This document shows positions 1 through 64,000 of a DNA stretch of 64,000 bases, piece after piece; position 1 is the first letter of the stretch, and the number at the start of each line of letters is the position of its first letter. The position numbers and the translations under genes were made by a program. The notes under the pieces are model-generated. The model did no database searches. It saw nothing but the letters and a program-made list of their open reading frames with translations, and was not told the DNA's origin. Origin of the DNA: a virus; the IMG/VR virus record IMGVR_UViG_3300026549_000035, positions 32,918-96,917 of that record; one strand, 5' to 3'.

Positions 1-881
1 GACGTGGTAACTCTCGTCTTATTGCTTGGGAAGGTGAAAGAACTGTTACTTTTACTATGGAAGATGCTCTTATTTCACCCGCAGGTTTTTCTATTTTAAC
101 TGGCGCAGGTTTAATTGACGCAACAGCTGAAAAGCCTATGTATATTCATAAAACAGAACAAACTGATAAAGTTACTATTACTAAATCTGGTGATGACATT
201 ACTCAAGTTTCAATTGTTTTATCAGAAACCCCGTATATTGGTAGTAATAAAGATTCAGAAGATTATATTTATGTAATGCTTCTTGACGATAATGGTGAAG
301 TAATTTCTGAGCCTTATATTGCAACTGAAGGAACATCTACTAATACTATTACAATTTTAGCAGATGAAACTTCTGAAAATCAATCTGATAATGGTTATGG
401 AGAAGGAAAATATCGTAAAAATGATTTAAGTGGTTTTAAGAACAATGGAATCGTTTTAGTAGATTATTATGTTGAAAAAACATCTGGTGCTTTCCAAATT
501 GACATTACTCCAGATAAATTTGGTGGTAACTTCTATCTTGAAGCTTCTACCTTGTTTAGAGCTACTAATGGTGTAGATATGCCTGCTGAATTTGTTATTC
601 CTAACTGTAAGATTCAGTCCAATTTTACTTTCACAATGGCATCTTCTGGAGACCCATCAACCTTTACATTCACTATGGACGCATTCCCAGATTATACTAG
701 ATGGGATAAAACTAAGAAGGTATTTGCTGCTATTCAAGTAATTGAAGATAGTGTAACTAATGCTGAACTTGAGCGTTTAGGAACTGGTCATGATTTTGGT
801 AAGGCTACTACTGGAACAAACCATGCTGAACCTTATGCAACTTATGTTACTGATCAAAAAGATCATATTGAGAAAGTTTAA
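1..881 (+). CDS. tail structural protein paralog A (5' truncated; putative major tail/tube protein)
   Basis: Frame-0 ORF continues from the window start (RGNSRLIAWEGERTVTFTMEDALISP...) and is about 55% identical to the downstream paralog. It contains no TAG codons and ends TAA at 879-881. It lies upstream of chaperone-like genes and the tape measure gene. Confidence 0.6.
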   Translation, partial: RGNSRLIAWEGERTVTFTMEDALISPAGFSILTGAGLIDATAEKPMYIHKTEQTDKVTITKSGDDITQVSIVLSETPYIGSNKDSEDYIYVMLLDDNGEVISEPYIATEGTSTNTITILADETSENQSDNGYGEGKYRKNDLSGFKNNGIVLVDYYVEKTSGAFQIDITPDKFGGNFYLEASTLFRATNGVDMPAEFVIPNCKIQSNFTFTMASSGDPSTFTFTMDAFPDYTRWDKTKKVFAAIQVIEDSVTNAELERLGTGHDFGKATTGTNHAEPYATYVTDQKDHIEKV

Positions 882-898
882 TTGAATAATTTTTAACT

Positions 899-943
899 AA
901 AGGGAAAGGGATTTAATTCCCTTTCCCTTTATTTTTTTATATA
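899..943 (+). terminator. rho-independent terminator
   Basis: GC hairpin AAAGGGAAAGGGATTTAATTCCCTTTCCCTTT followed by a T-run. Confidence 0.7.
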
Positions 944-968
944 TATTAAAAAAGAAAGGAGAAAAACT

Positions 969-2570
969 ATGAAATTTGGCGTTCGTGAAATTTGTGATGT
1001 AGTCTTAAGAGCCAAATCAGCTATGAAAATTGGTAATAAAGTTTTTTATAAAAATGAACCAGTTTTATATTTTGACACTTTAAAGACTTCTGCTTTAGAA
1101 AATGCTACAAATACGGTATATGCATAGGGTGGAAGAGGAAATGCCAAATTAATTGCTTGGGAAGGCGAAAAGACTATTACTTTTACTATGGAAGACGCGC
1201 TTATTTCTCCTATGGGATTATCTGTTTTAACAGGAGCGGGATTGGTTAAAGCGGAAGAAAAATCTATTATAGTTCATAAGACTGAAATTACTAATAAAGT
1301 TATAAATATTGGTCCAGGTTTTCCAAATAATGTAGGGATTAAAATTACTTTAAAGAATAAGCCTTACATCAATAAAGATAATATAAAATCTGAAGATTAT
1401 ATTTATGTAATGCTACTTGATGAAAAGGGGGAAGTTTGTTCAGAGCCTTATATAGCAAGTGAAACAGAAGAATAGCTCTTAAACAATAAAGAAATAAGTA
1501 TTTATAAAAATGAATCTACATATTATTCAGATAATAATAAAAGAAAAAATGATTTATCTAAATTTTATGAAGGTTGTTCAGTTTTAGTAGATTATTATAC
1601 TGAAGTAACAGAAAAAGTTTATTAGGTAAATATTACTCCAGAAGATTTCAGCGGTAATTTTTATCTTGAGGCTTCAACTTTATTTAGAACTTCAAATGGA
1701 GTTGATATGCCTGCTGAATTTATTATTCCTAATTGTAAGATTCAATCAAATTTCACTTTTACAATGGCATCTTCTGGTGACCCTACCACTTTTAATTTCG
1801 TAATTGACGCATTTCCAGACTATACTCGATGGAACAAAGATAAGAAAGTTTTTGCGGCGATATAGGTAATTGAATAGAATGAAATTACCTCTAAATTAGA
1901 AAGATTAGGAACTCCGCATAATTATAAAAGTGATGAAGATTATAATCCATTTTTAACATATAAAAAAGAACAAGAACAATATATTACTGATGAATCAGAA
2001 GAATTACTTAATGATATATTCACTTCCATTGATGTAGATGGAAAAATTTATGAAAACGTAGGATATAGAAAGAATGCCGCGTTAGTTTCTAGCAATATAG
2101 TTGGAGGAAGTGAAGGATATACAGTTACAGGTTTTATTCCTTATAGTTATGGATAGGATATTAATATCGTTGGCTTTACTAAAGAGGGAGGAGATTTTTA
2201 GTGTATTTACCTTTATAGTGATAATCATTATACTAATTCCAGATAGATAAAATGTAATGGAAAAGAAGGTATACAAAAATTCTCTCCATATGGCGATGAT
2301 TATAAAAATAAAAAATATATTCGTGTTTGTTTTTATAATACTAATCTTAGTGAAATGGCGGTCTTAGTATCTGGAAATCCAATCTCTCCAGAAGAAGAAT
2401 CTAATAATAATTTACAATCTTTATCTTTATCACCTAATTTAAATTTACAATCTAATAATAATGAAGAAGAGTCAATTTCTCCAGAAGAAGAAGTATCTAA
2501 TTTAGTAGACGAGGATTTAGATATATCTGATATTATTTCTCTTTTGGAAGAAGAAGAGAAAAAAGAATAA
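969..2570 (+). CDS. tail structural protein paralog B (about 533 aa) with acidic low-complexity C-terminal extension
   Basis: ATG at 969 with RBS AAAGGAG. Frame 0 runs unbroken to TAA at 2570 once roughly 6 in-frame TAGs are read as sense. It is homologous to paralog A over the N- and C-terminal blocks (…GNFYLEASTLFR…PNCKIQSNFTFTMASSGDP…). The C-terminus is a tail rich in E, S, N and L. Confidence 0.6.
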
Positions 2571-2599
2571 TTATTTTTTGAGATAAAGGAGTGAAAAAA

Positions 2600-3628
2600 A
2601 TGGATGAATTTGTAAACTTAATTGATTATTATATTTTAGAAAATTTTGAAGAAGAAGCTCCAGAAAGTTTAACTGAGCGAAAAATAGCAGTAAGTGGTCA
2701 AATTGCTAGATTAAGATAGATTTATACTTCCTTAGAAGATGAAAAATTAATTTAGAAAAAAATTTTAACAACAAGATCATTATTATATAATATATTGAAA
2801 AATGAAGGAAATAGTCTTATAACAGAAGCTTTATAGGATGCGAAAATTAGAAATCGAATTGGTAAATTAATTTTTGAAGCTTATGAACTGACTTCAATGA
2901 TTTTAGTTAATATAGGTTTAATTGATCCAATTCACTTTACTTTTACATATGCTAGTAAAAAAGGAAATGTTTTTTATCGTTCTGAAAAAATGCAAATTGA
3001 TCCTAATAAGGATTTAAAATTTGAACTACGAAATAACCAACAGACCTTGGTTATACGTTTAAAAACTTCTGTTATACGTTAGAAATTATTAGAAAATTAG
3101 TTGGGTAAAGAAGACGGCGGTATTATAGTTGCTAAACATTATAAAAAGTTTATTGAACCATTTTTAGAAAATGAAAAAAAAGGTTCTTGGAAAATGAACG
3201 TTGGTGTAGCAACAGAAGCATTCGAGCGACATTGGGAATAGTTAAAACATAGTTTAACACCTCCTAATATGAATGATGCAGATTTAGGATCTGTTGGATC
3301 ACGTTGGGTATTATATAAAATGAGTAGCGGTTCTGATCCATATTATACTGGACCAGATACTGCTGAATCTTAGGTTAAAAATGCTAATGCTAGCATTATT
3401 TCTAATGCAGATACTGTTATCAATACAATTTAGGCAGTTTTGAAATTAGCTGATACAAATCTTGACATAACAGCTATTCAACAAATTGCAGCATAGTATA
3501 AATTAGCTTTTTAGTAGAAATAGGCTTCTATAGATAATATATTAAAAGGATTAGAAAATATTGTAGATGAAGATATTTTACAAGAGGCTAAAGAAGCTAT
3601 AGCAGCAAATCCAAATTTAATAAAATAA
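2600..3628 (+). CDS. hypothetical protein (possible tail assembly chaperone), about 342 aa
   Basis: ATG at about 2600 after RBS AAAGGAGTG. Frame 2 is open to TAA at about 3628 with about 12 TAG codons and no TAA or TGA over more than 340 codons. It sits between the tail tube genes and the tape measure gene. Confidence 0.45.
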
Positions 3629-3698
3629 AAATTGACAAAAAGAAAAAATTTTGTTAAAATATATATAGAAATAATAAGAGAAAAAGGAGTGTTTATTT

Positions 3699-4145
3699 AT
3701 GGCAAATAATTATTGTATTTATATGCATAAGAATAAAATTAATAATAAAGTATATATTGGACAAAGTTGTAATATTAAAGTAAGATGGCACCCTATTTCT
3801 TATAAAGGTAGTTCATATTTTTATAACGCTATAAAAAAATATGGATGGAATAATTTTGAACATATTATTTTAGAAAATAATTTATCTTTAGAAGAAGCTG
3901 ATAAAAAAGAAAAATATTATATTAAATTATATGATTTTGTTAATAGAGATAAAGGATATAATTTAAAAAATGGTGGAAATAATGGATATCAACTATCTAA
4001 AGAAACTATTCAAAAAATTAAAAATAGTAATAAAATTTATGCAGAAATGCATAAAGAAGATTATATCCAAAGATTAGAAAAAGCTCATACTAAAGCTAGA
4101 AAAAAGGTAATATGTTTAAATAATAATAAAATTTTTGATAGTTAG
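3699..4145 (+). CDS. GIY-YIG homing endonuclease (free-standing)
   Basis: ORF track: YIYMHKNKINNKVYIGQS…RWH…YNAIKKYGWNNF…GYNLKNGG. It contains no TAG codon and lies between two tail-module genes. Confidence 0.85.
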   Translation: MANNYCIYMHKNKINNKVYIGQSCNIKVRWHPISYKGSSYFYNAIKKYGWNNFEHIILENNLSLEEADKKEKYYIKLYDFVNRDKGYNLKNGGNNGYQLSKETIQKIKNSNKIYAEMHKEDYIQRLEKAHTKARKKVICLNNNKIFDS

Positions 4146-4290
4146 CTTATAGCTGCAAATTATGCAGGTTTAAAAAATAGTGCTCCTATTAGTAGATGTT
4201 GTAAAGGTGAAAGAAAAACAGCGGGAAAAGATCCTATAACAGGAGAAAGATTAAAATGGAATTTTTATGAATTAAAGGAGGAAAACAATT

Positions 4291-4815
4291 ATGAGTAAAG
4301 TATCATTTACAAAACTTGGTTTAACTAAAAATACACAAGTTGGAAAATTTAACTGGAATGGATAGGAAATTGAGGTAAAAGCATATCTTCCTATTCAAGA
4401 AAAATTAGAATTGATTAGTAGTGTTATTAATCAGTGTCAAGATGAAAACAATTTTATTAATGACGCAAAAATGGCTATGTATTTAGATTTAGAAACTGCA
4501 TATCATTATACAAACATTAACTTTACAGATAAATTAAAATCTGATCCAGCTAAATTATATGATTTATTAGCAGGAAGTGGATTTTTACAAGATATGTATG
4601 CGGTTTTGCCATAGACAGAGTCGAGAGGTCTAGCTATTTGGTTAGATAAGACCGCAAATCATATTTATGATTATCGAAATAGCGCTTACGGCATTTTAGA
4701 CGCTTTAAAAACCGACTATGAAAATTTAGATTTTGACGCGGAAACATTAAGACAAAAAATTGCAGATCCACAAACGTTAGATATATTAAAAGGTGTATTA
4801 ACCAATTTTGGTTAA
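4291..4815 (+). CDS. hypothetical protein (possible tail assembly chaperone), 174 aa
   Basis: RBS AGGAGG precedes ATG 4291. Frame 1 is open to TAA at 4813-4815 with 2 internal TAGs. The gene sits immediately upstream of the tape measure gene. Confidence 0.45.
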
Positions 4816-4857
4816 TACAATATGTTAAATCTTCTAATTGTAATAGAAGTAATCTTA

Positions 4858-4900
4858 GGGATAGGAAAAAAGATTATTTTCCTATCCCTTTATTTTTTTA
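4858..4900 (+). terminator. rho-independent terminator
   Basis: GGGATAGGAAAAAAGATTATTTTCCTATCCC hairpin followed by TTTATTTTTTT. Confidence 0.7.
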
Positions 4901-4926
4901 ATAGAGAGAGAAAGGAGTAATAATAA

Positions 4927-7900
4927 ATGGCTAAACAACTATATGTTAATTTAGATGTTAGAGCAAATACCTAGCAAGCAAAGAATGAATTTTAGAGTTT
5001 ATAGAAATCTTTATCTGATATTATTGTATAGACAAATAAAATAAGCAATACATCAATTGATTCTACTTCTTTAAGACAAGCTTCTTCTGCAGCTTAGGAA
5101 TTGTAGCGTCATTTATCAAATGCTGTTAATATTGATACTGGAAAGTTGGATTTAAATAAATTAAATACTAGTTTAAAATAGTCTAAAACTAATATTGGAG
5201 AACTTTCTGGAAAGTTATTATCTGTAGGTTCATCTGGAGAATAGGCTTTTGTGAAGTTGGCTCAATCAGTGGCATCTGCAGAAAGACCAATAGTTTCTTT
5301 AGGATCAAGAGTAAATGGTTTATTAACAACTTTAAAAAATACTGCTCGTTGGTAGATTTCTTCTAGCATTTTGCATGGATTCATGGGAGCCATTTAGAGT
5401 GCTTATGGATATGCATAGGATTTAAATAGATCTTTAAATAATATTAGAATCGTTACTGGGTAGAATGCTGATTAGATGAATGAATTTGCTGTCTCTGCGA
5501 ATAAAGCAGCAAAAGCATTAAATACATCTACTTTAAATTATACAGATGCATCTTTAATTTATTATCAATAGGGTATCAAAGATTAGAAAGAAATTGAAGA
5601 TAGAACTGCTACTACCATTAAATTAGCAAACGTTTCTCGTTAGAGTGCTGAAGAAGTATCTAGTTAGATGACTGCGATTTGGAATAACTTTGAAGATGGA
5701 AGTCATTCTTTAGAGTATTATGCGGACGTAATTACTAAATTAGGTGCAACTACTGCTTCAAGTTCTTCTGAAATTTCTGAAGGTATTTCTAAATTTGCTT
5801 CAGTTGCTGATACTGTTGGATTAAGTTATGATAAGGCGGCAGCTTCTGTGGCTACCGTTGTAGCTGAAACTAGACAAAGCGCAGATACTGTTGGTACAGC
5901 TTTTAAAACAATGTTTGCTCGTGTAGAAGGTCTTAAGCTTGGCGAGACTTTAGAGGATGGAGTAGATTTAAATAAATATTCTACAGCATTAAAAACAGTA
6001 GGAGTAAACATTCTTGATTCTAATAAAGAATTAAAGGGAATGGATACTATTTTAGATGAATTGGGTAAGAAATGGAATAGTATAAGTGAAACTCAACAAA
6101 TAGCTTTAGCTCAAACTGTGGCGGGTGTTAGACAATATACTCAATTCATGTCATTAATGAATAATTATGATAAGGTTTTATAGAATGAAAAAATGGCTGA
6201 AGGATCTTCTGGAACTCTTCAAGAATAGGCTGATACTTATGCTGAAAGTTGGGAAGCAGCATAGAAAAGAGTTAAAGCTACAGCTCAAGGTCTTTATGAT
6301 GATTTATTAGATGATAAATTTTTTATTGGTTTAAATAATGTTTTTGCGGATTTATTAACTGGATTAAGTAACTTTATTAAAGGAATAGGCGGACTTAAAG
6401 GTGTCTTAATGGGCGTTGGTTCATTAGTTTTAAATTATATTTCTGATAAAATTTAGCCAGCTTTATCAAATTTAAAAAATACTGCAATAACAATGTTTTA
6501 GAGTCCTGCTAAACAAGCTCAAGTTTATAAAGACTTAATGGACAAAATTATTAGTTAGGCTAAGAATATTTCAAAAGACAGTATGACAGATTCTTTAAAA
6601 ACTAAATTATAGTATACTGATTAGTTATCAACAGCAAAAAATCGTTTAATGTCTGTTGATAAACAATTAACCGAAGCTGAAAAATAGCAAGCTTAGTAGC
6701 AATTAAACATTATTGATATGTATTATTAGGAAACTCAAGCTATTGCTAATAAATTAACTAAAGAAAAAGAAGAGATTGAAGTTGCTGTATCTTCTTTGTC
6801 TACAAATCAAGCTGTTATAGCTATAGAAGAATCTAGAAAAGATGAATTAGCAGGTTTAATTGAACTTTAGAATCAAGCTAGAGAGGGATATGAAAAAGCT
6901 TCTGGTTTTGCTGAGATTATTGAAGCTGCTGAAGCTTATAGAAAAGCTGCTGCTGAAGTTGAAAAATTTAAAACTGAAACTGATTTATTAGCATCTACAG
7001 AAGAAGATCTTGTTATTGAATTAAGAAATGGTTATGATATAATAATGTAGCAATCTAAAGGGTTAGCTGAAGGTGATGGAATAGTTATCAATTTAGGATA
7101 GCATTTAGGAACAACGGCAGAAGGATTTAAAGTATTAGCAGATAAAGCTCGTCAAGCTATGAATGGAACATCTTCAATAACAAAAGGAGAATTAATAAAA
7201 GAGTTTCGTAATCTTCAAGTTATTTTAGATTAGCTTGGTTTATCAAAAATTCCTCAAGTTGAAGACAAATTGTCAAAACTACTCTCTAAAGGAAAGAGAA
7301 CAAATTTAAAAGATTTAGAATCTGGATTTAAAGAATTATTTAATATATTAACTAATTTAAAAATTCCTGTAAGCAAAGATGCAGAATAGATTGAATGGTT
7401 ACGAAAGTTATTAATAGAAACTTTTAAAGATGGTAAAAATATTGAATATTTAAATGGATTATATAATAAAGCTGGAAAAAGTGCTGAAAATTTAGCAAAT
7501 TCTTAGAATCATTTAAATACTGCTCTTGCCTCTTTTAATCCTTAGCATATGATGTCTGGAGTAGAAGTTTTTTCAAAAATTAGTGCAGCTGGAATGCAAG
7601 CAGCGATGGTTATAAATAGTGTTAAATCAATTATTTCAGCTTGGCAGGATGAAGATATGGATCCACTTGAAAAATTTACTACTACATTAATGGGTATTAG
7701 TATGATTGTTCCAGGTGTAATTAGTTCTATTTAGGGAATTTCAACTGTAATGACTGCTTTAACTGCTGCTCATTCGCTTTTAAATATTTAGACTTAGTTA
7801 GGAATAGGTTTAAATGGAGAAAAAATTGCAGTAGATAGTGCGGAAACAGCAGAGACGATATCTAAAACAGCCGCAAATACAGGATTATTAAGTTCTGAAC

Positions 7901-10900
7901 AAGCTTTATTTGCTTAGGAAATGATGATTCAAGCAATAAAAATAAAAGGATCTGCTCTTAATGCTAAAGAAGTAGCTACCATTATTGCTAAAGCAGGTGC
8001 TACAAACATTAATACAGCTGCTTTAGGAGGAGAAGCAATTGCTACAGAAGCGGCAACTGCTGCTCAGTGGAGTTTAAATGCAGCTATGGATGCAAATCCA
8101 ATTGGGTTAATTATAGTTGCTATTATGGCATTAATTGCTGCTTTAGCTCTATTGGTAGTAGGTATTGCGGCTGTTGTTAATGCTAAATCGGAAGAAGAAA
8201 AAGCTTTAGAAAAAGCCAATAAAGAATTAGAAAAAGCTCAAGAAGAAGCTAAAGCAGCTAAAGAAGCTTATGAAAATTTATATAGTAAAGTTTCTGATTA
8301 TAAAACTGCGTATGAGGCTTTATAGAAATGCACTAAAGGAACTAAAGAATGGAAAGAAGCTTTTGAAGAAGTTTCAAATAAAGCTAATGAATTAATAGAA
8401 GCTTATCCAGATTTATTAAAATATGAAAATCTTTTTGATGCAAATGGATTAATTAATTCTAAAGCTCTAGATAAAGCTTTAAAAGAATATGAAGATAGAG
8501 TTTCTGCTACAAAAATTACTACAATTTAGAAACAAGCTAATGTAACATCTGCTCAATATGAAGTAAATAAATCAAATTTATCTGATAAAATAAAAATTAA
8601 TGATGTTAATGAACAATCTGCAAATAATATAGCTAAAGCTATAACTAGTAGTTTAAATTATCATCCAGTCGAAGCAGGAAAAGCTTTAGTTTCTAGTATT
8701 GAATCTGCGCAATTGGATGAAAAAATTTCAAATGGAGTTACTTCAGCTTTATTAGCTAACAAGGATAAAATAAATAATTATTTTGATTCAGAGTCTGTCA
8801 GTGAAGTTATTAAAAATTATTTAGAAAAAAATGCTGAAGAATATTCTTTAGATAATTCAAGAATAGACGAATTGACAAATGAATTTACTAAAAAAACAAT
8901 TTCTTTAGGAAATGACTTCGCTGATTTATCAGCTGAAACTAAAAAGACTATTACTGCGATGACAAATGCTTCTAAAATGATAGCACAAGAATTCTTTGGT
9001 GAAGAATTAAATATGTCTAATCCAGAAAAAATTCTTTCTTATAATGAGGCTTTATAGAATTATTAGATTGAGACAGAAGAAAAAATAATAAATGCAATGA
9101 ATAACGCTACCGTTGAGGCAACTGAAAAAATGGTGCAAAGTCGTGGTGCGGCTGGTATGACAACTGGAGGAATAATTTCAGAAGATTCTTATTTAAATGA
9201 AATTGGTCAAACTTATATTAATAACAATACAGATGAAGAAAAAAAGAATTGGAAATTTAAAAATGTTAGAAATGATTATTGGAATGGTACTTTAGAATAT
9301 GTATATGTAGATGAAAAAGGAGCAGAATAGGAAATAAGTGCTGATCTAGTAAAAGATTTTATGGTATAGTATGAAGCTCAAAGAGATAGAGATAAAATTA
9401 TAGCAGAAGGAGAAACGAATTCAAAAAATCAATAGTCAGATTCAGAAAAAGCTATATCCTAGTATTTAGTAAATTCAAATCTTAATGGAGCAACTATTAA
9501 ATAGGCTACAGTTTTATCCAAAATTTCAGATCCATTAGAAGCTTATTTTGGAGAAGATTATACTGATGATGATATTAAAGAAAAACTTGCTGTCGCGTGG
9601 GGAAAAGATGTTTCTGAAATTTCAGATGATGAATTTGAAACTTGGAAAAGTGGAATTGCAAGCAATTTAAAAGAAGTATAGGACATGATCGCAGAAACTC
9701 CTAATTTTATTAAAAAAGCTATGGGAGATGACTTAATTAATTCTTTAAGTGTAGAAGCTTTTCCAAAAGTTACTGAAATGTTTTCTTAGGCTTATGTTTA
9801 GAATGGTCAAGCTGGTGTAGATATGTTAAAGAGCATTGTTGATTCTGCGGGAGATGAATCTAGTTAGGTTATGGCTGCTTTATCAGATATGGACTTTGGC
9901 ACAATGAATATTGACGATGCTAATACTGCATTAAAAAATTTAGGAATCTAGTTTTAGTTAAGTGAAATATAGTTTTATAGTTTAAAAAATACTTTATAGG
10001 ATATTAGTACTGTTACCGCTGAAACAGCTAAAGAAACTTATAAGACTGTTTCTTCAATTCTTTCTAAGCTAAAAGCAGAAGGAGATATTATTGAAGATGA
10101 GGATTATTAGAAATTATTAGCTTTGAATCCTGCGATAGAGTCTTTTTTCATTACTTTAGCAGATGGAACTCATATGTTAACTGGAGAAGTAAAAGATTTT
10201 AAAACTGCTATGCAATCAGCTTCACTTAATCAATTACAATAGGTTTAGGAAAATTCTCAAAAGACAGCTTTAGCTTATGGAAAACTTTCTTCAAGTGGTT
10301 CAGTATCAGGATCTTTAAATAATATTAATGATTTTGAAAATAGTTCTTAGGCTGAAATATTAAATGCTCAAATTCAAGTTATGCGTGATTAGGGAGAAGT
10401 CGATCGTGCTAATAATTATGAAGTTCAATTAAAAGATGCTTTAGATACTGGAAATCTTGAAAAATTAAATCAAATTTTAGAAAATGGTAATTAGTCTTGG
10501 ATAGATTATGGCGTTTCAACTGAAGAGGCGACAAAAAAAATTGAAGAAGCTGAAAAAGAAGCTGGAGAGTTAACAGAAGCTATAAAAGAATAGTAGTATC
10601 AAAACGAAATTTCTAATGCTGGATTGGAATATGAAGCAACTGAAAATTATGCTGATGTATTAATGGAGCTTTATGAAGCAGAAGGTTTAAGTAAAGACGC
10701 GGCAAGAGAGTTAGCTATAGCTAATCAAAGAGTTGATAGAGGTTTAACTTCTTTAAATGATAATTTAGATGATTGGAAAACTAGTTTAGAAAAAACAAAT
10801 AAAGCTAGTGCTGAATATGCTGAAACTATTTCTGGATTAAGAGAATCTTTTTCTGATTTATTAAATATTGCAGATGGAAGTGAGTTATCTCTTAGTTGGA

Positions 10901-13900
10901 TTGAGAAGTGGGCTAAGAGCGCCGATATGACAAAAATCCTTGATGGAGATACAGAAGCCTTAGAAAGATTTAGAAAATCAGCTTTTACAGAAATGACTAC
11001 AAACGTATTTTCAGACATGAAAGATTCAGTTGAAGCTTTAATAGAAGATTTAGATTAGGTTAAAGATGCAGCTTATTTATCTGATTTATAGAATCTTTCA
11101 AATGTTTTAAATGATGGAACTTTTTCTGCTGAAAATTTACGAAATGCAATCTAGGATTTAGGAAATCAAGAGATTGGATCCGGCGCAACTTTAAGTGATG
11201 AGTATGTAGAATCTTTAAATAGTATGTTAGCTGCAGGTTTAATGACAGAGCAACAATTAAATGATATTTTTGCTACTATTGGATATAAACCAAAAGTTCG
11301 AACTGCGTCTGTTGATCAATGGGTTGAAATACCTATTTATAAAACAACCGAAGAAATTACTGAAGACACTTCTTCTGGTCTTATGAGTAATCTTTTTGGT
11401 GGAACTCGAAAATCTACTCGTACTGTTGTTTCAAAAACAGTGTAGACTGGTACAGAAAGAATGTTGCAAAAAGTGCCTGTCACTTAGATAGAATCTGCTG
11501 ATACAGCAGGAGGAAATATTGAAATTGTTAATGCAGGAAGTAATAACATTACTCCTTCTTATAGTTCTACTACAACGGGCTCAGGCAGTAACAGTGATTC
11601 TTCATCAAACTCTTCTTCAACACCTACTACTAAAGTAGCTTCTCATACTCATGAAATAAATCGTTATACAGCAGAAGAAAATGCTATTGATGGACTTTCA
11701 AAACAATATGAGAAACTTAATAATATTAAAGACAAGTCTTTTGGAAAAGGTAAAATTCAAGCTATTGAAAATGAAATTAAAGCTTTAAAAGAACTTAAAT
11801 AGGCTTCTACCAACTATATGGATGCTATCGTTGGTGATGGTAATGGTAAAAGAATTGCTGAAGCTATATATCGTGGTGAAAATATTGGCGATCTATTAAG
11901 AAATGGCGCAATTAGTGGTAATTTAGGTTCTGATTATAGAGCTTTAAGCTATGGCATTAGTGCTTCTGGAAAATAGGTTGAATATACTGCTAAAGATGAA
12001 GCAGGAAATGAATGGTTGGCTTCTCGAGATTATAATATAAATGATTTTAATGCCATGTTTGGAACTAACATTCATTTTGATTTAGACGCTTTTGGCAATA
12101 TACAAAATGCAGATTCTATTAGAAATTAGCTTCAATAGTTAAAAAATAATGAATCTGATGCTTATTCTAGTATTGCAGATCCAACTGCAAGCTCTACAAC
12201 TAGATATAATGAACGTATGGCTTATATTGATGAAATATTAGACCGTATGGACACTTTTGGAGATTCTATTAATACTCTAAGTGAACAATCTGAAGAATAT
12301 CTTGACTATATTACTTAGCTTCAAGAGAAAAATGCTGAATTAATTACTTCTAAAATGGAACTTGGAGTTGAATTAGGAGATAAGAGTTTACGAAGAATCG
12401 ATCGTGCTTTAAAAGTTTTAGGAAATGATATATATAGAAGTACTGAAGCTATGAAAAAAGCTTTTGAATTAAATGATCAAAAAATAGAGTCTTCTTAGGA
12501 AAAAGCTTAGTCTTATCAAGAGATGATGAACGAAGCTGAAAGAAGATTTGCTTTATATCAAAAAAATCCTTTAAATGAAGATGCTATTACTCCTGCCGAA
12601 TATGCTGAAATGCTTTCTACTGCTGAAGAAGGATTTGAGTCTATTGCAGATGAAATGCGAGAATATATGAATTATTTTTATGATATGTATTCTGGAATGC
12701 AAGATTATTGGGAAGAAAAAATATCTCGTATTACTAAACAAATGGAAGATAGTATTAAAGTTTTAGAATATTATCAAAAAGTTTTAGAGCTTACAGGGCG
12801 TTCTGGAGATTATGAATTAATTGGAAAAATTTTAGAGGGACAAGCAGAAACAGCTAAGACTATATTTGAAACTTCTCAAGCTCGAGCTGAATTAGCCAAG
12901 AAAGAATGGGAAAGACAAAAAGATGATCTTGAAAAAGCAAAATTAGATCCAACTCTTTCTAAAGATTTATTAGATACATTAGAAAATATGACTGAATTAG
13001 CTTATGAAAAATATGTTGAAGCAGTTGAAACTGCAAGAGAAGATTCCTTAAATTATTTAGAAATAACTCAAACTGCTTTTGAAAATAAAATTAAACAAAT
13101 GCGAGTTGAATCAGAAAAATTCTTGACTAACGGAAGTGATTTTGATAGTTTAAATAAATCTATGGAAAGACAAAAGAGTCTGTCTGAGGATTATTTAACT
13201 AAAACTAATTAGCTTTATGAAACTAATAAGATGTTACGTCAATTAAATCAAGATATTGATAAAACAGACAGTGTTATAGCTAAAAATAAATTAAAAGCAT
13301 TTGCAGATGAAATTTCAGCCATGCAAGACCAAGAGAAATTAAGTAATACTTCTTTAGAGATTGCTAAAGCGAAATATGAAATTTTATAGGCTCAAATTGC
13401 TTTAGAAGATGCCTAGAATGCAAAATCCACAGTATAGTTAAGAAGAGATTCTGAAGGTAATTATGGATATGTATACACAGCTGATGAAGAAGCTGTAAAT
13501 AATGCTTAGCAAAACTTAGAAGATAAAGTAAATGCTTTATATAATTTAGGTAAAAAAGCCAGTGAAGATTTTGCTGAACGAATGATTTAGTTAGAATAGG
13601 AAGAGTGGGCAGAAATTGAAGAAATAGCTAATAATACTATTCTAACTACTGATGAAAAGAATATTAAAATTGCTGAACTATAGGAATATTATAATGCTAA
13701 AAGATAGGCTCTTTCTGAGCAATATGAAGAAGCTAATTTGGCTCTTCAGCAAGGAGCAGTCGCGCAAAGACTTTTAATCACTGATAAATTTAATACTGAA
13801 AATCTTGATATTGAAAAAGTTGCGGCTGAAGCTAGAGCAGAAGCTTGGACAGAAAGTTTTGCTACTACAATAAAAGATTAGAATACTTATGAAGCACATT

Positions 13901-14853
13901 TTAAATAGCTTGCATCACAATTAAAATCTGAGATGTAGAAATTGGATGATAAAAGAAAATAGCATGAACAAGCAACTAAAACAGGAAATAAAGAAATTAA
14001 AGAAAGTATTGATGATATTACTGATGCAGTTGATGATTTAAGTTATGAGATTTTAAAAAGAGATGGTCTTTTAGATTCATACAGTGATGCTTTAAATGCT
14101 TCTAATGCTTTAAAAGATTCTTTTAAAAGATAGTATGAAACAGCAAGAGAATTAGCTAATCAATATTCTAATGCCGCAGATAGAGCTAGTAATTTATATA
14201 CAAAAACAGTTGATTTAATTAATGCTTAGGTTGCTCTTAACCATGCAAATAATGGAGCTACTTATGTAGAGTGGGGTCCTGGAGGAGTTACAGCAGATTA
14301 TAATGGTAATACTGTTTCTAATGGTGGAAATGGAAATAACTCTAGTAATAAAATTTCTGTTGATAATAAATCTCAGTTTAAAAAAGTAGACCCAAGTAAA
14401 GTAATTTTATGGCAAGATGAATATTATCATTTTAAAAATGGAGATATTTCAAAGATTAATAATAGAGGCGCTAAATATGGATGGGAATGGGATGAGCTTG
14501 GTTATAAATATAAAACAGGTGGTTATACAGGCTCTTGGAATGGACCAGATGTAGAAGAAAATGGAAAGTTAGCTTTCTTACATCAAAAAGAATTAGTATT
14601 AAATGCAGATGATACTGAAAATATGTTAAATGCAGTAAAATTAATCCGTTAGATTAGTGAATCTATTGATTTACAAGCTGCAGTTTAGAGTTCTTATTCC
14701 GTTGGAGCAATTTAGTTCCCTGGAAATAATCAAGTTTTATAGCAAGAAGTTACTATTCATGCAGAATTTCCAAATGCAACTGATCATAATGAAATTGAAG
14801 AAGCATTTAACTCTCTTGTTAATAGAGCTTCTCAATATGCAAATCGTAGTTAA
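4927..14853 (+). CDS. tail tape measure protein, about 3,308 aa, with dozens of TAG sense codons
   Basis: RBS AAAGGAG then ATG 4927. Frame 1 is continuous to TAA 14851-14853, and every in-frame stop is TAG. Hallmark tape-measure blocks are present (LGATTASSSSEISEGISKFASVADTVGLS…TAFKTMFARVEG), with long coiled-coil regions. The C-terminal region is the conserved Gram-positive siphophage block (…KTGGYTGSWNGPDVEENGKLAFLHQKELVLNADDTENM…). Confidence 0.9.
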
Positions 14854-14856
14854 TAA

Positions 14857-14892
14857 AAAAAGAGGAAAAGAATAATCTTTTCCTCTTTTTTC
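14857..14892 (+). terminator. rho-independent terminator
   Basis: AAAAAAAGAGGAAAAGAATAATCTTTTCCTCTTTTTTCTTTT. Confidence 0.7.
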
Positions 14893-14981
14893 TTTTATTT
14901 GGACTAAAATTAATATTTGACTTAAATAAAATTTTATGATAATATAGAAATATAGAGATAAAGGAGTGAATAAAAATAGCT

Positions 14982-17900
14982 ATGTCATAGAATAAAATCG
15001 ATTATCCAGAACAAATTTATAAAGCAATAGATATTATAACTAATAAACGATTAGAAGCTCTTTAGTATGATATTACTATTGAAGCAACTATTACTGATGA
15101 TGCATAGGCTGAAAAAGGTGTTTATACTGTATCTAATGGAAATGCTAGCTTTTTAGCTTATAGTAAAGATTCTGAATATAAAAATAATGATGTAGTTATG
15201 GTAACTATTCCACAAGGTAATTACAATAATCAAAAAATTATTGTAGGAAAAAAAATAAATGAAGAAAAAGAAGAAACACCTATTGAATTTAAAAGACCTT
15301 TTTCTAATTTAATTAATATTACAAATAATATTTTAAGTAATGAGAATTAGAAAAAGGAATATAGTTTTATTGCTAATGGAGAAGAATATTGTTGGGATAT
15401 AACTGCTTCGGATATTTTATAGTCTTCTTATAGTCAAAATGATTATATTTCAATAGATTTATCTGAGATTGGTTATACTCGAGTTGGTGTAAAAGCAGAT
15501 TTTTTAACAACTTTAAAAGAATATCAAGTTGTTTCTGGTAATTATGGACTAGAATTTATTTTAACTTTTTCTAATGATCCTCTTTCAGAGGAAAAAATTA
15601 TTAAAACTTTTTCATTAGATAGTAGTAATTTTTTTGGTAATATATATAATTTAGATATTTATCAAAATTAGGAACTTGTTTTTGATATATCTGATATGGA
15701 AAACTATATTTTAAAAAAGATATAGATTTGTCCATATCAACGGAAAAATTTTAAAAATATAAATAATGAAGATATTTCAAATAAAGTTCCTTTTGATAAT
15801 ATTTTTATTAAAAATATTTATATTTGTTTAGGAACATCTGCAATAGATTTTGATAAAGATTCTGTAAAAATTACTACAAAAAATAGCCTTCTTTATAGTA
15901 AGAATAATGAAAAAAATAATGTAAAGATATTAAATCTTTAGTGGATTCATAAAAATGAAGATAGTAATATAATAAAAGTTGTTCAAGAAGATGAAATTCC
16001 CACTAAATATCATATATGGTGGTATATATATGATAGAGAAAGCTCTGATTTGTATGCGGGAGCAGGATGGAAACGTTTTTATGGATGTAAAACTATTATG
16101 AATCCAAAAACAGGAGATTATTTACTTAAAAAAGAAGAAATTAAAAATGAAGAATTAAATTTAAGATATCCAGAAGATGTAACAGATCATTTAGAAGACA
16201 TCTATTTTTTCCCTAATGGAAATGAACAAACTCAATAGTTAAAAGTTATTATTGTAAAAGAAAAAAATAATATTAATGAAGAAAATGCTTTTACAGATAA
16301 TTCAGATATTTATTTTTATGATAAAATTGTAGAATCAACAATTTTTAAAATTGAAAATGAAAATGAAGTCGCTAATAAACAAAGTATTATAGATGCAAAT
16401 GCATTATCTATTAAAATTGATGATAATTCATACGGAAATTATTGTTTATATAATCGGGCTGGGAATATTTTATTAGGTGAAAATACTAAATTAAGAACTT
16501 TAACGGCAGTTTTTGATCCATATGAAAATGAAGTTTATAATAAACCAATTTTAAGTTAGCCTTATAGTTTTATAAAATGGATAATTCCTGCTTCTAATAC
16601 GATGATAATCCCAATTGTAGAAATTGTCGATGAAACAGAAATTGTTGTTTTATAGTAGCCTTCTAATTATGATATTGAAACTTTTCAAAATAACCATCAA
16701 GGAGTTAATGAATATCCCTTATATGATGAATTGACAGCAGGGAAAGGATATAAAATTATTTATAATATAAGTTAGAAAACTTTTGAATATATTGCAGAAG
16801 ATATTGTTTCTAATCAAATTCCTTTAGTTAAAATTGGTTATTATATTAAAGATTTTTTAAATTATAGTAATAATCGAAACACTATTTCTTTAGAAATATT
16901 AAAAGAAGGTTCATCTTATAACGCTTTAATTAATCTGTCTTTTAGTAATTCTGGAGTTTCTGGTTCAGATTATGATATAAAAGTAGATTGGAGCGATAAT
17001 GCTTTTGATATTAATAAAGGAGTTCTTTCAGGTCGAGTCATTTTAATGAAGGATTAGAATGAAATAGATATTGGTTCAGGAGAATATGAATATAGCTGGT
17101 ATAAAGTAAACGCATTAGATAAAACCTCTAAACAATAGATAAAATTTGATTCTAAAATTGAAACAAATAAAGAATTATATTATCCAGTGACTGATGGAGG
17201 CTCAGATGGAAAACTTAGGACCCATTGCGATTGCATGTATATATATATAAATTCTAAATTTAAATATTATGGTGATAATGGAACTGGTAAACCAAAATAT
17301 TGGTTAAGTGGATATAATAAAGAGTATAATACTGATCAATTAGCTTGGTATGACGTGACAAATAAAGAATTTAAAGAGATAACTTCAATTTCAGATTCTA
17401 ATCCAGCGACATTAAATAAACATCAAGAAAAAATTATTTATAGTAAAACTTCAGAAGATAAAAGAAAAATAATATTTAAACCTTTTGATTTTGTATCTAC
17501 AGATAAGTATAATAATAAAGAAGGTGTAGCTGTTTTTAATAATAAGTCAACCTATTATTATAGCAGTACTCGTAGAGCTTTTGTTAAATGCGATGGTAGA
17601 TATATAATTGATCCATGGAATAAATATAGAGAAGATATCTAGTATTATTATCCTGATTATGCAGATGAAAAAATATATGATTATAATACATATAACATTT
17701 TAAAAATTATAAATGATAATTCTTAGCCCAATTCTTTTATAATTACAGATGATGAAAATCATACTAGAAAACCAAATATGCAAGATTTATATATATTACA
17801 AATTACATTAAATAATTTTATTGATTATCCTTTAACGGCTTATTTTCCAATTGCTTTAAAAAATAGTGATATAAATAAAAATTTTATTGTATCTGGATTT

Positions 17901-19862
17901 GAAGGGCCTACAGAAGTTAGATATTCAACTGATGGAGAATTAGACTTTAATAGAGCAACATATGCTATTAATGCGAGCATGTTAACATCTGAGAGACAAT
18001 ATAAAAGAATCCCATTTTATGAACAAAAAACAGCTTATAAAAAAAATTCTCATCAATATGATCCAATTCATTATTATCATTGGGAAATAATATTGCCACC
18101 AGAAAATGGAAATATTAATTTTTATCCTCAATTAGAAGATTTAGAAACAAAAAAGATTGGTGCAGCAGGCTATTAGCCAATATTAAATCCTCCTGCGGTA
18201 TATTTTGAAAATTAGTCATTTTATGGAGTTTCTTTTGTTGTAGATCAAAATATATATTTTAATGATTATGAAGAAGTAGAAATGCTATCAGATAATAATG
18301 AAGATATTAAAATTCCTAAAAGGACTATTTTATGGACTTAGCCAATATATTCTTATCAAGAAAAATATCCTTCTACAACTTTAAATAATTGGAATGGAAG
18401 AGAGATTTTAACAGATAATAACACAGGTATTATTTTAGCTAAAGGATTTTCCGCAGGAAAAAAAGAAAATGATAATACTTTTACTGGAGTTGTAATTGGT
18501 GATTGGTCAAAAACCGATTCTAATATTTAGTTAACTAAAGATACTGGAATTTTTGGTTTTAATCATGGGGCGATGTCATATGCATTAAAAGATGATGGAA
18601 CAGCTTTTTTTGGAAAGGATGGTAAAGGTCGAATTTATTTTGATGGCAATTCGGCTCAAATTTATTCTGCAAATTGGATAGAACCATCTTATTCTAATGG
18701 TTTATATGATATAAGGAAAAAGGGGATGATGTTAGATGTAGATGATGGCATTATTAATATTATTTCCCCTGATTCAAAAATAGACTTTAAATTTATAACA
18801 GATTCAACTAAACCTAACTTTGAAATTTCTTATTATAATTATGATAAAAATAATGAAAATTTTAAAGAAGAGTTAATGACAGATTTATGGTAGGAATATC
18901 ATAATATATTTAAAATATCACTAACATCTCCATATTTGCGAATTGGATCTACTTCTAAGGAGTTTTATTATGGATCTGACTTTGCAAATCTTCATACTCC
19001 CGCATCAGGAATTACTTATTTTACTGAGTGGATACGTATTAATGATAATGGGGGCTGGATCTGTTCTAATAATTATATGCCAACAGCCTCTAAATGGTTA
19101 AAAACTTCTGGATCTTGTTATTATGTTGCAAGTAAAGAAATTTTTCCTGATAATATGAGTTCTCGTGAATATCATTGTTGGGGAGACAATACAAAATATC
19201 CTTTTTCTGGACTAGTATTAGATTTAACTCATGGAAATCTTGTTTTAGGAAATGATTCTGAAATAAAAGGATACCAGACTGGTCAATGGGCTTCAACTGT
19301 TGAGGGCAGAAAAGAAAGAGTATTTCATATTTCAAATGGTGCAACAAATGAAATGTCTGATAGTGGTGCAATATTATCAAAATATAATAGTTCAAACGAT
19401 TTAGGATATTTTATTTTAGCTTAGACTATTGAATCAACTCCTAACCATATTCTTGAAAGTTCTCATTTACCATATAATGATAATTATAAAGACGTCTTTA
19501 GAGTAGGTTGGAATGGAAATGTAACTTGTAGTGGATAGATATCTTCTGGCTCGTCTATAAAATTAAAAAAGAATATTAATTATAATATTAATAGTGAATT
19601 ATTATATAAATTATCACCTGTATCTTTTTAGTATAAAGAATCTGAAGATATTAATTATGGTTTTATTGCCGAGGATGTTTATAAAATATTACCAGAAGTC
19701 GTTCGAATGAAACACGGTAATTCAAAAGAAATTTTTGGATTAAATTATAATAGTATTTTTACTTTAGCTGTAGCAGAAATCCAAAAATTAAGAAAAGAGT
19801 TAGATAGTTTAAAACAAAAGTTAGAGATAAAGGAGAATAAAAATGAATATGATATTAACTAA
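14982..19862 (+). CDS. tail fibre / distal tail protein with C-terminal peptidase S74 intramolecular chaperone domain, about 1,626 aa
   Basis: RBS AAAGGAGTG precedes ATG 14982. Frame 0 is open to TAA 19860-19862, with all track ORF pieces in frame 0 and only TAG interrupting. The C-terminal 130 aa match the S74 chaperone/autoprotease module of tail fibres (…SSHLPYNDNYKDVFRVGWNGNVTCSGQISSGSSIKLKKNINY…GFIAEDVYKILPEVV…NYNSIFTLAVAEIQKLRKELDSLK). Confidence 0.7.
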
Positions 19863-20223
19863 TAATGAAATTTATAATTATGCAACTTCCTTGTAGGAGA
19901 ATTTTTCTAATAACGAAACAAAATTTCCTATAAAAGTTAATTTTTATTTGCAAAAAAATTTAAATACTTTAATAGAACTTGCGAAAGAGATAGAAAAATA
20001 GCGTATTGAAATTATTCAAGAGTATGGTGTTGAAAATAAAGAAACTCAAAAAATTGAGGTTCCCGCAGAAAAAACTCAAGAAGCAACAGAAAAAATGAAT
20101 GAGCTTTTTGATTTAACTCAAGAAGTTCAAATTTATAAAGTAAAACTTGATGCTTTTGGAGATATTTCTTTAACCCCTGGACAAATGCAAGCGTTATTGT
20201 TTATGATAGATGAAGAGGAATGA
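19843..20223 (+). CDS. hypothetical protein, 126 aa
   Basis: ATG 19843 (RBS AAGGAG) overlaps the fibre gene's 3' end in frame 1. The gene ends TGA 20221-20223 and carries 2 TAGs. Confidence 0.4.
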
Positions 20224-20229
20224 TGCAAA

Positions 20230-22641
20230 ATGGCAAAATTATATCCCCCTACAATAAATGAAAATATTCCTGCTTTTTATAAAGAAAACGGAACAGTAAA
20301 AATTACTGTTCCGTTTTCTATGAATAGGGCAGTTTTAAAAAATGATATCTTTGGCTTTATATTAAAAATAAAAACTGTTCAAGGAAATATTTAGTTAGGA
20401 ACGAAATCTATAAAAGATGGATTGGAACAAATTATTAAAGATAAGAAAGTGATTTTTAGTCTTGAAGAAAATAATTCTGATGATGAAACTTTAATAGAAA
20501 AACTTAGAGTTGGACAATTTTTAAAGGTTCAAATGGCTTATTTAGATAAAAATAATGAAGTTGGATATTATTCTACTGTTGGAATAACTAAATATACTTC
20601 TAAACCAATTCTTTCTATTCAAGGTTTTAAAACTGAAGAAGATGAAGATTATTCCATAAATCATTTTCCTACTAAAATTATTGGAGAATATCAATTAGGA
20701 GAAGATAAGACAGAAAGACCTTATTCTTATAATTTCTCTTTGTATGATGAAAAAGATTAGCTTCTCGAAACTTCTGGATGGATTTTGTATAATAATAATA
20801 TAAACAATACTTTAAATTCTTTAAATACTATTACAACTTTACCGTATTATTTTAGAACTGTTTCTGAACCTAATATTAATTACAAAATAAATTTTTAGGT
20901 AAGAACTATAAATAATTTAGAAATATCTAGTCCTAATTATGAGTGTATGGAAATAAATATTGAAGAGTTGTTAGCTGATGATATTTCTACTGGAACAATA
21001 AAATTAGAAAAATTTAAATTTGATTTAAAAGCGAAAAATAATTTTGAAGAAGGATATATAAAATTAGGTTTTAAAATAGATGAAAAAGTTTTAAAATAGT
21101 TAGAATAGGATGTTCGTGATTTATTAAAAAGATCAAGAGATAATGAATTAGGTATTATAAAAAATTAGAAGGAAGAAAATGCTAAATATCCATCTACGTA
21201 TTCAGGAAATAATTTTTTTAATGGAGAAAACTTTCGATATACTATAACTTATAATTCTCTTCCAAGCGGAGGTACAGCTTATCATTACAATTTATATGAT
21301 GGAGATACTTTAAAAGAAGGAGTTTCTTTTTATTATGATATAAATGATTATCTTTATTATATTAAATTTGTAGATAAAATAGATAATTTAATTACTCATT
21401 GGGAAAATTGTGGAGAATACGAAATTTTTCCAATAGAAGAAAACTCTATATCTTTTGAAATTTGTAGAGCTTCTAATAAAGATAATTTTTTAAAATGGTC
21501 TGTTTTGCAAAGGGTGACTTTTGAAGATACGGTTCAAGCTATGGATTGGAGTTTTAAAGATGTCACTGTTGAACAAGGAGTTCAATATAAATATTCTTTT
21601 AGACAATATAATGATAATGGATTATATTCTAATCGAGAAGAAACTGAATCTATTATGGCAGATTTTGAAGATATTTTTTTATGTGATAATGACAAACAAA
21701 TAAAAATTCGTTTTAATCCAAAAATATCATCTTTTAAAACTACTCGATTAGAATCAAAAATGGATACTATTGGAGGAAAACATCCTTTTATTTTTAGAAA
21801 TGGAATAGTTGAGTATAAAGAATTTCCTATTTAGGGATTAATTTCTTATTATTTAGATGAGAATGAAGAATTTCTTAAAGACTCTTATAAAGAATTAGGA
21901 ATTACTTTTGGTAAAAAGTTAGAACGATTAGGAAATTCAAAAGACTTAAAAGATAATGTTAATTAGCAAATAAAAAATTTATCTACTACCAATTTTGAAA
22001 ATTATAATATTAAAGCTGAAAGAGAATTTAAATTAAAATTATTAGATTGGTTAGGTAATGGTGAAATAAAATTATTTAAATCTCCTTCTGAAGGAAATTA
22101 TTTTGTTCGTTTAATGAATATCTCTTTATCTCCGGAGGATAGATTAAATCGTATGATTCATAATTTTTCTTGTTAGGCATATGAAGTTATGGATTATAAT
22201 TATGATAATTTGCTTAATTTAAATTATTATTCTTTAGAAAATGAAGCAGTTAGATATATTGGAAATATTGAAAATATTTATATTATTAATATTTTTAATG
22301 GGGATTTAACTGATAATCCTAACATTTTAGATGATGAAACTCTCAGCAATAAAAAAATTTATTCTCAAAATAATCAATATTTAGAAATAACTTCATTTAA
22401 CAAAGAAGATAAACAATCTTTGTTATTAAATTTAAAAAAAGATATTATTATAGAAAATGATTAGAATAAAATAGGTCTTGATCATTATTATCGTAGAAAA
22501 AAAGGTTCTACTGATGTATGGAATCCTAAATATTTACAAGGTTCTGTTTCTTTTAACTCATACTATGAATATTGCTTAGGAACTAAAATAATTTTAAAAT
22601 GTCAATCAATAAATATTGTTTATAAAAAGGAAAGTGATTAA
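20230..22641 (+). CDS. tail/baseplate structural protein, about 803 aa
   Basis: ATG 20230 (MAKLYPPTINENIPAFYKENGTVKITVPF…). Frame 1 is open to TAA 22639-22641 across track pieces 20422, 21505 and 22189, with about 17 TAG codons. Confidence 0.55.
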
Positions 22642-22643
22642 AA

Positions 22644-25643
22644 ATGAATAATAATTATGAATTATATGATGAAAATTTTTTAATTGCTCTTTCTGAATAG
22701 CAAAATCGAGAGATATATGCAAGAATTACTTCTTTAGATATAAATGAATTACCTCAAGACTATATTGAAGGAAGAATTACAACTGGAAGTATAAATATTG
22801 ATGGTAACTCATCTGTCCGCAGAACTTGTAATTTAACAATGGTAAGTAATAACAAAGAATTAAAAGATTTTTATTGGGGAATAAAAACTAAGTTTCAATT
22901 GGAGATAGGATTGCGCAATCGCTTATACGGAGAATATAAGGCAGTTGAAGGCGGAGATTATCCAGATATTGTATGGTTTCCGCAAGGAATTTATTTAATC
23001 GCAACTTTTAATACTTCAATTTCCACAAATAGTTTAACTGTTTCAATTTCTGGAAAAGATAAAATGAGTTTATTAAATGGTGATTTTGGAGGATAGCTAT
23101 TTGCTTCTATAAACTTTGGAGAAGAAGAAATTGTTAAAACAGGGGTGGAAGAAGCCTTTTTTAATTCTGCCCCAGAAAATTCTAAAGAACTTATTAATAA
23201 AAATTACTATATAAAATTAGAAAAAATAACAGATTTTAATGAATTACAAGATGAAGAATATAATAATATTAATTCTAATAATCCAAACTTTAAATTCTCT
23301 TTAGAAGAAAATGGTTTGTATTATAAATTTGAAAATACATATATACAAGATTTCTCAGGAATAAAATCTGGTAAACATTACAATATATTTGTAAAAATAG
23401 AAAAACTTTTAAAAGATAAAGAATCTTTAGTTTTTGAGGAAGTTCCAAACATGGTAAATTGGAATTATGGTGAGATTAGAAATAATTACTTAGAATATTA
23501 TTATAAAGAAAACAATAAATATACTCTCAACACAGAAAGTTAGTATGATAAAAATAAACAATATTATAAACTAAATATAGATCTTGAGAAATTACCTGAA
23601 AGTATTTCTGAAGAAGACCCTAATTACATCCATGTTATTCCTATAAATATTTATCAAAAAGATTTTTATTATAGTAAACCAGTTCTTGAACAACCTTATT
23701 ATTCATTATAGTCATCTTGGTATGCTAAAAATAAGAAAGACATTTCTAACTTAAGTAATAATCGAACCTATTATAAATTAAAAACTTTATATGAAACATA
23801 TGAAAATGTAAAAAAAAGATAGGTTCCAATTAGAGAAATTATTAAAGAAGCCGTTCATGCTTATGCTAAAGAGCCTTATCAAAATATTATTATAAAGGAT
23901 TTAGATGAATATGGATTAGAATAGTTAACGTATAAAGGAGATATTCCTTTATATGCTTTATATGACACCAGAGTTGGACAATTTACATAGATACTCATAC
24001 TATCAGACACTGAAGCCGCTGATAAATTTCCGCCAAAAGACAATAAACCTTTTCAATTTATGACTTTAAATACTTTTATGAATGATTTAAAAGATTTTAG
24101 TGATTATACTCCGATAGAAAGCAATATTACCTATAAGGTTATGAAAATTAAATATGGGCAAGATGTTGGCTATAGATTAACTGATTTAACATATGCGGGA
24201 GAATTAATTAGTAAGCCTGGAGAAACTTTAACATCTATTTTTGATAAAATAAAATAGATGCTTGGAAATTTTGAATATTTTTATGATTTAAATGGAAGAT
24301 TTGTTTTTTAGAAAAAGCCAAATTATATTCAAACTACTTTTAGTTAGATAGTAAAAAATGAAGATGAATCTTATGTTAATTATGGAAATAGTAATAGTAA
24401 ATTTTCTTTTAATTTCGAAGGAAATAAGTTAATTTCTTCATTTTAGAATAATCCTACTTTAAATAATGTTAAAAATGATTATAGTATTTGGGGAAAAAGA
24501 AAAACTTTATCTGGGGCTGAGAAAAAAATTCATTTACGTTATGCGATAGATAAAAAACCAGTATATTATAAAAATTTAAAAAACGAGATTTATATTACAA
24601 AAGAATATCAAGGAGAAAAAACTAACGAGATGAAAAATGTTGATTGGCGAGAATTAATATACCAAATGGCATTAGATTATTTTGCGGGATAGGGATGGTC
24701 TGAAAAAAATCCTTTTACTAGTGAAAATAGTGAATAGATAACTAGTCCAGATTATTTTTTATATGAAGTTGGAAGAAGAAATCTAGACTATTATCCTTCT
24801 GGATATACTGGATATGAATAGTATTATACTGACTTGCAAGGTTTTTGGAGAGAATTATATAATCCAAATCCAACTCCAGAACCTGTATATTCTAATCCCA
24901 GTTATAAATTAACTAATATAAATAGATATGAATGGATAGAACCCAAATTGTATGACTATAATGTTAAATATTATTTTTATGATGCAAATCCAGATGAGAT
25001 ATTATCATCAAATCAATATAATAAGTATAATGTTTCACAAGATTCTGAAAAATTTGGTTGGAATATTAATGTTTTTGATCATCCTGAGACTTTAGATTTT
25101 TGGTTTGACTTTTTAGAGAGCGACTTTGAATTAGCGCAATTTTCAGTTCCTTAGCTAGGTCCTCGAAGCAAAGTATCAGAAGAAAGTGACGTTAGCGCAA
25201 TTGATTATGGTCAAGTTCCAGATTTAATTTTTTATACTCCTGATATGACAAAAACCGTTTCTTATGAAGGCAAAGAGGGGACGCAGACTGAAGAAATTAA
25301 GGTATGCGATGAAGCTAAATTAGCACATGAAATAAATGAAAATACAGGATATACTTTTATTTATTTGCCTACTGGTTATTCACAATTTTTTGATATTAGT
25401 TCTCGTAAAGCTAGTTTAAAAGATAAATTAGATGAGCTTTTATATCAAAATAGTTATTGTATTGAAAATATAACTATTACAGCAATTCCTATTTATTATC
25501 TAGAACCAAATACTAGAATCTTTGTTCAAGACAAAGAAACTAATATAGAAGATGAATATATTATTAATAGATTAACAATTCCATTAAATTATAATGGAAC
25601 GATGTCTATTACCGCAAATAAAGCACCTTAGCGCATTTATTAA
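22644..25643 (+). CDS. tail/baseplate structural protein (possible tail-associated lysin or hub-like), about 999 aa
   Basis: ATG 22644 lies 2 nt after the previous stop. Frame 0 (track pieces 22839, 23145, 24060, 24834, 25245) is open to TAA at about 25643, and TAG at 25629 is read through. Confidence 0.5.
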
Positions 25644-25707
25644 TTTTTGACATTCTCAAAAAAATATTTTATAATTAATCTATAGAAAAATAAAAGGAGG
25701 TCTTTTT

Positions 25708-26598
25708 ATGGCAACAACAAAATTTTCTTTAAACGATAAAAATTATAATCTTCCTGACGCAGATGGTTATATTCCAGTAGGTGAAAAAACAAGTGTAGGT
25801 AATCCTGCAACACCAGTATATATGACCAATGGAAAACTAAAACCAATCACTTCTTACAGTGGGAATGCTTATACAGCAACTAAATTAAAAAGTGATAGAT
25901 TGATTTTGGGTGATGCTTATTTAATTGGAACTGAAAATGATTAGAATGAAGCTAAACATTTAAAAACTCTTCCGAGCGCAAAAATTACAGTTGCAGGTCC
26001 ATCAGCAGATCCATATAAACAAACTTTACTAACTCTTGGACATGACGCAAGAAATCAGGGAGCTATAAGAATGTATGATGGTAGTAAAAATAATTATTTT
26101 GCTACTATTTTTGCATCAAACTTCTCTGATTATAGAGAATATCTTTTACCAGATAAAGATGGCGAATTTGCTATTATTTCTGAAGGAAATGATTTAGTAG
26201 AATTTAGAGTTGGTCAAGGAAGTATTCTTCCAGGTAGAGTCGTGCAAGAAGTCGGAGATGGCACTTTAAAGATTGCTTCTGAACGTTTAGCTCGTGGTTG
26301 TGAAATTGTTTCTGATACCTATAGTCTTGCTATTGGTAAAGATGATACTGCTGATCTTCCAATTGCTTTAACTGGTAGAGTTCTTGCTTATCCTGATAAA
26401 GATGCTTCTACTTTTGAGATTGGTGCGCCTGTTTGCGCCGGAGAGAATGGAACTGTATCTCAAATGACTGAAGAAGAAGAAAGAATGTATCCAAGCCGCA
26501 TTCTTGGAACTGTTTCTGAAATTCCTACTTATGGAGTTTGGTCTGAAGGAAATAAAAATATTCCTGTAAATGGACGAATTTGGATTCGTGTAAGATAA
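25708..26598 (+). CDS. hypothetical virion/tail fibre-associated protein, 296 aa
   Basis: RBS AAAGGAGG then ATG 25708. Track pieces 25708..25944 and 26071..26598 share frame 1 and are joined by one TAG. This is the last gene of the + strand structural operon. Confidence 0.45.
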
Positions 26599-26602
26599 TA
26601 AA

Positions 26603-26645
26603 CAAAAAAAAGGGTAAGGAAATAAATTCCTTACCCTTTTATTTT
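26603..26645. terminator. bidirectional rho-independent terminator
   Basis: AAAAAAAAGGGTAAGGAAATAAATTCCTTACCCTTTTATTTT sits between convergent + and - strand genes. Confidence 0.75.
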
Positions 26646-26942
26646 ATTAAATATTTTATTTGTAATTTCAATTATTTCTTCGCCATATGAGGCGATTAAA
26701 TCGGCTATGAGTTCTTCCTAATCAATTGTTAAATTAATACCATAGCTAAACATAGCAGCATGAGTTATTTCGTGACATAATACTTTTTTTAATTTTTGGT
26801 TAGATACTAACTCGCTAATATAAATTAATTTAGTATTATCATCACATGCCCCAAGTGCATATGTTCCATTAGTTCGCTAAATTTTAGGGTGATTAGGGGA
26901 AACTAATTTTATCCCCCAATCAACCCCATTTATATTAAACAT
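26631..26942 (-). CDS. HExxH zinc metallopeptidase-like protein (ImmA/IrrE or SprT-like), about 103 aa
   Basis: Minus-strand reading MFNINGVDWGIKLVSPNHPKIQRTNG…KVLCHEITHAAMFSYGI… has an HEITH motif and 2 TAG codons, then TAA. Confidence 0.45.
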
Positions 26943-27516
26943 TTTGGATTTTTGCAGCTAAAGTATTTATTTTTTTCTAAACGATTGCTTTTTCTTCTGG
27001 AGAAGCTTTATCTAAAAGTTCCATCATATCAGAAGTTAAATCTTGCATATAATTTTCTAACTCTTTTATAGTTTTAGATCTTTCCTGTCCAGTAGATTTA
27101 CTTTCCATATACATTTTTCGTTTCATTGGACTGCGTCCTTCGCGCTCATCGCGAATATATATTGGATAATCTCTTTCGGTGTAGTAACTGCGGCCAGCTT
27201 CTCCCATTGAGTTTGAGGAACTGGAAGTTGAGCTGGAATTGCCTCCATTATTGGACGAGCTGGTTCCAGTCCCCGAGTTGGAAGAGTAATACATCCTTCC
27301 TAAATCACGATCCATGTCACGGTCATATGCAGGATAATAACGCTCGGTATAATAGTAATTATTAGAACCTCGCATCATCATTTCTTCTTTGCGGCTTTCT
27401 TCAGAGCTTTTCATTTGATCATAGATTTCGCAATAATAGACTGCTTCAGCTAAGTCTTTTATCATATCTACTACTTCTCCAAGTTCTTTAGCATCTACAC
27501 ATTTTAAATCGCTCAT
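26935..27516 (-). CDS. Tyr/Ser/Gly-rich low-complexity protein, about 193 aa
   Basis: Track ORF 26977..27516 continues through TAG to TAA at about 26935. It carries repeated YYTER(Y/D)YP(A/I)Y(D/I)RD motifs and a poly-Ser/Asn/Gly tract. Confidence 0.5.
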
Positions 27517-27572
27517 TTGTGCCTAGACTTGAGCGATTAACTAATCCTTTATTGTTTTTAATTGTTCTACCA

Positions 27573-27995
27573 TTATGCCACCCTCTCAATAATAAGATTA
27601 GCGTTTTGAACGCTTACAGGTATAGTACTTGTATTTTCTATACTTATTTGACTGCAACATCCAATAGGAACGTCTACATAAATACTAGCACCAACATTAT
27701 TATATTGATCAACCGCCGCAGGAGTTGAAATCATACTAGAGGTGACTACTGGTTCTCCGTTGATTGCTATGGCAAGACTTACGGGGCCTACTGTTTCATC
27801 AGTAGGCACCGCAATATTAGCACCAAATTCAACGAGGAATCTCGCACGACATTGTCCATTTGGCAATCCGCGCAAGCCAACCAATCCGCTGCCTTCTCTA
27901 TGAATCATTGAGCAGTTACCTGGAACTGCAGTTTCATTAAAAAGAACAGCCTAATTTACGGCTACTACTTGAGCCGCATTAGCAGTTATTTCCAT
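27573..27995 (-). CDS. BclA C-terminal domain-like (TNF/C1q-like) protein, about 141 aa
   Basis: Track ORF 27573..27908 extends upstream through TAG to ATG at about 27995 (RBS AGGAGAG). The C-terminus …IPVSVQNANLIIERVA resembles the Bacillus BclA C-terminal domain ending …IIIEKVA. No collagen repeats are present. Confidence 0.45.
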
Positions 27996-28016
27996 CTTTA
28001 AATTCTCTCCTTTCTA

Positions 28017-28808
28017 TTAACCAGCAAATCCATTACATAAAGGACCGCCATACATTGCGTTATAACCATAGGTGCCAAAAACACCAGTATATGGATTAGC
28101 AACAATATAAGCTGGCTCTGCCGCAGGACGAAGAGCATTAATAAGATAGGCATTTTGCTCACTTTGAGAAATTTGACCTTTAAGAGCCTGATTCTCAGAA
28201 GTAAGGGCTGAGATACGATCTTGAACTAAGAAATCAAGAATTTGACGAGTATTATTATTTGCATTATCAATAATATCTCTTGCGCCAGTGGTAATAGCTG
28301 CTCTATCAGCGCATGCTTCAGTTGCAAGATTGTAATTTAAAGTTGCAAAATTAGAATCAATTCTATTATTAGTTTGGCAATTTGCTAATTGTTCTGCGGC
28401 AGTGTGAGAAGCTAATTCGCTAGAAAGCATATTAGTATTCTGTAAACCGCTAACTGTATTAGCATTAATAGCTTGAATAGTTTCAAAACCAGAATTACAA
28501 ATCTAAGATTGAGTTCCAGAAAAACCATTCAAAAGACTTGTATTTAAATTATAAAAACCATTAGCTGTGCTAGAAGCTAAATCTCTAACTCCACTAGAAA
28601 CATCGTGCATATCAAAATTGTAACCAATATCTGCGGTTACATTTCCTGCACCATTGTTTCCCCAGCCGCCAAAGCCATTGCCCCAGCCACCGAAACCGAA
28701 TAAAAATAAAAGAATAATCCACCAACCATTATCTCCGCCGAATCCATTGTTGTTACCGCTTACTGCGGCGATGTCAGATAAGCTATAACCGTCACTTGTG
28801 TTAAACAT
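28017..28808 (-). CDS. Gly/Trp-rich predicted membrane protein, about 263 aa
   Basis: Track ORFs 28503..28808 and 28017..28430 share a frame and are joined by one TAG. The N-terminus is …NGFGGDNGWWIILLFLFGFGGWGNGFGGWGNNGAGN…, with a hydrophobic segment flanked by GW/GF repeats. RBS GGAGGACAA precedes the ATG. Confidence 0.5.
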
Positions 28809-28824
28809 TTAAATTGTCCTCCTT

Positions 28825-29063
28825 CATAATCCTAATTTCTGCTTAAATGCAGAGAATTCTTTGTCGAAGTCGAGGCCTCTTTGTGCACACAAATTTCGGG
28901 CGAATTGTTCTATCCCCTTTCCATCATTGTTTTGAGCCATTCTAAGCAAGTTCTGACCGACAGGCGTATTACCTGCTTGCTACTGGAGCATATTCATTAT
29001 CATTTCTTGAGGGTTATTACCACTCCGCATCATTTGTATAAATTGCATTATAGAATTTGCCAT
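28825..29063 (-). CDS. small hypothetical protein, about 79 aa
   Basis: RBS AGGAGAGG then ATG at about 29063. Reading is MANSIMQFIQMMRSGNNPQEM…, with one TAG, ending TGA at about 28825. Confidence 0.4.
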
Positions 29064-29082
29064 TTAAAAAACCTCTCCTTCA

Positions 29083-29481
29083 TTAAAACTTGAATTCTGG
29101 AACAGAAGTTTGTTGAGGCTGAGTTTGATCATGACTCTCCATTACAAGATTAGCTTGCGCCAATATCTGTTTCAATGCTGCAATTGCCTAATCAAATTCA
29201 TCTCTTGTGACAAAAGCATTTGAATTTACTTCTGGACTCATGGGAATCTCTTTTAATTCATACATATTAAGAGCTGCTGTCCCATCTACATTACATTGTT
29301 TTGTATAAATTCTCCCGTTGGCCAAATCGGGAAAAAATGAAACAGTCCCATCAAAATCAATTGCGGCTGCTCGAACTTCTTCTAACCCGGTCACTGGACG
29401 TCCTTTTAATCCTAATAAAGGAGATCGAGTAGAAGGAGCTGGAGTCTAATAATAATAATTTTGTGTTGGTTGATATGGCAT
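29083..29481 (-). CDS. hypothetical protein, about 132 aa
   Basis: RBS GGAGG then ATG at about 29481 (MPYQPTQNYYYQTPAPS…). The gene runs in frame through track ORF 29188..29394 and one TAG to TAA at about 29083. Confidence 0.45.
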
Positions 29482-29617
29482 TTGCTAAACCTCCTTTTTA
29501 CCAAAAATTCACGGAAATTTTTCCCTTTCCGCATTATTCTTTAATTTTTATTTTCTAATAATTTTCCCACTTTGTCCAAATTTTTCCGGGAATTTTTGGT
29601 AAAAGGCGTCAGGAGGT

Positions 29618-29646
29618 TGCATTTTAAAAAATTTTTTGCTATAATA
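29618..29646 (+). promoter_or_regulatory. sigma-70/SigA-type promoter for the holin operon
   Basis: TTGCAT, a 17-bp spacer, then TATAAT lie about 90 nt upstream of ATG 29735. The element is embedded in an inverted repeat carrying GAATTTTTGGTAAAAGG motifs at 29495-29515 and 29586-29606. Confidence 0.5.
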
Positions 29647-29734
29647 AAGACAGAGAATAAGTGAAAGGGTAGGAGAAAATAGTATGGGTTTTGAATAAGT
29701 AATTTTTAATTAGAAAAAGAAAGGAGGAAAAAAT

Positions 29735-30124
29735 ATGGATTTTAAAACAATTTTACCTATTATTTTTGAAGTAGTCATTATACCACTTCTTGCAGCTTTA
29801 ACTACCGTTGCTGTAAAATGGCTTAATGCTAAAGCAAATGAAATTAAAGCAAAAACAGATAATACAGTATTAAAAAAATATATTGATATGTTAAATGAAA
29901 CTATTTCAACTACTGTAATAGCAGTCAATCAAACATATGTTGATTCTCTCAAAGAACAAGATATCTTTACTGAAGAAGCGCAATAGAAAGCTTTTAATAA
30001 AGTTCTTGAAACTGTAAAAAGTTCTTTAACTGAAGATGCTGTAATTTATCTGAATGAAGCAATTGGAGATCTTGATTCTTATATTAAAAATAAAATTGAA
30101 GAGCAAGTAAAAATTAATAAATAA
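29735..30124 (+). CDS. holin (LL-H family-like), about 129 aa
   Basis: RBS AAAGGAGG precedes the ATG. There is a single N-terminal TM helix (ILPIIFEVVIIPLLAALTTVAVKWL) followed by a charged C-terminus typical of Holin_LLH. One TAG is read through, ending TAA at about 30124. Confidence 0.55.
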
Positions 30125-30139
30125 TATAGAATTGGCGTG

Positions 30140-30175
30140 GGGCGAATATTTTCGCCCCTCCTATCTTTTTAGGGT
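30140..30175 (+). terminator. rho-independent terminator / attenuator
   Basis: GGGGCGAATATTTTCGCCCC is followed by TCCTATCTTTTT. Its 3' arm can alternatively pair with AAAAAGATAGGAGGGGC at 30229-30245. Confidence 0.6.
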
Positions 30176-30250
30176 CAATTTTTGTTAAAATTTTTATTAT
30201 AAAATTTAAAAATAAATAGATAATTAAAAAGATAGGAGGGGCATAGCTTT

Positions 30251-30727
30251 ATGGAAGAAGTTCTACAATGGATAGGAACTCATTGGGTGGAATGGCTCTT
30301 TTGTTTAATTGGTATTGTATTGACGTTTTTAGCTAAACATCATGTTAAAGTATAGAAAGAGTTATTAGAAGAAAAGTGGAAAGATAAAGAAAAAAATATG
30401 TGTGGAAAAATAATTACTACTTTTGATACAAAAATTAGTGAAGTAGAAAAAAAATCTTCAGAAGAAGATGCATTGATTCATAATGAGTTAGATAAAATTA
30501 ATACAGAAGTAGATACTATTGAATCAGGTATCTTATCCATCCAAGGAAAGCAATTTAGAGAACTTTGTGAAGAGCTTTTAACACAAGATTATATTACTGT
30601 TGAAGAATATGAAGACTTTGAAGCAGAATATGATATTTATAAAAGCTTAGGAGGTAATCACAAAGGAGATGCTCTTCATGCTAGAGTTGTTGCAAAATAT
30701 GATAGATAGAAAAGTAAATCAGAATAA
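30251..30727 (+). CDS. second holin-like/lysis-associated membrane protein, about 158 aa
   Basis: RBS GATAGGAGGGG then ATG 30251. An N-terminal TM segment (WVEWLFCLIGIVLTFLAK) is followed by a coiled-coil C-terminus, with 2 TAGs, ending TAA at about 30727. Confidence 0.45.
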
Positions 30728-30772
30728 AAAAAAGGGCGATAGTCAATTAAGACTATCGCCCTTTTTTTTATT
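30727..30772. terminator. bidirectional terminator
   Basis: AAAAAAAAGGGCGATAGTCAATTAAGACTATCGCCCTTTTTTTT. Confidence 0.75.
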
Positions 30773-31253
30773 CTCCCCAATTATTAATATTCTAATAAAT
30801 AATATGGGCCCCAATACAAATAGCATCAACTTCATCTTGAGTAGCTTTAATTCCATAATTTTCTGCTACCCATGCCTAAGCCGCACGTTTCTGTTCGGGT
30901 CGTGTTTTACCTTTAATTCCAAGAGTAGATTTCCAAGTTCCTGCTAATACAGCTTCTACTGGAATATTCATATCAATACATAATTCATATAAGACTCCAA
31001 AAACCTCTGCGAGAATTTTAAAAGTCTATACATTATTTACTCGCTATCCATCCATATATATATCTTCTAAAATAACTTTATCTACATTTAATTTATTGAT
31101 TATATCTTGAACTAAACATCGAGCTTGATGTAATCTTTCACCAATATTTGGCTCTTCACTTAGGTCAAATTTTCCATATTCTATTAATTCATTTCCATCA
31201 AAAAGTGCCCAACCAGTTATTCTACTGGACTAATCTAATGCTAAAATTCTCAT
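30768..31253 (-). CDS. RuvC-like Holliday junction resolvase, about 161 aa
   Basis: MRILALDQSSRITGWALFDGNELIEYGK… is the RuvC/YqgF-family N-terminal catalytic motif. Several TAG sense codons are present. The start ATG overlaps the upstream homing-endonuclease gene's stop (ATGA). Confidence 0.7.
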
Positions 31254-32092
31254 TTTACTAACTCCTTTACTTGTTCTTCTGTTAGTTTATTTTTTGTACT
31301 AATTAGTTCAGGACATTCTTTCCAATGTAAAGGTTCTTTAGTAATAGGATGTTTTCCTGCACTTTTATTTTTTCCTCTAATACATGCTCGAATATTGCTT
31401 GAAGAAAAACCGTATTTTTTTTCTACTTCTGATGTTGAATTAAAAAATTCATTTAATTCAATGCAATATAAAGGTATCTTTATACCTTTTAAAATTTCAG
31501 TCCTGTTTTTTAAATTATTAATTTTTTCTTGATTTACCTAATCTAAATATAACCAATGTATAGGCTATCCATTTGGCATAAAACCAGCATATTTTAATTT
31601 ATTTTTACAGACTTTTTGAATTGTACTATTATCAATACCAGTTGCACGCTCTGCGCTTAAAGCACTTTCAAAAGTTAAATCTAGTTCAACACAATAGACA
31701 GGTTTATTAATAATTTTTTTAAAAGTACCATCATTCCACATCTAATAATTTAATTCACGTCGTTTTTCTTTTTGCTCATCAGTTAAAGTATTTGTATTTC
31801 CACCTGCAGTAATATTATAGCCATACTTTGGATGTTGTGTATTATATTTAGCTATTAATTCTTGTTCTTTCTAATTTGCTTCTTCTTTTGTTAAATTAGT
31901 ATATAATACTTCATGGTTAAAATTATCCCATCCATATTTTAAAATAGCTAAACTAAAATGACTATTAGGTTGTTTTCTTATATATTCTAATCCATTTTTT
32001 CCCCAACGAGCCTAAAGAGTTTGTTTCGTCTACCCAATATATTTTTTACCATTAATTTTATTAGTATGACAATAAATTTTATAACTATTCAT
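31250..32092 (-). CDS. GIY-YIG homing endonuclease with NUMOD-like repeats (free-standing), about 280 aa
   Basis: MNSYKIYCHTNKINGKKYIG[TAG]TKQTL[TAG]ARWGKNG…KYGYNITAGG, where TAGs sit at the conserved Gln positions of the YIGQT and LQxRW motifs. The C-terminal region carries two repeated DNA-binding modules. Confidence 0.8.
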
Positions 32093-32172
32093 TTTTATTT
32101 ACTTACCTGCCTTTCATAAGAATATGGAAAATAAAGTAAATAAATTTGAAAATTTTGACCAGTACTTCCAAA

Positions 32173-32382
32173 TTATTTGGAAGTACTGCCAAAACCTCCC
32201 GTGCGTTTGGCGTTTGTCCATTCAAAAGTGGCATCTTCTTCAACTGTTTTATAATTCAAGAAAACACCCTAGCCTATTTTATCACCTTTTTGCAAAATTA
32301 TATCTTGAGGAAATAAATTAATTATTTGAAAATAAATATGTCCTTCATTGTCGGGATTATTATAATAATCAGAATCAATAAT
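32173..32382 (-). CDS. dut: dUTPase exon 2 (motifs 3-5)
   Basis: IIDSDYYNNPDNEGHIYFQIINLFPQDIILQKGDKIG[TAG]GVFL…RTGGFGSTSK then TAA. The TAG falls at the invariant Gln of dUTPase motif 4. The stop lies in the loop of a 13-bp perfect palindrome CAGTACTTCCAAA/TTTGGAAGTACTG. Confidence 0.8.
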
Positions 32383-33824
32383 CATTTGTTATCCTATAGG
32401 CTTTTTATCCTACAGTTCTTATATTTTTCCATCATATAAGTTCGGCGTACATTTTCATTTTTAAATAAAAAATGTTGAACACTCTTGGAGGGATTATATT
32501 TATTCACCCCCTACGCTCTACGGTGTCTCTTCGCCTTTCGCAATCGAAGAGATTACCTCGGTATTGTCCTTTTTTTTTGGAGGATTTCACCGATTTTGCT
32601 CAATTTTTAGTCGGCATTATTTGTCACTATAAAATTACTTGTTTCTAATAATAAATCTTCTATTTTTAAATCCTTTAATTGCGTATAGGGGATACGAATT
32701 AAGGGAATATGATTTTCTTTACACCATTCGTTTTTGATTAAATCATGCCTATGAGTATATTCATAATTAAAAATAGTTTCCTAAAAATGCTGTATTCCAT
32801 CAAATTCAATTAAATATTTATTATTTATATAAAAATCAAAAGGTAATAATGTTTTATCTTTGCAGGTTTTAAATTTTTTTTCAATTTCAAAAGGAATATT
32901 ATTAGAAAATAATAATTGTTTAATTTTTTCATTTCCTTTTGAAATATTACTATGTTGTCCACAGCTAAGAGTTAATCCTTGTCGTAGACTAATTCCTAAA
33001 ACGTCTCTTTCAATGCCGCAGTTACATTTACAGCGCCAATAGATAGCTCCTCCGGCACTTCTTTTATTTGTTTTATATAAAACGTGCCACATTCCAAAAG
33101 TCTGTCCAGAGATATCTTTTTCGTTGGTTTTAGAAGATATTATTTCTTTTCCTGATAAATGATTATCATACCAAATTTTAGTAATCATTCCTCTAGAAAC
33201 ATTAAGTTCTCTAGCTAATTGATTAGATGTTTTTGTATTATAAGAATCTATAATATACTATTTATCTTCTTTAGATAGTTTATATTCTTTATTTTCATAA
33301 ACATCATAATTATATTTTTTAGCATAATTTAAAATCGCTGTTGAACTACAATTGTATTTTTTGCCCATTGCCTATGCATTTTTTAATATTTTATAATCTT
33401 TAATAAAATCCTCTAATTTTATATTATCTAATTTGTTATTATGGTTTTTAAGAATATAACCATGTGATTTTAAATAATTTGCAACGGCTGTTGGGCTACA
33501 ATTATATTTTTCACCTACTTTTTGACAACTTAATAATTCTTCATAATCTTTAATTACCTGTTCAATTGGAATATTTATAATTTTTATTTTTTTATTTTTA
33601 CTATTATCATAGTTAATTTTTTTAGCATGATTAAGAATTGAAGTTTTACTACAATTATACAATTCTGCCATTTTTCTAGAACTTTTTAATTTTTGATAAT
33701 TTTTAATAAATTCTTCATTAGTGCCAAAATCCATATATTCACATCCTTTCACTTATATATGAAAGAAGTTAATATTTTATTAGAAGATTTTTGACCAAAC
33801 TTTTTATAGTTAGGAAAAAAGTCT
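32383..33824 (-). mobile_element. self-splicing intron (group I-like, type 'A/B') in dut carrying a homing endonuclease gene
   Basis: It separates dut exon 1 (…SVRSSCPLKNWLILANGVG) from exon 2 (IIDSDY…), which together restore dUTPase motif 3. The 5' exon ends in T and the intron ends …GGATAACAAATG. The 3' end holds a roughly 190-nt conserved structured core (32383-32575), paralogous to the core at 35689-35885. Confidence 0.7.
32607..33752 (-). CDS. intron-encoded homing endonuclease: triple-HTH + zinc finger + Vsr-like PD-(D/E)xK nuclease domain, about 380 aa
   Basis: Track ORFs 33372..33752 and 32781..33188 plus read-through of TAGs give three NCS(K/P/S)T(S/A)(I/V)xN(H/Y)(A/L)KK HTH repeats. 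A CKCNCG zinc finger follows. The C-terminus …LIEFDGIQHF[Q]…D…K…C…IPLIRIPY is typical of DUF559/Vsr-fold homing endonucleases. Confidence 0.65.
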
Positions 33825-34175
33825 ACCGACTCCATTTGCGAGAATGAGCCAATTTTTTAAAGGACAAGAACTTCGAACAGATAATTGCAAATATTGATTT
33901 TTTGGAATATAAGCTTTAACTCCAGTAGGAACTAGAGTCGGCTTAAAATTATATTTTTTAGTTATTTCTTTTACTTCATCTAAGTCAAATAAATATCTAT
34001 CTCTAATTAAACCATATTTAGATAAATTCTAGACATTTTTAAAATAACTTGGAACAATTGTATCTTCGGCAACAACAAAATCATATCCTGCGCTATCTGC
34101 AGTTGCTCTTTTGGGTAATAAAGAACTATCAGGATATTTTGATATTAATTCAAATTTAGGATATGCTAAACTCAT
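33825..34175 (-). CDS. dut: dUTPase exon 1 (motifs 1-2)
   Basis: MSLAYPKFELISKYPDSSLLPKRATADSAGYDFVV…PTGVKAYIPKNQYLQLSVRSSCPLKNWLILANGVG. The start ATG overlaps the upstream gene's TAA (TAATG). Confidence 0.8.
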
Positions 34176-34423
34176 TAAAAAGTCACCTCATATTTTACAT
34201 CAATAGATCTATCAGGTTCTTTTTCATTATTAAAAACCTTTTTAGCCTTTACAACCTGATATTCATCTACGATTTCACCTTTTACTTTAATATATTTAGT
34301 AGTATAACTAAAAGCAGTAAGCTCAAAAGTTGGATCTGTTAATAATTCTTGATGTAAATCTTCAACTTCTTTTACTGTTGCTACTCTATAAGTAGTAACG
34401 TCATTAATTAAATATTTTACCAT
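34175..34423 (-). CDS. hypothetical protein, 82 aa
   Basis: ORF track. It contains no TAG and ends TAA. Confidence 0.45.
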   Translation of the reverse strand: MVKYLINDVTTYRVATVKEVEDLHQELLTDPTFELTAFSYTTKYIKVKGEIVDEYQVVKAKKVFNNEKEPDRSIDVKYEVTF

Positions 34424-34691
34424 TAATATAAATCCTCATTTCTTTATTATTTGAATATTTTGTCATTAATGAATTTAAAAGGTGTGATCCAAATTCTTTT
34501 AAATATGACTCATAACCTCTTAAATCTATACCATCAATATCTTCGTGCTAGTTCATTAAATAAGTTAATTCTTCAGGAATTAAATCTACTGGTTTAGAAG
34601 ATTGTGATAAAACTTTTCCACTATCTTCTACTAAGTAAATACTTTGATCTCCATCAAATAAATTAAAATCTACTATTAAATGTTTAGACAT
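34404..34691 (-). CDS. hypothetical protein, about 95 aa
   Basis: MSKHLIVDFNLFDGDQSIYLVEDSGKV… has one TAG. Its end overlaps the next gene's start. Confidence 0.4.
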
Positions 34692-35058
34692 AAGTTACAA
34701 CTCCTTCGTCATATGGGAATAACATGAAAGCATGAGCTTCTTGACCAGTCGTTTCATTTTTTGCCCAAATTTCACAATGCTCAGAATCTTCTTCAATTTC
34801 ATCGGAATGGATTGTCCAACCCGTTTCTAATAAAATAGAAATAACAGCATTTCCAAAAGTATCAAATTCTGCCCTAGTAGGTTTTCTATGTTGAAAAACA
34901 GTATAATAATTAATTTCTCTACATAAAAGCATATAAAAGTGTCCTTCAAAATATTTCTTTTCCCATTCGTTGATACGAGCTTTTAAGTCTTCTATTTGAG
35001 ATTCATCATATGCAGGTAACTAACTAATTATACTTTGATTTATTTCATACAAAGACAT
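34684..35058 (-). CDS. hypothetical protein, about 124 aa
   Basis: Track ORF 34684..34932 extends upstream through one TAG to ATG at about 35058 (MSLYEINQSIIS…). Confidence 0.4.
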
Positions 35059-35089
35059 ATTGATATTTCCTTGTCCTTTTACTTTATTT

Positions 35090-35602
35090 TTAATGTTCTT
35101 TTTTTTCATTTTCTCTTATTTCCTTCATATTTAAAATTCTTTGATTGCGGCTTCCGCGCATAGCGAGGGTAATATCTCTTTCAGATAGTAAAAAAGGTCC
35201 TTCAATTAAATAATCTATGTTGTCAAAAACCATATCTATTTTAGGTTCTATCTTCTCAATTAATTCCTATAATTGCTCATAGGTATAGCCTGTCCAAACA
35301 TAAATTTTTATATTAGGATAAACCTTTCTTACTTCTGTGATAATCATCGCTGTTAAAAAAACATTTTCTCCACAAAGAGGTTCTCCACCCATAATACTTA
35401 AATTTCTTTGAACCCCATTGGCATGTAAAGCTTCGATAATTTCCTATAAAACTTCTGGAGTGAATTCTTTTCCGCCATTAAAATCCCAAGTCTAAGGATT
35501 CTGACAACCAGGGCAATGAATAGGACAGCCCTAGGTGAAGAAGCTAACATTAACTCCTTCACCTGCAGCAATATCATTTTTTATAATACCGGCATATCTC
35601 AT
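35090..35602 (-). CDS. nrdG: anaerobic ribonucleotide reductase activating protein (radical SAM), about 170 aa
   Basis: MRYAGIIKNDIAAGEGVNVSFFT[Q]GCPIHCPGCQNP… carries the CxxxCxxC radical-SAM motif of NrdG with 4 TAG codons. The start ATG overlaps the TGA of nrdD exon 4 (ATGA). Confidence 0.8.
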
Positions 35603-35688
35603 TCCATTACCCCCACGTGTTTAGCTCTATTATGGACTTCGTCTTGTTTTCCGAGATTAAATGCTTCGGTGTAATTACCAGTTAAATA
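35599..35688 (-). CDS. nrdD: NrdD exon 4 (C-terminal about 29 aa after the glycyl-radical Gly)
   Basis: YLTGNYTEAFNLGKQDEVHNRAKHVGVME then TGA. It joins exon 3's …EQLRRVTG to give the RVTGYL glycyl-radical motif. Confidence 0.7.
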   Translation of the reverse strand, partial: YLTGNYTEAFNLGKQDEVHNRAKHVGVME

Positions 35689-36925
35689 CAATTTTGTTAT
35701 CCTACAGGCTTTTTATCCTATAGTTCTTATAGTTTCCTATAAGTTCGGCGTACATTTTCATCTACGACTTTACGTTTAGATGTTGGACACTCTTGGAAGG
35801 ATTATATTTATTCACCTTCTACGCTCTACGGTACTTCTTTGCCTTTCGCAATCAAAGAAGTTACCTCGGTATTAGCATAAATTAAATTATATTTTCTTTT
35901 AAGATAATGATTATTATGATTTTTATATAAATAATTTCGTAATAAAACTATATCTTTTTGACTAGACCATCTAATTCTTTTTATAGAACCTTCTTTAGTA
36001 ATATTATTTTTATTTAAAGAAGGTAAAGCTTTAAAAAGATTTTTCTAAACCCAAGATATAATATTTTCATTTCCACAAAAACTTATTTCACAACATTTTT
36101 GACCAGAAGATCGAATATATGTTGTAAAACCTCCATCTCCATCAAAAAGACCTCTTAAAAAAGATGAATTGTATTTAGAATTAAAAATTGGAACTTGCAC
36201 AGAAAAAGTTTTCTTTTGAGTAATTCCCATTTTTTCTAAATCTAAAATTATTTTTTTACACCCTAAGCTAAATCGTTTATAATTTTTATTACTTGTATAT
36301 ACTTTATTAACAACTCCTAAATCTTGTTCTAATAAGTGTAAGATATCTTCATCTTCTTGTTTTAACGTTAATTCTAACTAAAACTTGCTTTTTTCTGGCT
36401 AATTAGTAATTGAACCATCACTAATAATCCATCCGAGCCAATAAGCTTTTTCTGGAGAGTCAATATTTTCAAAATAATTTTCATTTAAATCAGGGTTTTT
36501 TCTTTTTGAAGAAGAAATATTTTCACAATCTTTCACAATTTTTTTTATTCTTTCATAACTAATACTATATTCTTTCTACAATTTTATTAAAGGCTCATAA
36601 TTCATATAACGTTTTTTAATTTCTTCTTCCTATTCTTTTGTTAAAACATTTTTAATTTTAGCACCTATTCTTCTAGGGAGATTATTTATTCTCGCGATTC
36701 GACTAATTGTTGATGTGCTAATATTAAACTATTTTGCTATATCTTGAGTTGATATTTCTGGATGATTTAAATATAAATCAATAATTTTTTTGTCTCTATC
36801 CGTCATAATATAAAAAACTCCTTTACTGGTTTTTCTATTAAGACTTGAAAATTTAATCAGTAGCTTTCACCGATTTTGCCCAATAATATTTTAAAAAATT
36901 TCTTTTTTAAACGGCTATTTAATTA
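35689..36925 (-). mobile_element. self-splicing intron (type 'A/B') in nrdD at the glycyl-radical motif, carrying a LAGLIDADG homing endonuclease gene
   Basis: The 5' exon ends …ACAGGT and the intron ends …GGATAACAAAATTG. The roughly 190-nt 3' core (35689-35885) is about 85% identical to 32383-32575, with compensatory base changes in two stems. Confidence 0.7.
35808..36806 (-). CDS. LAGLIDADG homing endonuclease with N-terminal HTH, about 332 aa
   Basis: …AYWLGWIISDGSIT… and …LRGLFDGDGGF… are the two LAGLIDADG motifs, with an N-terminal sigma-70 region-4-like HTH. Roughly 7 TAG codons are present, and the C-terminal about 25 codons overlap the conserved intron core. Confidence 0.75.
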
Positions 36926-37453
36926 ACCTGTTACTCTACGAAGTTGTTCTATATGAGTTCCACCGCAGCGAGGACAAGTATCATTAATTTCACCTTCCCA
37001 ATCGCAATCTAAACATTTATCAGAAGGAACATTTATTGCAAAATAAGGAATATCTTTGTCCATAGCATAGTTAACTATTTGTTCTAAGGCTTTTGTATTA
37101 TGAACGGCAGACGCATCTAATTCTACATAAGTGATACAACCTGCAGAAGAGTATGGAGTTAATTGACTTTCAATGTCAATCTTATCAAATGGGCTAATAG
37201 AATACCAAACTGGAACATGGATACTATTAGTAAAGAACTCTTTATCAGAAACATTTTTAATAATTCCATATTTTTCTCTAAATTTTTTCAATGCTGTATA
37301 ACATAGATTTTCTGCTGGGGTATAATAAACTCCGAAGTTAAGAGAATATTGCTCTTTGAATTCAGCGCAACGCTTTTTAAATAACTCTTCAATTCTTTTA
37401 GCAACTTCCATACCTTTTTTTGTGGTATGATCGCAACCAACTAAGATCTAAAG
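36926..37453 (-). CDS. nrdD: NrdD exon 3
   Basis: …(ILV)GCDHTTKKGMEVAKRIEEL…CLDCDWEGEINDTCPRCGGTHIEQLRRVTG. This is the C-terminal Zn-ribbon of class III ribonucleotide reductase. The 5' boundary is approximate. Confidence 0.65.
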
Positions 37454-38686
37454 AGTCTCTGCGAGACCTAACTGCATTTTTTATACCCTTCTTTTCAGAA
37501 TATTTAAAGGGATTAGACTATACCATAAATTGATTTATAAATTTCTTGATTGTCTAATTTATTTTTTCTTATTGGTAGTTTAAATTGATTAGTAATTTCT
37601 TTCCATGTAACTCCTCTAGAAATATCTCCTACAGTATTTTTTCCTATGTTATAAGAATTAGCAATTTCCTATAAAGTATTACTAGTAAATATAAGCTAAT
37701 AACAAATATTTTGGACTTCTAATTCAGATAATTTATTCTAATAAACATTCTTTTTTATATTTTTTCTAATAGGATAATTTAAATCCTTAGGACACCAGCT
37801 GTTTTTTCCCCTGTTTATTTCCCCAACAGTATAATTACTTATACCTAAAGTTAAACCGATATCTACAATAGATAAATTTAAATCATTTTTTAACATATCT
37901 ATAATCTTTTTAACTAAATCATTATTTAATTTAGTATGATTTGGGGTTTTTCTTATTGGATAATCTAAATTAGCTTCATAAAAACTTCGCCCTCTATTAA
38001 TATCACTAATACAAGTGAGACTTACTCCAAAATCATTTGCAATTGTTTGAAATGTTATATTACTATTTTTTAACAAGTCTTTAATTTCCATTTCAGCAGA
38101 ACCGCATATTAATTGTTTAGAGGTGCTTCGTTTTCCTCCTTTAGTCATATTATATCCTTTTCCAGAAGTATAATATGCATCAGTTATTTTTATTTGATAA
38201 ATTTCTCTTTCATCTAATTTTTCTAATGGAATAAAATCTTCTACAACCTCTATTGAAAAATTATCAATTCCATATTTTTTTAAAGCTCGATGAAAATACA
38301 ATTCATCATTTTTGGTATCCTATAAATGTTTATTAATTCTATCTTGTAATCTACAGGTAGTCTAACCAATATAAATTTTTCCATTAATTTTATTAGTAAA
38401 TTTATAAATTAAACCAGTTCTCATAAAAATAATTGCTCCTTTTTTACTTTTTCATATTATTATGAAAACTGGGACAATCGCATTTTTCAATTTTGTCCAT
38501 TATAGTCGTTGAACGTTCCTCTGTTCTAGAGGCTTCGCTGCGTCTGGTTGCCCAATCCTTAACGATTTTACCATATCTTGGTCGCTAACCTTGCCACTTA
38601 TATATTCCTATATAAGCTTGGTTGTTAAGGCTCTAAGGGTGTTCCCGCAATTTAGGACATTTATAGTGGGCCAGTGTTAGGCTTTA
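37454..38686 (-). mobile_element. group I intron (distinct subtype) in nrdD carrying a GIY-YIG homing endonuclease gene
   Basis: Exon 2 ends …ALKHGTLAVG (…CAGTGGGT), complementary to an internal guide-like GGCCCACTA. A roughly 260-nt 5' core with hairpins (GTGGGTTAAAGCCTAACACTGGCCCAC…) precedes the ORF. After the ORF comes a roughly 60-nt 3' tail …GTCTCGCAGAGACTCTTTAG. Confidence 0.6.
37513..38424 (-). CDS. GIY-YIG homing endonuclease, about 303 aa
   Basis: MRTGLIYKFTNKINGKIYIG[TAG]TTCRLQDRINKHL[TAG]DTKNDELYFHRALKKYGIDNF…GYNMTKGG, followed by two repeated HTH modules (…IANDFGVSLTCISDINRG…, …LTLGISNYTVGEINRGK…). Confidence 0.8.
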
Positions 38687-39023
38687 ACCCACTGCCAAAG
38701 TTCCATGTTTAAGAGCAGAACGTATACCCTCTTCTGGAATGTAACCTGCCATAGTATGATTTTCATACATAAATTTAGCAGAATTTGGATTTTGAGAACA
38801 AATCCATTCAAAACGTTCAAGTAAAGAATCTTTTGCATCAAAAATAGCTTGATCCAAAATCTTTAAAAATACTTCTACAATATCATCATCATATTCACTG
38901 TCAAAAACTTCTTTTGCTTCCATTGCTAAAGTAGGAAGGATAATTGTAACAGGACAAATATTTCCTCTACCATCTTTTAACTGACCAAAACCATTAATAT
39001 CCCAACCATTTGCAGTTCTACAC
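38687..39023 (-). CDS. nrdD: NrdD exon 2
   Basis: CRTANGWDINGFGQLKDGRGNICPVTIILPTLAMEAKE…ALKHGTLAVG. Joined to exon 1 it restores the conserved MGCR motif (…STMG|CRT…). Confidence 0.65.
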
Positions 39024-39830
39024 ATGTTTACCTAATGTTGCCATTAGCACTGACTATATCTTCTATCTTTTTATTAAGATAGCCTTCCGCTTCGAATATG
39101 TGCCTATCTCATATTCTACTCCCTTACATTCATCAGGGATAGTCGATACAGGTTTTTAATCTTTATCATATTTCCAAATATATCCATAAGCTGTTTTTTG
39201 TTTATTATTTAAACAATAATTAATTCCAACATTTTTAGATTCATTTCCTAAAAATCTAGCTGCTTCTCTTGCTGTTTGGAATCTTTTTAATAATTGTCCA
39301 TTTTTATTATACATTAAAACATCAGCAACATATTTAGAATTTTTATTACCTTTTCCTTTTTCTGAAATAATTTCTTTAATATAATCAGAATGTTTATGAT
39401 ATTCAATACCGCCTAGATCAGCATTATATCCATTTGGTAGTAAAGAATTATACTTTTGAATATATTCACGTTCTATTTTTGATATTTCATTATCTTTTAT
39501 ATTTGTTAAAAGTATTTCAAAAGAAAAATTTTCAATTCCATTTGCCTATATTGCTTTTCCTATAAATGATTTAGAACTTGGTTTTTTATGTTCTGCGAAT
39601 CGTTCATATGGATTTCTATTTGTAATACCTATATAATTTTTATTATTTAATAAATTTGTAATTTTATATAAACTATACATTTTATCACCTTCTCTTTTTA
39701 AGATGATAAAGATTAAACTTCCCACGGTCTCATCCGCATGGGACCTAACCGTTAGCGCAGTCACATTATTTGCGGCCGCACACCCTCAGGCGAGGTTCAA
39801 AAGGTTTTAGATGAGCTATAGTTTCCACTT
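39024..39830 (-). mobile_element. group I intron (IA2-like 'GCTAACGG' family) in nrdD carrying a GIY-YIG homing endonuclease gene
   Basis: The 5' exon ends …ATGGGT. The intron carries …GCGCTAACGGTTAGGTCCCATGCGGATGAGACCGTGGGAAG… (compare T4 td …AACGGGGAACC…AATCCCGTG…). After the ORF come CCTGTATCGACTATCCC…ATAGTCAGTGC then a hairpin, ending G. Confidence 0.65.
39157..39680 (-). CDS. GIY-YIG homing endonuclease, about 174 aa
   Basis: MYSLYKITNLLNNKNYIGITNRNPYERFAEHKK…NGYNADLGG…KTAYGYIWKYDKD. The start is anchored by track ORF 39546..39764. The 3' end coordinate is approximate. Confidence 0.75.
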
Positions 39831-41096
39831 ACCCATCGTTGAGAAATAAGTTCTTGGGTCATTTCGATCATATCCAGCATTACCAGACCAATCAACATTA
39901 GCATAATTTGGATATAATCTCTTAGCAGTAGATTGTAAAGCTAATTGATATAAATCGTAATTGGGGTCTCCCGGTTTACGATTAACTCCCTTCATACATT
40001 GGAAAATTCCACAAGGGAAAATTGAAGTTCTATAATGTTTTCCTAATCCTTCAATAGACACATCTAATAAAGCTTTAATTACCATTCGACCTTCTGAACT
40101 AGTGCAAGTTCCATAATTAATAGAAGTAAATGGAAGTTGATTTCCACTTCTGGACTGTAGAGTATTTAAATTATGATACATACCTTCTGCAGCTTGGTGG
40201 GCTTCTCTTTTAGTCATTTTAATCGCAAAATTATATACTCGCTCATTATATGCTTTCCATTCTGGATCATCAATGCTATAATCTTTCGCATTTTTTGCCA
40301 TATTGACAATTTCATAATCGGCTTGAGACCAATTTTTATCTTCAAGGAATTCCCAACCATCTATATAGTGCTTTACAAAACTTTTACGCACATATGGAAC
40401 CATTGTCCAATCTAAATGAGTTGCAGAAACTCCACCAAACTATTGTAAGCTTTGTAACTAGAAAATAACCGCAACCAATTGGAAAGCAGTTTCTAATGCT
40501 CCAGCAGTTCGAACATCCGTTTGACGAGTGTTAAATCCTTCTGCTAACAAATCATCAAAAGGAATACTTAAACAGTTATGAGATCCAACATAATAACTAC
40601 CTAAATCATGGATATAGTTTCTATTATTAATATGATTGTAACAAGCTTTATCAGATATAATAAAATCTAAAGCTAATTTTTTAGCTACAACATCCATTGC
40701 TTCGCCAGTTCTTCCTCCAAAAGAGTTCTCATCTACATTAGCATTTTGCTTTTGAATGTTTTTTGCATCTAGCTTTTCTCTAATAGCATCAATAAAATCA
40801 TGTTGATAATTACGAGCTACCTCTTTTTTATAACGATATCGAATATATGCACGAGCCACATCAAGACGCTCAGAGCGCATTAAATATTCTTCTACTAAAT
40901 CTTGAATTTTTTCAATTGTGCAGAGGTCATTATCTTGAGATTTAAAATAATCTTCAATTTCATCTGCAATATCTTTAGCAGTATCTTCTTCATAGAGTTT
41001 TCCATCTACTTCAAGAAAAGCAGCATTAATGGCATCTATAATTTTTTGTTTATCAAATGTAACAAGAGTTTTATCTCTTTTTTCTACATTAATCAT
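39831..41096 (-). CDS. nrdD: NrdD exon 1 (ATP-cone + N-terminal catalytic region), about 422 aa
   Basis: RBS AAGGAGTG then MINVEKRDKTLVTFDKQKIIDAINAAF… is an ATP-cone. …NRNYIHDLGSYYVGSHNCLSIPFDDLL…LQSRSGNQLPFTSINYGT…YFSTMG follows. Track ORFs 40458..41096 and 39816..40403 are in frame and joined via TAGs. Confidence 0.75.
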
Positions 41097-41174
41097 AAAA
41101 ATTCACTCCTTATACAAAATATTGTGTTTTACTAAAAAACTCTATCAATATATATGGTGTTTTGGATTGAATTT

Positions 41175-41408
41175 TTAACTATTGTTGTCCTAATCCGCAA
41201 TGAGATAGTTAATATACCAAATTGCTTTTTTTAAATCTTCTACACCATTTTTATATTTCCATCGCCACAAATACTTAATTGCATTTGCTGTACAGAAAGA
41301 TTCTATTCCCTCAAGACCTATTGTTGCAGCCTTGAGGGCTTCTATACATTCAATTCCACCCTCGTTGTAATGACGAGGATGATTTACATTATCATTTTGA
41401 ATTATCAT
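41175..41408 (-). CDS. DUF3310-family phage protein, about 77 aa
   Basis: …HPRHYNEGGIECIEALKAATIGLEGIESFCTANAIKYLWRWKYKNG… matches the HPxHY…IEcI signature. Confidence 0.55.
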
Positions 41409-41436
41409 TGTATATTTACTCCTCTGTTGAAATTAT

Positions 41437-41847
41437 TAATTCATATGGAGATATATAAAACATTTCTGGTTTATAGTCTGCATATAAAACAGTTCTTTTC
41501 TAATAATAAATTTTTATATCAAGATTGTTATTTAAACAATACCAATGATATTTTACATTTTTAAATTCTGGTAAAAAACGATATTCTTGTCCAGGCTTAA
41601 TAATTATATTTTTTAATATCATTTTTTCTAAAGGAATTTCTATATAAGCACCATAATCACCAATAACAACACGAGAATATCCTTTAGCTAAAAAATGACC
41701 ATATTTATCATATATTTTACAATTAAGATTTCCGTTCAAAGAGAAACAAGACGGAAGTTCTTTTTCGTATTGTCTTCTTTGTTTTATAGATAATTCTTTC
41801 GGTAAAGGTTTATAATGATATTGATCTACTAATTGTTGAATTGTCAT
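41437..41847 (-). CDS. hypothetical protein, about 136 aa
   Basis: Track ORF 41500..41847 extends through TAG. The start overlaps the dnaE stop (TAATG). Confidence 0.4.
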
Positions 41848-43250
41848 TATTCTCCATTCTCTCCTTTATATCTTTCACTCTAAAGAATTAAACTACCATC
41901 ATCATTAACTTCTAAAATATGATATAATTGATGCCCAACAGAAGAAGCATATTTTTTAGTTACAAAAGTATCTCCAAGTCTAATTCCTTGCACCATAATC
42001 ATATTACCTCTATTAAAAAAACTTTTTTCTATTACATGTTTAACTCCGTCTAATCCTTTTTCTGAAATTTGTTTATCAAATAATGCAAAATATTCTTTTC
42101 TGAATTTTACATTAACAACTCCGTTAGTCGTTAAAATTGTTACTGTACCTTTTGTCTTATTTTTAGCAATACAAGTTCCACAAATACGACAAAGTTTAAA
42201 GATATGAATAGGCTTATTCTTTTTATAAAAGGTTTTCTCTATTTCAGGTTCTTCAGGTAAATTATAAAAATTTTTTAAACCATATCTTTCAAAATCAACC
42301 TTTGCTAATTCATGTTCATGTTTATAGAAGCAAAGAACTTCCATTTCCCAAGCAGATAAATTCGCCTTTCCCGCATATTTATCCCAATCTGCTTTAAATA
42401 TTCGAGTATTTAATTCAGATAAAATTTCTTGTCCATCTTGCGCAAGCCATTCTCTAAAAACATCCATATAAGATTGATATATTTTATCCCATTTTTTCAT
42501 ATTTAACGTATTATCTGAGTTAATTAAATTAGCGACTTCTATTTCTACTAAAAAATCAATTGCTCGATTATCAACATGATAACATACTGAATCATTCTTT
42601 ACTTTACATATAGCTTTTAAATATCTATTAAATTCATAAACTCTAAAAGCTAATTTTCTTTCTTCTGTATCTAATGGAACTAAGTCTTGTTTTAATAAAG
42701 TTGGAAAATTTTGTAATGTTAATCTAGCTTTTTTATCACAAGTTTCCCATATATACCAAGCCATAGCTTTTTTTCTATCCATCATTTCATCAAAAGCTCC
42801 CGCTTTAATTAATGATATCATAGGTTGTTTTTTTGGTTTTACTTTTTGATAGAAATCTTTTATTGAACTATATGGACGATTTTTAATAATCTGATTCACA
42901 AAATCATCGTTTACATTTAATAAAGCTTTCATTCCAAAAAGAATTCGATTGTTTTCTACATCAGGTTTAAATCCAAAATCAGAAGTATTAATATTTACTA
43001 GACTAACATTAATACCTGCATTAATAATTTCATTCAAAGCTTTTGCAACTTTACCATAATCAGTACTTGCTGCTTTTTTTTGAGTTTCATTTTCTTCTGA
43101 TTCTAATACATTTTCATCATCGTCATCTTCTTCTAATGAACCACTGTTTACAACTAAGCAAGCCGTATCCCAATATATAGGATTCCAATGAGTTCCTAAA
43201 TATAAAGTTTGCGCTCCAACAAAACTATATGCTAAAGCGTGTATGCATAA
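41847..43250 (-). CDS. dnaE: DNA polymerase III alpha (DnaE-type) exon 3
   Basis: …CIHALAYSFVGAQTLYLGTHWNPIYWDTACL… aligns with DnaE HSAAYALVSYQTAWLKAHYP…, and the C-terminal region runs to TAA at about 41847. The 5' boundary is approximate. Confidence 0.65.
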
Positions 43251-44462
43251 TTAATTTATTACTGACTATTTTTTACAGGTGTTGTAGTGAAGTTGGCAAA
43301 ACTTCTTACCTGCACACTGTTTCCCAATGCGTATCAATAGCATCAGTACTCTCTGTCTAACCAGAGATAGTCGATACAACATTTCTTATTTAAAAGGTTT
43401 ATTATATTATTTATTTCTTAAAGGATATTGATATTCTTTTTGTTTATGCGAACGTCCAGAATTAATATTTTTTACAGTAGAATAAGATTTTCCCCATTTA
43501 TCAGCAATTTTTTTTAATGATATATCAGAAGTTAAAATATCTTTAATAATTCCTTTTACCCAAATTTCATTATCTTGTTTTCTACAGCCTTTATTACAAA
43601 GAGGATATTTTTCTTCTTTATCATAAAAATATTTTCCTGTATTTATCATAGATAAAAATCCAGCGCTTTTTATATTAAAATCTTTTTGAATAGAACTATA
43701 TTTTTCTCCAGATTTTATTCTTTTTTTAATTTCTTTAATTTCTTTTTGAGAAAATTTACTTTTAGCATTTTTCTTTAAAGGATAATCAAAGTCAGGATTA
43801 AAAAAATTAGTTCCTGTATTGATATTTACTAAAAAAGTTCTTTTTAACTTTGGAGAATACAAATTCTCAATATCATCATATTCTTCATCATTTAACAATC
43901 TTTTTTGAATATCTTTAATCTCATTCTCTGTAAATAATTTTGAGCGTTTTAATTTTTCTTCATAGCTTAAAGGAGGCTTTGGACATCCCTCTCCACCAAT
44001 AGTTACATTATATCCATTTTCATCTTTTAAAGAATGATAATAAGCAATAAAAAATTTTTCTCTTTCATTTATAAAATCTTGACTTTCTTCGTCTGCAATC
44101 TCTTCTAAAACTTCATAATCAAAATTTTCTATGCCATATTTTCTAATTGCGCAATGAAAAGGAAGCCAATAGCCAAAAGCTTTTTCATTAAATGATTCAC
44201 TTTTATGTCCATTATATCTTTTTTGTAAATTATTCGTTTGTCCAATATAACAATGTCCATTTATTTTATTTGTAAATTTATAAATATAAGTCATCTTTTT
44301 TCACTCCTCTCATGGATATTTGAAAAATATAATATCTCTTTTAAATAGATTTGTCACGAGATTTTACCCTCGTTAGCAATTATTTTATTTATTTGCCAAA
44401 TAAATTATCAAAATAATTACCCCCGTGATGAGCGGGTTAAGTGTGTAAGCGCCATTACAACG
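43251..44462 (-). mobile_element. group I intron (IA2-like family) in dnaE carrying a GIY-YIG homing endonuclease gene
   Basis: It splits the conserved DnaE motif GY(S/G)F|N-K-S-H-S-A-A-Y. The 5' part carries …GCTAACGAGGGTAAAATCTCGTGACAAATC…. The 3' part carries …TTGTATCGACTATCTC…AAAAATAGTCAGTAATAAATTAATTATG. Confidence 0.6.
43407..44294 (-). CDS. GIY-YIG homing endonuclease, 295 aa, TAG-free
   Basis: ORF track: MTYIYKFTNKINGHCYIGQTNNLQKRYNGHK…GYNVTIGGEG…, with repeated C-terminal modules. Confidence 0.85.
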   Translation of the reverse strand: MTYIYKFTNKINGHCYIGQTNNLQKRYNGHKSESFNEKAFGYWLPFHCAIRKYGIENFDYEVLEEIADEESQDFINEREKFFIAYYHSLKDENGYNVTIGGEGCPKPPLSYEEKLKRSKLFTENEIKDIQKRLLNDEEYDDIENLYSPKLKRTFLVNINTGTNFFNPDFDYPLKKNAKSKFSQKEIKEIKKRIKSGEKYSSIQKDFNIKSAGFLSMINTGKYFYDKEEKYPLCNKGCRKQDNEIWVKGIIKDILTSDISLKKIADKWGKSYSTVKNINSGRSHKQKEYQYPLRNK

Positions 44463-45665
44463 CTAAATGAATAACCCATCTGAGGTCCAGCTCCGTAACG
44501 CCAAACATATTGACCTAATTTTTCACTTTTAGCTTGCCGCAAAACCTTATCTCTTAATTCAGGAATTTTATCCATCAATTTTTTACCAACCACTTTACGA
44601 GCTTTGTTAGCATCTCCTAAACTAAAATTACAAATATTAGGATCCATTAACATTTTCATAAGCTGCTCTTGGCTTGGTGGAACTCCATATGACTATTTAA
44701 AATATGGTTCTAATATTTTTTGTTCAGTTTTAGTTAAACCAAAATCATCCATTTCTTTATACCATAAAGAAATATCATTTTTATAACGATAATATTTATC
44801 TATAGGACGTTCTTCGCCTTCTTCACCCATCAATCTCATTAATCCATTTGCATCAGCCATTTCAAGAATAGATTGAGGTTTAAGAAGTTTAGCGGTTTTT
44901 ACACCCTCTGTGCCTTCAAATTGGAAGGTATTAATAACAGACATCTTTCCTAATGCTTCCCATATTTTTTTATCAGTTTCTATTGGAAGAACATTTGGAT
45001 GAAGATATTTATTATAAATTTCTCGAAGAGATAAATCTTTTTCAATTTCACCGTCTTCTTGAAGAAATTGAATTGTTTGAACAATTTTATCTTGTGCTTC
45101 AGTTACAAGAAAATCATATTTTGTTAATCCCATATATTCGGCATCATGTAAATCATATTGAGTAATAATTTTGCCTTTTGGAGTTTTCATAAAAGCACTA
45201 TGTTCAAATGGATCACCATCAAATAAAACAATTCCAGAAGCATGAGAACTTCTTTTATTTATTGTTCCTTCAATAGCTAAAATAATATCTAATAATCCGG
45301 GGTAATTATTTACTTCATAAATAAAAGTTTTTACAGGTTTTCTATGTTTTTCTTCATTACCATGTACAACATCTTTAATACTCCATAAAAATCCTCGTTC
45401 TTGTGGAATTAAAGAAGCCATATACTGGGCTTGGTCAACATCGATACCATCTGGATACTCTTCACTACGATAACCTCTACATGCGGTTAAAACAGCAGAC
45501 TTAGAACCTTCTGTCCCAAAAGTAGAAATACGAGCACAACCAAAAATTTCTTTTGCCCATTCTGGAACATCATTATTAAACATTTTACTGCGTTCAGTTG
45601 CAATTTTTTGAAGAATTAAATTACATTTAGATGGACATATATCTATATCAATATCCTTTTATTAT
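44463..45665 (-). CDS. dnaE: DNA polymerase III alpha (DnaE-type) exon 2
   Basis: DIDIDICPSK…ISTFGTEGSKSAVLTACRGY…AIEGTINKRSSHASGIVLFDGDP…GLTKYDFL…LGDANKARKVVGKK…GYSF. These are the DnaE core motifs (PDIDIDF, RHASTHAAGVV, AMGKKK). Boundaries are approximate. Confidence 0.65.
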
Positions 45666-46815
45666 TGGACTATATCTTTTACAATAAACTACTGAGAATA
45701 ATTACTTCATTTATTGTAAGAGTGCGCTACGGAATAGTGCTTATCTCTATTCCTCTATATTAGTCTCTACACTCCAATAAAAACCTTTATATAATGTTTT
45801 ATTTTTAATGGCTTTATCTAAACCTGTATGACCTTTCATATTTAAAAAATCTAATACTGCTGTTTTAGCATTAAAAATTTTTATTAAATTATAATCTTTA
45901 TCATACATATAAACTTTTTTACCATTAATAGCATTATTTTTACTTTTTCCATACATTCCATTTTTTACTCCTGAAGTTTTTCCTTTACTATGTTCAGACA
46001 TTAATTTTTTAGATTCTTCAGTATGATGTTTTCCATACATTCCATTTTTTGCTCCTTTAGTAGCCTCTGACATAGTTTTACGATATTCTTCAGTTTTCAT
46101 ATAAGATGTATCTCTATTTTTACGAATTTTTTCTTTAGTCTCTTCTGTCAAATGAATACCATATCTAGGATTATTTTTTCCTTTATATTTATTACTCATT
46201 TTTTGTGAATATTTTTCTTTTTCTTCTTTACTCCATCCAGCTCTTGTATTACCACCATTTCCGCCTTCGTGAATATTATAAAAATTTTCATCTTGAACTG
46301 CGTTAAAAGCAGAAATAAATTCTCTTTCTTTATTAAAATTTTCTTCTTCATTAGATGAAATAAAAAGAATTTCTTTTTTAAAATATTCTATGCCTATTTT
46401 TTTTATATCTTCTTTTAACTTAGTTCCACTACCTAAGTATTTATCATCTAATTCTCCGTAGTGTTTTCCGATGTATTTTTTACCAGTTAAAAGATTTGTT
46501 GTTAAATAAATATAATGTTGTTTCATATTATCACCCTTTCATTATTATATGATTAAAGTGATATTGACTTTGACAGACATTGACCAAGATTTTTATATAG
46601 TTTTTATTAAAGCACGGTATTACGTGTCTAGCCTTTTCAGGACCACTCGCTCTCTTAGTCAGCTGATTCGCATATTATAAAATATATATAATATCTTATT
46701 TTGCTGATACCGTTAGCTTGTGCTTTACCAATTTTTGACAGGAATTTTTGGTAAGCCACAAACACCTCTTAGCAGAGTTCACACTCTTTTTTTACAACTC
46801 GGCAATATCAATATT
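45666..46815 (-). mobile_element. group I intron (diverged member of the IA2-like family) in dnaE at the PDIDIDF motif, carrying a GIY-YIG homing endonuclease gene
   Basis: Exon 1 …ERIELGSL and exon 2 DIDIDIC… rebuild the conserved DnaE motif. The 5' part carries …GCTAACGGTATCAGC…ATACCGTGCTTTAAT…. The 3' part carries …ATATAGTCCAATAATAAAAGG. The repeated GAATTTTTGGTAA motif also occurs at 46725-46760. Confidence 0.55.
45747..46526 (-). CDS. GIY-YIG homing endonuclease with NUMOD3-like repeats, 259 aa, TAG-free
   Basis: ORF track: MKQHYIYLTTNLLTGKKYIGKHYG…NIHEGGNGG… plus repeated NxxYGxHxTEEtK modules. Confidence 0.85.
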   Translation of the reverse strand: MKQHYIYLTTNLLTGKKYIGKHYGELDDKYLGSGTKLKEDIKKIGIEYFKKEILFISSNEEENFNKEREFISAFNAVQDENFYNIHEGGNGGNTRAGWSKEEKEKYSQKMSNKYKGKNNPRYGIHLTEETKEKIRKNRDTSYMKTEEYRKTMSEATKGAKNGMYGKHHTEESKKLMSEHSKGKTSGVKNGMYGKSKNNAINGKKVYMYDKDYNLIKIFNAKTAVLDFLNMKGHTGLDKAIKNKTLYKGFYWSVETNIEE

Positions 46816-48206
46816 AGACTACCGAGTTCGATTCTCTCATCATTTAAATATCTAAAGAAAGGAAGCTCCCATTCTATTGGATCTAATTGAGTTATTCCCA
46901 TAAGATAATGGTTTAACGCAGCGCAAGAAGAACCTCTACCTGCGCCAACCATAGATCCTGAATCCCATATTAAATCAATATAATGTTGTAAAGTATTAGG
47001 ATAACGAAACATATTTGTTTCTAATTTTTCACTAATAATACTTTTTACTCTTGCTTCTTCTTCTAATTCATCTATATACTTAGATTCACCAGTTTCATTA
47101 TAATTATTCCAACCATGACCAATTTCATCTAATTTTTCCCAACACTGATTTACCCAATATCTATCTTGAATATCATCTGATGTAAATAATTTTTTTAATG
47201 TCGGATAGTTAGTCATATCATCGGCATAATCATTATTAACACTCCACCATGCTGATTTAGGATAATCTTTAACTTCTACAGAAGGAATGTCTTGTTTATG
47301 AAATAATGAATAAGGCTTTATTTTATTTTGTATATCTAATGTATTTTTTAATATCCACTGACAATCTTCAATAGGATAACTATTTTTTAATAAATCAAAT
47401 ACTTCTGAATAATTCATTAAATAAGTAAATTCATAAAAGGCATCTACTTCTCGGTCGCCTTCTTTTGAATTTAAATATGCTTTATGGACTTGTCTTTCTT
47501 GTTTTGTTAAATAATGTGCGTCTGTGCCTACCACCAATTTAATATCATATGCTTTCGATATTTTTAATAAAGCTTGATTAACTGAAATTTGATCAGATGA
47601 AGTGCCCGGCGCACACTCAAGATAAAAATCATCTTTAAATAAATCTTTACAAAATAAAAGGAAATTATGAATTTTTTGATAATAAATCATAGCATTATTA
47701 TCATCATTAATTTTTCTAGCCATTAAATATAATAATATATTCTAAGGAAGTTCTCCTCCTATACATGCAGATGTTGCAATTAAATGACCAGAAAATTTAT
47801 TTACAATCTCTTTTAATTCTGTTTTTAAAGTAGGAACACGTTCAATTTTACGATCTACATAAGAATTTATCCATGCCCTTGAGCTTAATTCTCTAAGTGC
47901 TCTATGACCAATGGCATCTTTCGCAACTAAAATAAAGTGATAATATTTTTGACCTCTATCTCGAGATTCTGTTAAATAAATCTCATTCCCAAGCGCAAGT
48001 TTAAAATTAGGATGTTCTTTCTAAATAGACTTCATATGTTTTTCCGCTCTTACATGAGCAGATAAACATTCGTGATCTGTTATAGCAATACCAGATAAAC
48101 CTAACTCTATTGCTTTATCAATTAAACCTTCGGGCTGATTAATACTATCTATTAAGCGAATATTACTATAAATTGTATGATTATGACAACCAAAATAAGA
48201 CTGCAT
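46816..48206 (-). CDS. dnaE: DNA polymerase III alpha (DnaE-type) exon 1 (PHP domain + fingers), about 465 aa
   Basis: MQSYFGCHNHTIYSNIRLIDS…GLSGIAITDHECLSAH… is a PHP domain. Track ORFs 48021..48206 and 46779..47723 are in frame and bridged by TAG-containing sequence (…GAGRGSSCAALNHYLMGITQLDPIEWELPFFRYLNDERIELGSL). Confidence 0.7.
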
Positions 48207-48269
48207 ATTCTCTTTTTCCGCCCTTTCTTTTTTATTCTTTTTATATTATAAAATATATTTTTATAAAAG

Positions 48270-49406
48270 TCAAGCCACAACAACGAGTCGATCTATTGCA
48301 CGAGTAACTCCAGTATACATATATTTACGACGTTCATCTGGATCTCTAGGCCATCCGGGCTCTTGGAATAGTAAAACTTTATTCCATTCGCTACCTTGAG
48401 CTTTCCAAACGGTAATTGCATATCCAAAATTAAAGTGTAACGGTATTCTTTTATCTTTTATCTGTTTATATATAATATATTCTTCTTTACTTGTCAAAGA
48501 AGGCTTTCCAGTAAAAAGTTCTGAATAATCAGCACATAGCCCTTCAAATTCTTCGCCTTCTTCATCTCCGTATATAGTAGTAGTTAAAACTGGAACTGAA
48601 AGATCTTCTTTTCTTAACCAAAAAGGATAATTCCAATTTTCGACATTAAATTCTTTAATAGAACCAATAACTCCATTAGTTAAAGGATTCTCATGATTTG
48701 ATAATATTTCCCATTCGTTATGTAAATTGATAACTTTATCTCCAACTTGAGGCTGATTTGGATCAAATCCATAAGATGCTCTAACTTGTTGATTTAATGA
48801 ATTTTTAGTTTGTCTTGTTGCACATAATATCTAATCCGCCCAAGTCATCATTGAAACAGAAACTTCTCCGCGAGGAATAATCATAACCTGTTCTTTAGCA
48901 CATGGAAAAGCCATAATTGGTTTTCCTTCTCTTACATGCATAGATAAACGAATAATTTCACTCTCTTGGGCTTGACGCATAATCTCATCTAAAAAGATAT
49001 GAGGATTGTCTAAGACATGATTATTTGGATCTTCTTCCATAGATGTTTTATTCCATATTGGCGGCAACTGTTCAGGGTCTCCGCAAGCAAGAATATAGAA
49101 GTTATGACTACATAATAAATCCCACATTTTTTTTGGAAGCATTGATATTTCATCTACTACTACAACTTTAATTTTTAAGTCTATCTCAAAAGGCTTTTTA
49201 GGAGTGAAGGCATATTTACCACTTGGCATTAACTTTGCATGATATAATAATTTATGCGCTGTCATTGAACCAGGACATCCTTTATTTTTTAAAACATTTG
49301 CAGCTTTTCCAGTGTAAGCTACATATCGGACTTCTGATTCATCTAACTCCATTGCCGCAATAATAAATTTTATTAGAGTTGATTTTCCTGTACCTGCCTT
49401 AAGCAT
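48270..49406 (-). CDS. Dda/RecD-like superfamily-1 DNA helicase, about 378 aa
   Basis: Walker A LKAGTGKST, Walker B VVVDEISML, and C-terminal GYAITVWKAQGSEW…YTGVTRA. Track ORFs 48831..49406 and 48270..48497 are in frame and joined through TAGs. The true start may be an upstream TTG at about 49457. Confidence 0.75.
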
Positions 49407-49477
49407 AGCCAGATATGCAAGTATATTTTTCTCCTGCTTTATATCTGGCTAAAGCAATACGTAAACCTTCTTCCTAT

Positions 49478-49993
49478 TTATGAGTTAATTCCAAGATTTA
49501 CTTCCTCCTCTCTTATTATATCTTCTATTTTCCATAATCCATCATGCAATTCTCTATGACAATTCGCACAAATTAAAATACATTTTTTACTTTCTTCTAC
49601 TGCGTCTTTTAATCGAAAATGATCATTACTAATAGTAAAATCTTTTTGAGAAGGGTTTAAATGATGAAATTCTAAAGCCTTTAAACATTTGTCATATCCA
49701 CATTTTTGGCAATATCCACCACGCTATTGTTTAATTTTGGCTAAAAAATCTCCTCTTTTTAACTACTATCCTTCTGGCATACACTCATAACAACAAGTTC
49801 GTTGATTTGCAGAAGAACTCTTTGGCTAAAATTCTTTTCCACAAATTAAACAAGTTTTATGAACATCTTTCATTTCCTTTTTCTATAAGATACGTAATTT
49901 ACGAGCCTCATTTTCGCAATGACGACTACAATATTTAGCCGTATTTTTTTTACATTCAAAATCTTTGTGACAAATAACACACTATTTTATCAT
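49478..49993 (-). CDS. HNH endonuclease with multiple CxxC zinc knuckles, about 171 aa
   Basis: MIKQCVICHKDFECKK…CLICGKEF…CYECM…CQKCGYDKCLKALEFHHLNP…CILICANCHRELHDG. About 6 TAGs are present, with RBS AAAGGAGAA. Confidence 0.6.
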
Positions 49994-50073
49994 AATAAAT
50001 TTTCTCCTTTTATATTTTTCTATTATATATATTTTTTATAAAAAGAAAAATTTAGTGGCTTTGTCCAAAAGGT

Positions 50074-50436
50074 TTAGCCAGTAAGATTGCGTCTTCTTGT
50101 TTCCGAGTAAGGACCATCTTCTTTTCTCACCACCCAATCTATATAAGGTTGAAATTGAATGGTATATCGACTAGAAAAATAATCCACTATATCATCAATT
50201 TCTAAATTATCAAACATATAAATACCATAAATGTCTTTAAAACGTCTATCATATTCATTTTCTATTGTTTCAACTAAATTTACTAAACTTCTGCCTTCAG
50301 TTATAAAATTACTAAAATTATGCTTATCTAAACATTCTATATTATATATAAAATCTTCAGAAACTAAATTTTCACATTGTTTATTTTTAATGTATTGTGA
50401 ACGAGCAGTTCTTTTATATCTATCTTCAGAACTCAT
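50074..50436 (-). CDS. hypothetical protein, 120 aa
   Basis: ORF track. It contains no TAG and ends TAA. Confidence 0.45.
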   Translation of the reverse strand: MSSEDRYKRTARSQYIKNKQCENLVSEDFIYNIECLDKHNFSNFITEGRSLVNLVETIENEYDRRFKDIYGIYMFDNLEIDDIVDYFSSRYTIQFQPYIDWVVRKEDGPYSETRRRNLTG

Positions 50437-50511
50437 ATAAAACTCCTTTTTACATTTTTCTATATATATTATATCATATTCTTTATATTAATTCAACTAA
50501 AAAAGCATCTT

Positions 50512-50847
50512 TTATTTATTAGATATAAAAAAATTATCAATATAGTCATAGGCATTTTCATTTAAAAAATCGAAAACACCATTTTCATTTGATTTCTCGG
50601 GTTTTTCAATCGTTTCCGATCGGAGCAGCTCTTTTTCTTCTTTATTTAATAAAATAGAATTAGAATCAATATCTTTAAAAACTTCTTTTATTTCTCTAAA
50701 TTCTCCATTAGGTGTAAATAAAGAAATATTCATCTTAGATAAAGCTTCACTAACTCTATTTAATCCCTAAGAAATTTCTTGCATACTTACAGCACTTTTT
50801 TGAGATATATTAGATAAAACTTCTACAACTTCAGAGGTAGAAAGCAT
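50512..50847 (-). CDS. hypothetical protein, about 111 aa
   Basis: RBS GGGGAAGATAAAG then ATG at about 50847. It joins the track ORF via one TAG. Confidence 0.4.
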
Positions 50848-50862
50848 CTTTATCTTCCCCTT

Positions 50863-52004
50863 TTAAAAATAATAATTAAATTCATTTGTAATTTCATATT
50901 CCTCAATAATAATCTAAGGACTAAAATTTCCATTCCATTCATTTAAATTACAAGTTCCAACAACATTAATTGTTTTATGTCCTGTTTCAGAATATAACCT
51001 ATTAAACTCATCTTGACTTGAATTAAATTTAATTAATGTTAAATTGCCAGGTAAAATAATTTTTAGTGTCGGTCTTTTATCTGGTGACATTAATATTAAA
51101 TTATCTTTATGAACTGAAATATTTTCTATAGCGACTTGAGGTTCTGGTAAGCCTTGTCCCCAATAACTTGCAAGTCCTCCTAAATTCATAATATCTTCTT
51201 TATATAATCCTACTTCTCCTGCAGACCAAATAAAATCTACTCTATAACAATTAGTAAAATCAAAATCTTTTAATTCTCTATCTATATATTCTTTAAAGGC
51301 TTCTAAATTTTTATCTAAAATACTAATACCAAAGGCACTTGCATGCCCCTAAGCATATTCTACTAAATTACTATTGGCTAAAAATTCTCTCATATTTTCT
51401 AATTTAGAATAAGTAGCATTACGACCAGACCCTCGCCAAGAATAAGACAATACTTCGCCAGTATTTTCATCAACTTCTATATGACGATTAAGAATCAAAA
51501 CTGGTCGCATATATTTACCCATAATCTAATTTGCAATTAAACCAGTTAAATTTTCTGAAACAGGTTCTTCTAATTGCACAATAATTATAGGATGTTCTAA
51601 CAAATTATTCTATTGAATTAATTCCTCAATAACTGTTAAATTATAATCTCTAACTCTTGTCTATCTATTTTTAATATTTTTACAATTTCTGCAAGCCTAA
51701 TCGATTCTAGGTTCTAGCTAACCTTTTGCTCCCCTTTTATTAGAGGGTATTAATTCATATGCTTTAAAATCTAACATAGACTCAAATAAAAGCATTTTTT
51801 CATCTAAACTGCCGACTCTAATAGTTGCATTAATATATGGCGCTATATAGAATGAAATTCCAAATGGTGTTACTTCTCCTCTAAGAGAATAAGCCTACTC
51901 TTCGACAAAAGCAGAAATAAAGGGGTTCTTTATATTATTTTTACTTGTTCCAAGAGTGATCAATTCTCTAGTTTCTAAATTTCTTAAATCCATCATATCT
52001 GCTA
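50863..52004 (-). CDS. recJ: RecJ-like 5'-3' ssDNA exonuclease exon 2
   Basis: …VADMMDLRNLETRELITLGTSKNN…FGISFYIAPYINATIRVGSLDEK… matches the RecJ …TVADVVPL…LGFALGPRLNAAGRL region. It continues through the track ORF 50914..51189 to TAA at about 50863. The 5' boundary is approximate. Confidence 0.65.
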
Positions 52005-53070
52005 CTCACGAAAATCCAGTGTTTCCACTGGCGCTGACTATTTTTTAATATTATAAAAATAATATTATATCTCTTTCGGTTTTCAAATGCTTCGTTTCCT
52101 AAAACATTACTATGTATCAATAATAGCCCTACTCCCCTGCATTTCAACATAAGGGATAGTCGATACAGGCTTCATTTTATAGAAGAATAACTTTCTTTTA
52201 AAGCAATTCTTCTTACTGTAGATTTGGATAAAAAATTATATATTTTTTGTATATCTACAAAACTTTCTCCATTATTATATCTTTTTCGAATATCAAGAAC
52301 TTGTTCTCTAGAGCATTTGGCTCTTCCATTTTTAACCCCTTGATTAGCCTCTGAAGAATATTCTGCTCTAGTTTTACTATTAGTCGGGATAAGATATTCT
52401 GCTCCTATATTAGGATAGCCATGCCCAAGCCATACTTTTTCAAAACTTCCAAACGGATGATTTTTATAATCTTGATAAACATCTTTTTTTCGCTCTTTTA
52501 AAAAACGTCTTTTTCTAATATCTAAAACTTCTTTATTAGTAAAAACCGCTCTTGAATTATTTTCTCCGTTTTGATTACAAGCATCTCCGCCTTTAGTTAA
52601 ATTATATCCAATCTATTTATTGTTAGAATTATAAAAACTAATCCAATACTTTTCTCGTTCTTCCATAATAGATAAATTATTTATAAATTCTAATACTTCA
52701 ACCTTAGTAATCTTTCCGTATTTTTTAATAGCAAGATCACAAGGATATAATTTCTAATGAGAATTATGATTATGCTCTTTCATTCTTCTTTTTAAATCTA
52801 TAGTGCAGCCTATATAAATTTTATTATTTGGATAATTAATTTTGTAAATACAAGCCATATTAGGCTATAATTGAGAAACTTTATAAATCATATAATTTTT
52901 TTCCTTTCTTTCAGTTTAAAAATGATTCCCACGAGATTATCATGTATAATAGAAATTCATCATGTCATCATGTCTTCTATTATATTTAGACTTCCTCGTT
53001 AGCCAATTAATTAAAATTGACCCCTCTGATAAAAGGAAAAGATATATTAGGCCAGTTTACTTTTAGCCCT
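52005..53070 (-). mobile_element. group I intron (IA2-like family) in recJ carrying a GIY-YIG homing endonuclease gene
   Basis: It splits the RecJ motif LDLVA(L/V)G|T(V)AD. The 5' part carries …GGCTAACGAGGAAGTC…ATAATCTCGTGGGAATC…. After the ORF stop come AGCCTGTATCGACTATCCC…AAAAATAGTCAGCGCCAGTGGAAACACTGGATTTTCGTGAG. Confidence 0.6.
52172..52858 (-). CDS. GIY-YIG homing endonuclease, about 228 aa
   Basis: MACIYKINYPNNKIYIGCTIDLKRRMKEHNHNSH[Q]KLYPCDLAIKKYG…GYNLTKGGD…, with 2 TAGs and TGA stop immediately followed by the conserved intron motif. Confidence 0.75.
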
Positions 53071-53686
53071 ACTGCGACTAAATCTAATAAATGATTTGCA
53101 CAACGCTTTTCTGGTGGTAGCAGTGAATCAATATACTAGCAAAATTTATAAACAATACCAACACCAGATAAACTTTTGTTAGGGTAATCACTTAATTGAT
53201 TATTAATAATACAAGCATTTTCTGAAACTTTTTCTGCTTCGTGATGATCTAATACCAATACATCAATACCCTTTTCTCTTAGCTATTTATGTTGTTCATA
53301 ATCATTGCTACTTGAGTCTGGGGCAATTACTAATTTAACATCTTCTGGAATAGTTTCTACAATAAGACCATGCTCTTTACCATCGTGAATACGATAAGAA
53401 ATATTCTACTGGGCATGACCTGGCGCAAACATATTTATATAGTTAATAAGTGCGGCCGCCGATGTATAGCCATCTACATCGCTATCTACCTATATAAAAA
53501 TTTTATCACCAGCTACTAAATGCTTAATAAGCATTTCTGCGCCTTGTTGCATATTATCAAGATAGGAGGGGTCTAAAATATCTTCTTTACAAGTAAGTAA
53601 ATATCTTTCAATTTCATCGGGTTTAATTCCTCTATTAACGAAAACCCATTCGATAGCTTTAAGATCTGACTAATCTATTGGAATTT
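53071..53686 (-). CDS. recJ: RecJ-like exonuclease exon 1 (DHH domain)
   Basis: MKPEIPID…LVAGDKIFI[Q]VDSDVDGYTSAAALINYI…VLVLDHHEAE…HLLDLVAVG carries the DHH motifs I-III. The start ATG overlaps the upstream gene's TGA. Confidence 0.7.
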
Positions 53687-53692
53687 CAGGTT

Positions 53693-54031
53693 TCATAAGT
53701 TTATATTCCATGTGCCAAACTCTCCTTCTAATTCTCCTTCACCATAAAAATCATAGGCTTGATATGGACAAAATTTAGTAGCAGGACGTACAAAAGTATT
53801 AAAATCTTCAATAGAAACATTTCGTTCAACTAAAGATATATTACATCCATGTCCTCTAGAATTATCATCAATTTTTAAAAGTTTCCATATATCGCCATTT
53901 TGAAAAACGATTTTATCTGGATATGAAAAAATTTTATCTATTCTTATATTATTTTTTGCATAATCATCTACTAATTGTTGTAATCGACTTTTTCCTTTTT
54001 CTTTATTATAATACCATATAATACCATACAT
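53693..54031 (-). CDS. hypothetical protein, 112 aa
   Basis: ORF track. Its start overlaps the primase stop (TAATG). Confidence 0.45.
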   Translation of the reverse strand: MYGIIWYYNKEKGKSRLQQLVDDYAKNNIRIDKIFSYPDKIVFQNGDIWKLLKIDDNSRGHGCNISLVERNVSIEDFNTFVRPATKFCPYQAYDFYGEGELEGEFGTWNINL

Positions 54032-55167
54032 TAATATAATTTCACTCTTTCTTTAAATAATTTTAAAAATACTTCCTATCCATGGTCTATCGGCGCAGAT
54101 TTATAATCTGTAATTTTATGTTTATCAATAATACAAGATATGTTAACATAATTCTTATATTTTTTTGTAATTTTTTTTAAATTTTTAATTAAATGGATAA
54201 ATTCATCATCGCCTAAATTTTGAAACTACCTATCAAAGGCAATAATTATTTCTTGCGCACCAGCATCAATTAGGAGCTAAGCTTGATATGCAGAAAAACT
54301 ACTGCCGCAACAGGCTACTGAAATATCATTATCTATTCCAAAATAGCTTTGGTATTTAAGAGAACTTTTTTCACCTTCAAATACTATTGCTTTTTTAATT
54401 TTTGGAATAATACAACGACTATTGTTAAAATTATATAAATTTAAACCAAGAGGATGATTATATAAAATTCCATTTACTTTAATTGGTCTATACTTACCAT
54501 ATAATTCAATATCTTCTTCAACAAAATTACGTCCACGTAATCCTATAAAACGATTATCTTTATCATAATGTGGAATAGTAATCTATTCTCCTCCTGGATA
54601 ATATCCAATTTTAGCTCGGTTTAATACTTCTTGAGATATACCTTCTTCTAACCAAGGGGTTAATTTTATTTTATAATTAAATCTATCTAAAATAGATTTA
54701 TCATATTCTTCTAATATGACATGAGGAGTTCCAGCCTGAATATCTTGAATACGAGAATAATTCGCTAAAATTTTCCAATCTTCTAGCCCTTTTTCTTTTG
54801 GACTATCTTCTTCTCTACCTGCTCTTCCAAAACGTCTAGCTATCCATCTTACAGCATCATTTAAGTCATATTTAATATTATGCTATAAATCCATAACTTT
54901 TATACATAACTAAAAAATATCAAATACAGGGTCTTCACAGCCTGTATAACATCTAAATAGACCAGTATTTTCATAATAATATAATTTACGGGAAGCTCCA
55001 TCATTTAATCTGTTATGACATATAGTTCGGGCGATGAGCCCAGTAGGACAATACTCTGGCTCACCACCCCATTCTTCAAGTAAATCATATACTTCATTAA
55101 TTGATAAACTTTCCCTTATTTCTTGTTTATCAAAAATTAACATTAGTAAAGAGTCACCTTCGTGCAA
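54031..55167 (-). CDS. DNA primase (CHC2 zinc finger + TOPRIM), about 378 aa
   Basis: Track ORF 54910..55167 (…YCPTGLIARTICHNRLNDGASRKLYYYENTGLFRCYTGC…, a CHC2 Zn finger) continues through TAGs into a TOPRIM-like region (…IVFEGEKSSLKY…AFDR[Q]F…) and ends TAA at about 54031. Confidence 0.65.
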
Positions 55168-55328
55168 TTATTTTTTAAACCACATTCACGATTTACATAA
55201 TCAATAAGATACTGTTGGATATTTAAATGCTTTTTATTTTTTCCACTTAACTTAATAAGGTCTTCTGCCATTGCTTCTGGCATTCTATATTCTACAGCAC
55301 CTGGTTTTAATAATTTTTCTTTTCCCAT
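55143..55328 (-). CDS. small hypothetical protein, 61 aa
   Basis: ORF track. It overlaps the primase start by about 25 nt. Confidence 0.35.
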   Translation of the reverse strand: MGKEKLLKPGAVEYRMPEAMAEDLIKLSGKNKKHLNIQQYLIDYVNRECGLKNNCTKVTLY

Positions 55329-55355
55329 AATTATTATTCTCCTTTAAAATTGTTT

Positions 55356-55875
55356 TTAATCTTCATCTTCATCATCTGGAAATGCACTTGCTATATGTAT
55401 ACGAGTATCATCAATTGGAATTAATTCATAATCCCATCCCGTTGCAAATAAAGGACGAATTCTGCATACTCCTAAATCTGCTTTACACCATAAATAAATT
55501 CCTTTATATCTACCTCGTCTATTTTTATAAACTGATATTTTAATTGTAGGTTTATCAAAGGTGCCTGTTGCTAAAATTTTTTCTAATCCAGTATAATCAT
55601 CTTCTTTTGCCATTAAAAGAATAGCTCCAAAGTCAATCTTATCTGCAATACTTTTTGCACCTCGAAGTAAATTTTGATCAGGTGTTTCACTTGTCTAATA
55701 ATCTCCATTTAATTGTGTAGCAGACATAATAAAAATACCTTCTCGATTACAAATATCTTTTAATCTATTAGATAACATAAATAAAATATTATCTTCACGA
55801 AGTTTTATTCCTCCACTTCTACGAGTAATTTCTTCAAGAATTTTCATAGAAGTATGTATATAATCATGACACGTT
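55356..55875 (-). CDS. dnaB: replicative DnaB-like helicase exon 2 (C-terminal RecA-fold part)
   Basis: …CHDYIHTSMKILEEITRRSGGIKLREDNILFMLSNRLKDICNREGIFIMSATQLNG…DFGAILLMAKEDDYTG…ISVYKNRRGRYKG…. The 5' boundary is approximate. Confidence 0.65.
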
Positions 55876-56186
55876 CTTCCTTTATTTCTAAAGGCGCTGA
55901 CTAACTCTTACTTGCGGTCGCAACCACAAGGACACCTTTTCGAAATGCGTATCAATAGCATTTCTACTCCCTCGCCCAGAAGGCAAAAGGGATAGTCGAT
56001 ACAGGTTCAAATATTTATTCAATTGAAAGAGAATGGATAAATATAAGTTTCCCACGGGATTACCATGCTATTTTATAGTTTAGGCTTCCCCGTTAGCCTT
56101 ATTTATAGTTATAAATAAGACCCCGTTGATAAAACAGTAAAGTGTTTCATTCTCCCACACCCTTTTCGGGTTGAAGACATACTAAA
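55876..56186 (-). mobile_element. ORF-less group I intron (IA2-like family) in the dnaB-like helicase gene
   Basis: About 310 nt carrying …AAGGCTAACGGGGAAGCCTAAACTATAAAATAGCATGGTAATCCCGTGGGAAAC… then …GAACCTGTATCGACTATCCC…GCTATTGATACGCATT…AAGAGTTAGTCAGCGCC then a hairpin. It has the same core as the ORF-containing introns but no endonuclease ORF. Confidence 0.6.
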
Positions 56187-57204
56187 TCTAATGTTCACGA
56201 ATATTTTTCTTTATTTTATTTTCGATATCCTATAAAGAAAAATCTGGTAATAACTCTACATATAAAGAAGATTCTTTTAAAACTTCTGCGGCTATAATGA
56301 CACGCTCCTCTTCATCTCCTTCATATCTTCCATCTAAGATATGTCCTTCATCTACGTTAGATAAAAATGCTAACATCATTGTTTGAACTTCGCTCATTTC
56401 TTGTTCAGTTGCAATATATAATGTTGGCTAAGCTGGACCTGTCTTTATCCAACCAAAAATTTCATCATACATTTTATTACAGCCAATATAGCAGGCATCT
56501 GCTATCATAGATCTTGTCTTTCCGACACCTGTTGCGGCTGAGCGCAAATAGAATTTTTTAAGTCTAGCACCTCTAGTAACTGTATTAATAAGTGGACCAT
56601 ATAGAGGAACTCCAGCTTCAGGATTTTCTTTAAACCCTTGAATTAATTCTAAAATTCCTTCACCAGCTTGCTAAGCTTCATCTGCTACATCATCAACATA
56701 TGTCATCCTAATTTTTTCAATCTTTTGATCAATAGTATCTGCTATTTGAACTAAAGACATATTATCTAGTCTATCTTCTTGAAGCTATCTTTTTTTAGTA
56801 TCTAAGATATCATCTGGATCATATATGTCTGTTACAGAAACTCCATAGGCATCATACATTCTTAATAAAGTGAATTTTTTTAATCTATTATAGTAATAAT
56901 CAAAAGCGGCTGAATTTGAATTTTCAGCTATTTTTAATAACCACTCTTCGCCTTTTTCTTGCTTAAAGATTGCTTCGCTTTTTGGTCTTGAAGATAAAAA
57001 ATCTGAAATAGCTTTTAAATCAATTTTTTCTACACCTAATTCATGTAATTTATATATAGCTCCAAAAGCAATTTTATGAAATTTATCTGGGAAATCTTCT
57101 TCATTTACAACATATTTGTCTGTCAAGTCCAGAAGCTGTGGATTATTAAAAACATTTCCTATTACTTGGATAATTGCGGTTGTATCAATGTATTTGCTTG
57201 CCAC
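56187..57204 (-). CDS. dnaB: replicative DnaB-like helicase exon 1 (N-terminal domain + Walker A)
   Basis: GTG start with RBS AGAGGAGG. MASKYIDTTAIIQVIGNVFNNPQLLD… continues to …SAATGVGKTRSM…LYIATEQEMSEVQTMMLAF…KKNIREH. Track ORF 56785..57204 is extended through TAGs. Confidence 0.65.
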
Positions 57205-57403
57205 GGGCTTCGACCTCCTCTTGATCTAAAAATGTAAATCTTTTTCTTCTTATAGGCTCTCTTTTTGGAGGCTATATAATAATTTCCCTTACTTTTGGAA
57301 CATATGCAGAAATATCTTTTTCTTTATTCTTTTGGCTTAATAGCCATTTATTATAATAATATCTTTTAGCTTCTTCATATATCCATGGAACAATCGTGAT
57401 ACT
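57185..57403 (-). CDS. Zn-finger hypothetical protein exon 2
   Basis: SITIVPWIYEEAKRYYYNKWLLSQKNKEKDISAYVPKVREIII[Q]PPKREPIRRKRFTFLDQEEVEARGKQIH then TGA. It overlaps the dnaB-like gene start by about 20 nt. Confidence 0.45.
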
Positions 57404-58591
57404 CTTATGTTTTCATAAGCACTGACTATATCTTAATAAATTAAATATATTAATTTATAAAACCTGTTTCGAACTACGTATCAATAGTAGCCCTACTCTC
57501 CCGATCCGGAGATAGTCGATACAGCATTATTAATCATTATTGTCTAATGGGATAATTTAAATTATCTATATGATGAATTTTTCCACTATTAATCCTTCCT
57601 ATCGTGCTTGTAGAAAGATTAAATTTTTTTCCAATATCAGTAAAAGATAATTTCGTTGTTAATAATAATTGAATAATAGAATTATAATCTGTTGAAGTCT
57701 TTTTTCTTTTTTTGCGAATAGGATAAGAGTAATCTTTCTAAATATAAGTTATTCCTCTATTTATTTTTGAAATAGTAGTATAACTCACATTGTATTTTTT
57801 GGCAATTTCTTCTAAAGATAAAATATTTTCTTCTAAATCAACATATACCTCTTTTAAAGATTGGTTAGATGTAAATTTTGCAGAATAATTGTTAATTCCA
57901 CTTCCTGCCCCTTTCGGTTTAGGAGGTTTTCTCAATGGATAGTTTAAAAACTCATTATAATATCTTTTTCCTAAATTAATTTCACTAATTGCTTCTGGAG
58001 ACATATTGTATTTTGAAGCTATTTCATATATATATAATTCAGTATGATTTATTAATAAATCATATACTTCAGATAATGTTTTTTTGTTTAATTTAGCTGA
58101 TGAATTATATACTCCTAGAGCGGCTCCGTCTCCGCCGGCAGTCAAATTATATCCTTTTTCTTTATTATTAAAAGTATCGTAATATTTTATCCAATATCTT
58201 TCTTTATCTGCCATTTCTTTTCTGGAACAATTCTAACAATCTTCTAAAATTTTTACTTCATAATTGTATTTTCTCATAGCACAATGAACAGGTAATAAAT
58301 CATTATTTCTCGCATCTATTTTATGTTCTTTTATTCTATCTTTAATATTATTACTCATTCCAATATATCTTTTTTTATTGGAAAAATTAATGGAATAAAT
58401 TCCTCTTTTAATTTCTTGCTTATTCATAAATCCTCACCTCGTTTATATATGAATAAACAAGCAAGACAATTAATTAAACTTGCCACGGGATTACCATGCT
58501 TTTAAAGTTTAGGCTTCCCCGTTAGCTTTACCTGCAGCCGCAGGTAAAACCCCCTTGATGAAAGGGTAAAGGTTTTACAGGCATTGTTACA
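57404..58591 (-). mobile_element. group I intron (IA2-like family) in a Zn-finger gene carrying a GIY-YIG homing endonuclease gene
   Basis: The 5' exon ends …GGAATTGGT. The intron carries …GCTAACGGGGAAGCCTAAACTTTAAAAGCATGGTAATCCCGTGGCAAG…. After the ORF come GCTGTATCGACTATCTCC…AGATATAGTCAGTGCTTATGAAAACATAAG, then the exon. Confidence 0.6.
57537..58427 (-). CDS. GIY-YIG homing endonuclease, about 296 aa
   Basis: Track ORFs 58233..58427 (MNKQEIKRGIYSINFSNKKRYIGMSNN…) and 57738..58214 (…GYNLTAGGDG…) are in frame and joined by one TAG. C-terminal HTH repeats follow. Confidence 0.8.
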
Positions 58592-58934
58592 TACCAATTC
58601 CACCATTGGCTTTATCTATTGGATTCTTTTTTATTTCATAAAAATATTCTAAAGAACGACGAATACCCGAATAAGTATATTCTGGATGTTCTTGTAAATA
58701 TCTTTTTATCTATAAAGTAATTTTTCCGTCCATATGTTCTAAATTAAATAATTTAATAATATAAGTTTCTAACGCTATTCGTTCTTCTTCTTTCTTTTTT
58801 TCTTCTTCGGATAATACTCCTGCACAAAGGGCGTGAGCATATCGACGAGAACTTGTTAATACGGCAGGATATTTATCTCTGTCAAATCTCTTTTTACAAA
58901 TTGAACAAGTGACATAATGAGCCATCTGCGTCAC
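58592..58934 (-). CDS. Zn-finger hypothetical protein exon 1
   Basis: MAHYVTCSICKKRFDRDKYPAVLTSSRRYAHALCAGVL… is a C2HC-like finger, continuing through one TAG to …EIKKNPIDKANGGIG. Confidence 0.45.
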
Positions 58935-59052
58935 GTCTTTCCTTTAATTCTTTTAGCCAGTTTGCTAGCTATTTATGTTCTTCTGCGCACTTTTTATTAG
59001 AACAAGTTTTTGAAACTTCTTCACAGTGAATAATCGCATCATTTAAATCCAT
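58894..59052 (-). CDS. small Cys-rich hypothetical protein, about 52 aa
   Basis: RBS TAAGGAG then MDLNDAIIHCEEVSKTCSNKKCAEEHK[Q]LANWLKE…. Confidence 0.3.
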
Positions 59053-59061
59053 GTAAACTCC

Positions 59062-59262
59062 TTAAGTAAAAATATATAATCCATCATAATCTCCGCCAAA
59101 AATGACGTCTAATAACTTCAAAGCTTCTAAATCTTCTTTAGAAATTTTTTCATAATCAACATTAAATCCTAAAATATCATGTTCTGTCCAAACTGGATAT
59201 TTTTTCTATCCTTCGGTCATATATTTTTCAATAATATTAAAAATTAATTTAATTTTATCCAT
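59062..59262 (-). CDS. hypothetical protein, about 66 aa
   Basis: MDKIKLIFNIIEKYMTEG[Q]KKYPVWTEHDILGF…. Confidence 0.3.
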
Positions 59263-59291
59263 GTTTTTCCTTTTATATTATACTATATTTT

Positions 59292-59336
59292 TATAAAAAA
59301 ATCAAGCCCCGAGGAAAATATCCTCAGGGCTATAAT
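59292..59336 (-). terminator. rho-independent terminator
   Basis: AGCCCTGAGGATATTTTCCTCGGGGCT hairpin followed by a T-run, downstream of the Sak4-like gene. Confidence 0.65.
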
Positions 59337-59337
59337 A

Positions 59338-60321
59338 TCATTTTACAAGATCAGTTTTAATTTCATCAACAATTAATGAAACTAATTCTGCTTGAGCAGG
59401 AGTAGTATCTGAAACCTTTTTACCTTTGCCCAAATACTTATCTACAATAACAACAATCTTAGCCGCATTAGATTGATTTTCAAGCATTAATTTTTGAACT
59501 AAGTTATTAAATTCTTCCATTAAAGCAGCATGATCAAATTGAGGTTCGTCAACTGCTACTTGACGTTGGTCAGTAACAAAAGCCCCAGAAGTTTCTTTAG
59601 CTTCTGCATCAATAGCATCATTTAAAGCTTTTTCAAGAGCTTCATAAGTAAAAGGAATCTCAGTAGCCATATATTTAAATCTACATCCGCAACGAATACT
59701 ATTATCATTTGAACGTAAAGTTAAAACACGTCTTCCTGTGCTAATATCTCCTACTGGATGAGCATAGCCAATAATATCACACATATTTTCAACAATGCTC
59801 AACGCTGAAGACTAAAGGGACGAACCAATTTGCTGATATTCTTGACCATTTTGTGGTTTAATTGTCTTTTCCTTATCATGGGATATAAAAACAATAGCAT
59901 ATCCAAGCTAAGTTAATTCTCTAAAAGTCCCTTCAAATTCCTTCTTGTATTTAGTCCAACCATTATTGGTCCAACCACCATCACCGATATTATCAATTCC
60001 AAGCTAGTTGCAAATATATTTCTAGCAAGCGTCAGCCGCAAAATCTACTGTATCGATAATCAAGCTTTGATATTTTTCTTTAATTTGTGGTTTTTTTAAT
60101 TCACGAACAACCTATTTAAAAACTCCCCACGTTGCGACATCCTAAATCATTGCTCCTGGCAAAGCATTATAACCTTTTTCAAAAGCAAGAATCAGATGTC
60201 CTGGCATATGAGCGCCAAAAGTTGTTTTACCAACCTTTGCAGGTCCATATATAAAAGTTAAATATCCAGATAAATCACGAGATACCTTATGAGGTTGTAT
60301 ATTTAATAAATCTATAGCCAT
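59338..60321 (-). CDS. Sak4-like RecA-fold ATPase (AAA_24 family ssDNA annealing/recombination protein), about 327 aa
   Basis: …GYLTFIYGPAKVGKTTFGAHMPG…LIIDTVDFAADAC…. Track ORF 59338..59802 extends upstream through about 6 TAGs to ATG at about 60321. Confidence 0.65.
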
Positions 60322-60489
60322 TATTCAGTTCCTTCTTTCTCACTTTTTTCATAAACGGCCGACAAAATAAATGCCGGCACGTTTATATCTGTTGTATTAT
60401 TTAATAAAAATTGTGTAAATTTACTATCTTCAATAAAATTTTTTTACTTCATCTAAATCGATGCTTAATTCCATAGATTTATTTCTTTA

Positions 60490-61437
60490 TTAAAATACGA
60501 AACTTCCCTTTTCTTGAGTTGCAGCTGGAGGAACTGCTGCGGCAGCAGCTTTAGAAGCCTTATACTCATCTTGACGCTTTTTAATAGAAGCAAGATAAGT
60601 TTCACGATCAGCCATTGCTTCAGTTAATTCAGCTGCAGTAATAGATCCCTCTTCATCCCAAACATAAGGTTCAGGATTAGAACCAGTAATAACCCAATCA
60701 CGACGAGTGCGAGGAGTTTCTCTTACTAAAGTTTCACCCCAAGCAGACTCTTCAATTGTTTTATCCATAGTAGTTTGAGAAATCTGACGGCCCCAAACTT
60801 TAGTGAAAACAGGCTCTTTAGTAGAAGCTCCAAGACCAAGGAAATAATCCATTCCACGACTATTAGTTACAGAAAACTCTACTGGAAGAATTGCCTTACG
60901 GAAATCAAAGATACAACCACGAACGATTGCCTTATCTTTTGTTCCTTTCTCTTCATCACCATCAATTTGGGTTACAGAAGTAATCAACATATCGGCAGTA
61001 AAAGTATTATGAGTTTTCTCATCTGGAGCAAGAGTGTTTGTGATATGAACAAATCCACCCTCATTTCTCTTTACAGATACTAACTCTTCAGTACCATTAC
61101 GATCAGAATAAAACTCGTTTAAACCAATTGCAGAATCAATACGAACTTTTCCTGCCTTATCTTTTCCGTTAGTCATAACAGTGCCAATTTTACCATCAAT
61201 AATATCTTTAAGAACTCCAAAAGTAGCATTAGCATTACCTTTTGAAGTTGTAGCAGTTACATAAGTAAAATGCACAGGAACAATATTGACACAATCACTA
61301 TCAGTAGCAATATTTAAATTACCCATAATGAACTATGTTCCAGGGTGCTTAGAATTTTCACCAGAAGTACGAAGTTCAAGAGCATGTTCATAAACAAGAC
61401 CCTCCAAATGGGTCGAATTAATAATGTTTGATTTCAT
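60490..61437 (-). CDS. putative phage single-stranded DNA-binding protein (DUF2815-like), about 315 aa
   Basis: Track ORF 60490..61326 extends through one TAG to ATG at about 61437 (RBS AAAGGAGAG). It sits adjacent to the Sak4-like gene, as is typical for Sak4/SSB pairs. Confidence 0.45.
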
Positions 61438-61470
61438 ATTTTTTTTTCTCTCCTTTAAAATATCTATATA

Positions 61471-62376
61471 TTAATTATACAATAAAAATTTACTTTTTTC
61501 AACTATTATATCTTGATATGTTAAATTATCTATTGAAATATAAGGAATTCTTATTATTGGAATATTATGTTTAATACAATACTAATTTTTATATTTGTCA
61601 TGCTATATTACTTTTTCATATAAAGTTTTTGCTTTTTCATCACTAATGTTTTCTCCATACTTTACCGGAAAAAAATGATGCTATCCATCTACTTCAATAA
61701 TATATTGATTATTTACAAAAAAATCAAAACGAGCATAATTTTTTGTATCTGAAAAAAAACAATCTTTAAAAGTTTTTTCTTTTTCAAAAGGTATATTATG
61801 TTTTTTTAATAACTAAGCAATTTTATACTCTCCTTTTGATTTTTCTCCACAGACAGAACATAAATGCCCATTTTTTCTGGTTAAATTATATTTGATTACT
61901 TCTTGAATATTTCCGCAATCAATACATGAACATACCCAATAAACAGAGCCATCTTTTCCTCTTTTTTCAGATGGAAATAAAGCTTGTAATTGTCCAAAAA
62001 TCTCCCCAGATATATCTTTCATCGTTGTTGTATTTTTTATTTTACAAAATGGACACATTTGCTATTTTTCTTTTCTAAAATCTATAGCGTCTAAAATATG
62101 CCAATTATTACAATCACAAACGGTTAAAAATGATAAACCTCCACTTGTTGTTCGATTAGCTCTTCGTAAAGGTGCTACATAAGTAAGATATCCATTTTTC
62201 TATTTTTCTAAAAATTCTGGAATTTTTGCCTATTTTGCAGGATTAATAACAGTTAAATAATGAGTATTTTTCTATACTTTTTTATTATTAATTAAAATAG
62301 AATCATAAAATTTTTTTTTCTATTCCTCTGTCATTGATAAATAATCTTTTATTGAAATTTCCTATATATTTACCAT
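61471..62376 (-). CDS. free-standing homing endonuclease-like protein: zinc finger + Vsr-like PD-(D/E)xK domain, about 301 aa
   Basis: RBS GGAGG then MVNI…. Track ORF 61813..62058 (…SVYWVCSCIDCGN…) continues through TAGs to …YIIEVDG[Q]HHF…D…K…YCIKHNIPIIRIPY…. It is paralogous to the dut-intron endonuclease. About 12 TAGs are present. Confidence 0.6.
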
Positions 62377-62457
62377 AAAATTACCTCCATTATTTTATTT
62401 CTTTTTCATAAGAATATAAAAAAATAAAAAGATAAAATAATGGATTTTGACCAATTT

Positions 62458-62829
62458 TTAAATAATTTTTATATCTTTTCCTTGTTGTGTAATACTGTAT
62501 ATCACCGGGTCTTGACCAACTTTTTCTACAAAACCATCATTAACTAGTTTACGGATAGATCCAGATACCGTTCTAGAAGAAATAAACATTCCTTCGGCAA
62601 TATCTTTTGCTTTCCATGTATTAGTTTCTGGGTGTTGCTGTAAAAAAGTTAAAATAAGTTTTCCATTTTCAGTGAATAAAGGTTTTTCTCCTTTATCCGC
62701 TCCGCCTTTAAATTTTTCCCAATACTCATTTAAGTTTTCTGGCATAGGGTTTCTTTCAAAGTTACTTTCTACATAATTAATAAAATCTTGTTTTAATGAC
62801 ATTTTTTTTATAAACTCCTTAATTTTCAT
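62458..62829 (-). CDS. winged-helix DNA-binding protein (putative transcriptional regulator), 123 aa
   Basis: ORF track: …AEGMFISSRTVSGSIRKLVNDGFVEKVGQDPVIYSITQQGKD is MarR/PadR-like wHTH. Confidence 0.45.
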   Translation of the reverse strand: MKIKEFIKKMSLKQDFINYVESNFERNPMPENLNEYWEKFKGGADKGEKPLFTENGKLILTFLQQHPETNTWKAKDIAEGMFISSRTVSGSIRKLVNDGFVEKVGQDPVIYSITQQGKDIKII

Positions 62830-62889
62830 TTTCTATATATATTATATAATATTTTTATTTGAAAGTCAATCTTTTTATCTTATTTTATT

Positions 62890-63738
62890 TTATTCTTTAT
62901 ATCTAAAAATATATCCTTTACAACTTTTTGAACGTCCCTAACAAACAGAGCATATATTACCTGGAGTAGTTTTAAGTGCTCTAGCTGCTTCAGATATACT
63001 TTTAAATTCTTTTATAAATTTTCCATCTTTAGAAAATTGCTAAACAACTCTATAAGGCGGTTTATATTTTATTTTTTCTATTGTGGAGGAATAACTCCAA
63101 TAATATCCATATGCTGTTTTTTGTCTTCCTTTACAGCAAGCGCAAATTTTAGATTTATCTATATTTAATTTATTTGCGGCTTCTGTTAAAGAAGAAAATT
63201 TTTGTATAAAATTTCCGTTTAAATCAAATTGATATATATCTTTAGATTTTTGTTTTTCTTTAGGTAAAATAATTGTATTATCATCTGCATATTTCCATTG
63301 ATAATCTCCAGCATAAAATCTTTTTGGGTAATGCTAACATACGCTAATTATTTTTTCACTAGAAGTATTAGTATCTAAAGCAGCTTCTACAATTGAATCA
63401 TACTCTTTAACAAATTCTCCTAATTCATTAAAGGATTGAACCGCTCTTTTTAAACTTCCTTCTCCTCCTAAAGTCATATTATATCCTTCTTCATAAGAAT
63501 TATATTCTTTAATCCAAAAAATTTCTCTTTCGTTTAATAATTCTGGAGGACATTCTTCTATTACTTCAAAAGAAAAATTATTTAATCCATATTTTTTAAA
63601 AGCTTGATGAATAGCACAATTGTCTTTACTTCTTTTATGTTTTTCCCATCTTGCTTTTATATCTAATGATTGTCCAATATATATTTTATTATTTATTAAA
63701 TTTTTAATTTTATATATTCCACACATTAATTTTATCAC
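62890..63738 (-). CDS. GIY-YIG homing endonuclease with three C-terminal repeat modules (free-standing), about 282 aa
   Basis: Track ORF 63334..63738 (MCGIYKIKNLINNKIYIGQSLDIKARWEKHK…GYNMTLGGEG) continues through 3 TAGs with three …EAA…L……I..C..G..K.A.GY.W.Y repeats. Confidence 0.8.
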
Positions 63739-63802
63739 CTCTATTTATTTATAAAAGTATTAGCTATAAAATTAAATAAAAGTGGCCTGTTTTTAATAAA
63801 AA

Positions 63803-64000
63803 TTAATTAGTTAAAAATTCTTTAGCATATGGAAGAGTTTCAATCCAATGACAAAATTCCTACCATTCTGGCAAACGATGATCATGACGCTAGATATATA
63901 TATTTCTAAGACAACGATAATTTGTTGTCATTCTTGCAGTCAGTATAAATCCTGCGGGATTTGTATAAAGAATTTCTAAATATTTTTCTTTAGCCTATTC
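63803..64000 (-). CDS. hypothetical protein (3' end; gene continues beyond window)
   Basis: The minus-strand frame is open from the window edge through TAGs to TAA at about 63803 (…TARMTTNYRCLRNIYI[Q]RHDHRLPEW[Q]EFCHWIETLPYAKEFLTN). Confidence 0.3.

Follow-up and report, generated by a model that had tools for sequence, protein, structure and literature searches.

Genes of the window

The window, by which we mean the whole stretch of 64,000 nucleotides analysed, corresponds to positions 32881-96880 of contig k141_7166 (ENA ERZ27252065; 177,555 bp), which belongs to a gut-type tailed phage whose genome has a low GC content (28.7%). Structural and lysis genes are found on the plus strand, the first two being tandem paralogues.

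3..881, +, virion structural protein, truncated at its 5' end by the window start; lacks TAG; tblastn matches to Enterococcus phage 'virion structural protein'
969..2570, +, paralogous structural protein, 533 aa; 8 in-frame TAGs
4927..14853, +, tape-measure-like ORF, 3308 aa; 96 in-frame TAGs, TAA end; homology to a giant ORF of EF1 and to the phAss-1 tape-measure region
14982-19862, +, large tail/baseplate-type ORF; 25 TAGs
19843-20223, +, small ORF; 2 TAGs, TGA end
20230-22641, +, large tail/baseplate-type ORF; 10 TAGs
22644-25643, +, large tail/baseplate-type ORF; 16 TAGs
29735..30124, +, holin (phrog_13712, E 5e-29); 1 TAG

The minus strand carries genes for replication and nucleotide metabolism. 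Identities in the block 59338..62802 come from the L023 gene table and other evidence.

30768..31253, -, RuvC-like resolvase; 5 TAGs; TAA 4 codons past the EF1 C-terminus
32173..34175, -, dUTPase in two exons (33825-34175, 32173-32382); TAG 32269-32271 at the conserved motif-4 Gln
35090..35602, -, NrdG (anaerobic ribonucleotide reductase activase), Pfam Fer4_12 and Radical_SAM; 4 TAGs, one in 'FFT-x-GC'
36923..41096, -, nrdD in three exons (39831-41096, 38687-39025, 36923-37471); Pfam NRDD and ATP-cone
41847..48206, -, DNA polymerase III alpha (DnaE/YorL-like) in three pieces (46779-48206, 44417-45583, 41847-42932); EF1/phAss-1 homology and Pfam
48270..49406, -, RecD/PIF1-like helicase; 1 TAG, TGA end; EF1 RecD-like helicase, Pfam families in relatives
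50863..53711, -, recJ (DHH) in two exons (53064-53711, 50863-52005); 13 TAGs
54031..55143, -, primase-like protein; 6 TAGs
55356..57204, -, dnaB in two exons (~56170-57204, 55356-55868), mapped onto the intact 514-aa L026 DnaB
59338-60321, -, AAA_24 ATPase; 6 TAGs, TGA stop
60490-61437, -, YorF-like protein; 1 TAG
61471-62376, -, inserted HNH-type endonuclease; 10 TAGs
62458-62802, -, MarR-like wHTH protein; no TAG

The dUTPase is split within motif 3 by an insertion with a homing-endonuclease gene (32607-33734), and its joined exons give a continuous alignment with PDB 3h6x. Two insertions, each with a GIY-YIG gene (39156-39680 and 37513-38424), interrupt nrdD, whose exons map contiguously onto the uninterrupted NrdD of phAss-1; the pieces of dnaE are likewise separated by GIY-YIG genes (45741-46526 and 43407-44294). 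In recJ a 1058-bp insertion carrying a GIY-YIG gene (52172-52891) divides the protein into pieces equivalent to residues 2-207 and 208-586 of the uninterrupted L026 RecJ. The dnaB insertion (55869-56169, 301 bp) contains no ORF and matches the group I intron model: in a targeted scan it gave a full-length match to Rfam RF00028 at 25.4 bits (E 1.8e-4), which is below the gathering score of 50. A reading made earlier from the letters alone, here called the sequence-only reading, held that nearly every long gene in the window is broken exclusively by TAG. That is correct insofar as TAG is the only stop codon crossed, but intron-like insertions also interrupt dnaE, nrdD, recJ, dnaB and the dUTPase gene.

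TAG as a sense codon

With all three stops of the standard code the window contains 62 ORFs of at least 100 aa, totalling 10,202 aa, of which three reach at least 300 aa and the longest 456 aa. When TAG is freed as a sense codon, 21 ORFs attain at least 300 aa and the maximum rises to 3308 aa. Freeing TGA instead produces no lengthening (four ORFs of at least 300 aa, maximum 456 aa), and freeing TAA yields ten, with a maximum of 525 aa. The probability of 3308 codons without TAA or TGA arising by chance is around 10^-86. A gene set chosen greedily with TAG as sense comprises 62 genes covering 90% of the window; TAG is present in 53 of these (85%), with 292 TAGs in 19,256 codons, and the genes terminate in TAA (52) or TGA (10). 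The TAG-bearing genes, at least 53 in number, span the structural, lysis, replication, nucleotide metabolism and homing endonuclease classes. In-frame TAGs are evenly distributed along ORFs, and short tails 3' of the last TAG are, by a rough estimate, no more frequent than expected by chance. In the gene calls of the public collection for the same contig, TAG-rich genes yield full-length products.

Stop codon usage was also assessed independently of gene calls, through tblastn comparison of the standard-code ORFs of Enterococcus phage EF1 with the window. The resulting HSPs traverse 74 distinct TAGs, no TGA and one TAA. Counted as trinucleotides, TAA outnumbers TAG 2.5-fold in the sequence. 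The sole TAA crossed, at 36923-36925, is the genuine stop of nrdD, overrun by the EF1 HSP. For the tape measure, dUTPase, RuvC, the C-terminal piece of DnaE and the AAA_24 ATPase, a terminator (TAA in four cases, TGA in one) lies one to seven codons past the homologue C-terminus, the tape-measure TAA being a single codon beyond the point where the EF1 alignment stops. By these comparisons TAA and TGA remain stop codons in the window, in agreement with the earlier claim that they never break genes and still terminate them.

The amino acid encoded by TAG

Since EF1 uses the standard code, it served as a reference for the residues opposite TAG. In likelihood comparisons Gln was the best-fitting amino acid both with EF1 alone (89 columns), where Glu is behind by 18 nats, and with EF1 plus standard-code IMG/VR relatives (302 columns), where Glu is behind by 107 nats. 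Lys trails Gln by 38 to 159 nats and the remaining amino acids are further behind. Gln occupies 29.8% of columns opposite TAG; the corresponding figure for ordinary Gln codons is 34.9%, and the background is 4.0%. Most TAG sites are variable positions, so that at the 117 covered sites the majority residue is Gln at just 32 and Glu at 18. In recoded relatives at 75% amino acid identity, TAG in the window is found opposite TAG 33 times, CAA 31 times and CAG three times (n=97), and conversely CAA or CAG in the window is opposite TAG 23 times. Among close relatives, TAG is exchanged with CAA/CAG in 34 cases versus six with GAA.

Particular sites had been cited by the sequence-only reading as TAGs at invariant Gln positions. 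This stands for motif 4 of dUTPase (GDKIG-TAG-GVFL), where the TAG is opposite Gln in all three PDB dUTPases shown, although the codon lies at 32269-32271 rather than near 32240, but it was overstated for GIY-YIG proteins and NrdG. The YIG-TAG-T codons are located at 38362-38364 and 32030-32032, and the L-TAG-ARW codon at 32012-32014; across the nine in-window GIY-YIG paralogues the residue following YIG is Q, TAG, TAG, I, Q, K, C, M and Q. In the NrdG motif given as 'FFT-Q-GCP', the TAG at 35531-35533 does indeed fall opposite Gln of pyruvate formate-lyase activase, though this Gln is not invariant, and other NrdG TAGs are opposite D and K. Similarly, the nrdD TAG at 40440-40442 is opposite Q in 9d3x, a second TAG being at a variable position, and the TAGs at 1623-1625 and 1863-1865 in gene 969..2570 are opposite CAA-encoded Gln in 'AFQIDITP' and 'AAIQVIE' of the upstream paralogue.

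The idea that genes with TAG represent pseudogenes, or that their TAGs arose as assembly or sequencing artefacts, draws on nothing beyond the presence of the stops itself, and its probability is close to nil. Only one stop codon of the three is affected, TAGs lie in frame with conserved flanks in 53 genes, the recoded state recurs in many independent assemblies, and a second, independent sample (L024) contains an identical 3.6-kb stretch. The crossing of TAG alone in EF1 HSPs and the interchange of TAG with CAA and CAG in relatives refute it. Very improbable, too, is that TAG is a sense codon for another amino acid: mainly Glu, were a Gln-type suppressor charged by a non-discriminating GluRS and then not amidated, or else Lys/pyrrolysine, Leu, Ser or Tyr via class II suppressors. 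Glu ranks second in frequency opposite TAG with EF1 alone (15 versus 17 Gln), some phage CUA tRNAs on other contigs have long variable arms like those of Leu, Ser and Tyr tRNAs, and the label that ARAGORN gives to CUA tRNAs is 'Pyl'. However, both Glu and Lys fit less well than Gln by the differences given above and the rest are worse still, the strictly conserved motif-4 site of dUTPase is Gln, exchange in close relatives is with CAA/CAG and not GAA, and the CUA tRNA of the nearest relative (see below) is a 75-nt class I molecule with Gln-type identity bases.

We conclude that the window very probably reads TAG as Gln (code 15) with TAA and TGA as stops; Gln and Glu are separable by sequence comparison only in a statistical sense. 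The reassignment, most likely to Gln, put forward by the sequence-only reading is thus borne out by agreement between ORF statistics, EF1 HSPs, likelihood and codon interchange, and its expectation that residues aligned opposite TAG would best fit Gln was confirmed. So was its comparison with the code 15-like recoding of gut phages, given the in-frame TAGs, their Gln identity and termination at TAA and TGA. Its description of the recoding as genome-wide applies to the window plus 8.8 kb beyond the right end, the extent over which it can be demonstrated.

How TAG may be decoded

No tRNA of any kind was found in the window with ARAGORN or with Rfam at the gathering threshold and at E<=1, nor in the 8.8 kb past its right end (72.8 kb of the genome in all), and no release factor or aminoacyl-tRNA synthetase gene was found in the window among the ORFs scanned and the gene table. 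A CUA tRNA adjoining a tRNA-Leu(UAA) is present in a relative from the same clade, IMGVR_UViG_3300021400_000219 (L172 277-351), a TAG-recoded contig whose gyrase, ligase and yorF DNA shows 70-76% identity to that of this genome. This tRNA is 75 nt long, of class I and of the short type without an extra arm. It has G2-C71, G3-C70, G10, G73, an unpaired 1-72 and U35, which we take to be the identity elements of E. coli tRNA-Gln. The more distant phAss-1, also recoded, has three CUA tRNAs, two of them adjoining tRNA-Leu(UAA). By analogy with these relatives, a phage-encoded tRNA with a CUA anticodon, located beyond the window, would decode TAG. It would presumably be charged with Gln by the host, through either GlnRS or GluRS followed by GatCAB, and would compete with host release factor 1.

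Readthrough might instead need no dedicated phage tRNA, if UAG means Gln in the host's own code, if the host possesses a natural amber suppressor, or if the phage simply disables release factor 1. This would accord with the lack of a tRNA in 72.8 kb of this genome, and Borges et al. (bioRxiv 10.1101/2021.08.26.457843) detected TAG suppressor tRNAs in just 40% of phage genomes with TAG recoding. We nevertheless consider it improbable. CUA tRNAs are carried by same-clade relatives, while other clade members have UCA tRNAs or a standard-code appearance, so that the code appears to follow the phage and not the host. Furthermore, some 105 kb of this genome lies outside the stretch examined, and in IMGVR_UViG_3300021400_000219 the tRNA cluster likewise falls outside the ~32 kb read around gyrB.

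Distribution of TAG and the timing of suppression

TAG accounts for 36% of Gln codons overall. Structural genes reach 45%, as against 28% for the replication core (chi-square p 1e-4), and the share is just 10% for dnaE, nrdD and the recD-like helicase gene taken together. In dnaE there are just 4 TAGs in 1224 aa, two of them within the first 160 codons. Even so, 16 of 17 replication and nucleotide-metabolism genes contain TAG, among them dnaE, dnaB, primase and recJ, as do 12 of 13 homing-endonuclease genes. Since replication genes are both essential and TAG-bearing, the suppressor must act before or during replication and not late alone. The gradient is compatible with a weaker dependence of the earliest enzymes on suppression.

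A refinement of the Gln reading, rather than a true rival to it, is that recoding acts as a timer, TAG-rich late genes being untranslatable until the suppressor tRNA builds up, an idea that Borges et al. (bioRxiv 10.1101/2021.08.26.457843) put forward with regard to lysis and structural genes. The lower TAG share of Gln codons in the replication core than in structural genes, and lower again in dnaE, nrdD and the recD-like gene, is in its favour, but the presence of TAG in nearly every replication gene and the single TAG of the holin mean that there is no clean split in the window between early standard and late recoded genes. We regard a timer as doubtful here.

Relatives and known systems

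Accounts of TAG recoding have appeared repeatedly from 2014 onwards, with proteomic confirmation in other phages. The recoding is already well documented in related phages, and the window is a further, heavily recoded example. Code 15 in gut phages (crAss-like, Lak and other clades) was surveyed by Borges et al. (bioRxiv 10.1101/2021.08.26.457843), and TAG-to-Gln reassignment was validated by metaproteomics in crAss-like phages (PMC9523058). This phage resembles them in having TAG at Gln positions, TAA and TGA as stops, low GC, a suppressor tRNA(CUA) in relatives and structural genes denser in TAG. It differs in that replication genes too are recoded: in the crAss-like and Agate representatives mapped by Borges et al. 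these are in standard code, although the same authors term recoding in replication genes 'variable'.

Among relatives identified by gyrB, CUA tRNAs are seen in L172 and L187, and UCA tRNAs in contigs of L039, L057, L058, L059, L068 and L074; crude ORF-based code calls are mixed. The clade thus mixes TAG-recoded, TGA-recoded and standard-code members. It matches the published description of the Agate clade, a likeness by description since the terminase is outside the window and membership is defined by position in a tree of large terminases with bootstrap support of 95% or more. At 177.6 kb, with relatives spanning 127-178 kb, the genome is similar in size to Agate (154 +/- 27 kb). Codes 11, 4 and 15 all occur among close relatives, early genes harbour group I intron endonucleases, and the relatives derive from numerous separate metagenome assemblies. 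The lineage of Agate that Borges et al. studied in detail is, by contrast, TGA-recoded.

With phAss-1, of the proposed genus Phassvirus (OQ749652; PMC10607447), the phage shares TAG-to-Gln recoding, a tape measure exceeding 3100 aa (3149-3209 aa in phAss-1; PMC10607447), genes for nrdD, nrdG, dnaE, recJ and thymidylate/dUTPase-type functions, and CUA tRNAs adjoining tRNA-Leu(UAA), here in the relative. Gene order is different, however, and is not conserved among phAss-1 matches to the structural and replication genes of the window. Only 28% of phAss-1 ORFs contain TAG, compared with 85% of genes here, and its nrdD is uninterrupted where this one has two insertions. Proteins are just 25-57% identical and megablast of window positions 26000-50000 against OQ749652 gave no match, indicating that the two are not of the same genus; the three Phassvirus members share 80-86% nucleotide identity (PMC10607447). 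The cultured Enterococcus phage EF1 (MF001358) and VRE9 phages have genomes of comparable size (about 134-142 kb), homologues of most window genes (23-57% identity), and nrdD and dnaE interrupted by intron/HNH elements, but use the standard genetic code.

Variable-arm hairpins in suppressor tRNAs

Outside the window, many phage suppressor tRNAs have a long variable arm with a hairpin whose loop reproduces the anticodon-loop sequence for the amino acid they insert. In TAG-reading CUA tRNAs the loop N-U-(C/U)UG-A-N, equivalent to the Gln anticodon loop, is present in 20 of 29 unique long arms with eight distinct stems. In TGA-reading UCA tRNAs N-U-CCA-A-N, equivalent to the Trp anticodon loop, is found in 35 of 64 unique long arms, on 26 different stems (4 to 7 bp). 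The Gln motif was never seen in the UCA set, nor the Trp motif in the CUA set, among these 64 and 29 arms. The UCA-type hairpin occurs in the clade of this phage (L057 and L074) and the CUA type in the more distant phAss-1. We tentatively suggest, while leaning somewhat against it, that the arm could be a decoy anticodon by which anticodon-dependent host GlnRS or TrpRS would charge a stop-reading tRNA. No description of such a hairpin was found in the literature searched, which is not proof that it is unpublished.

Implications

Gene calling throughout the window needs translation table 15, since table 11 fragments the tape measure and tail proteins as well as the polymerase, helicases and endonucleases. 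The mechanism of recoding was listed as an open question by Borges et al. (bioRxiv 10.1101/2021.08.26.457843), and the decoy-anticodon reading, tentative as it is, bears on how such recoding works. A clade with TAG-recoded, TGA-recoded and standard members also offers a natural series for tracing the reach of recoding within a phage genome and the order in which it advances.

TAG as a sense codon

The sequence-only reading of this DNA held that TAG has passed from stop to sense codon, most likely for glutamine, with TAA and TGA still ending genes. That TAG is sense and the other two still terminate is borne out by ORF statistics, by alignments to a standard-code phage and by the stops found near homologue C-termini. 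The window is AT-rich (28.7% GC) and under the standard code holds three ORFs of at least 300 aa, the longest having 456 aa. Freeing TAG yields 21 such ORFs with a maximum of 3308 aa; if TGA or TAA is freed in its place, the counts are 4 and 10, respectively, none of these ORFs being long. The 3308 aa ORF (4927-14853) has 96 in-frame TAGs, and the chance of avoiding both TAA and TGA over such a length is around 10^-86. When genes are called without overlap and with TAG read as sense, the resulting set covers 90% of the window, and TAG is found in 53 of its 62 genes (292 among 19,256 codons), evenly distributed along ORF length. The 62 genes end in TAA (52) or TGA (10) and in nothing else.

A test independent of gene calling used tblastn of the ORFs of the cultured Enterococcus phage EF1 (MF001358) against the window. 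The HSPs cross 74 distinct TAGs, no TGA and a single TAA; this TAA is the genuine nrdD stop, past which the HSP runs on. In alignments that extend to the last residues of the EF1 protein, TAA or TGA lies 1-7 codons past its end (tape measure, dUTPase, RuvC, the C-terminal piece of DnaE and the AAA_24 ATPase). We also considered TAG as a genuine stop where it stands 1-5 codons ahead of a TAA or TGA. There are six such genes, against about 4.5 estimated by chance from TAG density, and so they give no evidence of TAG termination. Two features at gene ends were seen.

45741-46526 (-), GIY-YIG gene whose only TAG is one codon ahead of the TAA stop (...IEE-TAG-R-TAA)
14848-14899, palindromic hairpin directly after the tape-measure stop, with weak Rfam matches on both strands

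The GIY-YIG gene could be a mobile gene of recent arrival in which this TAG was once the stop and TAA its back-up; the TAG is indistinguishable from an ordinary Gln codon. The hairpin is probably a terminator.

The window corresponds to positions 32881-96880 of contig k141_7166 (177,555 bp; ENA ERZ27252065), the two being identical over 11.5 kb, and the same genes are present in an independent Logan assembly (SRR7971122). The calls of the public collection on k141_7166 include full-length products even where a gene has as many as 10 TAGs, showing that an automatic gene caller had already taken TAG as sense.

Identity of the encoded amino acid

IMG/VR relatives, both TAG-recoded and standard-code, were retrieved with a TAG-free structural protein as query. 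All window proteins, with TAG written as X, were then aligned to EF1 and the standard-code relatives, both translated in all six frames. The residue opposite TAG is Gln in 29.8% of 302 columns, compared with 34.9% self-conservation of ordinary Gln codons and a background Gln frequency of 4.0%. A likelihood test employed empirical substitution profiles of the 20 amino acids, drawn from the same alignments. Gln is the best fit to the TAG columns, with Glu second at -107 nats overall and -18 nats in the 89 columns that come from EF1 alone. In the recoded relatives L025-L027 (75% aa identity), window TAGs are matched by TAG 33 times, CAA 31 times and CAG three times, of 97, while TAG lies opposite window CAA or CAG 23 times; in this comparison TAG, CAA and CAG behave as synonyms.

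Individual motifs give a more mixed picture. The TAG of dUTPase motif 4 (32269-32271) is opposite Gln in each of the three PDB structures shown, that of the NrdG 'FFT-x-GC' motif is opposite Gln of PFL activase, and one TAG of NrdD is opposite Gln of 9d3x; the remaining TAGs of NrdG and NrdD are at variable positions. The residue following YIG in the nine GIY-YIG paralogues of the window is, by contrast, variable (Q, TAG, TAG, I, Q, K, C, M, Q), Gln being the plurality there and not invariant. The original observation and its interpretation are thus correct, substitution likelihood, codon interchange in L025-L027 and dUTPase motif 4 all supporting Gln, but the claim that TAGs occupy invariant Gln positions was overstated.

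Two tandem virion structural paralogues differ in TAG content.

3-881 (+), upstream copy, no TAG
969-2570 (+), downstream copy, eight TAGs and a long acidic C-terminal extension

When the pair is aligned, TAG faces a Gln encoded by CAA at two of three sites.

TAG usage among gene classes

Of Gln codons, TAG makes up 45% in structural genes and 28% in the core of replication and nucleotide-metabolism genes (structural versus core, p 1e-4). The share is 37% for the 13 homing-endonuclease genes, and for dnaE, nrdD and the recD-like gene it is only 10%. The gradient has the direction that the 'late genes are recoded' model calls for. Even so, TAG is present in 16 of the 17 core genes, among them dnaE, dnaB, primase and recJ, and suppression must therefore already operate when the genome is replicated.

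The probable decoding tRNA

The expected suppressor tRNA with a CUA anticodon is present in relatives but was not seen here: neither ARAGORN nor whole-window Rfam scans found any tRNA in the window, and none lies in the 8.8 kb past its right end, which encodes gyrase and NAD-dependent ligase. ARAGORN is able to find such tRNAs, since it detects those of phAss-1 (OQ749652), a TAG-recoded phage. Nor did the window proteins scanned include a release factor or aminoacyl-tRNA synthetase.

The closest IMG/VR relative, IMGVR_UViG_3300021400_000219, is TAG-recoded and has 70-76% DNA identity to the window genome over gyrase, ligase and yorF. No tRNA is found in the approximately 20 kb upstream of its gyrB. 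A search with a CUA anticodon-arm pattern located, elsewhere on this genome (locus L172, 277-351), a 75-nt CUA tRNA adjoining tRNA-Leu(UAA), and this pairing of Sup with Leu(UAA) recurs in phAss-1. Homologue searches with small ORFs adjoining the tRNA gave no hit on k141_7166. The tRNA at L172 has G2-C71, G3-C70, G10, G73, an unpaired 1-72 and U35, which are identity elements of E. coli tRNA-Gln. From this tRNA, the shared neighbourhood and the Gln identity bases we infer that a similar CUA suppressor would be encoded in the remaining 105 kb of the window's genome, where the glutamine-charging system of the host would load it.

Variable-arm hairpins of suppressor tRNAs

The charging of suppressor tRNAs was left open by Borges et al. 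(bioRxiv 10.1101/2021.08.26.457843). Beyond the window, we collected IMG/VR tRNAs sharing the anticodon arm GGUCU-NNN-AAACC (loci L118-L337). Many of their long variable arms bear a hairpin with a 7-nt loop copying the cognate anticodon loop. Examples of tRNAs with such arms are as follows.

12442-12532 of L018, in phAss-1
182-277 of L057, in a clade relative
499-594 of L074, in a clade relative

Among unique long arms, the loop reads N-U-(C/U)UG-A-N (Gln) in 20 of 29 from CUA tRNAs and N-U-CCA-A-N (Trp) in 35 of 64 from UCA tRNAs, the latter on 26 different covarying stems. The motifs never cross over between the two sets (Fisher p 9e-14 and 3e-8). We suggest that the loop may serve GlnRS or TrpRS as a decoy anticodon, which would answer the charging problem; we regard this proposal as a lead and not a result. 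No description of such an anticodon-loop copy was found in the literature searched.

Mobile insertions in the replication module

The density of mobile insertions at 32173-57204 (-) is very high. Homing-endonuclease genes of GIY-YIG, HNH and LAGLIDADG types number 13 in 64 kb, several of them free-standing between other genes. Five genes are interrupted.

nrdD, two insertions (three pieces), each with an endonuclease ORF
dnaE, two insertions (three pieces), each with an endonuclease ORF
recJ, one insertion (two pieces), endonuclease ORF inside
dUTPase gene, one insertion (two pieces), endonuclease ORF inside
dnaB, one 301-bp insertion at 55869-56169 (-) (two pieces), no ORF

Uninterrupted alleles exist in the relatives L026, L027 and phAss-1, and on these the ends of successive exons fall at neighbouring residues. 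No intron emerged from Rfam scans of the whole window. The dnaB insertion gives a full-model match to Intron_gpI in a targeted 481-bp scan (25.4 bits, E 1.8e-4), below the gathering score of 50, and the endonuclease-bearing insertions have no Rfam match whatever.

Relatives and apparent code switching

A search for near-identical DNA among the GenBank phages gave trivial short matches only. Of the annotated records, phAss-1 and EF1 come closest, with protein identities to the window of 23-57%. EF1 uses the standard code, unlike the window genome, whereas phAss-1 is filed under 'Caudoviricetes code 15 clade' and has three tRNA-Sup-CTA genes; tape measures in its group are 3149-3209 aa long (PMC10607447).

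A gyrB query of IMG/VR returned 306 relatives on contigs of up to 178 kb. Some have CUA tRNAs, others UCA tRNAs and others look standard-code, although the ORF-sum classifier used (TAG, TGA or standard) is crude in AT-rich DNA and gives an indication only. TGA-reading UCA suppressors are found on the contigs of L057, L058, L059, L068, L074 and L039 (gyrB relatives at 70-73% aa identity), and TAG-reading CUA suppressors at L028/L172 and L096/L187 in the same gyrB clade. Some of the phage contigs also bear other RNA genes.

L187 2021-2094 and L151 2898-2972, tRNA with a UUA anticodon, which would read TAA
L068 1498-1906, L187 4572-4852 and L197 7283-7560, ARAGORN-predicted tmRNA genes inside tRNA arrays

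By description only, the window genome and these relatives resemble the 'Agate' clade of Borges et al. in their mixed codes, genome size and intron endonucleases in early genes, and code switching has been described there too. TAG recoding and this kind of clade-level mixture of codes are already published; the gyrB clade of the window genome has apparently switched codes more than once.

Follow-up and report, generated by a model that had tools for sequence, protein, structure and literature searches.

Why should a few genes of a virus that reads TAG as glutamine contain no TAG, while their neighbors are dense with it? A preliminary description of the 64,000-nucleotide stretch of viral DNA analyzed here (the window) pointed to such genes, a tail gene and three GIY-YIG endonuclease genes, and proposed either recent arrival from standard-code genomes or a need for translation before suppression is active. 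The tail gene (paralog A) and the endonuclease gene at 43407-44294 were indeed TAG-free, but the genes at 3699 and 45741 each carry an in-frame TAG. Neither proposal explains the whole TAG-free set. We lean toward the view that TAG is a costly, second-rate Gln codon, that its use in each gene is set by the strength of translational selection, and that endonuclease 43407 is a separate case.

Recoding of TAG and its use per gene

The window comes from an SPβ-like siphovirus of 28.7% GC, within an uncultured SPβ-like clade of more than 260 loci in IMG/VR. The TAG-to-Gln recoding of this phage genome is confirmed: the coverage of the whole window by ORFs of at least 100 aa rises from 46% under the standard code to 92% with TAG as a sense codon, and TAG is aligned with Gln of standard-code orthologs at 60 of 176 positions, against a background of 4.7%. 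In-frame TAG is present in 55 of the 62 modelled genes, which end in TAA (54 genes) or TGA (8 genes); the gene model takes TAG as sense, so that no modelled gene could end in TAG. Neither the 64-kb window nor 60 related loci showed a suppressor tRNA.

When TAG was counted per gene against CAA and CAG, its use varied significantly from gene to gene (chi2 = 113, df 61, permutation P < 2e-4, 62 genes), but TAG-free genes occurred at chance number (7 observed versus 5.5 ± 1.9 expected, P = 0.30, window only). Within the window, the absence of TAG had a chance P of 0.015-0.042 for paralog A and 0.017-0.047 for endonuclease 43407, both failing correction for 62 genes. Absence within random expectation, which would have spoken against the preliminary description, was thus found for the window alone; after the addition of relatives, both genes were highly non-random, even though relatives are non-independent samples and pooled P values are therefore too strong.

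Avoidance of TAG in the tail tube and other virion genes

The following tail genes are concerned.

3..881, + strand: tail-tube paralog A of the YomU_Tube family, running off the window at its 5' end (PHROG 2729; PF27173 YomU_Tube on homologs)
969..2570, + strand: tail-tube paralog B, with C-terminal extension, TAG-rich, 58% identical to paralog A
4927..14853, + strand: tape-measure protein, 3308 aa (PF10145 PhageMin_Tail on the L167 ortholog)

Paralog A, described as TAG-free over about 293 codons, has 292 codons, of which none is TAG and 7 are CAA/CAG. Paralog B is TAG-bearing as described, but with 8 TAG (and 6 CAA) instead of about 6. The two genes differ in TAG use (Fisher p = 0.018), and at two conserved Gln positions CAA/CAG in paralog A is replaced by TAG in paralog B. 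Paralog A is a putative tail tube by its Pfam family name, the AlphaFold model being too poor to confirm this. Long-form homologs of paralog B are present in relatives, and it is probably a duplicated, extended, minor tube variant.

The avoidance of TAG by paralog A is shared clade-wide by the orthologs of this core, syntenic gene. In 39 recoded relatives, the tube orthologs use TAG for 10 of 390 Gln codons (2.6%; TAG fraction of the tube family, 0.031), whereas the genes neighboring the tube in the same genomes use it for 3918 of 11491 (34%). In the close relative L167, TAG accounts for 2 of 10 Gln codons in tube A and 7 of 14 in tube B. Two more virion families are depleted in recoded relatives, the YonB-family head protein (TAG fraction 0.019), which from its position would be the capsid protein, and a head protein family of 276-340 aa (0.010); the L167 members carry no TAG (YonB 0/14; 342-aa protein 0/18). 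Virion families without depletion in relatives include the portal (0.30), connectors (0.31-0.57) and tape measure (0.39; 0.386 at full precision), the tape-measure gene being the TAG-densest in the window with 96 TAG versus 94 CAA/CAG.

The three depleted virion families also have the codon bias of high expression. Their fraction of C-ending codons (Phe/Tyr/Asn/Asp/His/Ile) is the highest, 0.23-0.30 versus at most 0.175 elsewhere (rank p = 0.003), and among the window genes TAG fraction is negatively correlated with C-ending codon fraction (rho = -0.31, p = 0.036). Highly expressed genes under translational selection reportedly prefer C-ending Phe, Tyr, Ile and Asn codons, and the TAG-avoiding genes here resemble them in this bias. 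Gene identity, synteny and codon bias together suggest that the TAG-avoiding virion proteins are abundant.

Slowly evolving, conserved genes might instead have gained fewer TAG codons after the code change without any selection. The depleted families (tube, YonB family and DnaE) are the most conserved, and a change of CAA to TAG takes two steps, CAG, from which TAG is reached by a single C→T step, being rare in the endonuclease genes. In the three depleted virion families, however, CAG makes up 61-75% of canonical Gln codons, and the one-step change was at hand yet not fixed, which argues for selection and not for missing mutational opportunity; moreover, synonymous change is unconstrained by protein conservation. 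We regard this explanation as very improbable.

Depletion of TAG in replication genes

A second region of low TAG use, on the opposite strand, includes the gene for DNA polymerase III alpha.

41850..48206, - strand: DnaE in three exons, 48206-46807, 45655-44471 and 43244-41850 (Pfam PHP, DNA_pol3_alpha, finger, HHH_6)
45656..46806, - strand: DnaE insert 1, probable intron carrying endonuclease 45741 (seamless exon junction ELG|DIDID)
43245..44470, - strand: DnaE insert 2, probable intron carrying endonuclease 43407 (seamless exon junction SFSV|IHALAY)
39807..49484, - strand: contiguous TAG-poor block of NrdD exon 1, small ORFs 41175-41432 and 41416-41865, DnaE with its two endonucleases, and RecD-like helicase (Pfam)

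The Pfam profile positions run on from one DnaE piece to the next, and the exons align to the intact 1332-aa DnaE of L082. DnaE contains 4 TAG versus 44 CAA/CAG, and the family in recoded relatives 34 of 1773 (0.019); the RecD-like helicase (0.046), DnaB (0.061) and primase (0.074) are likewise depleted in these relatives. The block as a whole has 11 TAG versus 92 CAA/CAG (Fisher p = 1.4e-6 versus other genes beyond position 26598), with a single TAG in the helicase. In this window, depletion is absent for DnaB (8/20), primase (6/14) and RecJ (13/23).

These counts bear on pure chance, by which some genes with few Gln codons would lack TAG through sampling. The window-only statistics given above fit this idea, as does the uniformity of the nine endonuclease genes described below, and it fully covers endonucleases 3699 and 45741. 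Against it stand the overall heterogeneity among genes, the contrast between tube orthologs and their neighbors in the same genomes, the DnaE family counts and the absence of TAG from the 43407 lineage (0/50 versus 73/202 in other endonucleases). Judged by comparative sequence counts, chance is already refuted for paralog A and the replication block, and as an overall explanation it is improbable.

Under the second proposal of the preliminary description, TAG-free genes are translated by the standard machinery of the host before the suppressor system is active. For the replication genes poor in TAG (DnaE 1.9%, helicase 4.6% in relatives), which are depleted clade-wide, this is plausible, and both of the least TAG-bearing endonucleases lie inside DnaE; it also agrees with the model published for phages with alternative codes (Borges et al. 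preprint; Yutin et al. 2021). It is not general, because the 55 TAG-bearing genes need read-through and the tube gene is probably a late one. DnaE (4 TAG), DnaB (8), primase (6) and helicase (1) are among these genes, so that replication itself depends on suppression. Furthermore, depletion is strongest in late virion genes, relatives of endonuclease 45741 at the same early-gene location have internal TAGs, and no code-switch factor is recognisable among the 7 TAG-free genes. For the whole set we consider it unlikely.

TAG in the GIY-YIG endonuclease genes

Nine GIY-YIG genes were identified by Pfam in the window.

3699..4298, + strand: free-standing endonuclease, one sense TAG at 4143-4145
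31250..32092, - strand: endonuclease paralog, 6 TAG
37513..38424, - strand: endonuclease paralog between NrdD pieces, 5 TAG
39156..39680, - strand: endonuclease paralog after NrdD exon 1, 1 TAG
43407..44294, - strand: endonuclease inside DnaE insert 2, TAG-free
45741..46526, - strand: GIY-YIG/NUMOD3 endonuclease in DnaE insert 1
52172..52891, - strand: endonuclease paralog interrupting a RecJ-like gene, 3 TAG
57537..58427, - strand: endonuclease paralog, 2 TAG
62890..63726, - strand: GIY-YIG/NUMOD1 endonuclease paralog, 3 TAG

The nine genes are homogeneous in TAG use (chi2 = 6.6, df 8, p = 0.58), and the family is not depleted, with TAG at 22 of 76 Gln codons (29%) here and 73 of 202 (36%) in relatives. 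Three of them had been listed as TAG-free and the other six as carrying 2-12 TAGs; the latter carry 6, 5, 1, 3, 2 and 3. The 12-TAG gene at 2582-3628 was rejected as a candidate, not being an endonuclease. Only 43407 among the three is TAG-free. The call "3699-4145" was truncated at the in-frame TAG at 4143-4145, beyond which the ORF runs on to a TAA at 4298; over the 50 residues past that TAG, identity to the L019 ortholog is about 80%. This ortholog shares the TAG codon and has 4 TAGs in total, and homology beyond the TAG is also found in a paralog and a standard-code homolog. Gene 3699 is missing from L167. Endonuclease 45741 has its sole TAG at 45747-45749, two codons upstream of the TAA, and its homologs in recoded relatives have internal TAGs at differing positions. 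Insert 1 is 99.8% identical to that of L085 (flanking exons, 94%), is missing from L082 and the standard-code relatives L108, L112 and L118, and is matched by L097 over its first ~205 nt only. The low TAG content of these two genes is unremarkable and fully accounted for by chance.

Endonuclease 43407 (0 TAG, 9 CAA) belongs to a lineage that is TAG-free in all members, in recoded and standard-code genomes alike. In five recoded genomes the count is 0 of 50, against 73 of 202 for other endonucleases (pooled Fisher p = 4e-9). At least three standard-code relatives have a member of this lineage at the same DnaE site, and it is represented in standard-code loci by four distinct copies from at least three phages; in a small tree, code context is not monophyletic. 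In nucleotides, the cassette of insert 2 shares 78-84% identity with its standard-code counterparts, and the flanking exons share 67-75%. Insert 2 is missing from L081 and L082, and a different cassette takes its place in L085.

Recent arrival of all TAG-free genes from standard-code genomes, with TAG yet to be acquired, was the first proposal of the preliminary description. Only 43407 fits: its cassette is common to standard-code relatives and discordant with the exons, and the closest recoded relative has another endonuclease at the site. Even so, its nearest homologs (84-87% aa) are in other TAG-recoded phages, which argues that the arrival was not recent and that inheritance of the TAG-free state contributes. 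Nor does 43407 stand apart in composition, its GC, GC3 and codon usage being indistinguishable from those of other endonucleases. Paralog A, core and syntenic, has TAG-poor orthologs in every recoded relative; the sense TAG of 3699 is conserved; members of the 45741 lineage were found in recoded phages alone; and copies more than 95% identical to each TAG-free gene were not found in standard-code phages. Recent arrival is thus an improbable account of the whole set. That a lineage shared between codes is therefore TAG-free is no rule, because two further endonuclease lineages common to both code types carry TAG in their recoded copies.

A proposed model of selection against TAG

The sequences themselves show the recoding, the codon counts, the depletion at family level, the correlation with codon bias and the discordance between cassette and exons, whereas expression level, timing, suppressor efficiency and the direction of transfer are inferred. 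Our preferred reading, TAG as a costly Gln codon, would operate as follows. Where a suppressor tRNA has to compete with release factor 1, decoding of TAG is presumably slower or leakier than that of ordinary codons. Abundant virion proteins, namely the YomU-type tube (paralog A), the YonB-family head protein and the ~340-aa head protein, would then avoid TAG. The depletion in DnaE and the RecD-like helicase, and among relatives also in NrdD, primase and DnaB, would follow from these enzymes likely being made first, when the suppressor tRNA is scarce. Most other genes, including the endonuclease family as a whole, may drift to 30-60% TAG. The 43407 gene, as a mobile lineage with the same DnaE site in both code types, could be TAG-free everywhere through movement between both kinds of genome or through selection for suppression-independent expression. 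Unlike classic translational selection, the disfavoured codon here is a former stop now decoded by a suppressor tRNA, and the presumed cost is premature termination, not merely slow decoding.

Comparison with known systems

The general phenomenon is already published, and the uneven TAG use found here refines a pattern that was known before. Gene-class-specific use of recoded stops is known in code 15 (TAG→Gln) gut phages such as crAss-like, Lak, Agate, Garnet and others (Ivanova 2014; Yutin 2021; Borges 2021/22). Shared features are TAG as Gln, low GC, modelled genes ending in TAA/TGA, standard-code and recoded relatives inside one clade, depletion of TAG in replication genes with enrichment in tail and structural genes, and recoded stops in endonuclease genes inside early genes. 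In contrast to these phages, recoding here is nearly genome-wide (55/62 genes) and not limited to a late block. Avoidance is strongest in late, abundant virion genes, unlike in crAss-like phages, where one tail-tube family is preferentially recoded, opposite in direction to the tube here (Borges et al. preprint). In Agate phages an intron endonuclease is preferentially recoded, whereas one intron-borne lineage here is wholly TAG-free.

The group of phAss-1 (proposed 'Phassvirus') and Enterococcus phage EF1-like siphoviruses (Babkin et al. 2023, PMC10607447) is also similar in reading TAG as Gln, in genomes of ~135 kb, in a tape measure of ~3100-3400 aa, in mixed recoded and standard-code members and in a homologous DnaE-type polymerase. 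DnaE identity to that group is, however, just ~38-40% (aa) with no nucleotide similarity, and the window lies in a different clade.

Like the GIY-YIG homing endonucleases of T4-like and SPO1-like phages (I-TevI, Seg, Mob), those described here join GIY-YIG to NUMOD or HTH DNA-binding modules, are inserted in conserved genes of replication and nucleotide metabolism, vary among relatives by presence or absence and by replacement of the cassette, and lie in cassettes whose similarity between genomes exceeds that of the exons around them. Unlike them, they must function in genomes of differing codes, and the sense TAGs of most endonuclease lineages here would truncate the product in a standard-code phage.

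Gene content and genetic code of the window

Gene modelling with TAG treated as a sense codon gave 62 genes in the window, the GC content of which is 28.7%. Open reading frames with 100 aa or more account for 46% of the window under the standard code and 92% with TAG as sense, while the control reading of TGA as sense gave 52%. The modelled genes terminate at TAA (54 genes) or TGA (8 genes), and 55 of the 62 contain at least one in-frame TAG. Upon alignment with standard-code orthologs, TAG was located opposite Gln at 60 of 176 positions, against a background of 4.7%. At two conserved Gln columns of the tail-tube paralogs, one paralog uses CAA or CAG and the other TAG. These alignments show that TAG is read as Gln in the window phage. 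Within the 64 kb of the window, and likewise within 60 related loci, ARAGORN detected no tRNA gene and hence no suppressor with CUA anticodon. No Rfam family matched the window at gathering score. A nucleotide search against GenBank phages gave no relative and only a 36-nt chance match; by DnaE, the nearest GenBank phages are Enterococcus phage EF1 and phAss-1, with about 40% identity. The genes are arranged as follows.

1-26598, plus strand: tail module, with two tandem tube paralogs, tape measure, tail fibre and baseplate-like genes
Within the tail module, plus strand: tape-measure gene of 3308 aa, with 96 in-frame TAGs
Remainder beyond the tail module, mostly minus strand: NrdD, DnaE, RecD-like helicase, RecJ-like protein, primase, DnaB and AAA_24 protein

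The order at the start of the tail module is tube A (3-881), tube B (969-2570, C-terminally extended), a 342-aa gene, an endonuclease gene, a 174-aa gene and the tape-measure gene, the tube preceding the chaperone and tape-measure genes. The window also contains nine dispersed GIY-YIG endonuclease paralogs. Five small genes at 26935-29508 (minus strand) are unusually high in GC (36-42%), have few TAGs and encode low-complexity products rich in Gly, Asn and Ser; one of them weakly matched the C-terminal domain of BclA.

Distribution of TAG among the genes

The whole window contains 297 TAG and 518 CAA/CAG codons, and TAG usage is heterogeneous among genes (chi2 = 113, df 61, permutation P < 2e-4). 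The preliminary description had singled out a few TAG-free genes amid TAG-dense neighbours, but the number of TAG-free genes (7 observed, 5.5 ± 1.9 expected) is within expectation (P = 0.30). The absence of TAG from tube A was confirmed (0 TAG, 7 CAA/CAG; P = 0.015-0.042 for this gene alone, uncorrected), while tube B, credited with about 6 TAGs, has 8 TAG and 6 CAA. Among the three endonuclease genes described as TAG-free, the one at 43407-44294 is indeed so (0 TAG, 9 CAA; P = 0.017-0.047 alone, uncorrected), but those starting at 3699 and 45741 each contain one in-frame TAG. The six others, supposed to carry 2-12 TAGs each, carry 6, 5, 1, 3, 2 and 3. The nine endonuclease genes compared among themselves showed no heterogeneity (chi2 = 6.6, df 8, p = 0.58), and their pooled TAG fraction, 22/76 = 0.29, is equal to that of their surroundings. 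On window data alone, the contrast between TAG-free and TAG-bearing endonucleases is within chance, the very outcome that the preliminary description had named as speaking against it.

The real signal within the window is a TAG-rich tail module (173 of 384 Gln codons, 0.45, versus 124 of 431 elsewhere, 0.29; p = 1.5e-6) together with a contiguous TAG-poor replication block at 39807-49484, including NrdD, DnaE and helicase (11 of 103; p = 1.4e-6 versus the remaining genes beyond 26598). The heterogeneity is real, but differs from that first pointed out: TAG is avoided to a degree that varies by gene family and is conserved, and in addition one endonuclease lineage is TAG-free in every genome in which it occurs. 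Counting of Gln codons in one genome has too little power, and comparison by family is needed.

TAG avoidance in virion gene families

More than 260 relatives of the tube protein were found in IMG/VR on contigs of 130-200 kb, TAG-recoded and standard-code members being mixed. In 39 distinct recoded relatives, the single-copy tube ortholog has TAG at 10 of 390 Gln codons, while the neighbouring genes of the same loci have TAG at 3918 of 11491 (Fisher p = 2e-53, a value overstated because the genomes are kin). Among the virion families of the relatives, three are TAG-depleted, with TAG fractions of 0.031 in the tube, 0.019 in a 375-aa protein and 0.010 in a 276-340-aa protein, while the portal (0.30), connectors (0.31-0.57) and tape measure (0.39) are not. 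The same pattern was observed in the close relative L167, with 0/14 for the YonB protein, 0/18 for the 342-aa protein, 2/10 for tube A and 7/14 for tube B.

The tube family is PF27173 (YomU_Tube), as precomputed for all 120 listed homologs and both L167 paralogs, and the 375-aa family is PF27364 (YonB, precomputed Pfam); because these occur alongside YonD_N, YomW and YomV, the clade is SPβ-like. PHROG 2729, 'virion structural protein', matches the two tube paralogs (E = 1e-36 and 1e-54). The sequence search of PDB gave no match for the tube or the YonB-family protein, and a local Pfam search, using a copy that lacks the PF27173 model, gave none for the tube, YonB-like and 340-aa proteins. The AlphaFold2 model of a tube ortholog has a mean pLDDT of 51.7 and a pTM of 0.47, values too poor for judging a tube fold. 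A review of SPβ does not name functions for YonB and YomU.

The three depleted virion families also differ in codon usage. The C-ending share of Phe/Tyr/Asn/Asp/His/Ile codons is 0.23-0.30 in these families and at most 0.175 elsewhere (rank p = 0.003), and the share of CAG among canonical Gln codons is 61-75% versus 9-32% elsewhere. From this codon bias, the three families are presumably the most heavily translated genes. A single transition converts CAG to TAG. Since CAG is plentiful in these genes and TAG is not, selection against TAG is indicated rather than a lack of mutational opportunity. In the head-tail loci of relatives L001-L080, the TAG-avoiding virion genes, in which Gln is mainly CAG (61-75%), lie at about 3600-5800 and 9800-10850. 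In TAG-rich genes of the recoded relatives, Gln is encoded, besides TAG, almost only by CAA. It looks as if TAG has taken the place of CAG where selection is weak.

Replication genes and timing of suppression

TAG avoidance was also observed in the replication families, for which the fractions were determined from 40 recoded relatives.

TAG fraction of Gln codons in gene families of recoded relatives
Family: TAG fraction
DnaE: 0.019
Helicase: 0.046
AAA_24: 0.059
DnaB: 0.061
Primase: 0.074
NrdD: 0.096
RecJ: 0.225
Endonuclease: 0.361 (only 1 of 21 TAG-free)

Depletion of the recoded stop in replication or early genes versus late genes is thus present, yet the strongest depletion was observed in certain late genes. 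The C-ending codon bias was not found in the replication families, so a separate cause such as early expression is plausible for them. Against a general form of the proposal that TAG-free genes must be translated before the suppressor becomes active stands the finding that DnaE, DnaB and primase of the window all contain TAG, so that suppression must already work when these proteins are made. The presence of in-frame TAG in 55 of 62 genes, including these three, implies that suppression is active from early infection. This fraction of genes lies above the 26-71% reported for clades of alternatively coded phages whose hosts use the standard code (Borges et al. preprint).

Split genes and putative homing endonucleases

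The gene for DnaE (41850-48206, minus strand) consists of three exons, interrupted by two inserts (about 1.15 and 1.23 kb long) with one endonuclease gene each.

45656-46806: insert 1, carrying the endonuclease gene that starts at 45741
43245-44470: insert 2, carrying the endonuclease gene that starts at 43407

The junctions, ELG/DIDID and SFSV/IHALAY, are seamless in comparison with the intact 1332-aa DnaE of relative L082. Exons 2 and 3 have a stop codon 1-2 codons ahead of them and are free of ATG over 24 and 105 codons, respectively; as the downstream exons lack a start codon, splicing seems to be required. Neither a group I intron core nor any other RNA was matched by Rfam at gathering score, nor at E <= 1 over 36500-47000, and for this reason the inserts are designated only as probable introns. 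Insert 1 is 99.8% identical to positions 1093-2243 of the recoded relative L085, against only 94% identity for the DnaE exons on either side, suggesting a very recent spread of this cassette between the two phages.

Three further replication genes are also split. NrdD (36923-41102, minus strand) is in three pieces, parted by endonuclease genes 39156-39680 and 37513-38424; the RecJ-like gene (50863-53738, minus strand) is split by endonuclease gene 52172-52891; and DnaB (55356-57249, minus strand) comprises two ORFs that lie about 170 nt apart, with no endonuclease gene between them. In relatives, none of the three is divided, and the genes encode 749, 583 and 518 aa, respectively.

PF01541 (GIY-YIG) was above cut-off in eight of the nine endonuclease genes, and the ninth showed NUMOD3 and a weak SegE GIY-YIG match; several contain NUMOD1, NUMOD3, I-HmuI-like or HTH domains. 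The nine are putative GIY-YIG homing endonucleases. Signs of mobility were detected at fixed sites: DnaE is intact in L082, insert 2 is missing from L081 as well as L082, L085 has a different cassette at the second site, and L167 lacks the gene at 3699.

The gene at 3699 had been ended at 4145, exactly at an in-frame TAG (4143-4145), but the ORF runs on to 4298. The 50 residues past this TAG are about 80% identical to the ortholog in the more distant relative L019, which has TAG at the same codon (4 TAGs in all), and they also align with a standard-code homolog. Because homology continues beyond the conserved TAG, the gene is not TAG-free, and TAG as its true stop was ruled out. A reassigned stop thus misleads gene calling, one supposedly TAG-free gene being simply truncated at a sense TAG. 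The segment 3699-4298, between the 342-aa and chaperone-like genes, is absent from L167 (L167 12695-12779), and the L019 ortholog occupies the same place. In the gene at 45741-46526, TAG is located two codons ahead of TAA. Whether this TAG is the true stop is immaterial, since only two non-conserved residues follow; in recoded phages, members of this lineage carry internal TAGs at varying positions.

The lineage of the gene at 43407, all homologs of which are TAG-free, occupies the same DnaE site in at least three standard-code phages (L096/097, L110/112/114 and L118) and in five recoded genomes (the window, L105, L161, L163 and L165), the latter with TAG at 0 of 50 Gln codons. At the nucleotide level, its cassette shares 78-84% identity with the standard-code copies, versus 67-75% for the flanking exons. 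In L085, the closest of the recoded relatives, exon identity is 92-94%, but the site is occupied by an unrelated endonuclease gene with 5 TAGs. In a small tree of the lineage, code context is not monophyletic. The TAG-free genes had been proposed to be recent arrivals from standard-code genomes. Standard-code homologs do exist at the same site, but recoded phages carry the nearest homologs (84-87%). TAG is present in the recoded copies of two further endonuclease lineages common to both code types, so the general rule that lineages shared by both code types are TAG-free was rejected. The composition of 43407 matches that of its endonuclease paralogs in the window, making the composition test for foreign origin uninformative. 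The nearest homologs, the TAG-bearing shared lineages and the matching composition together argue against a simple recent arrival.

Possible roles of TAG density

Standard-code-compatible replication genes, gene families with an excess or a deficit of the recoded stop, intron endonucleases that are recoded, and changes of code within short evolutionary distances have already been described (Borges et al. preprint; Yutin et al. 2021; Babkin et al. 2023, PMC10607447). The general phenomenon is therefore known, and the accepted framework is unchanged by the present results; the refinements are that presumably abundant late proteins, marked by a codon bias, strongly avoid TAG, and that one endonuclease lineage is code-neutral. 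Avoidance of TAG is no weaker in the genes of the presumably most abundant late proteins than in those of the replication enzymes, pointing to a cost of decoding and not to timing alone.

Tentatively, and with considerable doubt, TAG density might be considered both as a tunable throttle on translation and as a barrier against gene flow. As a throttle, the duplicated tube genes would be a device for stoichiometry: TAG-free tube A would supply the bulk tube subunit, and TAG-rich, C-terminally extended tube B would yield little product because losses at read-through accumulate. As a barrier, 'code-locked' endonuclease lineages with sense TAGs would spread among recoded phages only, while the 'code-neutral' 43407 lineage would stay TAG-free under selection, since it moves between standard-code and recoded phages co-infecting the same host. 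The lineage is a concrete case for asking whether selfish elements spread less readily between related phages that differ in genetic code.

The contrast of early and late genes already known from recoded phages is hereby extended to a large, uncultured SPβ-like clade of mixed code. For the replication loci of L126, L139, L144 and L145, ORF coverage rose from 0.79-0.81 to 0.93-0.94 with TGA, not TAG, as sense, and a single clade seems to hold standard-code, TAG-recoded and TGA-recoded members.

Follow-up and report, generated by a model that had tools for sequence, protein, structure and literature searches.

The 9.9-kb open reading frame (ORF) at positions 4927 to 14853 very probably encodes the tail length tape measure protein (TMP) of a large gut phage that uses genetic code 15 and carries modules resembling those of Bacillus phage SPbeta, a resemblance seen in both the structural and the replication modules. 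The window, i.e., the 64,000-nucleotide stretch of DNA analyzed here, comes from a contig of 177.6 kb with 28.7% G+C. The ORF and its flanking signals, of which the hairpins are putative, are as follows.

Positions 4857 to 4889, plus strand: terminator-like hairpin (13-bp stem, then T-run; consensus scan) in the 111-nt spacer 5′ of the TMP gene.
Positions 4912 to 4917, plus strand: Shine-Dalgarno sequence AAGGAG, read from the sequence, 9 nt 5′ of the ATG.
Positions 4927 to 14853, plus strand: TMP ORF, 3,308 sense codons and a TAA stop.
Positions 14856 to 14891, plus strand: terminator-like hairpin (16-bp stem, then T-run; consensus scan) that begins 3 nt past the stop codon.

A single ORF of 3,308 codons had been predicted at this location, and the reading frame bears this out. 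Its 9,927 nucleotides, a multiple of 3, run from an ATG immediately 3′ of an in-frame TAA to a terminal TAA, and the encoded N terminus, MAKQL, is common to most homologs. Although the frame contains 96 TAG codons, a search for in-frame TAA or TGA codons that would split it found none, versus 174 and 433 such codons in the other two frames of the same interval; at the lower of these off-frame stop rates, the chance of a stop-free run of 3,308 codons is ~e^-179. Read with the standard code, the TMP frame breaks into stop-free pieces of at most 233 codons (median, 18), and a gene caller that assumes this code would therefore fragment it. The gene would thus be invisible to such programs, as predicted, and the homologous gene in GenBank record OQ749652 is fragmented in the same manner.

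Alignments with homologs indicate that TAG is read as glutamine in this phage (genetic code 15). At the 21 TAG positions within amino acids (aa) 1 to 520, glutamine accounted for 1,182 of ~2,500 aligned homolog residues, relative to a background of 6.6%, and it was present in all 119 homologs at TAG positions 143, 215, and 434. The standard-code relative L001 has CAA at these three positions and glutamine at 16 of 36 well-aligned TMP TAG positions. Recoding extends well beyond the TMP gene, since 48 of the 54 ORFs in the window, on both strands, contain in-frame TAG (289 in total). The TMP gene had been described as the most TAG-dense gene; this holds for its count (96 of the 289) but not for its density, for which it ranks fifth among the 54 ORFs (2.90%, versus up to 3.51%). 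TAG makes up 1.99% of codons in the structural block (45% of glutamine codons), compared with 1.12% in other genes (29%), a contrast that is modest because replication genes are recoded too.

The first TAG of the TMP gene is codon 16, and TAG represents 17 of the 22 glutamine codons among the first 250 codons. Given this early position and the 96 TAG codons in all, no TMP could be made unless TAG is decoded, presumably by a phage tRNA-Sup(CUA), as in the phAss-1 group of gut phages discussed below. This presumed need would make TMP synthesis dependent on the infected cell having entered its recoded (late) state. ARAGORN detected no tRNA genes, suppressor or otherwise, in the window or the 9 kb beyond its end, and Rfam at gathering thresholds gave no match within the window.

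Searches of the code-15 translation against profiles identified the ORF as a TMP and located the tape measure core near the N terminus, as predicted. Pfam PF10145 (PhageMin_Tail) scored 83.1 bits against a cutoff of 33.2 (E = 3.3e-23) over profile positions 1 to 201 of 201, and the best PHROG matches were TMP families (2e-52 and 3e-48). The conserved N-terminal region (aa 1 to 520) is 36 to 86% identical to 346 metagenomic TMPs with PF10145. The TMP gene sits between tube and chaperone-like genes and tail fiber genes, of which the following were assigned.

Positions 969 to 2570, plus strand: tail tube protein, YomU_Tube-like, 533 aa, with a shorter paralog at 57 to 881 (phrog_2729 at 9e-55 and 1e-26).
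Positions 4291 to 4815, plus strand: YomO-like protein, 174 aa, directly 5′ of the TMP gene (phrog_30570; the ortholog in the near-identical relative L003 weakly matches PF27287, YomO).
Positions 14982 to 19862, plus strand: tail fiber protein, 1,626 aa, directly 3′ of the TMP gene, with a C-terminal Peptidase_S74 intramolecular chaperone (Pfam PF13884, 4.5e-9; PHROG tail fiber families).

The L003 ortholog of the listed tube gene is 86% identical and matches PF27173 (YomU_Tube), while the YomO-like protein is a candidate tail assembly chaperone by gene position only. The families that flank the TMP in relatives are YomU_Tube, YomO, YomV, YomW, YonB, and YonD, and YorF and YorH were matched on the window's own contig; the YomU_Tube, YomO, YorF, and YorH assignments are precomputed Pfam matches to newer models.

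Within the protein, the following parts could be distinguished.

Positions 5500 to 6126, plus strand: PhageMin_Tail (PF10145) core, aa 192 to 400, within the conserved N-terminal region (Pfam).
Positions 8080 to 8193, plus strand: the only strongly hydrophobic segment, aa 1052 to 1089 (AAMDANPIGLIIVAIMALIAALALLVVGIAAVVNAKSE; Kyte-Doolittle 19-residue window, maximum of 3.2).
Positions 11284 to 11631, plus strand: small beta-rich element and then a Gly/Ser/Thr-rich linker, aa ~2120 to 2235 (AlphaFold strands at local residues 1031 to 1111 of the aa 1090 to 2239 model; composition).
Positions 11914 to 12171, plus strand: small alpha/beta domain, aa ~2330 to 2415 (AlphaFold; pLDDT of ~90, the best-predicted part of the C-terminal third).
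Positions 13144 to 13506, plus strand: most conserved internal block of the C-terminal module, aa ~2740 to 2860 (invariant columns in a 37-sequence alignment).
Positions 14479 to 14850, plus strand: C-terminal block, aa ~3185 to 3308 (TGGYTGSWNG...GKLAFLHQKELVLNADDTENM...FPNATDHNEIEEAFNSLVNRASQYANRS; tblastn and invariant columns in the 37-sequence alignment).

AlphaFold models, which have a moderate mean pLDDT of 66 and represent the last 170 residues poorly, are mostly helical in aa 1090 to 2239 and contain 72% helix in aa 2240 to 3308; the helices reach 78 residues and, we infer, would be packed as a coiled coil. The hydrophobic segment at aa 1052 to 1089 is a candidate membrane-inserting stretch, and homolog TMP sequences show similar hydrophobic stretches at the equivalent location. 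The conserved internal block at aa ~2740 to 2860 includes a beta hairpin, RRDSEGNYGYVYTAD, with strands at local residues 596 to 612 of the model. The alpha/beta domain at aa ~2330 to 2415 had no significant structural match in a fold search of aa 2240 to 3308. The C-terminal block, which had been predicted to be conserved in phages of Gram-positive hosts, gave tblastn matches in 59 phage records, all from Firmicutes phages; most of the matched genes carry the annotation TMP or yomI, and the match in Enterococcus phage VRE9_3 is located at the very end of the TMP. The block is common to the TMPs of Enterococcus, Bacillus Tsamsa-like, and SPbeta-like phages.

Internal tandem repeats had also been suggested, but neither self-BLASTP nor Tandem Repeats Finder detected any internal repeats, which means that recent duplication does not account for the length of the TMP. 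Neither Pfam at E values of up to 0.1 nor a fold search of aa 1090 to 3308 revealed a lysin domain. In the PDB, Foldseek matched aa 2240 to 3308 only to coiled coils of the SMC or MukB type (best E, 0.017), and for aa 1090 to 2239 it gave nothing below an E value of 0.4; none of these matches is significant. Accordingly, nothing points to an enzyme fused to the TMP, be it a YomI-type lysin or a P23-45-type RNA polymerase. The last 231 aa had no sequence match in the PDB, and an IMG/VR scan with the C-terminal module was likewise negative. A protein homolog search with the C-terminal 1,069 aa gave one weak match, a poor yield that probably reflects a word index swamped by helical low-complexity words.

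The original prediction called the TMP exceptionally long, a description that did not survive comparison with its family. The TMP matches 885 representative clusters at an E value of 1e-30 or better. A search of 1.84 billion representatives placed 127 full-length TMPs of 2,517 to 3,594 aa (median, 2,973 aa) among its best 150 matches, and 9 sequences have at least 3,308 aa. One recoded relative has a TMP of 3,217 aa. TMPs of similar or greater length are also found in the phAss-1 group (3,149 to 3,209 aa), Tsamsa (3,123 aa), and P74-26 (~5,006 aa). A gene of such size is therefore normal for the lineage, and the long TMPs of its relatives have already been published. The idea that relatives usually encode the TMP as two separate pieces was dropped, because uninterrupted proteins of ~3,000 aa were the rule in this exhaustive search.

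A tail near 0.5 µm, as originally proposed, is nevertheless reasonable as a prediction. The 440-nm tail of Bacillus phage Tsamsa (PMC3903500) corresponds to 0.141 nm per aa of its TMP, and Thermus phage P23-45, with a TMP of 5,002 aa and a tail of 800 nm, yields 0.16 nm per aa; Thermus phage P74-26 has a tail of nearly 1 µm. Cross-phage calibration at ~0.14 to 0.16 nm per residue predicts a tail of ~466 to 530 nm for the window's phage. No usable electron microscopy of Enterocloster phage PMBT10 was found in the literature.

TMP biology is well established for lambda gpH, TP901-1, SPP1, and T5. By analogy, several TMP copies would assemble into a long helical bundle within the tube as it grows, with the TMP C terminus anchored in the tail-tip complex. 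Tube subunits would polymerize along this bundle, such that TMP length would set tail length. At infection, the TMP would be ejected, with its hydrophobic segment possibly contributing to a membrane channel.

Three other readings of the region have to be weighed against a single, full-length siphovirus TMP. If TAG were a true stop, the region would be a series of short genes or a degraded pseudogene, as might be suspected from the small size of the standard-code pieces and from the lack of a suppressor tRNA in the window. However, besides the frame being free of TAA and TGA, TMP homology is colinear over the full length, across all 96 TAGs, TAG falls in invariant glutamine columns, and almost every gene in the window contains it in frame on both strands. 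This reading is already refuted in practice, and we consider its probability negligible. It is also very improbable that the TMP belongs to a contractile-tailed phage (myovirus). Since the window opens inside the tube genes, any sheath gene would lie upstream of it, and because the head-proximal structural module is outside the window, the absence of a sheath gene is judged from relatives. In three of these, the 10 kb upstream of the TMP gene contain only the SPbeta-type families YonD, YonB, YomW, YomV, and YomU_Tube and no sheath family. SPbeta-like phages are siphoviruses, as are the Tsamsa-like relatives. The authors of the phAss-1 study also favor a siphovirus-like form (PMC10607447). Siphovirus morphology is predicted for the window's phage.

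The third reading, that the ORF is a fusion of a ~2,240-aa tape measure and a ~1,070-aa downstream protein that are made separately or as isoforms, such that the ruler would be shorter than 3,308 residues, is improbable as well, but it draws on interruptions in relatives. In four relatives examined, the same TMP frame is interrupted once or twice. The L001 frame, of 3,142 codons, carries a single TAG at codon 2101, and TAG genuinely terminates 4 of the 16 L001 genes; L005 has a frame change at an A9 run, at the same junction as the L001 TAG; and the 2,931-codon frame of L006 contains one TAA, at codon 1905 (the TAA of the third relative is ~170 codons downstream of the junction at aa ~2240). 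Inteins occupy the same junction in P0003 and P0118, and in some relatives, the interruptions fall just past the Gly/Ser/Thr-rich linker, which lies 5′ of the junction. These interrupted frames leave some room for a two-product organization in parts of the family. However, only gene calls no longer than 2,100 aa were considered when these relatives were chosen, which biased the sample toward interrupted genes, whereas in the unbiased search 127 of the 150 best representatives are uninterrupted, with the N-terminal core and C-terminal module joined in a single polypeptide. Furthermore, the TMPs of Enterococcus phages end with the C-terminal block, sequence homology is continuous across the relatives' interruptions, and the window's own TMP frame has no stop or shift. 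Given that the junction has a TAG, an A9 run, a TAA, or inteins in relatives, it is conceivable, albeit doubtful, that the giant TMP gene of this lineage is a translational switch that yields short and long isoforms by readthrough or slippage in some members. If so, the full TAG recoding of the window's phage would be an end state, and a suppressor tRNA would be required for all TMP synthesis.

The full-length TMP can be compared with several known systems. The phAss-1 group ("Caudoviricetes code 15 clade"; OQ749652, BK046881, and BK025033) described by Babkin et al. in 2023 consists of code-15, siphovirus-like gut phages of 133 to 136 kb that have TMPs in the size range given above and carry tRNA-Sup-CTA (PMC10607447). 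By our measurement, the phAss-1 TMP gene encodes 3,150 aa and contains 110 TAGs. Like the window, these phages combine TAG-to-Gln recoding with a single TMP ORF that shares the N-terminal core and is broken up under standard-code annotation. However, the TMP core of phAss-1 is only 32.8% identical to that of the window and there is no nucleotide similarity, megablast of window positions 1 to 25000 against GenBank phage records having given no match. The window's phage therefore falls outside the proposed genus Phassvirus, and its kinship to phAss-1 is broader than genus level. The window's contig is also larger than the phAss-1 group genomes and lower in G+C than the phAss-1 stretch (37.8%), and phAss-1 has 36 tRNA genes, including three Sup-CTA, whereas none was seen in the 64-kb window.

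The TMP of SPbeta, YomI (CwlP), is a protein of 2,285 aa with muramidase and endopeptidase domains and is annotated as a "putative transglycosylase" in database matches. It shares with the window's TMP a TP901-type N-terminal core (24% identity) and the motif GKLA.LH.KELVLN, and its neighbors, like those in the window's lineage, include the YomU tube protein, YomO, YomV, YomW, YonB, YonD, YorF, and YorH. In contrast, SPbeta uses the standard code, and no counterpart of the lysin domains of YomI was found in the window's TMP by Pfam or fold search. The window's phage has the structural and replication gene families of SPbeta-like phages but, in these searches, no TMP with peptidoglycan hydrolase domains.

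Enterococcus phages EF1, EF5, H1, and VRE9 (phrog_34405), which are cultured and have genomes of ~140 kb, form the best PHROG family for the window's TMP (2e-52). Their TMPs are 29% identical to it in the N-terminal core and 36% identical in the C-terminal 105 aa, with the same end point, although these phages use the standard code and their TMP, at 2,673 aa, is ~635 residues shorter. gp226 of Bacillus phage vB_BanS-Tsamsa is the TMP of a giant Firmicute siphovirus and carries the C-terminal block, but this phage uses the standard code and belongs to a different lineage, Joanripponvirinae, and only the C-terminal block aligns (tblastn, ~40% over 90 aa). Thermus phages P23-45 and P74-26 are likened to the window's phage by size alone: a giant TMP sets their extreme tail length, but their TMPs of 5,002 to 5,006 aa and tails of 0.8 to nearly 1 µm are much longer, the N-terminal part of the TMP is an RNA polymerase, and the host is Gram negative.

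Since the long TMPs and tails of this lineage are already implicit in published work, a single gene adds little, and the main weight of the finding is in annotation. Standard-code pipelines yield dozens of short "hypothetical proteins" from the 9.9-kb gene, as in the phAss-1 GenBank record; because they break up the TMP gene in this way, recognizing code 15 recovers a central tail gene. The lineage in question is a large, mostly uncultured group of gut Firmicutes phages with TMPs of 2.5 to 3.6 thousand residues. If the ruler rule holds, its tails would measure roughly 0.35 to 0.55 µm and would be among the longest known apart from those of the Thermus phages.

The tape measure protein (TMP) gene of the window forms a single open reading frame when only TAA and TGA are taken as stops, which confirms the frame described in the original prediction. 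It contains 96 in-frame TAG codons and no in-frame TAA or TGA that would split it. Since the two alternative frames of the same interval hold 174 and 433 TAA/TGA codons, this 3,308-codon stop-free run is not due to chance. The start codon is directly preceded by an in-frame TAA, and the N-terminus (MAKQL...) is common to most homologs. The standard code breaks the gene into open pieces of at most 233 codons (median, 18), and given that the first TAG is codon 16, translation without TAG decoding would end after 15 residues. Terminator-like hairpins flank the gene; the TMP region has five terminator-like sites, relative to 3.0 ± 1.6 in shuffles, a count that is not significant alone.

Features of the TMP region
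57-881, plus strand, YomU-type tail tube paralog
969-2570, plus strand, adjacent YomU-type tail tube paralog (533 aa; C-terminal extension of ~230 aa with an acidic tail at its end)
3699-4298, plus strand, free-standing GIY-YIG homing endonuclease among the tail genes 5' of TMP
4857-4889, plus strand, terminator-like hairpin with T-run, just 5' of the TMP ribosome-binding site
9 nt 5' of the TMP ATG, plus strand, ribosome-binding site AAGGAG, read from the sequence
4927-14853, plus strand, TMP gene (9,927 nt, ATG to TAA, 3,308 codons)
14856-14891, plus strand, terminator-like hairpin with T-run, starting 3 nt past the stop codon

The encoded protein also has the identity originally assigned to it. 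Pfam PF10145 (PhageMin_Tail) covers residues 192 to 400 over its whole profile (83.1 bits; cutoff, 33.2), and each of the top PHROG families bears the name "tail length tape measure protein" (2e-52 and 3e-48). The two paralogous tube genes, the homing endonuclease, and a 174-aa ORF lie 5' of the gene, while a 1,626-aa fiber gene with a Peptidase_S74 chaperone and then more tail genes lie 3' of it. In L003, a close relative with 86 to 95% nucleotide identity, the orthologous genes carry precomputed Pfam matches to YomU_Tube and YomO. The 10 kb upstream of TMP in more distant relatives encodes YonD, YonB, YomW, YomV, and YomU_Tube, and no sheath family was found there. A metagenomic contig of 177,555 bp (ENA ERZ27252065, k141_7166) contains the window at 100% identity; the SPbeta families YorF and YorH are represented on it as well. 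Because the Pfam and PHROG matches, the flanking genes, the Yom and Yon families of the relatives, and YorF/YorH combine, the TMP neighborhood points to an SPbeta-like siphovirus module.

L003 shares the adjacent pair of YomU-type tube paralogs and has no GIY-YIG ORF at the site matching 3699-4298. Contig k141_7166 is larger than the genomes of the phAss-1 group (133 to 136 kb), named for a code 15 gut phage (OQ749652), and a related GIY-YIG-bearing contig extends to 195 kb.

With only TAA and TGA as stops, the window has 54 ORFs over its two strands, 48 of which contain in-frame TAG codons (289 in total). The window, which has a G+C content of 28.7%, is thus TAG recoded throughout. We assessed the meaning of TAG by aligning TMP residues 1 to 520, which include 21 TAG positions, with 119 homologs from metagenomes. 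Across these positions, Gln fills 1,182 of ~2,500 aligned homolog cells (background, 6.6%), followed by Lys with 219; at residues 143 (RWQ), 215 (YYQQG), and 434, the column is Gln in 119/119 homologs. Since some homologs, such as P0001, were themselves translated with TAG as Gln, we checked L001, a standard-code relative in which 4 of 16 genes terminate in TAG and none contains an internal TAG. All three invariant columns read CAA in this relative, and of the 36 TAG positions that align well, 16 hold Gln. Reading TAG as Gln (code 15), as in the original prediction, is well supported by these alignments. With this reading, the Gln codons of the TMP gene are 96 TAG (51%), 90 CAA, and 4 CAG, the last being almost unused.

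The TMP gene holds one third of the window's TAGs (96/289), although it is not the most TAG-dense gene, contrary to what had been claimed: at 2.90% of codons, it ranks fifth behind three small ORFs and ORF 2591-3628, which as a group reach up to 3.51%. TAG makes up 1.99% of codons in the structural block versus 1.12% in the remaining genes. Within TMP, TAG is concentrated at the start, with 17 of 22 Gln codons (77%) in codons 1 to 250 (4927-5676) relative to 47% in the rest (P = 0.011, Fisher's exact test, uncorrected for a comparison picked post hoc). A search over all of contig k141_7166 but ~104 kb, namely the window and the 9 kb past its end, and over fragments of related contigs detected no tRNA genes, and an Rfam scan of the window gave no matches. 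phAss-1 is reported to combine TAG-to-Gln recoding with three tRNA-Sup-CTA genes (PMC10607447). Going by phAss-1 and other recoded phages, TAG is likely decoded by a tRNA-Sup(CUA) that the phage encodes in another part of its genome.

Searches at both the protein and the DNA level revealed no internal repeats, including the tandem repeats that the original prediction had proposed looking for. The only strongly hydrophobic segment spans residues 1052 to 1089. AlphaFold models built from family alignments were of moderate confidence (mean pLDDT, 66); they show mainly shorter helices in residues 1090 to 2239 and 72% helix in residues 2240 to 3308, where the longest helices reach 78 residues. Three small nonhelical elements were distinguished.

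TMP residues ~2120-2235, beta-rich element and Gly/Ser-rich linker (AlphaFold model)
TMP residues ~2330-2415, alpha/beta domain (AlphaFold model, pLDDT ~90)
TMP residues 2838-2852, conserved hairpin RRDSEGNYGYVYTAD (alignment and AlphaFold model)

Fold searches with these models returned SMC- or MukB-like coiled coils alone, none significant, and a Pfam scan of TMP detected no lysin or other enzyme domain. Firmicutes phages account for all 59 phage records in which the predicted conserved C-terminal block was recovered, mostly under genes labeled yomI or TMP; the match in Enterococcus phage VRE9_3 is the extreme C-terminus of its TMP.

Four relatives, sampled through gene calls of ≤2,100 aa, all have an interrupted homologous TMP frame.

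L001 (standard code), 16301-16303, one TAG at codon 2101 of 3,142
L005, about 7320-7346, A9 run with a frame shift, at the junction that is also broken in L001
L006, 15713-15715, one TAA at codon 1905 of 2,931
L003, 7574-7592 and 9676-9736, three frames, with one change from a 151-nt deletion

Homology runs on past every break, over a frame of ~3,000 codons. The possibility that TMP is normally interrupted in relatives was rejected, since an unbiased HMMER search shows uninterrupted genes as the rule; the frequency of interrupted frames largely reflects a selection effect of the sampling. The interruptions nevertheless cluster just past the Gly/Ser-rich linker: the L001 and L005 breaks directly follow it (window TMP residue ~2240), the L006 stop lies ~170 codons downstream, and inteins in two metagenomic homologs (P0003 and P0118) sit at the linker. 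The interruptions could stem from decay of the gene, from error-prone DNA of low complexity, or from programmed slippage or readthrough.

Split genes and homing endonucleases also occur elsewhere in the window.

46779-48206, 44417-45583, and 41847-43037, minus strand, DNA polymerase III alpha in three ORFs (region 41847-48206)
45741-46526 (NUMOD3) and 43407-44294 (GIY-YIG), minus strand, endonuclease ORFs between these pieces
39807-41096, 38684-39025, and 36923-37477, minus strand, anaerobic ribonucleotide reductase NrdD in three ORFs (region 35090-41096)
39156-39764 and 37513-38424, minus strand, GIY-YIG ORFs splitting NrdD
35808-36806, minus strand, LAGLIDADG ORF preceding an NrdG-like gene (35090-35602)

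In the related sequences L010 and L012, the first two polymerase pieces are one 874-aa ORF, and NrdD is intact in L010 (762 aa). Rfam found no group I intron in the split polymerase gene at gathering score. At 62890-63738 and past the window end, beside gyrase and ligase genes, there are further ORFs of the GIY-YIG and LAGLIDADG types.

When TMP residues 2240 to 3308 were searched exhaustively with HMMER against 1.84 billion representative proteins, 2,499 matches were obtained, 885 of them with an E value of 1e-30 or better. Among the best 150 matches, 127 combine the N-terminal core with the C-terminal module; these TMPs are 2,517 to 3,594 aa long (median, 2,973), and 9 equal or exceed the window's in length.

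TMP lengths in the window and related phages
Window, 3,308 aa
Recoded relative in an Acutalibacteraceae-labeled MAG bin, 3,217 aa, 72 TAG
phAss-1 (136 kb), the closest phage in GenBank, placed by NCBI in the "Caudoviricetes code 15 clade", 3,150 aa, 110 TAG
Enterococcus phages of the EF1/VRE9 type, 2,673 aa

The published TMPs of phAss-1 and two relatives are 3,149, 3,150, and 3,209 aa (PMC10607447). The bin label of the recoded relative is a weak hint of a clostridial host.

"Exceptionally long" thus holds for the predicted tail relative to siphovirus tails in general, which are mostly 50 to 200 nm, but not for the protein within its family. Bacillus phage Tsamsa has a 3,123-aa TMP and a measured tail of 440 nm (PMC3903500), and Thermus phage P23-45 has a 5,002-aa TMP and a measured tail of 800 nm; the related measure for Thermus phage P74-26 is ~5,006 aa for a tail of nearly 1 µm, called the longest of any known virus. 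Calibration with Tsamsa (0.141 nm per residue) and P23-45 (0.16), which bracket the 0.15 used originally, gives ~466 to 530 nm for 3,308 residues if the whole chain acts as the ruler, in agreement with the ~0.5 µm first proposed; since about a quarter of the modeled TMP is nonhelical, this value is an estimate rather than a measurement. In length, the window's TMP is ordinary for its lineage and of a kind already described, and it would nonetheless specify a tail that is unusually long among siphoviruses.

What the first reader, a model, noticed from the sequence alone, without database searches (positions are those of the whole stretch)
26631..29481. Opposite-strand island of small Gly/Tyr-rich, BclA-C-like and HExxH proteins between the tail operon and the lysis genes
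Six minus-strand genes interrupt the otherwise + strand late region. They are an HExxH peptidase-like protein, a protein with YYTER(Y/D)YPxYDRD repeats and a poly-S/N/G tract, a 141-aa protein whose C-terminus (…NANLIIERVA) resembles the TNF-like BclA exosporium C-terminal domain, a protein with N-terminal GFGG…GWWIILLFLFGFGGWGNGFGGWGNNG, and two small ORFs. The composition recalls spore-coat/exosporium or surface-fibril proteins rather than standard phage functions. No endolysin is recognisable near the holins, so an unconventional lysis or host-surface role is possible.
Basis: inference. Interest (0 to 1): 0.6.

Follow-up and report, generated by a model that had tools for sequence, protein, structure and literature searches.

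The report
Lysis-linked phage cassette, BclA-like protein
The six opposite-strand genes are real and form a widespread but uncharacterised gene cassette of gut Firmicutes phages, with a long membrane-anchored helical protein, a BclA/C1q-like knob, low-complexity partners and a small protease, that nearly always sits next to the phage's cell-bursting genes and so probably acts on the host envelope at lysis rather than on spores.

Summary
With that code, 26631-29481 (minus strand) holds six tightly packed genes, g1 to g6.

- **g6:** a roughly 100-aa HExxH...E zinc peptidase.
- **g3:** a Gly/Trp-flanked hydrophobic anchor followed by one 159-residue amphipathic helix.
- **g1, g2, g5:** low-complexity proteins.

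The cassette is not peculiar to this phage. The g3 and g4 families each have thousands of metagenomic relatives. g1-g5 are syntenic in about 145 fetched loci, spanning standard-code, TAG-recoded and TGA-recoded phages. The protease comes in two mutually exclusive forms: g6, or an upstream Cys-His-Asp enzyme.

The constant neighbour is the lysis module. In 41 of 80 viral contigs a holin-family gene lies a median 154 bp upstream on the same strand. In the Cys-enzyme variant the neighbour is an endolysin, often with an integrase just downstream. The opposite-strand orientation here is a lineage-specific inversion.

My best reading (about 0.45) is an accessory, envelope-acting lysis module. Rivals are a surface or exclusion moron and a virion fibre. 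An exosporium role is unlikely, because one host does not sporulate. Function remains untested.

The parts
29083..29481 (-). g1, 132 aa. It has a Q/P/Y-rich N-terminus, a small beta-rich core (GRPV..EE.RA..IDFDG...IYTK...DG) and a helical C-terminus. Two in-frame TAG codons (12 and 98).
   Evidence: phrog_21718, E 1.8e-4. The family was found in 52 of 65 sources and 77 of 80 viral loci. Strong SD, AAGGAGG.
28824..29063 (-). g2, 79 aa. A small Q/N/M-rich protein, helical judged by eye from the sequence only (no prediction was run; motifs NPQQ...NP...IEQFARN). One TAG.
   Evidence: No Pfam, NCBIfam or PHROG family. Present between g1 and g3 in 75 of 80 viral loci.
28017..28808 (-). g3, 263 aa. 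It has an acidic, Gly-rich N-terminus and a Trp-flanked 11-residue hydrophobic segment (GWWIILLFLFGFGGWG). One continuous helix is predicted over residues 67-225, with 3.67-residue hydrophobic periodicity. The tail is Pro/Tyr/Gly-rich. TAG at codon 102 joins the two standard-code ORFs.
   Evidence: phrog_16490, E 1.3e-21. AF2 pLDDT 80-94 over the helix. Periodicity. More than 7000 relatives at 90% clustering and 1594 clusters at 50%. Family motifs: CCC, TRDIIDNxNANTR, PxPAY, C-terminal CGC.
27573..27995 (-). g4, 140 aa. A stand-alone C1q/TNF-like (BclA-C-like) jelly roll with an invariant Cys-Cys (113-114). TAG at codon 15 aligns with an invariant Gln.
26935..27573 (-). g5, 212 aa. Conserved N- and C-terminal segments (helical judged by eye from the sequence; no prediction was run) flank a Tyr/Arg/Ser/Gly/Asp-rich low-complexity centre (YYTER repeats, S/N/G tract). 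Three TAG codons.
   Evidence: The long or short form is present in 57 of 65 sources and 72 of 80 viral loci. No Pfam family above threshold.
26631..26942 (-). g6, 103 aa. A minimal HExxH...E zinc metallopeptidase (H57, E58, H61, E77 invariant). Two TAG codons.
   Evidence: Pfam Peptidase_M78 22.4 bits against cut-off 22; DUF6782, DUF2268 and SprT-like just below cut-off. phrog_1233, E 2.2e-18. Profile against PDB: MJ1213 E 8.7e-4, Wss1/WLM 0.015, IrrE 0.047. Never co-occurs with the Cys-His-Asp enzyme.
26608..26640 (.). Bidirectional intrinsic-terminator-like hairpin between g6 and the convergent 296-aa tail-fibre-related gene.
   Evidence: 14-bp stem with T-runs on both strands.
29482..29734 (.). 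Divergent intergenic region between g1 and the holin-family gene. It holds a -35/-10-like site (29578-29550, minus strand) and a leader hairpin (29533-29510).
   Evidence: Consensus matches only; partly conserved in relatives.
29735..30124 (+). Holin-family gene (HOL1), 129 aa, with one N-terminal TM segment. It is the cassette's constant neighbour.
   Evidence: phrog_13712 'holin', E 5e-29. One TM segment. In 41 of 80 viral loci it lies directly upstream of g1 on the same strand, median gap 154 bp.
30251..30727 (+). Second membrane protein, 158 aa (one N-terminal TM segment; the rest looks helical by eye), of unknown function.
   Evidence: PHROG hits are 'unknown function' only.

Best explanation
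The island is one copy of a conserved, mobile accessory cassette of Firmicutes gut and rumen phages. It belongs functionally with the lysis module.

**Shown**
- Five core genes are kept in fixed order: g1, g2, g3, g4, g5.
- One small putative protease accompanies them. It is either the HExxH enzyme g6 downstream, or an unrelated ~125-aa protein with an invariant Cys...His...Asp motif upstream. The two never occur together.
- The cassette sits directly after a holin-family gene (g6 variant) or directly after an endolysin (Cys variant).
- In this phage lineage the cassette has been inverted relative to the late operon.

**Inferred mechanism**
1. Late in infection, g3 inserts into the cytoplasmic membrane through its short Trp-flanked hydrophobic segment.
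2. g3 presents a roughly 24-nm amphipathic helix. Its Pro/Tyr/Cys-rich tail docks the trimeric C1q-like g4 knob, giving a two-polypeptide analogue of a stalk-plus-C1q-head fibre.
3. g1, g2 and g5 are low-complexity partners or substrates.
4. The protease matures one component, or attacks an envelope protein or wall peptide.
5. The complex then acts once the holin fires. It would help breach or detach the wall or S-layer, or tune lysis timing.

In g6-type phages it occupies the genomic slot where an endolysin is normally found.
For: **The genes are real and conserved**
- Strong SD sites and gene overlaps.
- The six-gene set 132/79/267/141/230/103 aa recurs in a related large phage.
- Synteny holds in 65 sources from phage and genome collections and in 80 IMG/VR loci: G1 77, G2 75, G3 79, G4 79, G5 72, G6 67.
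- It spans standard-code, TAG-recoded and TGA-recoded phages with GC 24-62%.

**Alternative proteases**
- First set: G6 in 22 sources, Cys-enzyme in 30, both in 0.
- Viral set: 67, 1 and 0.

**Link to lysis**
- The holin family phrog_13712 lies upstream on the same strand in 41 of 80 viral loci. The median gap is 154 bp, and 42 of 44 lie within 1.5 kb. It is also adjacent in L004, L005, L008, L014, L017 and the window.
- Endolysins lie within about 0.2-1.3 kb of the cassette in at least 14 Cys-variant loci.
- No endolysin-seed hit appears within 8 kb in any of the 80 g6-type viral loci or in the window.

**Anatomy**
- g3 hydrophobic segment, 159-residue helix and 3.67 periodicity.
- g4 C1q fold.
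- g6 HExxH...E.
Against: - No experiment or expression data exists for any of these proteins.
- None has a signal peptide as far as I could see by eye (no predictor was run). The flanks of the g3 hydrophobic segment lack Lys/Arg, so topology and even membrane insertion are uncertain.
- No cassette protein matches a known peptidoglycan hydrolase, holin or spanin family.
- The bins and the one cultured host point to monoderm Clostridia and Bacilli, which need no spanin.
- The position is not invariant:
  - Dulem virus 39 carries it next to the integrase.
  - L055 carries it between capsid and tail genes, although beside a CHAP lysin.
  - L013-type phages have two tail genes between holin and cassette.
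- Cys-enzyme homologues occur alone in early regions of Tsamsa-like Bacillus phages, so that enzyme need not be cassette-dedicated.
- The 'holin' label rests on a PHROG annotation.
- Endolysin detection used only five seed families plus spot checks.
Confidence: 0.45

Rival explanations
1. Moron or lysogenic-conversion module. The cassette is an autonomous transcription unit whose products build a g3/g4 fibril or coat at the host envelope. This would change the cell surface, for adhesion, aggregation, superinfection exclusion or receptor masking, rather than help lysis.
For: - In at least 9 Cys-variant loci the order is endolysin, cassette, integrase on the opposite strand 240-530 bp downstream. 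This is the classical slot for conversion genes.
- In the window it has its own terminator and a divergent promoter region.
- In Ceridwen a terminator precedes it.
- The island has higher GC3 (0.255 against 0.145) and the lowest TAG share of Gln codons in the window (0.19 against 0.30-0.45). Both fit a more foreign origin.
- It moves between unrelated phage backbones.
Against: - In most large phages it is co-directional with the late operon and about 150 bp behind the holin.
- It is retained across 70-200-kb phages. My integrase-seed search covered only the first locus set, not the 80 viral loci; it found no integrase in that set's large-phage loci.
- No signal peptides were seen (by eye).
- g4 is about 50% identical across hosts with very different GC. 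That is unlike receptor-specific exclusion proteins.
Confidence: 0.2
2. Virion fibre or decoration. g3 (stalk) and g4 (C1q knob) form a fibre on the head or tail. g1, g2 and g5 are chaperones or scaffolds, and the protease matures the fibre.
For: - Stand-alone BclA-like proteins occur in many gut phage genomes.
- The cassette lies at the distal end of the structural operon beside tail-fibre genes.
- Relatives L004-L006 carry a divergent g4-like ORF at the end of the tail-fibre operon.
Against: - The same cassette sits in unrelated backbones, from 40-kb sipho-like phages to 200-kb phages, with no obvious common attachment partner.
- The holin usually separates it from the tail genes.
- In temperate phages it lies after the lysis genes, or near the integrase.
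- The hydrophobic WWIILLFLF segment is odd for a soluble fibre.
- g4 is highly conserved, whereas receptor-binding tips vary.
Confidence: 0.15
3. Multi-subunit lysin. The small enzyme (g6, or the Cys-His-Asp protein) is the catalytic subunit of a wall- or S-layer-degrading complex, and the g4 trimer is its binding module. This would resemble the two-gene PlyC endolysin (my own knowledge). The two enzymes would represent swapping of catalytic domains.
For: - The two unrelated enzymes are mutually exclusive.
- g6-type phages show no recognisable endolysin beside the holin.
- Some authors annotate Cys-enzyme homologues as 'putative peptidase'.
Against: - Neither enzyme matches any peptidoglycan-hydrolase family. 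The nearest relatives of g6 (M78/IrrE, SprT/WLM, MJ1213) cleave proteins as far as I know.
- Cys-variant phages already carry canonical endolysins.
- The hypothesis leaves four conserved genes (g1, g2, g3, g5) unexplained.
Confidence: 0.1
4. Spore-coat or exosporium mimic, the flavour the first reader favoured. The products join or imitate the host's exosporium.
For: - The closest folds to g4 are BclA, F-BclA and ExsFA.
- The composition recalls coat proteins: the g3 family is Cys-rich (median 9 Cys) and g3 and g5 are Gly/Tyr-rich.
- BclA attachment to ExsFA involves proteolysis (my own knowledge).
Against: - The cassette was found only on phage records and on viral or metagenome-binned contigs.
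- The only cultured host, Butyrivibrio fibrisolvens, does not sporulate (my own knowledge). As far as I know, genera named by several bins, such as Pseudobutyrivibrio and Subdoligranulum, do not either.
- There are no collagen repeats and no exosporium leader.
- The Pfam BclA_C score is below the gathering threshold.
Confidence: 0.03

Closest known systems
BclA / F-BclA C-terminal domain and ExsFA (BxpB): C1q/TNF-like jelly rolls of the Bacillus exosporium
   Different: - Only 13-18% sequence identity, and the Pfam BclA_C score (23 bits) is below the gathering score of 38.
- No collagen-like stalk and no exosporium-targeting N-terminus.
- Phage-encoded, including in a phage of a host that does not sporulate.
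- The stalk candidate (g3) is a separate alpha-helical protein.
Accessory lysis proteins with a membrane anchor and a long helical domain: i-spanin Rz (with Rz1), and XhlA of PBSX
   Same: g3 is encoded in or next to the lysis cassette. It has one hydrophobic anchor and a long helix, and in most family members it is Cys-rich, as are the disulfide-linked spanins (my own knowledge of Rz/Rz1).
   Different: - No lipoprotein partner was seen, and the hosts appear to be monoderm.
- The helix has hendecad (3.67) rather than heptad periodicity.
- The anchor is only about 11-15 residues long and lacks flanking positive charges.
- Five further conserved genes accompany it.
- No sequence similarity to either family was detected.
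Minimal gluzincins and M78-type peptidases: MJ1213 ('selecase', to my knowledge), ImmA/IrrE, SprT/Wss1
   Same: g6 is about 100 aa with HExxH and a downstream invariant Glu. The profile hits MJ1213 (E 8.7e-4), Wss1 (0.015) and IrrE (0.047). Pfam M78 scores just at its cut-off.
   Different: There is no adjacent HTH repressor, unlike ImmA/ImmR pairs (none seen in the ORF maps or Pfam scans). It sits at the 3' end of a late cassette. It can be replaced by an unrelated Cys-His-Asp enzyme.
PlyC-type multi-gene endolysin
   Same: As a hypothesis only: separate genes in a lysis operon for a binding oligomer (g4) and a small catalytic subunit (g6 or the Cys-enzyme).
   Different: No recognised peptidoglycan-hydrolase domain, and four extra conserved genes.
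Lysogenic-conversion 'morons' between the lysis genes and the integrase of Firmicutes temperate phages
   Same: Same genomic slot in at least 9 loci. It has its own terminator and deviant composition.
   Different: - Six or seven genes rather than one.
- No secretion signals seen.
- Also present, directly behind the holin, in 70-200-kb phages.

Membership tests
BclA_C / C1q-TNF-like domain (PF18573) | Ten-strand jelly-roll fold of the C1q/TNF type | tested here: met
BclA_C / C1q-TNF-like domain (PF18573) | Sequence score at or above Pfam's gathering threshold | tested here: not met
   23.1 bits against 38. A profile of the family finds no BclA chain in PDB sequences.
BclA-type exosporium glycoprotein | Collagen-like GXX stalk and an N-terminal exosporium-targeting region in the same polypeptide; host forms an exosporium | tested here: not met
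   g4 is 140 aa with no GXX repeats. A carrier phage infects Butyrivibrio fibrisolvens, which does not sporulate (my own knowledge).
C1q/TNF-like proteins | Homotrimer formation | not testable with these tools
   Only monomer prediction was available.
Gluzincin / M78-like zinc metallopeptidase | HExxH motif plus a downstream Glu as third ligand, conserved across the family | tested here: met
   H57, E58, H61 and E77 are invariant in 14 diverse members. Pfam M78 22.4 bits against cut-off 22. PDB profile hits to MJ1213, Wss1 and IrrE.
ImmA/ImmR-type anti-repressor pair | Adjacent HTH (XRE-type) repressor gene that the peptidase cleaves | tested here: not met
   In the window and its relatives, g6 is flanked by g5 and a terminator or convergent genes. 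Pfam found no HTH domain in the window's cassette proteins.
Spanin (i-spanin / o-spanin) | N-terminal TM segment plus a periplasmic coiled coil, paired with an outer-membrane lipoprotein, in a diderm host | tested here: not met
   - g3 has an anchor and a long helix.
- I saw no lipobox or signal peptide in the six products when reading the sequences; no predictor was run.
- The bins and the cultured host point to Clostridia and Bacilli.
Holin | Small membrane protein with one or more full TM helices and a charged C-terminus, able to permeabilise the membrane | tested here: inconclusive
   The g3 hydrophobic stretch is about 11 residues. It does not reach a 19-residue Kyte-Doolittle threshold in the window copy, though many relatives do. 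g3 is 263 aa, much longer than typical holins. Activity cannot be tested here.
Endolysin | Recognisable peptidoglycan-hydrolase domain (amidase, muramidase, glucosaminidase, CHAP/NlpC, M15/M23) | tested here: not met
   None of g1-g6 or the Cys-enzyme shows such a domain in Pfam, NCBIfam or PHROGs.
Known anti-phage defence systems (PADLOC) | Match to a defence-system protein model | tested here: not met
   The only hit is weak and sits in low-complexity sequence: g5 to NsnA, E 0.0016.
Moron / lysogenic-conversion cassette | Located between the lysis genes and the integrase/attP, with its own transcription signals | tested here: inconclusive
   Met in at least 9 Cys-variant loci, and a terminator is present here. 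Not met in most large phages, where the cassette follows the holin co-directionally.

The most novel reading that the evidence does not exclude
The cassette is a previously unrecognised kind of phage machinery. In this reading it is a protease-primed, membrane-anchored amphipathic-helix protein (g3) capped by a C1q-like trimer (g4). Together with low-complexity matrix proteins, it would perform a dedicated envelope-breaching or release step in monoderm Firmicutes, as a functional counterpart of spanins. Alternatively it would build a coat-like assembly released with the progeny. In the g6-type phages it would take the place normally held by an endolysin next to the holin.
Probability: 0.2. Interest if true: 0.85.

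Novelty: new variant of a known kind. Interest (0 to 1): 0.62.

Why it matters
If the lysis link is real, lysis in a large fraction of gut and rumen Firmicutes phages would involve a conserved multi-protein step that current holin-endolysin models do not include.

- **Scale:** the g4 family hit the 8000-candidate scoring cap, all with E ≤ 0.001 (clusters at 90% identity), and at least 579 IMG/VR contigs carry it.
- **Annotation:** thousands of 'hypothetical' genes in human and animal viromes would gain a working label. These are PHROGs 21718, 22984, 16490, 20016, 1233 and 3754.
- **A tractable system:** Butyrivibrio phage Ceridwen, a cultured carrier, would be a starting point for testing.
- **New parts:** a small stand-alone C1q-like binder and two minimal proteases of possible practical use.

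Even if the function lies elsewhere, for example surface conversion or a virion fibre, the two-protease alternation and the bipartite stalk-plus-knob design are worth testing.

Tried and rejected
**Searches that found nothing useful**
- Pfam, NCBIfam and PADLOC scans of all six proteins gave nothing above threshold except g6/M78.
- Sequence and profile searches of PDB were empty for g3, g4, g1 and the Cys-enzyme.
- Pfam on 16 Cys-enzyme members found no family. Its peptidase nature rests on the invariant D-C...H...D motif and on other authors' 'putative peptidase' labels.
- The tRNA scan and Rfam scan found nothing.
- blastn of the island against the phage collection gave only two short matches.
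- Literature searches found no description of this cassette.

The g4 model therefore uses a 96%-identical database homologue as target.
- The afdb50 fold library was unavailable.
- The upstream-leader alignment was inconclusive.

**Readings rejected**
- Exosporium or spore coat: one host does not sporulate, and the cassette was found only on phage or phage-like contigs.
- Spanin membership: no lipoprotein partner was seen, and the hosts appear monoderm.
- ImmA/ImmR pair: no HTH partner.
- g3-g4 fusion: no fused ORF occurs in any locus or hit list.
- Integrated small virus: I saw no gene of replication or packaging type.


Full report
**1. Observation**

The standard-code ORF list for 24-33 kb shows only fragments on the minus strand. 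Reading the sequence showed in-frame TAG codons in every candidate gene. Across the window, ORFs of at least 100 aa cover 35% under the standard code and 90% when TAG is sense. Recoding TGA gives 37%. No tRNA gene is present in the window.

With TAG as sense, 26631-29481 holds six minus-strand genes that fill the interval exactly:
- g1, 132 aa
- g2, 79 aa
- g3, 263 aa
- g4, 140 aa
- g5, 212 aa
- g6, 103 aa

TAG codon 15 of g4 aligns with a Gln that is invariant in homologues, including those from the standard-code phages Ceridwen and Dulem viruses 33 and 39. This identifies the reassignment as TAG to Gln.

g1-g4 carry strong Shine-Dalgarno sequences. g5 and g6 overlap the preceding gene.

- The upstream + strand genes are tail genes. 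The 1626-aa ORF hits several tail-fibre PHROGs. The C-terminus of the adjacent 296-aa ORF matches the tip of a relative's tail fibre.
- On the other side lies a gene of the PHROG holin family 13712 (E 5e-29) and a second single-pass membrane protein.
- A bidirectional terminator separates g6 from the tail operon.

**2. The individual products**

- ExsFA (14.1) and animal C1q/TNF domains (12-14);
- at lower scores, phage fibre knobs.

BFVD contains similar stand-alone proteins of 130-145 aa in gut phage genomes. Cys113-Cys114 and the motifs HREGSG and VQNANL are conserved across the family.

*g6.* It has invariant H57, E58, H61 and E77. It reaches the Pfam M78 cut-off marginally. Its profile finds the ~110-aa MJ1213 peptidase, Wss1 and IrrE in PDB.

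*g3.* It matches phrog_16490. AlphaFold2, run on a 78-sequence diverse alignment, predicts the following:
- a disordered Gly-rich N-terminus;
- a short helix over the WWIILLFLF segment;
- a disordered Gly/Trp/Asn linker;
- one uninterrupted helix over residues 67-225 (pLDDT 80-94);
- a disordered tail.

The helix has a sharp hydrophobic periodicity of 3.67 residues (hendecad), not 3.5. Across the family:
- the hydrophobic stretch is flanked by Trp and Gly with almost no Lys or Arg;
- the median Cys count is 9;
- 83% of members have a CCC motif;
- 81% have a Cys cluster at the C-terminus.

The window's copy has lost most of these Cys residues.

*g1, g2, g5.* They have no Pfam or NCBIfam family. 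g1 has a Q/P/Y-rich N-terminus and a small conserved core. g5 has conserved terminal segments that look helical by eye, around a Tyr/Arg/Ser/Gly/Asp-rich centre.

**3. Conservation**

- g3 has more than 7000 relatives among 90%-identity clusters, and 1594 clusters at 50% identity.
- g4 has 6275 relatives from a single-sequence search, and at least 8000 (the cap) from a profile.
- A related large phage contig carries the same six genes, at 132/79/267/141/230/103 aa.
- In the annotated phage collection g4 occurs in 15 records. The only cultured one is Butyrivibrio phage Ceridwen. g2-g6 are syntenic in Dulem virus 39.
- A scan of species-representative genomes returned 57 loci. All are records of uncultured, metagenome-derived genomes; those that name a source are gut, rumen or faecal. 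Most are binned as Clostridia or Bacilli, with some evident mis-binning.
- The loci include standard-code, TAG-recoded and one TGA-recoded phage, with GC from 24 to 62%.
- Iterative searches over all ORFs found G1 in 52, G3 in 58 and G4 in 65 sources. Counting a short form, G5 is in 57.
- An independent IMG/VR scan found at least 579 carrier contigs. In the 80 fetched, G1-G6 occur in 77, 75, 79, 79, 72 and 67.

**4. Two architectures**

The window's type is G1-G2-G3-G4-G5-G6.

The other type lacks G6. It starts instead with a ~125-aa protein (phrog_3754) carrying invariant Asp-Cys, His and Asp residues. I read this as a papain-, C39- or CHAP-like catalytic triad. No Pfam or PDB match confirms that. 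Homologues in three Bacillus phages are annotated as a peptidase or putative peptidase. This type usually ends with a short G5 and a ~105-aa protein that looks helical by eye.

G6 and the Cys-enzyme never co-occur. The counts are 22, 30 and 0 in the first set, and 67, 1 and 0 in the viral set. Replacement of one small hydrolase by an unrelated one, inside an otherwise fixed cassette, argues that a proteolytic or hydrolytic step is integral to the function.

One caveat applies. Cys-enzyme homologues also occur alone in early regions of Tsamsa-like Bacillus phages and of Geobacillus phage GBK2.

**5. Genomic context**

This is the most informative evidence.

*G6-type loci.*
- In 41 of 80 viral loci the phrog_13712 holin-family gene lies immediately upstream of G1 on the same strand. 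The median gap is 154 bp, and 42 of 44 lie within 1.5 kb.
- The usual layout is tail genes, holin, G1-G6, then convergent replication genes.
- The window and its closest relatives (L004, L005, L008) instead have the cassette inverted, with the holin divergent at about 250 bp. The 'opposite-strand island' is therefore a lineage-specific inversion.
- None of the 80 G6-type loci, nor the window, contains a hit to five endolysin seed families within the fetched flanks.

*Cys-type loci.*
- A bona fide endolysin lies within about 0.2-1.3 kb in at least 14 loci. The types include GH73, PGRP, amidase, CHAP and M23.
- In at least 9 loci an integrase follows within about 0.5 kb on the opposite strand.

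*Exceptions.*
- Dulem virus 39 carries it next to the integrase.
- L055 carries it between the capsid and tail genes, though beside a CHAP lysin.
- L013-type phages have two tail genes between holin and cassette.

**6. Composition**

Island GC3 is 0.255, against 0.145 ± 0.06 for the rest of the window. TAG supplies 19% of Gln-type codons in the island, 45% in the + strand late genes and 30% in the replication genes. This fits a module that moves between phages with different codes and is less adapted to this one. The sample is small: 10 TAG among 53 Gln-type codons.

**7. Interpretation**

*Shown:* the cassette is real, conserved and mobile. It has the folds and features described above, and it is linked to the lysis genes.

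*Inferred:*
- g3 anchors in the membrane and presents a roughly 24-nm amphipathic helix.
- The g3 tail binds the g4 trimer.
- The protease matures a component or attacks an envelope target.
- The assembly acts with or after the holin.

I put 0.45 on a lysis-associated role. Within that, a separate multi-subunit-lysin reading gets about 0.1. The main alternatives are:
- a surface-conversion or exclusion moron (0.2), favoured by the lysis-to-integrase slot and the deviant composition;
- a virion fibre (0.15), favoured by the knob fold and the nearby tail fibres.

The exosporium reading (0.03) fails on host biology.

**8. Comparison with known systems**

- g4 works like, and folds like, BclA-C and ExsFA. 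It fails the sequence threshold and lacks the collagen stalk and spore context.
- g6 is a minimal gluzincin of the M78/SprT/MJ1213 kind, without the repressor partner of ImmA.
- g3 resembles i-spanins and XhlA only in outline.
- No defence-system model matches.

As a multi-gene unit I found no description of it in five literature searches. Its members exist only as 'unknown function' PHROGs.

**9. Limits**

- There are no expression, localisation or activity data.
- Topology is not predicted by a dedicated tool.
- The g4 model is of a 96%-identical homologue.
- Endolysin absence was tested with seed families and spot PHROG checks only, and the window covers about a third of a probable ~190-kb genome.
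- The 'holin' identity rests on a PHROG label.
- The host is inferred from MAG bins.

Noticed in passing
window 1-64000: The whole window uses TAG as a sense codon for Gln. Coverage by ORFs of at least 100 aa rises from 35% to 90%. Both the late (+) and the replication (-) genes contain TAG. No suppressor tRNA is present in the window, and there is no Rfam hit.
   Followed up: partly
window 36923-41096: The anaerobic ribonucleotide reductase NrdD is split into three ORFs: 39807-41096, 38684-39025 and 36923-37477. They match aa 1-417, 418-533 and 534-716 of the intact 745-aa NrdD of relative L004. GIY-YIG endonuclease-like ORFs lie in the gaps (39156-39764 and 37513-38424). This suggests endonuclease-bearing intervening sequences, but Rfam found no group I intron.
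   Followed up: partly
window 41847-48206: The DNA polymerase III alpha gene is likewise in three pieces (46779-48206, 44417-45583, 41847-43037), separated by GIY-YIG-like ORFs (45741-46526, 43407-44294). Relative L004 has a single 1332-aa gene. The window holds at least nine GIY-YIG-like ORFs in total.
   Followed up: partly
window 4927-14853: A 3308-aa ORF with 96 in-frame TAG codons lies in the late operon. From its position it may be a tape-measure or tail protein. It was not annotated here.
   Followed up: no
L004 12278-12679 (also L005, L006): Relatives carry an extra, very divergent g4-like 133-aa ORF on the opposite strand. It sits at the end of the tail-fibre operon, next to a family-2 glycosyltransferase and convergent with g6. 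The window lacks it.
   Followed up: partly
window 25647-25675: A perfect sigma-70 consensus (TTGACA, 17 nt, TATAAT) lies just upstream of the 296-aa tail-fibre-related gene.
   Followed up: no
window 29510-29533: A terminator-like hairpin (CGGAAA...TTTCCG followed by T-rich sequence) lies in the g1 leader, between the promoter-like site and the Shine-Dalgarno sequence. It is partly conserved in L017 and may be a regulatory element.
   Followed up: partly
L065 (Bacillus phage Izhevsk) 5968-6363; L066 (Geobacillus phage GBK2) 4980-5369: Homologues of the cassette's Cys-His-Asp enzyme occur alone in early regions of Tsamsa-like Bacillus phages. There they sit near an Ocr-like anti-restriction gene and a Ser/Thr kinase. 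In GBK2 the homologue lies upstream of RecT.
   Followed up: partly
L022; three of L067-L146: Some cassette-bearing phages are TGA-recoded rather than TAG-recoded. The same module therefore crosses three genetic codes.
   Followed up: partly
window 30251-30727: The second 'holin' (158 aa) has one N-terminal TM segment and a C-terminal part that looks helical by eye. It matches only PHROGs of unknown function, so its holin status is unverified.
   Followed up: no

Follow-up and report, generated by a model that had tools for sequence, protein, structure and literature searches.

INTRODUCTION

Bacteriophage T4 contains group I introns in td, nrdB and nrdD, which carry the genes of I-TevI, -II and -III, as well as 12 seg and mob genes that lie outside introns (PMC2988022). 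These 15 homing endonuclease genes (HEGs) in ~169 kb (about 0.09/kb) account for 11% of coding potential, with only three introns (PMC2988022). Group I introns and inteins are reported to reach an "unprecedented density" in Zeta and Delta crAss-like phages, which use alternative codes and whose introns were recognised via endonuclease domains (PMC7886860). Jug jumbo gut phages have a mean of 18.5 group I introns per genome; their nrdD is fragmented in 95 of 104 genomes, their DNA polymerase genes are split, splicing has been confirmed by metatranscriptomes, and HNH, GIY-YIG, LAGLIDADG and PD-(D/E)xK endonucleases are all represented (PMC12880540). For an intron HEG of Agate phages, it has been proposed that reassigned stop codons hold back endonuclease synthesis until late infection (bioRxiv 10.1101/2021.08.26.457843). 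Infestation on a par with that described below has been published for other phage genomes, some of which are recoded (PMC7886860, PMC12880540, bioRxiv 10.1101/2021.08.26.457843).

Here, we analyse a 64,000-nt stretch of viral DNA (the window). Its replication module (positions 30768-64000) belongs to a TAG-to-Gln recoded, SPbeta/Enterococcus-phage-like siphovirus and has very probably been heavily colonised by homing elements, with splicing and homing predicted.

RESULTS

Census and density of homing endonuclease genes

The initial annotation had listed 13 HEGs of four families (GIY-YIG, LAGLIDADG, HNH and Vsr-like), eight of them intron-borne and five free-standing. All 13 open reading frames (ORFs) were found where it had placed them (Table 1), one on the plus strand and the other 12 on the minus strand. 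Profile searches support the family assignments, and the set of four families also survives fold, RNA and comparative tests, the EDxHD (Vsr-like) fold test having been run on a 69%-identical homolog of the window protein. The eight-to-five split is likewise correct; missing from the list is a further intron, the ninth, which lies in dnaB and contains no ORF. The GIY, YIG, R, E and N motifs are intact in all nine GIY-YIG genes, and pairwise identity among the HEGs is at most about 36%.

HEG ORFs occupy 16.5% of the window. The load had been likened to that of T4 or Twort; it is indeed dense, but the comparison undersells the local density, which is 0.20/kb (13 HEGs in 64 kb) versus 15 HEGs in ~169 kb for T4. 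Within the replication module, nine group I introns and 12 HEGs lie in 33.2 kb (0.36 HEG/kb), and 38% of the sequence is either intron or free-standing HEG. When the same HMMs were applied to 76 homologous loci from related phages (given below by L numbers), the median was 0 HEG/kb, the 90th percentile 0.13 and the highest value 0.29 (in L112); since these HMMs derive from the HEGs of the window itself, other HEG types in the relatives may be under-counted. The span from dnaE to dut, 16,031 nt, is the longest among 68 genomes; minus its six introns it measures 8,953 nt, and the relatives' median is 9,216 nt. These analyses confirm that the selfish-DNA load of the replication module is real and unusually dense, beyond chance.

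Table 1. Group I introns and free-standing HEGs of the window (a slash marks the junction within a motif).
Element	Position	Strand	Site or context	HEG or evidence
Free-standing GIY-YIG HEG, structural module	3699-4298	+	upstream of g4291 and a 3,308-aa tape-measure-like gene	PF01541, 30.8 bits
Free-standing GIY-YIG HEG	31250-32092	-	between dut and RuvC-like gene	PF01541, 23.0 bits (cutoff 22.6 bits)
Group I intron in dut	32383-33824	-	NGVG/IIDSDY	EDxHD (Vsr-like) HEG 32607-33734, near intron 5′ end
Group I intron nrdD-c	35689-36925	-	after nrdD residue 717, RRVTG/YLTG, glycyl-radical site	LAGLIDADG HEG 35808-36806
Group I intron nrdD-b	37475-38686	-	after nrdD residue 534	GIY-YIG HEG 37513-38424, 3′ of ribozyme core
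Group I intron nrdD-a, td-like core	39023-39830	-	after nrdD residue 422, TMG/CRT	GIY-YIG HEG 39156-39680
Group I intron in dnaE, td-like core	43246-44459	-	after dnaE residue 861	GIY-YIG HEG 43407-44294
Group I intron dnaE-a	45656-46820	-	after dnaE residue 462	GIY-YIG/NUMOD3 HEG 45741-46526
Free-standing HNH HEG	49478-49993	-	between g50074 and SF1 (Dda/RecD-like) helicase	PHROG matches
Group I intron in recJ-like gene, td-like core	52007-53064	-		GIY-YIG HEG 52172-52891; spliced profile match
ORF-less group I intron in dnaB, 304 nt	55870-56173	-		Rfam RF00028
Group I intron in geneX (phrog_4680 family), td-like core	57395-58592	-	exons 58593-58925 and 57188-57394	GIY-YIG HEG 57537-58427
Free-standing EDxHD (Vsr-like) HEG	61471-62376	-	between g62458 and 315-aa gene 60490-61437	PHROG matches
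Free-standing GIY-YIG HEG with NUMOD1 and I-HmuI-NUMOD DNA-binding repeats	62890-63726	-		PF01541, 46.7 bits; NUMOD1, 5e-23

Intron RNAs

The nine insertions, eight of them HEG-bearing, are group I introns, and their ribozymes fall into at least four types. They interrupt conserved motifs of their host genes, and their in-silico removal restores intact dut, nrdD (three insertions), dnaE (two), recJ, dnaB and the phrog_4680-family gene exactly. In each case a U precedes the 5′ splice site and the last base is G. Several cores resemble, we presume, that of the td intron. An alignment of 13 such 3′ cores, taken both from the window and from relatives and including those of nrdD-a, recJ and geneX, has 95.8% standard pairs, with both sides changed in 16 of 23 pairs; its covariation score is 0.61, against 0.18 for shuffles (0/500 reach 0.61) and 0.06–0.13 with partners slid. 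Full-length RF00028 alignments were obtained for nrdD-b (38450-38720, 35.4 bits, E=1.2e-7) and dnaB (55878-56143, 25.4 bits, E=1.2e-4), and a further match for dut (32443-32640, 28.8 bits, E=1.1e-5), none of which reaches the curated gathering score of 50 bits. These matches came only from searches restricted to short segments, Rfam scans of the entire window having returned no intron. A U.G-anchored P1 helix exceeds chance only in dnaE-a (8 bp, reached by 7/1000 shuffles), nrdD-a and nrdD-b (7 bp each), those of geneX, dnaB, nrdD-c and dut being indistinguishable from shuffles. Because the 5′ half of dnaE-a has no Rfam match, its RNA assignment is one that we infer.

Interrupted genes and their empty sites

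Related phages carry precise empty sites for the insertions. The NRDD profile runs over positions 2-262 and then 263-360 across the nrdD-a gap, continuing with 362-541 in the next fragment, whereas spliced NrdD matches it in full (2-562/562, 471 bits). Spliced nrdD (2,241 nt) aligns to L001 without gaps at 92.7% identity over all three junctions, and L001 has the empty site of each nrdD intron, that of nrdD-a at the nucleotide level. The nrdD-a site is also occupied in L017, L045, L046 and L052, and the nrdD-b site in none of 80 relatives. The nrdD-c HEG, a double-motif LAGLIDADG gene (LAGLIDADG_3, 1e-8), overlaps the ribozyme core with its 3′ end. This core shares 88% identity with that of the dut intron (repeat D9), and unannotated stretches of C. 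difficile phages resemble it with 80-92% similarity. Spliced Dut matches dUTPase in a single stretch (16-128/129), and dut is uninterrupted in 75/75 relatives. Insertions nrdD-b, nrdD-c and dut were seen in no relative examined.

Spliced DnaE likewise gives a single DNA_pol3_alpha match (7-259/260), in place of 7-100 and 103-259 for the unspliced fragments; dnaE is uninterrupted in 59/77 relatives. The dnaE-a HEG separates the P4-P6 half of the core from the P7-P9 half and matches TIGR01453, "group I intron endonuclease" (66 bits, cutoff 56 bits), as does the HEG at 43407-44294 (66 bits; PF01541, 32 bits). An insertion is likewise present at the dnaE-a site of L001 and of Enterococcus phage EF1, a cultured phage that presumably uses the standard code, and both have the same core at the residue-861 site.

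The recJ-like protein after splicing (596 aa) matches phrog_2484 in one stretch (10-561/564, 508 bits), and the gene is uninterrupted in L081 and 33 other loci; its HEG scores 40 bits with PF01541. Spliced DnaB gives one DnaB_C match (9-245/255). In L081, DnaB is uninterrupted (514 aa), and in L102, L105, L106 and L112 the same site holds a GIY-containing insertion. The intron at 57395, which had been assigned to dnaB, sits instead in the upstream gene that we call geneX. Spliced geneX (180 aa) matches phrog_4680 over 1-156/164 with 78 bits (exon 1 alone, 52 bits), and L081 has an uninterrupted 180-aa version at 96% identity; the HEG within the intron scores 27.6 bits with PF01541.

Free-standing genes

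The ATGA stop/start overlap of the HEG at 31250 with the RuvC-like gene is present as described. The gap between dut and the RuvC-like gene is <150 nt in 69/74 relatives, and five relatives have a homologous HEG there. The HNH gene matches PHROG 2255, 35854, 3106 and 1271, each annotated "HNH endonuclease" (down to 4e-25), with no match in Pfam or NCBIfam; seven of seven informative relatives have a gap of 62-116 nt at this position, versus 668 nt here. The HEG at 61471 matches PHROG 559, 9084 and 7140, and its C-terminal 189 aa are 38.6% identical to the dut-intron HEG. L081 lacks this gene, its two neighbours there being 33 nt apart. It had been said to end about 30 nt before the ribosome-binding site of an SSB-like gene; the stop is in fact ~17 nt before that site and 33 nt before the next ATG. 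The SSB identity has no profile support, the only match being PHROG 2367 (unknown function). Syntenic GIY-YIG genes occupy the 62890 position in most AAA_24-centred loci (L081-L115) reaching that far, the L081 allele being only 39% identical. The HEG in the structural module has a homolog at the equivalent position in only 2/66 relatives (L118, L137).

Genetic code

In this phage, TAG encodes glutamine instead of stop. Readthrough of TAG doubles ORF coverage (65.8 kb vs 30.8 kb), and TAG positions aligned to relatives fall most often on glutamine (584; next commonest, lysine, 98). No suppressor tRNA was found within the 64-kb window. In-frame TAG codons occur in every HEG ORF except 43407-44294, inside the first 65 codons in eight of them, and number ten in that at 61471-62376. 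TAG frequency per 100 codons is 1.36 in HEGs, 1.02 in resident replication genes and 2.03 in resident structural genes; since TAG is no denser in HEGs than in resident genes overall, specific enrichment is not apparent. The link between HEG load and recoding suggested by the initial annotation survives. Because 12 of 13 HEG ORFs contain TAG, full-length endonuclease would be possible from these genes only once TAG is decoded as Gln, and the codons are predicted, from sequence, to delay cleavage, probably until late infection, the phase in which recoding operates.

DISCUSSION

No fewer than seven of the elements are missing from a strain of 93-97% identity, implying that turnover is recent. Because the HEGs are also so dissimilar to one another, the load would appear to reflect repeated, recent and independent invasions. 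We envisage that the introns self-splice out of mRNA, so that host genes would stay functional. An intron endonuclease would cut the empty allele in a co-infecting relative, a free-standing HEG product would cut a nearby site, and recombinational repair would then copy the element into the cut relative.

Some phage genes are "fractured" by free-standing HEGs, their fragments being translated separately and assembling as subunits without RNA splicing; cases are known among T4-like phage nrdA and DNA polymerase genes. All insertions but one hold an entire HEG, Shine-Dalgarno-like sequence included, which would suit such an arrangement, as would the empty whole-window Rfam scans. We nonetheless regard it as very improbable. 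Downstream fragments have no start codon at the junction (the first Met of 41850-43250 is residue 106), one exon has just 29 codons, junctions fall within conserved motifs in nrdD and dut (Table 1), one insertion has no ORF at all, and conserved non-coding cores with covariation and group I model matches lie beside the ORFs. Inteins and group II introns, both also known in phage replication genes (PMC7886860, PMC12350094), deserve almost no credence here, as the insertions break the reading frame and include stop codons, no ORF has a Hint, intein or reverse-transcriptase domain, Rfam matches are to group I and none to group II, and sizes of 0.3-1.4 kb, like the HEG families, accord with group I.

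Colonisation by group I introns and free-standing HEGs remains our preferred reading. It is conceivable, if rather doubtful, that such density is the normal state of this phage clade and that the genome is not special. Relatives have introns in dnaE (at about residues 452, 462, 637 and 860), nrdD (422, 587), dnaB (228, 344, 420) and the AAA_24 gene (four sites), L112 is not far behind in HEG density, and published Zeta crAss-like and Jug phages have 14-18 introns per genome. Yet HEGs are undetectable in the median relative locus, the dnaE-to-dut span exceeds all others, three insertions occur in no relative, and a near-identical strain is missing many elements. Domestication of some HEG-like genes, kept for phage benefit in inter-phage competition, anti-defence or regulation, seems less likely still. 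Motifs are intact in nine of nine GIY-YIG genes, a GIY-YIG gene lies upstream of g62458 in nearly all relatives, and HEGs that aid phage competition or immune evasion are published, SegB being a reported example (PMC13096335). Against this, 12 of the 13 HEGs show presence/absence polymorphism, as comparison with related genomes revealed, and such polymorphism is typical of selfish homing. The GIY-YIG gene at 62890 may be a long-term or domesticated resident, judging from its conserved position across the clade; its allele, however, has been swapped between strains 95% identical elsewhere, which resembles turnover rather than conservation.

How does this locus compare with known systems? Like T4, it mixes intron-borne and free-standing GIY-YIG and HNH genes, targets nucleotide metabolism including nrdD, loops HEGs out of the ribozyme and differs from close relatives in presence/absence. 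There is no similarity to T4 at the blastn level. The window holds 13 HEGs and nine introns in 64 kb, T4 15 and three in ~169 kb; to what T4 has, it adds genes of the LAGLIDADG and EDxHD families and HEG ORFs recoded at TAG. For EDxHD, identity to the I-Bth0305I family (PMC3239194, PDB 3R3P) is only 18-20%, with no match at the sequence level. There is an extra Cys-rich strand module between HTH and nuclease domains, unlike in I-Bth0305I; the intron host is dut rather than recA, and the gene at 61471 is free-standing with a differing N-terminus.

EF1/EF5 dnaE (MF001358) encodes a 40% identical DnaE interrupted at the same two positions (461/463, 856/858) and is annotated "HNH homing endonuclease # Phage intron". 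The second EF1 insertion has the GTATCGACTAT...ATAGTCAG core found in the window, whereas the first carries an HNH gene in place of GIY-YIG. Agate phages also have in-frame reassigned stop codons in an intron HEG of an early gene, but there TGA encodes Trp and a single HEG family is statistically enriched (bioRxiv 10.1101/2021.08.26.457843); here TAG encodes Gln, in 12 HEGs of four families, without enrichment over residents. Jug phages share many group I introns and split nrdD and DNA polymerase genes; they differ in using the standard code, in their 360-402-kb genomes and in introns that are mostly small (~206 nt) and ORF-less (PMC12880540), whereas eight of nine introns here contain a HEG. 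Zeta and Delta crAss-like phages (145-192 kb, gut-type, TAG or TGA recoded) similarly have core genes split by many group I introns, but are Bacteroidetes-infecting Crassvirales with PolA/PolB (PMC7886860), in contrast to the DnaE-type polymerase, giant tape-measure gene and SPbeta/Enterococcus-phage affinities seen here. The phenomenon itself is already known from other gut phages, and this phage is an extreme case of it.

Nine predicted introns split genes of the replication module

Stop-to-stop reading frames on either side of eight of the homing-endonuclease genes (HEGs, named here by start coordinate) are successive pieces of single genes. The pieces of nrdD match positions 2-262, 263-360 and 362-541 of the NRDD profile, those of dnaE match positions 7-100 and 103-259 of DNA_pol3_alpha, and those of dut match positions 5-35 and 69-128 of the dUTPase profile; the DHH and RecJ_OB domains of recJ are likewise set apart. 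Splice sites were assigned from conserved motifs together with the group I rule, by which U precedes the 5′ site and G ends the intron; this defined nine insertions of 304-1,442 nt. When spliced in silico, nrdD gives one match covering positions 2-562 of 562 (471 bits). Single matches are similarly obtained for DnaE (7-259 of 260), Dut (16-128 of 129), DnaB_C (9-245 of 255), RecJ-like (10-561 of 564) and phrog_4680 (1-156 of 164), the family of the gene termed geneX here. All nine insertions interrupt their genes exactly and leave an intact ORF once the exons are joined. Each of the nine also follows a U at -1 and ends in G, the sites having been chosen with that rule in mind. The initial annotation counted eight intron-borne and five free-standing HEGs; this count holds, and a ninth intron, which lacks an ORF, is to be added to its list.

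Other host assignments were considered and rejected. The intron of GIY-57537 does not belong to dnaB, which begins at a GTG codon (57204) behind an RBS of its own; the gene split by this intron is the phrog_4680 homolog. An intron carrying the HNH gene 49478 within the helicase gene was also discarded, as no upstream helicase exon is present and the corresponding gap in relatives is 62-116 nt. The HNH gene is free-standing, and the helicase gene is unsplit.

Coordinates of introns, endonuclease genes and other features of the window
Feature	Position	Strand	Content or location
geneX intron	57395-58592	-	GIY-YIG 57537
dnaB intron	55870-56173	-	no ORF
recJ intron	52007-53064	-	GIY-YIG 52172
dnaE-a intron	45656-46820	-	GIY-YIG 45741 (ORF 45741-46526; penultimate codon TAG, 45741-45749)
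dnaE-b intron	43246-44459	-	GIY-YIG 43407
nrdD-a intron	39023-39830	-	GIY-YIG 39156
nrdD-b intron	37475-38686	-	GIY-YIG 37513
nrdD-c intron	35689-36925	-	LAGLIDADG 35808
dut intron	32383-33824	-	Vsr-like 32607
nrdD-c core	35780-35873	-	88% identical to dut core
dut core	32472-32565	-	88% identical to nrdD-c core
Possible loop contact (example)	57470-57490, 58540-58555	-	td-like introns
Triple 150-nt direct repeat	33285-33716	-	within 32607
Free-standing GIY-YIG	start 3699		
Free-standing GIY-YIG	start 31250		
Free-standing HNH	start 49478		
Free-standing Vsr-like	start 61471		
Free-standing GIY-YIG	62890-63726 (-)		
phrog_2729 pair	57-881, 969-2570	+	tandem
Tape-measure-like ORF	4927-14853	+	3,308 aa
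Promoter-like element	48232-48276	-	upstream of dnaE
Promoter-like element	59264-59308	-	upstream of g59062-59262
Promoter-like element	62828-62872	-	upstream of g62458-62829
Terminator-like hairpin	30728-30769	-	past RuvC-like gene

Predicted ribozyme cores

Neither a scan of the whole window at Rfam gathering thresholds nor a 34-kb scan in E-value mode returned an intron; only scans of ~320 nt gave matches. These targeted scans matched RF00028 in the introns of dnaB (25.4 bits, E=1.2e-4, full-length model), dut (28.8 bits, E=1.1e-5) and nrdD-b (35.4 bits, E=1.2e-7, full length), each below the gathering score of 50. Detection of the remaining introns by covariance model is blocked because ORFs interrupt the core. 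For dnaE-a, the 5′ half of the insertion was scanned, and Rfam returned no match.

Five introns (geneX, dnaB, recJ, dnaE-b and nrdD-a) have in common the core GTATCGACTAT...GGGAGTAG...ATAGTCAG, which we take to resemble the core of the T4 td intron. Two hairpins between P7 and P3′ are a hallmark of subgroup IA. Covariation was analyzed for this td-like type only, by aligning the five cores with eight from relatives. In P7.1, P7.2 and P9, 95.8% of cells are paired, and 16 of 23 pairs show changes on both sides. The covariation score is 0.61, versus 0.18 for shuffled alignments (none of 500 shuffles reaches the observed value) and 0.06-0.13 for slid controls. P7 itself is uninformative, since it is invariant. 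In the td-like introns, TATCAA in the 5′ half is the complement of the conserved P7.2 loop TATTGATAC; the nrdD-a type has AGATAGGCA as its loop and GCCT(G)A as its 5′ element. This complementarity may reflect a covarying tertiary or pseudoknot contact.

The nrdD-c and dut introns, whose cores are 88% identical to each other, carry HEGs of different families (LAGLIDADG versus EDxHD), and these HEGs are differently placed. The ribozyme core itself supplies the final ~20 codons of the LAGLIDADG reading frame. DNA 80-92% similar to the nrdD-c/dut core occurs, unannotated, in the C. difficile phages phiCD211 and phiCDKH02 and also within a tape-measure gene of an Arcanobacterium phage.

We infer a group I intron for dnaE-a because P1 has 8 bp, an AAGATATAGTCC element is present, excision is exact, and the HEG matches the group I intron endonuclease family. 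Only three introns have a P1 helix above chance, namely dnaE-a with 8 bp (7 of 1000 shuffles) and both nrdD-a and nrdD-b with 7 bp, so the intron boundaries rest mainly on empty sites in relatives. The P1 helices drawn by eye for geneX, dnaB, nrdD-c and dut were no better than shuffled controls and were rejected.

The ORF-less dnaB intron measures 304 nt, and the same codon holds a GIY-YIG insertion in four relatives (L102, L105, L106 and L112). From these insertions, it looks like either a HEG-less derivative or a pre-invasion form.

Endonuclease families

All 13 HEG ORFs proposed from the sequence alone were found where they had been placed, and profile searches of the other ORFs in the window revealed no more HEGs. 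Among the nine GIY-YIG genes, eight score above the PF01541 cutoff, and the ninth (45741) is backed by NUMOD3, PHROG 314 and TIGR01453, the 'group I intron endonuclease' model (66 bits versus a 56-bit cutoff). All nine sequences show legible GIY/YIG and 'GYN' catalytic motifs; for 45741, no Arg is evident after YIG. C-terminal DNA-binding modules (NUMOD1, NUMOD3, I-HmuI_NUMOD-like or HTH) are present in 31250, 37513, 39156, 45741, 57537 and 62890, while 3699, 43407 and 52172 have a C-terminal extension that matches no named domain. The penultimate codon of 45741 is TAG, and an end there (45747, as annotated initially) or two codons further on are both compatible. The single LAGLIDADG gene, 35808, matches LAGLIDADG_3 (35.6 bits, cutoff 22.5) and encodes two motifs, YWLGWIISDGS and FLRGLFDGDGG, plus an N-terminal HTH. 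For 49478, the HNH assignment is suggested by four PHROG families annotated as HNH endonuclease (4e-25 to 5e-16), and the protein contains the motif EFHHLNP...N...CANCHRELH; Pfam and NCBIfam gave no match.

The two genes described as Vsr-like, 32607 and 61471, are predicted to encode a C-terminal Vsr-like nuclease fold of the EDxHD family, a result obtained by fold comparison of a modelled homolog. Fold comparison alone succeeded here; single-sequence and profile searches of the PDB with these candidates gave no match. Residues E111, D113, H117, H131 and D132 are invariant across 22 sequences, both window proteins included, and on this basis the catalytic Glu, Asp, His and Asp residues conserved in the family appear to be present in both. 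The direct repeats of 32607 encode three tandem HTH modules of the KxxxxYNCSxT type, a counterpart of the NUMOD/HTH repeats in I-Bth0305I.

Could the abundance of these genes reflect copying within the genome? No two of the nine GIY-YIG proteins share more than ~36% identity over the full length, and identity between the two EDxHD proteins is 39%. These low identities lead us to reject recent intragenomic copies as the source of the nine GIY-YIG genes, and suggest independent acquisitions instead.

Presence and absence among related phages

Comparison with homologous loci of related phages revealed presence/absence polymorphism for 12 of the 13 HEGs and all nine introns, with precise empty sites, defined at the nucleotide level for the three nrdD introns and at the protein level for the other six. 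In at least 70 of 80 relatives, nrdD is uninterrupted. The closest relative, L001, aligns with spliced nrdD over 2,241 nt without gaps, at 92.7% identity, through all three junctions. Across the 80 relatives, the nrdD-a site is filled in four and the nrdD-b and nrdD-c sites in none. The dut gene is intact in 75 of 75 relatives, and dnaE is uninterrupted in 59 of 77. Both dnaE sites of the window are filled in L001 and in Enterococcus phage EF1, and two further dnaE sites are used in other relatives. L081 comes from the same metagenome as L001, with proteins 94-97% identical; in L081, geneX, dnaB and recJ are uninterrupted and HEG 61471 is absent.

Among the free-standing genes, 31250-like HEGs hold the same position in 5 of 74 relatives, 3699-like HEGs in 2 of 66. 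For related loci, a search with g4291 returned nothing, and a capsid-like gene used as query did find them. At the position of 62890, most relatives whose loci reach that far have a GIY-YIG gene. The one in L081 (L081:7114-7389) is only 39% identical in the catalytic domain in a strain that is otherwise 95% identical, which points to allele replacement at a fixed position upstream of g62458.

Some relatives have insertions at sites unused in the window: residues 50/52, 66/68, 117/121 and 140/142 of the AAA_24 gene, and residues 228/229 and ~420 of dnaB (L112, L099/L102/L105/L115 and L113/L114). Heavy infestation thus extends to further members of the clade, though in different genes. In L112 (IMGVR_UViG_3300013426_000018, a 174-kb contig), at least five insertions fall within ~7 kb.

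Genetic code and genome layout

The window has a GC content of ~28%, with a structural module on the plus strand (1-26.6 kb) and a replication module on the minus strand (26.6-64 kb). Under the standard code, its ORFs are broken into pieces; with TAG taken as a sense codon, ORF coverage doubles from 30.8 to 65.8 kb. At window TAG positions, aligned relatives most often have Gln (584, the runner-up being Lys with 98), indicating that TAG encodes Gln. A search for tRNA genes within the 64-kb window found none. DnaE is ~40% identical to that of ~140-kb Enterococcus phages and ~38% identical to SPbeta YorL, and the NrdD N-terminus has 426 relatives in IMG/VR, on contigs of up to ~200 kb.

Usage of TAG is graded: structural genes have 2.03 per 100 codons, replication genes 1.02. 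Within the latter, DnaE (0.30) and NrdD (0.40) are lowest, and RecJ is high at 2.18. This agrees with the published pattern, in which late genes are recoded more heavily. Reading through TAG exposes a coiled-coil, tape-measure-like ORF that contains 96 TAG codons in frame; it far exceeds the usual size of tape-measure proteins, implying a very long tail. Two virion structural genes in tandem, both phrog_2729, are paralogous: their DNA repeats D1, D8 and D12 are 77-82% identical between copies, and the first copy is apparently shorter at its N-terminus. In the replication module, a conserved 45-nt element of the form GGCTTGACT-N17-TATAAT, resembling a sigma-70 promoter, occurs directly upstream of three genes or gene groups; they probably serve the module as early or middle promoters. 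A strong hairpin, rich in GC and trailed by a T-run (AAAAAAAAGGGCGATAG...CTATCGCCCTTTTTT), resembles an intrinsic terminator, and is the source of chance Rfam matches to CsrC and MicX.

Discussion

In-frame TAG codons are found in 12 of the 13 HEGs, in eight of them within the first 65 codons, which means that these genes depend on TAG being decoded as Gln. One could imagine that stop-codon recoding lets the lineage tolerate its heavy endonuclease load, with no active enzyme made until a late switch to TAG=Gln. Switching the code would thereby serve as a timer, a safety catch for DNA cutters and a barrier confining these HEGs to recoded phages. The idea, which we consider rather unlikely, would, if true, account for the joint occurrence of recoding and of intron and HEG infestation in unrelated clades (Zeta crAss-like, Agate and the present one). 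TAG is not enriched in the HEGs relative to resident genes, their 1.36 per 100 codons lying between the values for replication and structural genes. For Agate phages, a recoded intron HEG has been described, and a delay until late infection proposed (bioRxiv 10.1101/2021.08.26.457843). The window offers many independent test cases for this published idea that recoding delays endonuclease expression.

A useful aspect of the window is that most of its elements are missing from a nearly identical strain. L001 and L081, with the window, constitute a natural experiment on homing dynamics, being 93-97% identical and differing in at least seven elements. Their comparison yields exact empty-site targets for at least eight uncharacterised predicted endonucleases. 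There is also a practical lesson, in that gene callers shatter such genomes through TAG stops and introns, and the splice map shows how the real proteins can be recovered.

Together, introns (9,638 nt) and free-standing HEG ORFs (3,102 nt) occupy 38.3% of the stretch 30768-64000. With 12 HEGs, this region has 0.36 HEG/kb, and the whole window 0.20. Across the homologous loci of relatives, the median is 0, the 90th percentile 0.13 and the maximum 0.29 (L112), as counted with HMMs built from the window's own HEGs, by which other HEG types are possibly under-counted. As an HMM-independent check, the span from dnaE to dut was compared: at 16,031 nt it is the longest among 68 genomes, and without introns it is 8,953 nt, versus a median of 9,216 in relatives.

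T4 has 15 HEGs, 11% of its coding potential (PMC2988022), and CB7 has 21, or 7% (PMC9769974). Massive infestation by group I introns and HEGs, recoded phages included, is already published. Zeta crAss-like phages contain as many as 14 introns and 3 inteins (PMC7886860). In Jug phages, the mean is 18.5 introns per genome, nrdD is split in 95 of 104, and RNA reads confirm splicing (PMC12880540). The window is an extreme new case in a different lineage, and adds a Firmicutes-type, DnaE-encoding, TAG-recoded member to the few phages whose essential genes are saturated by introns predicted to self-splice. Nine introns lie within 26 kb, a single nrdD holds three of them, and four endonuclease families are present, so that locally the window is one of the densest examples that we know of.
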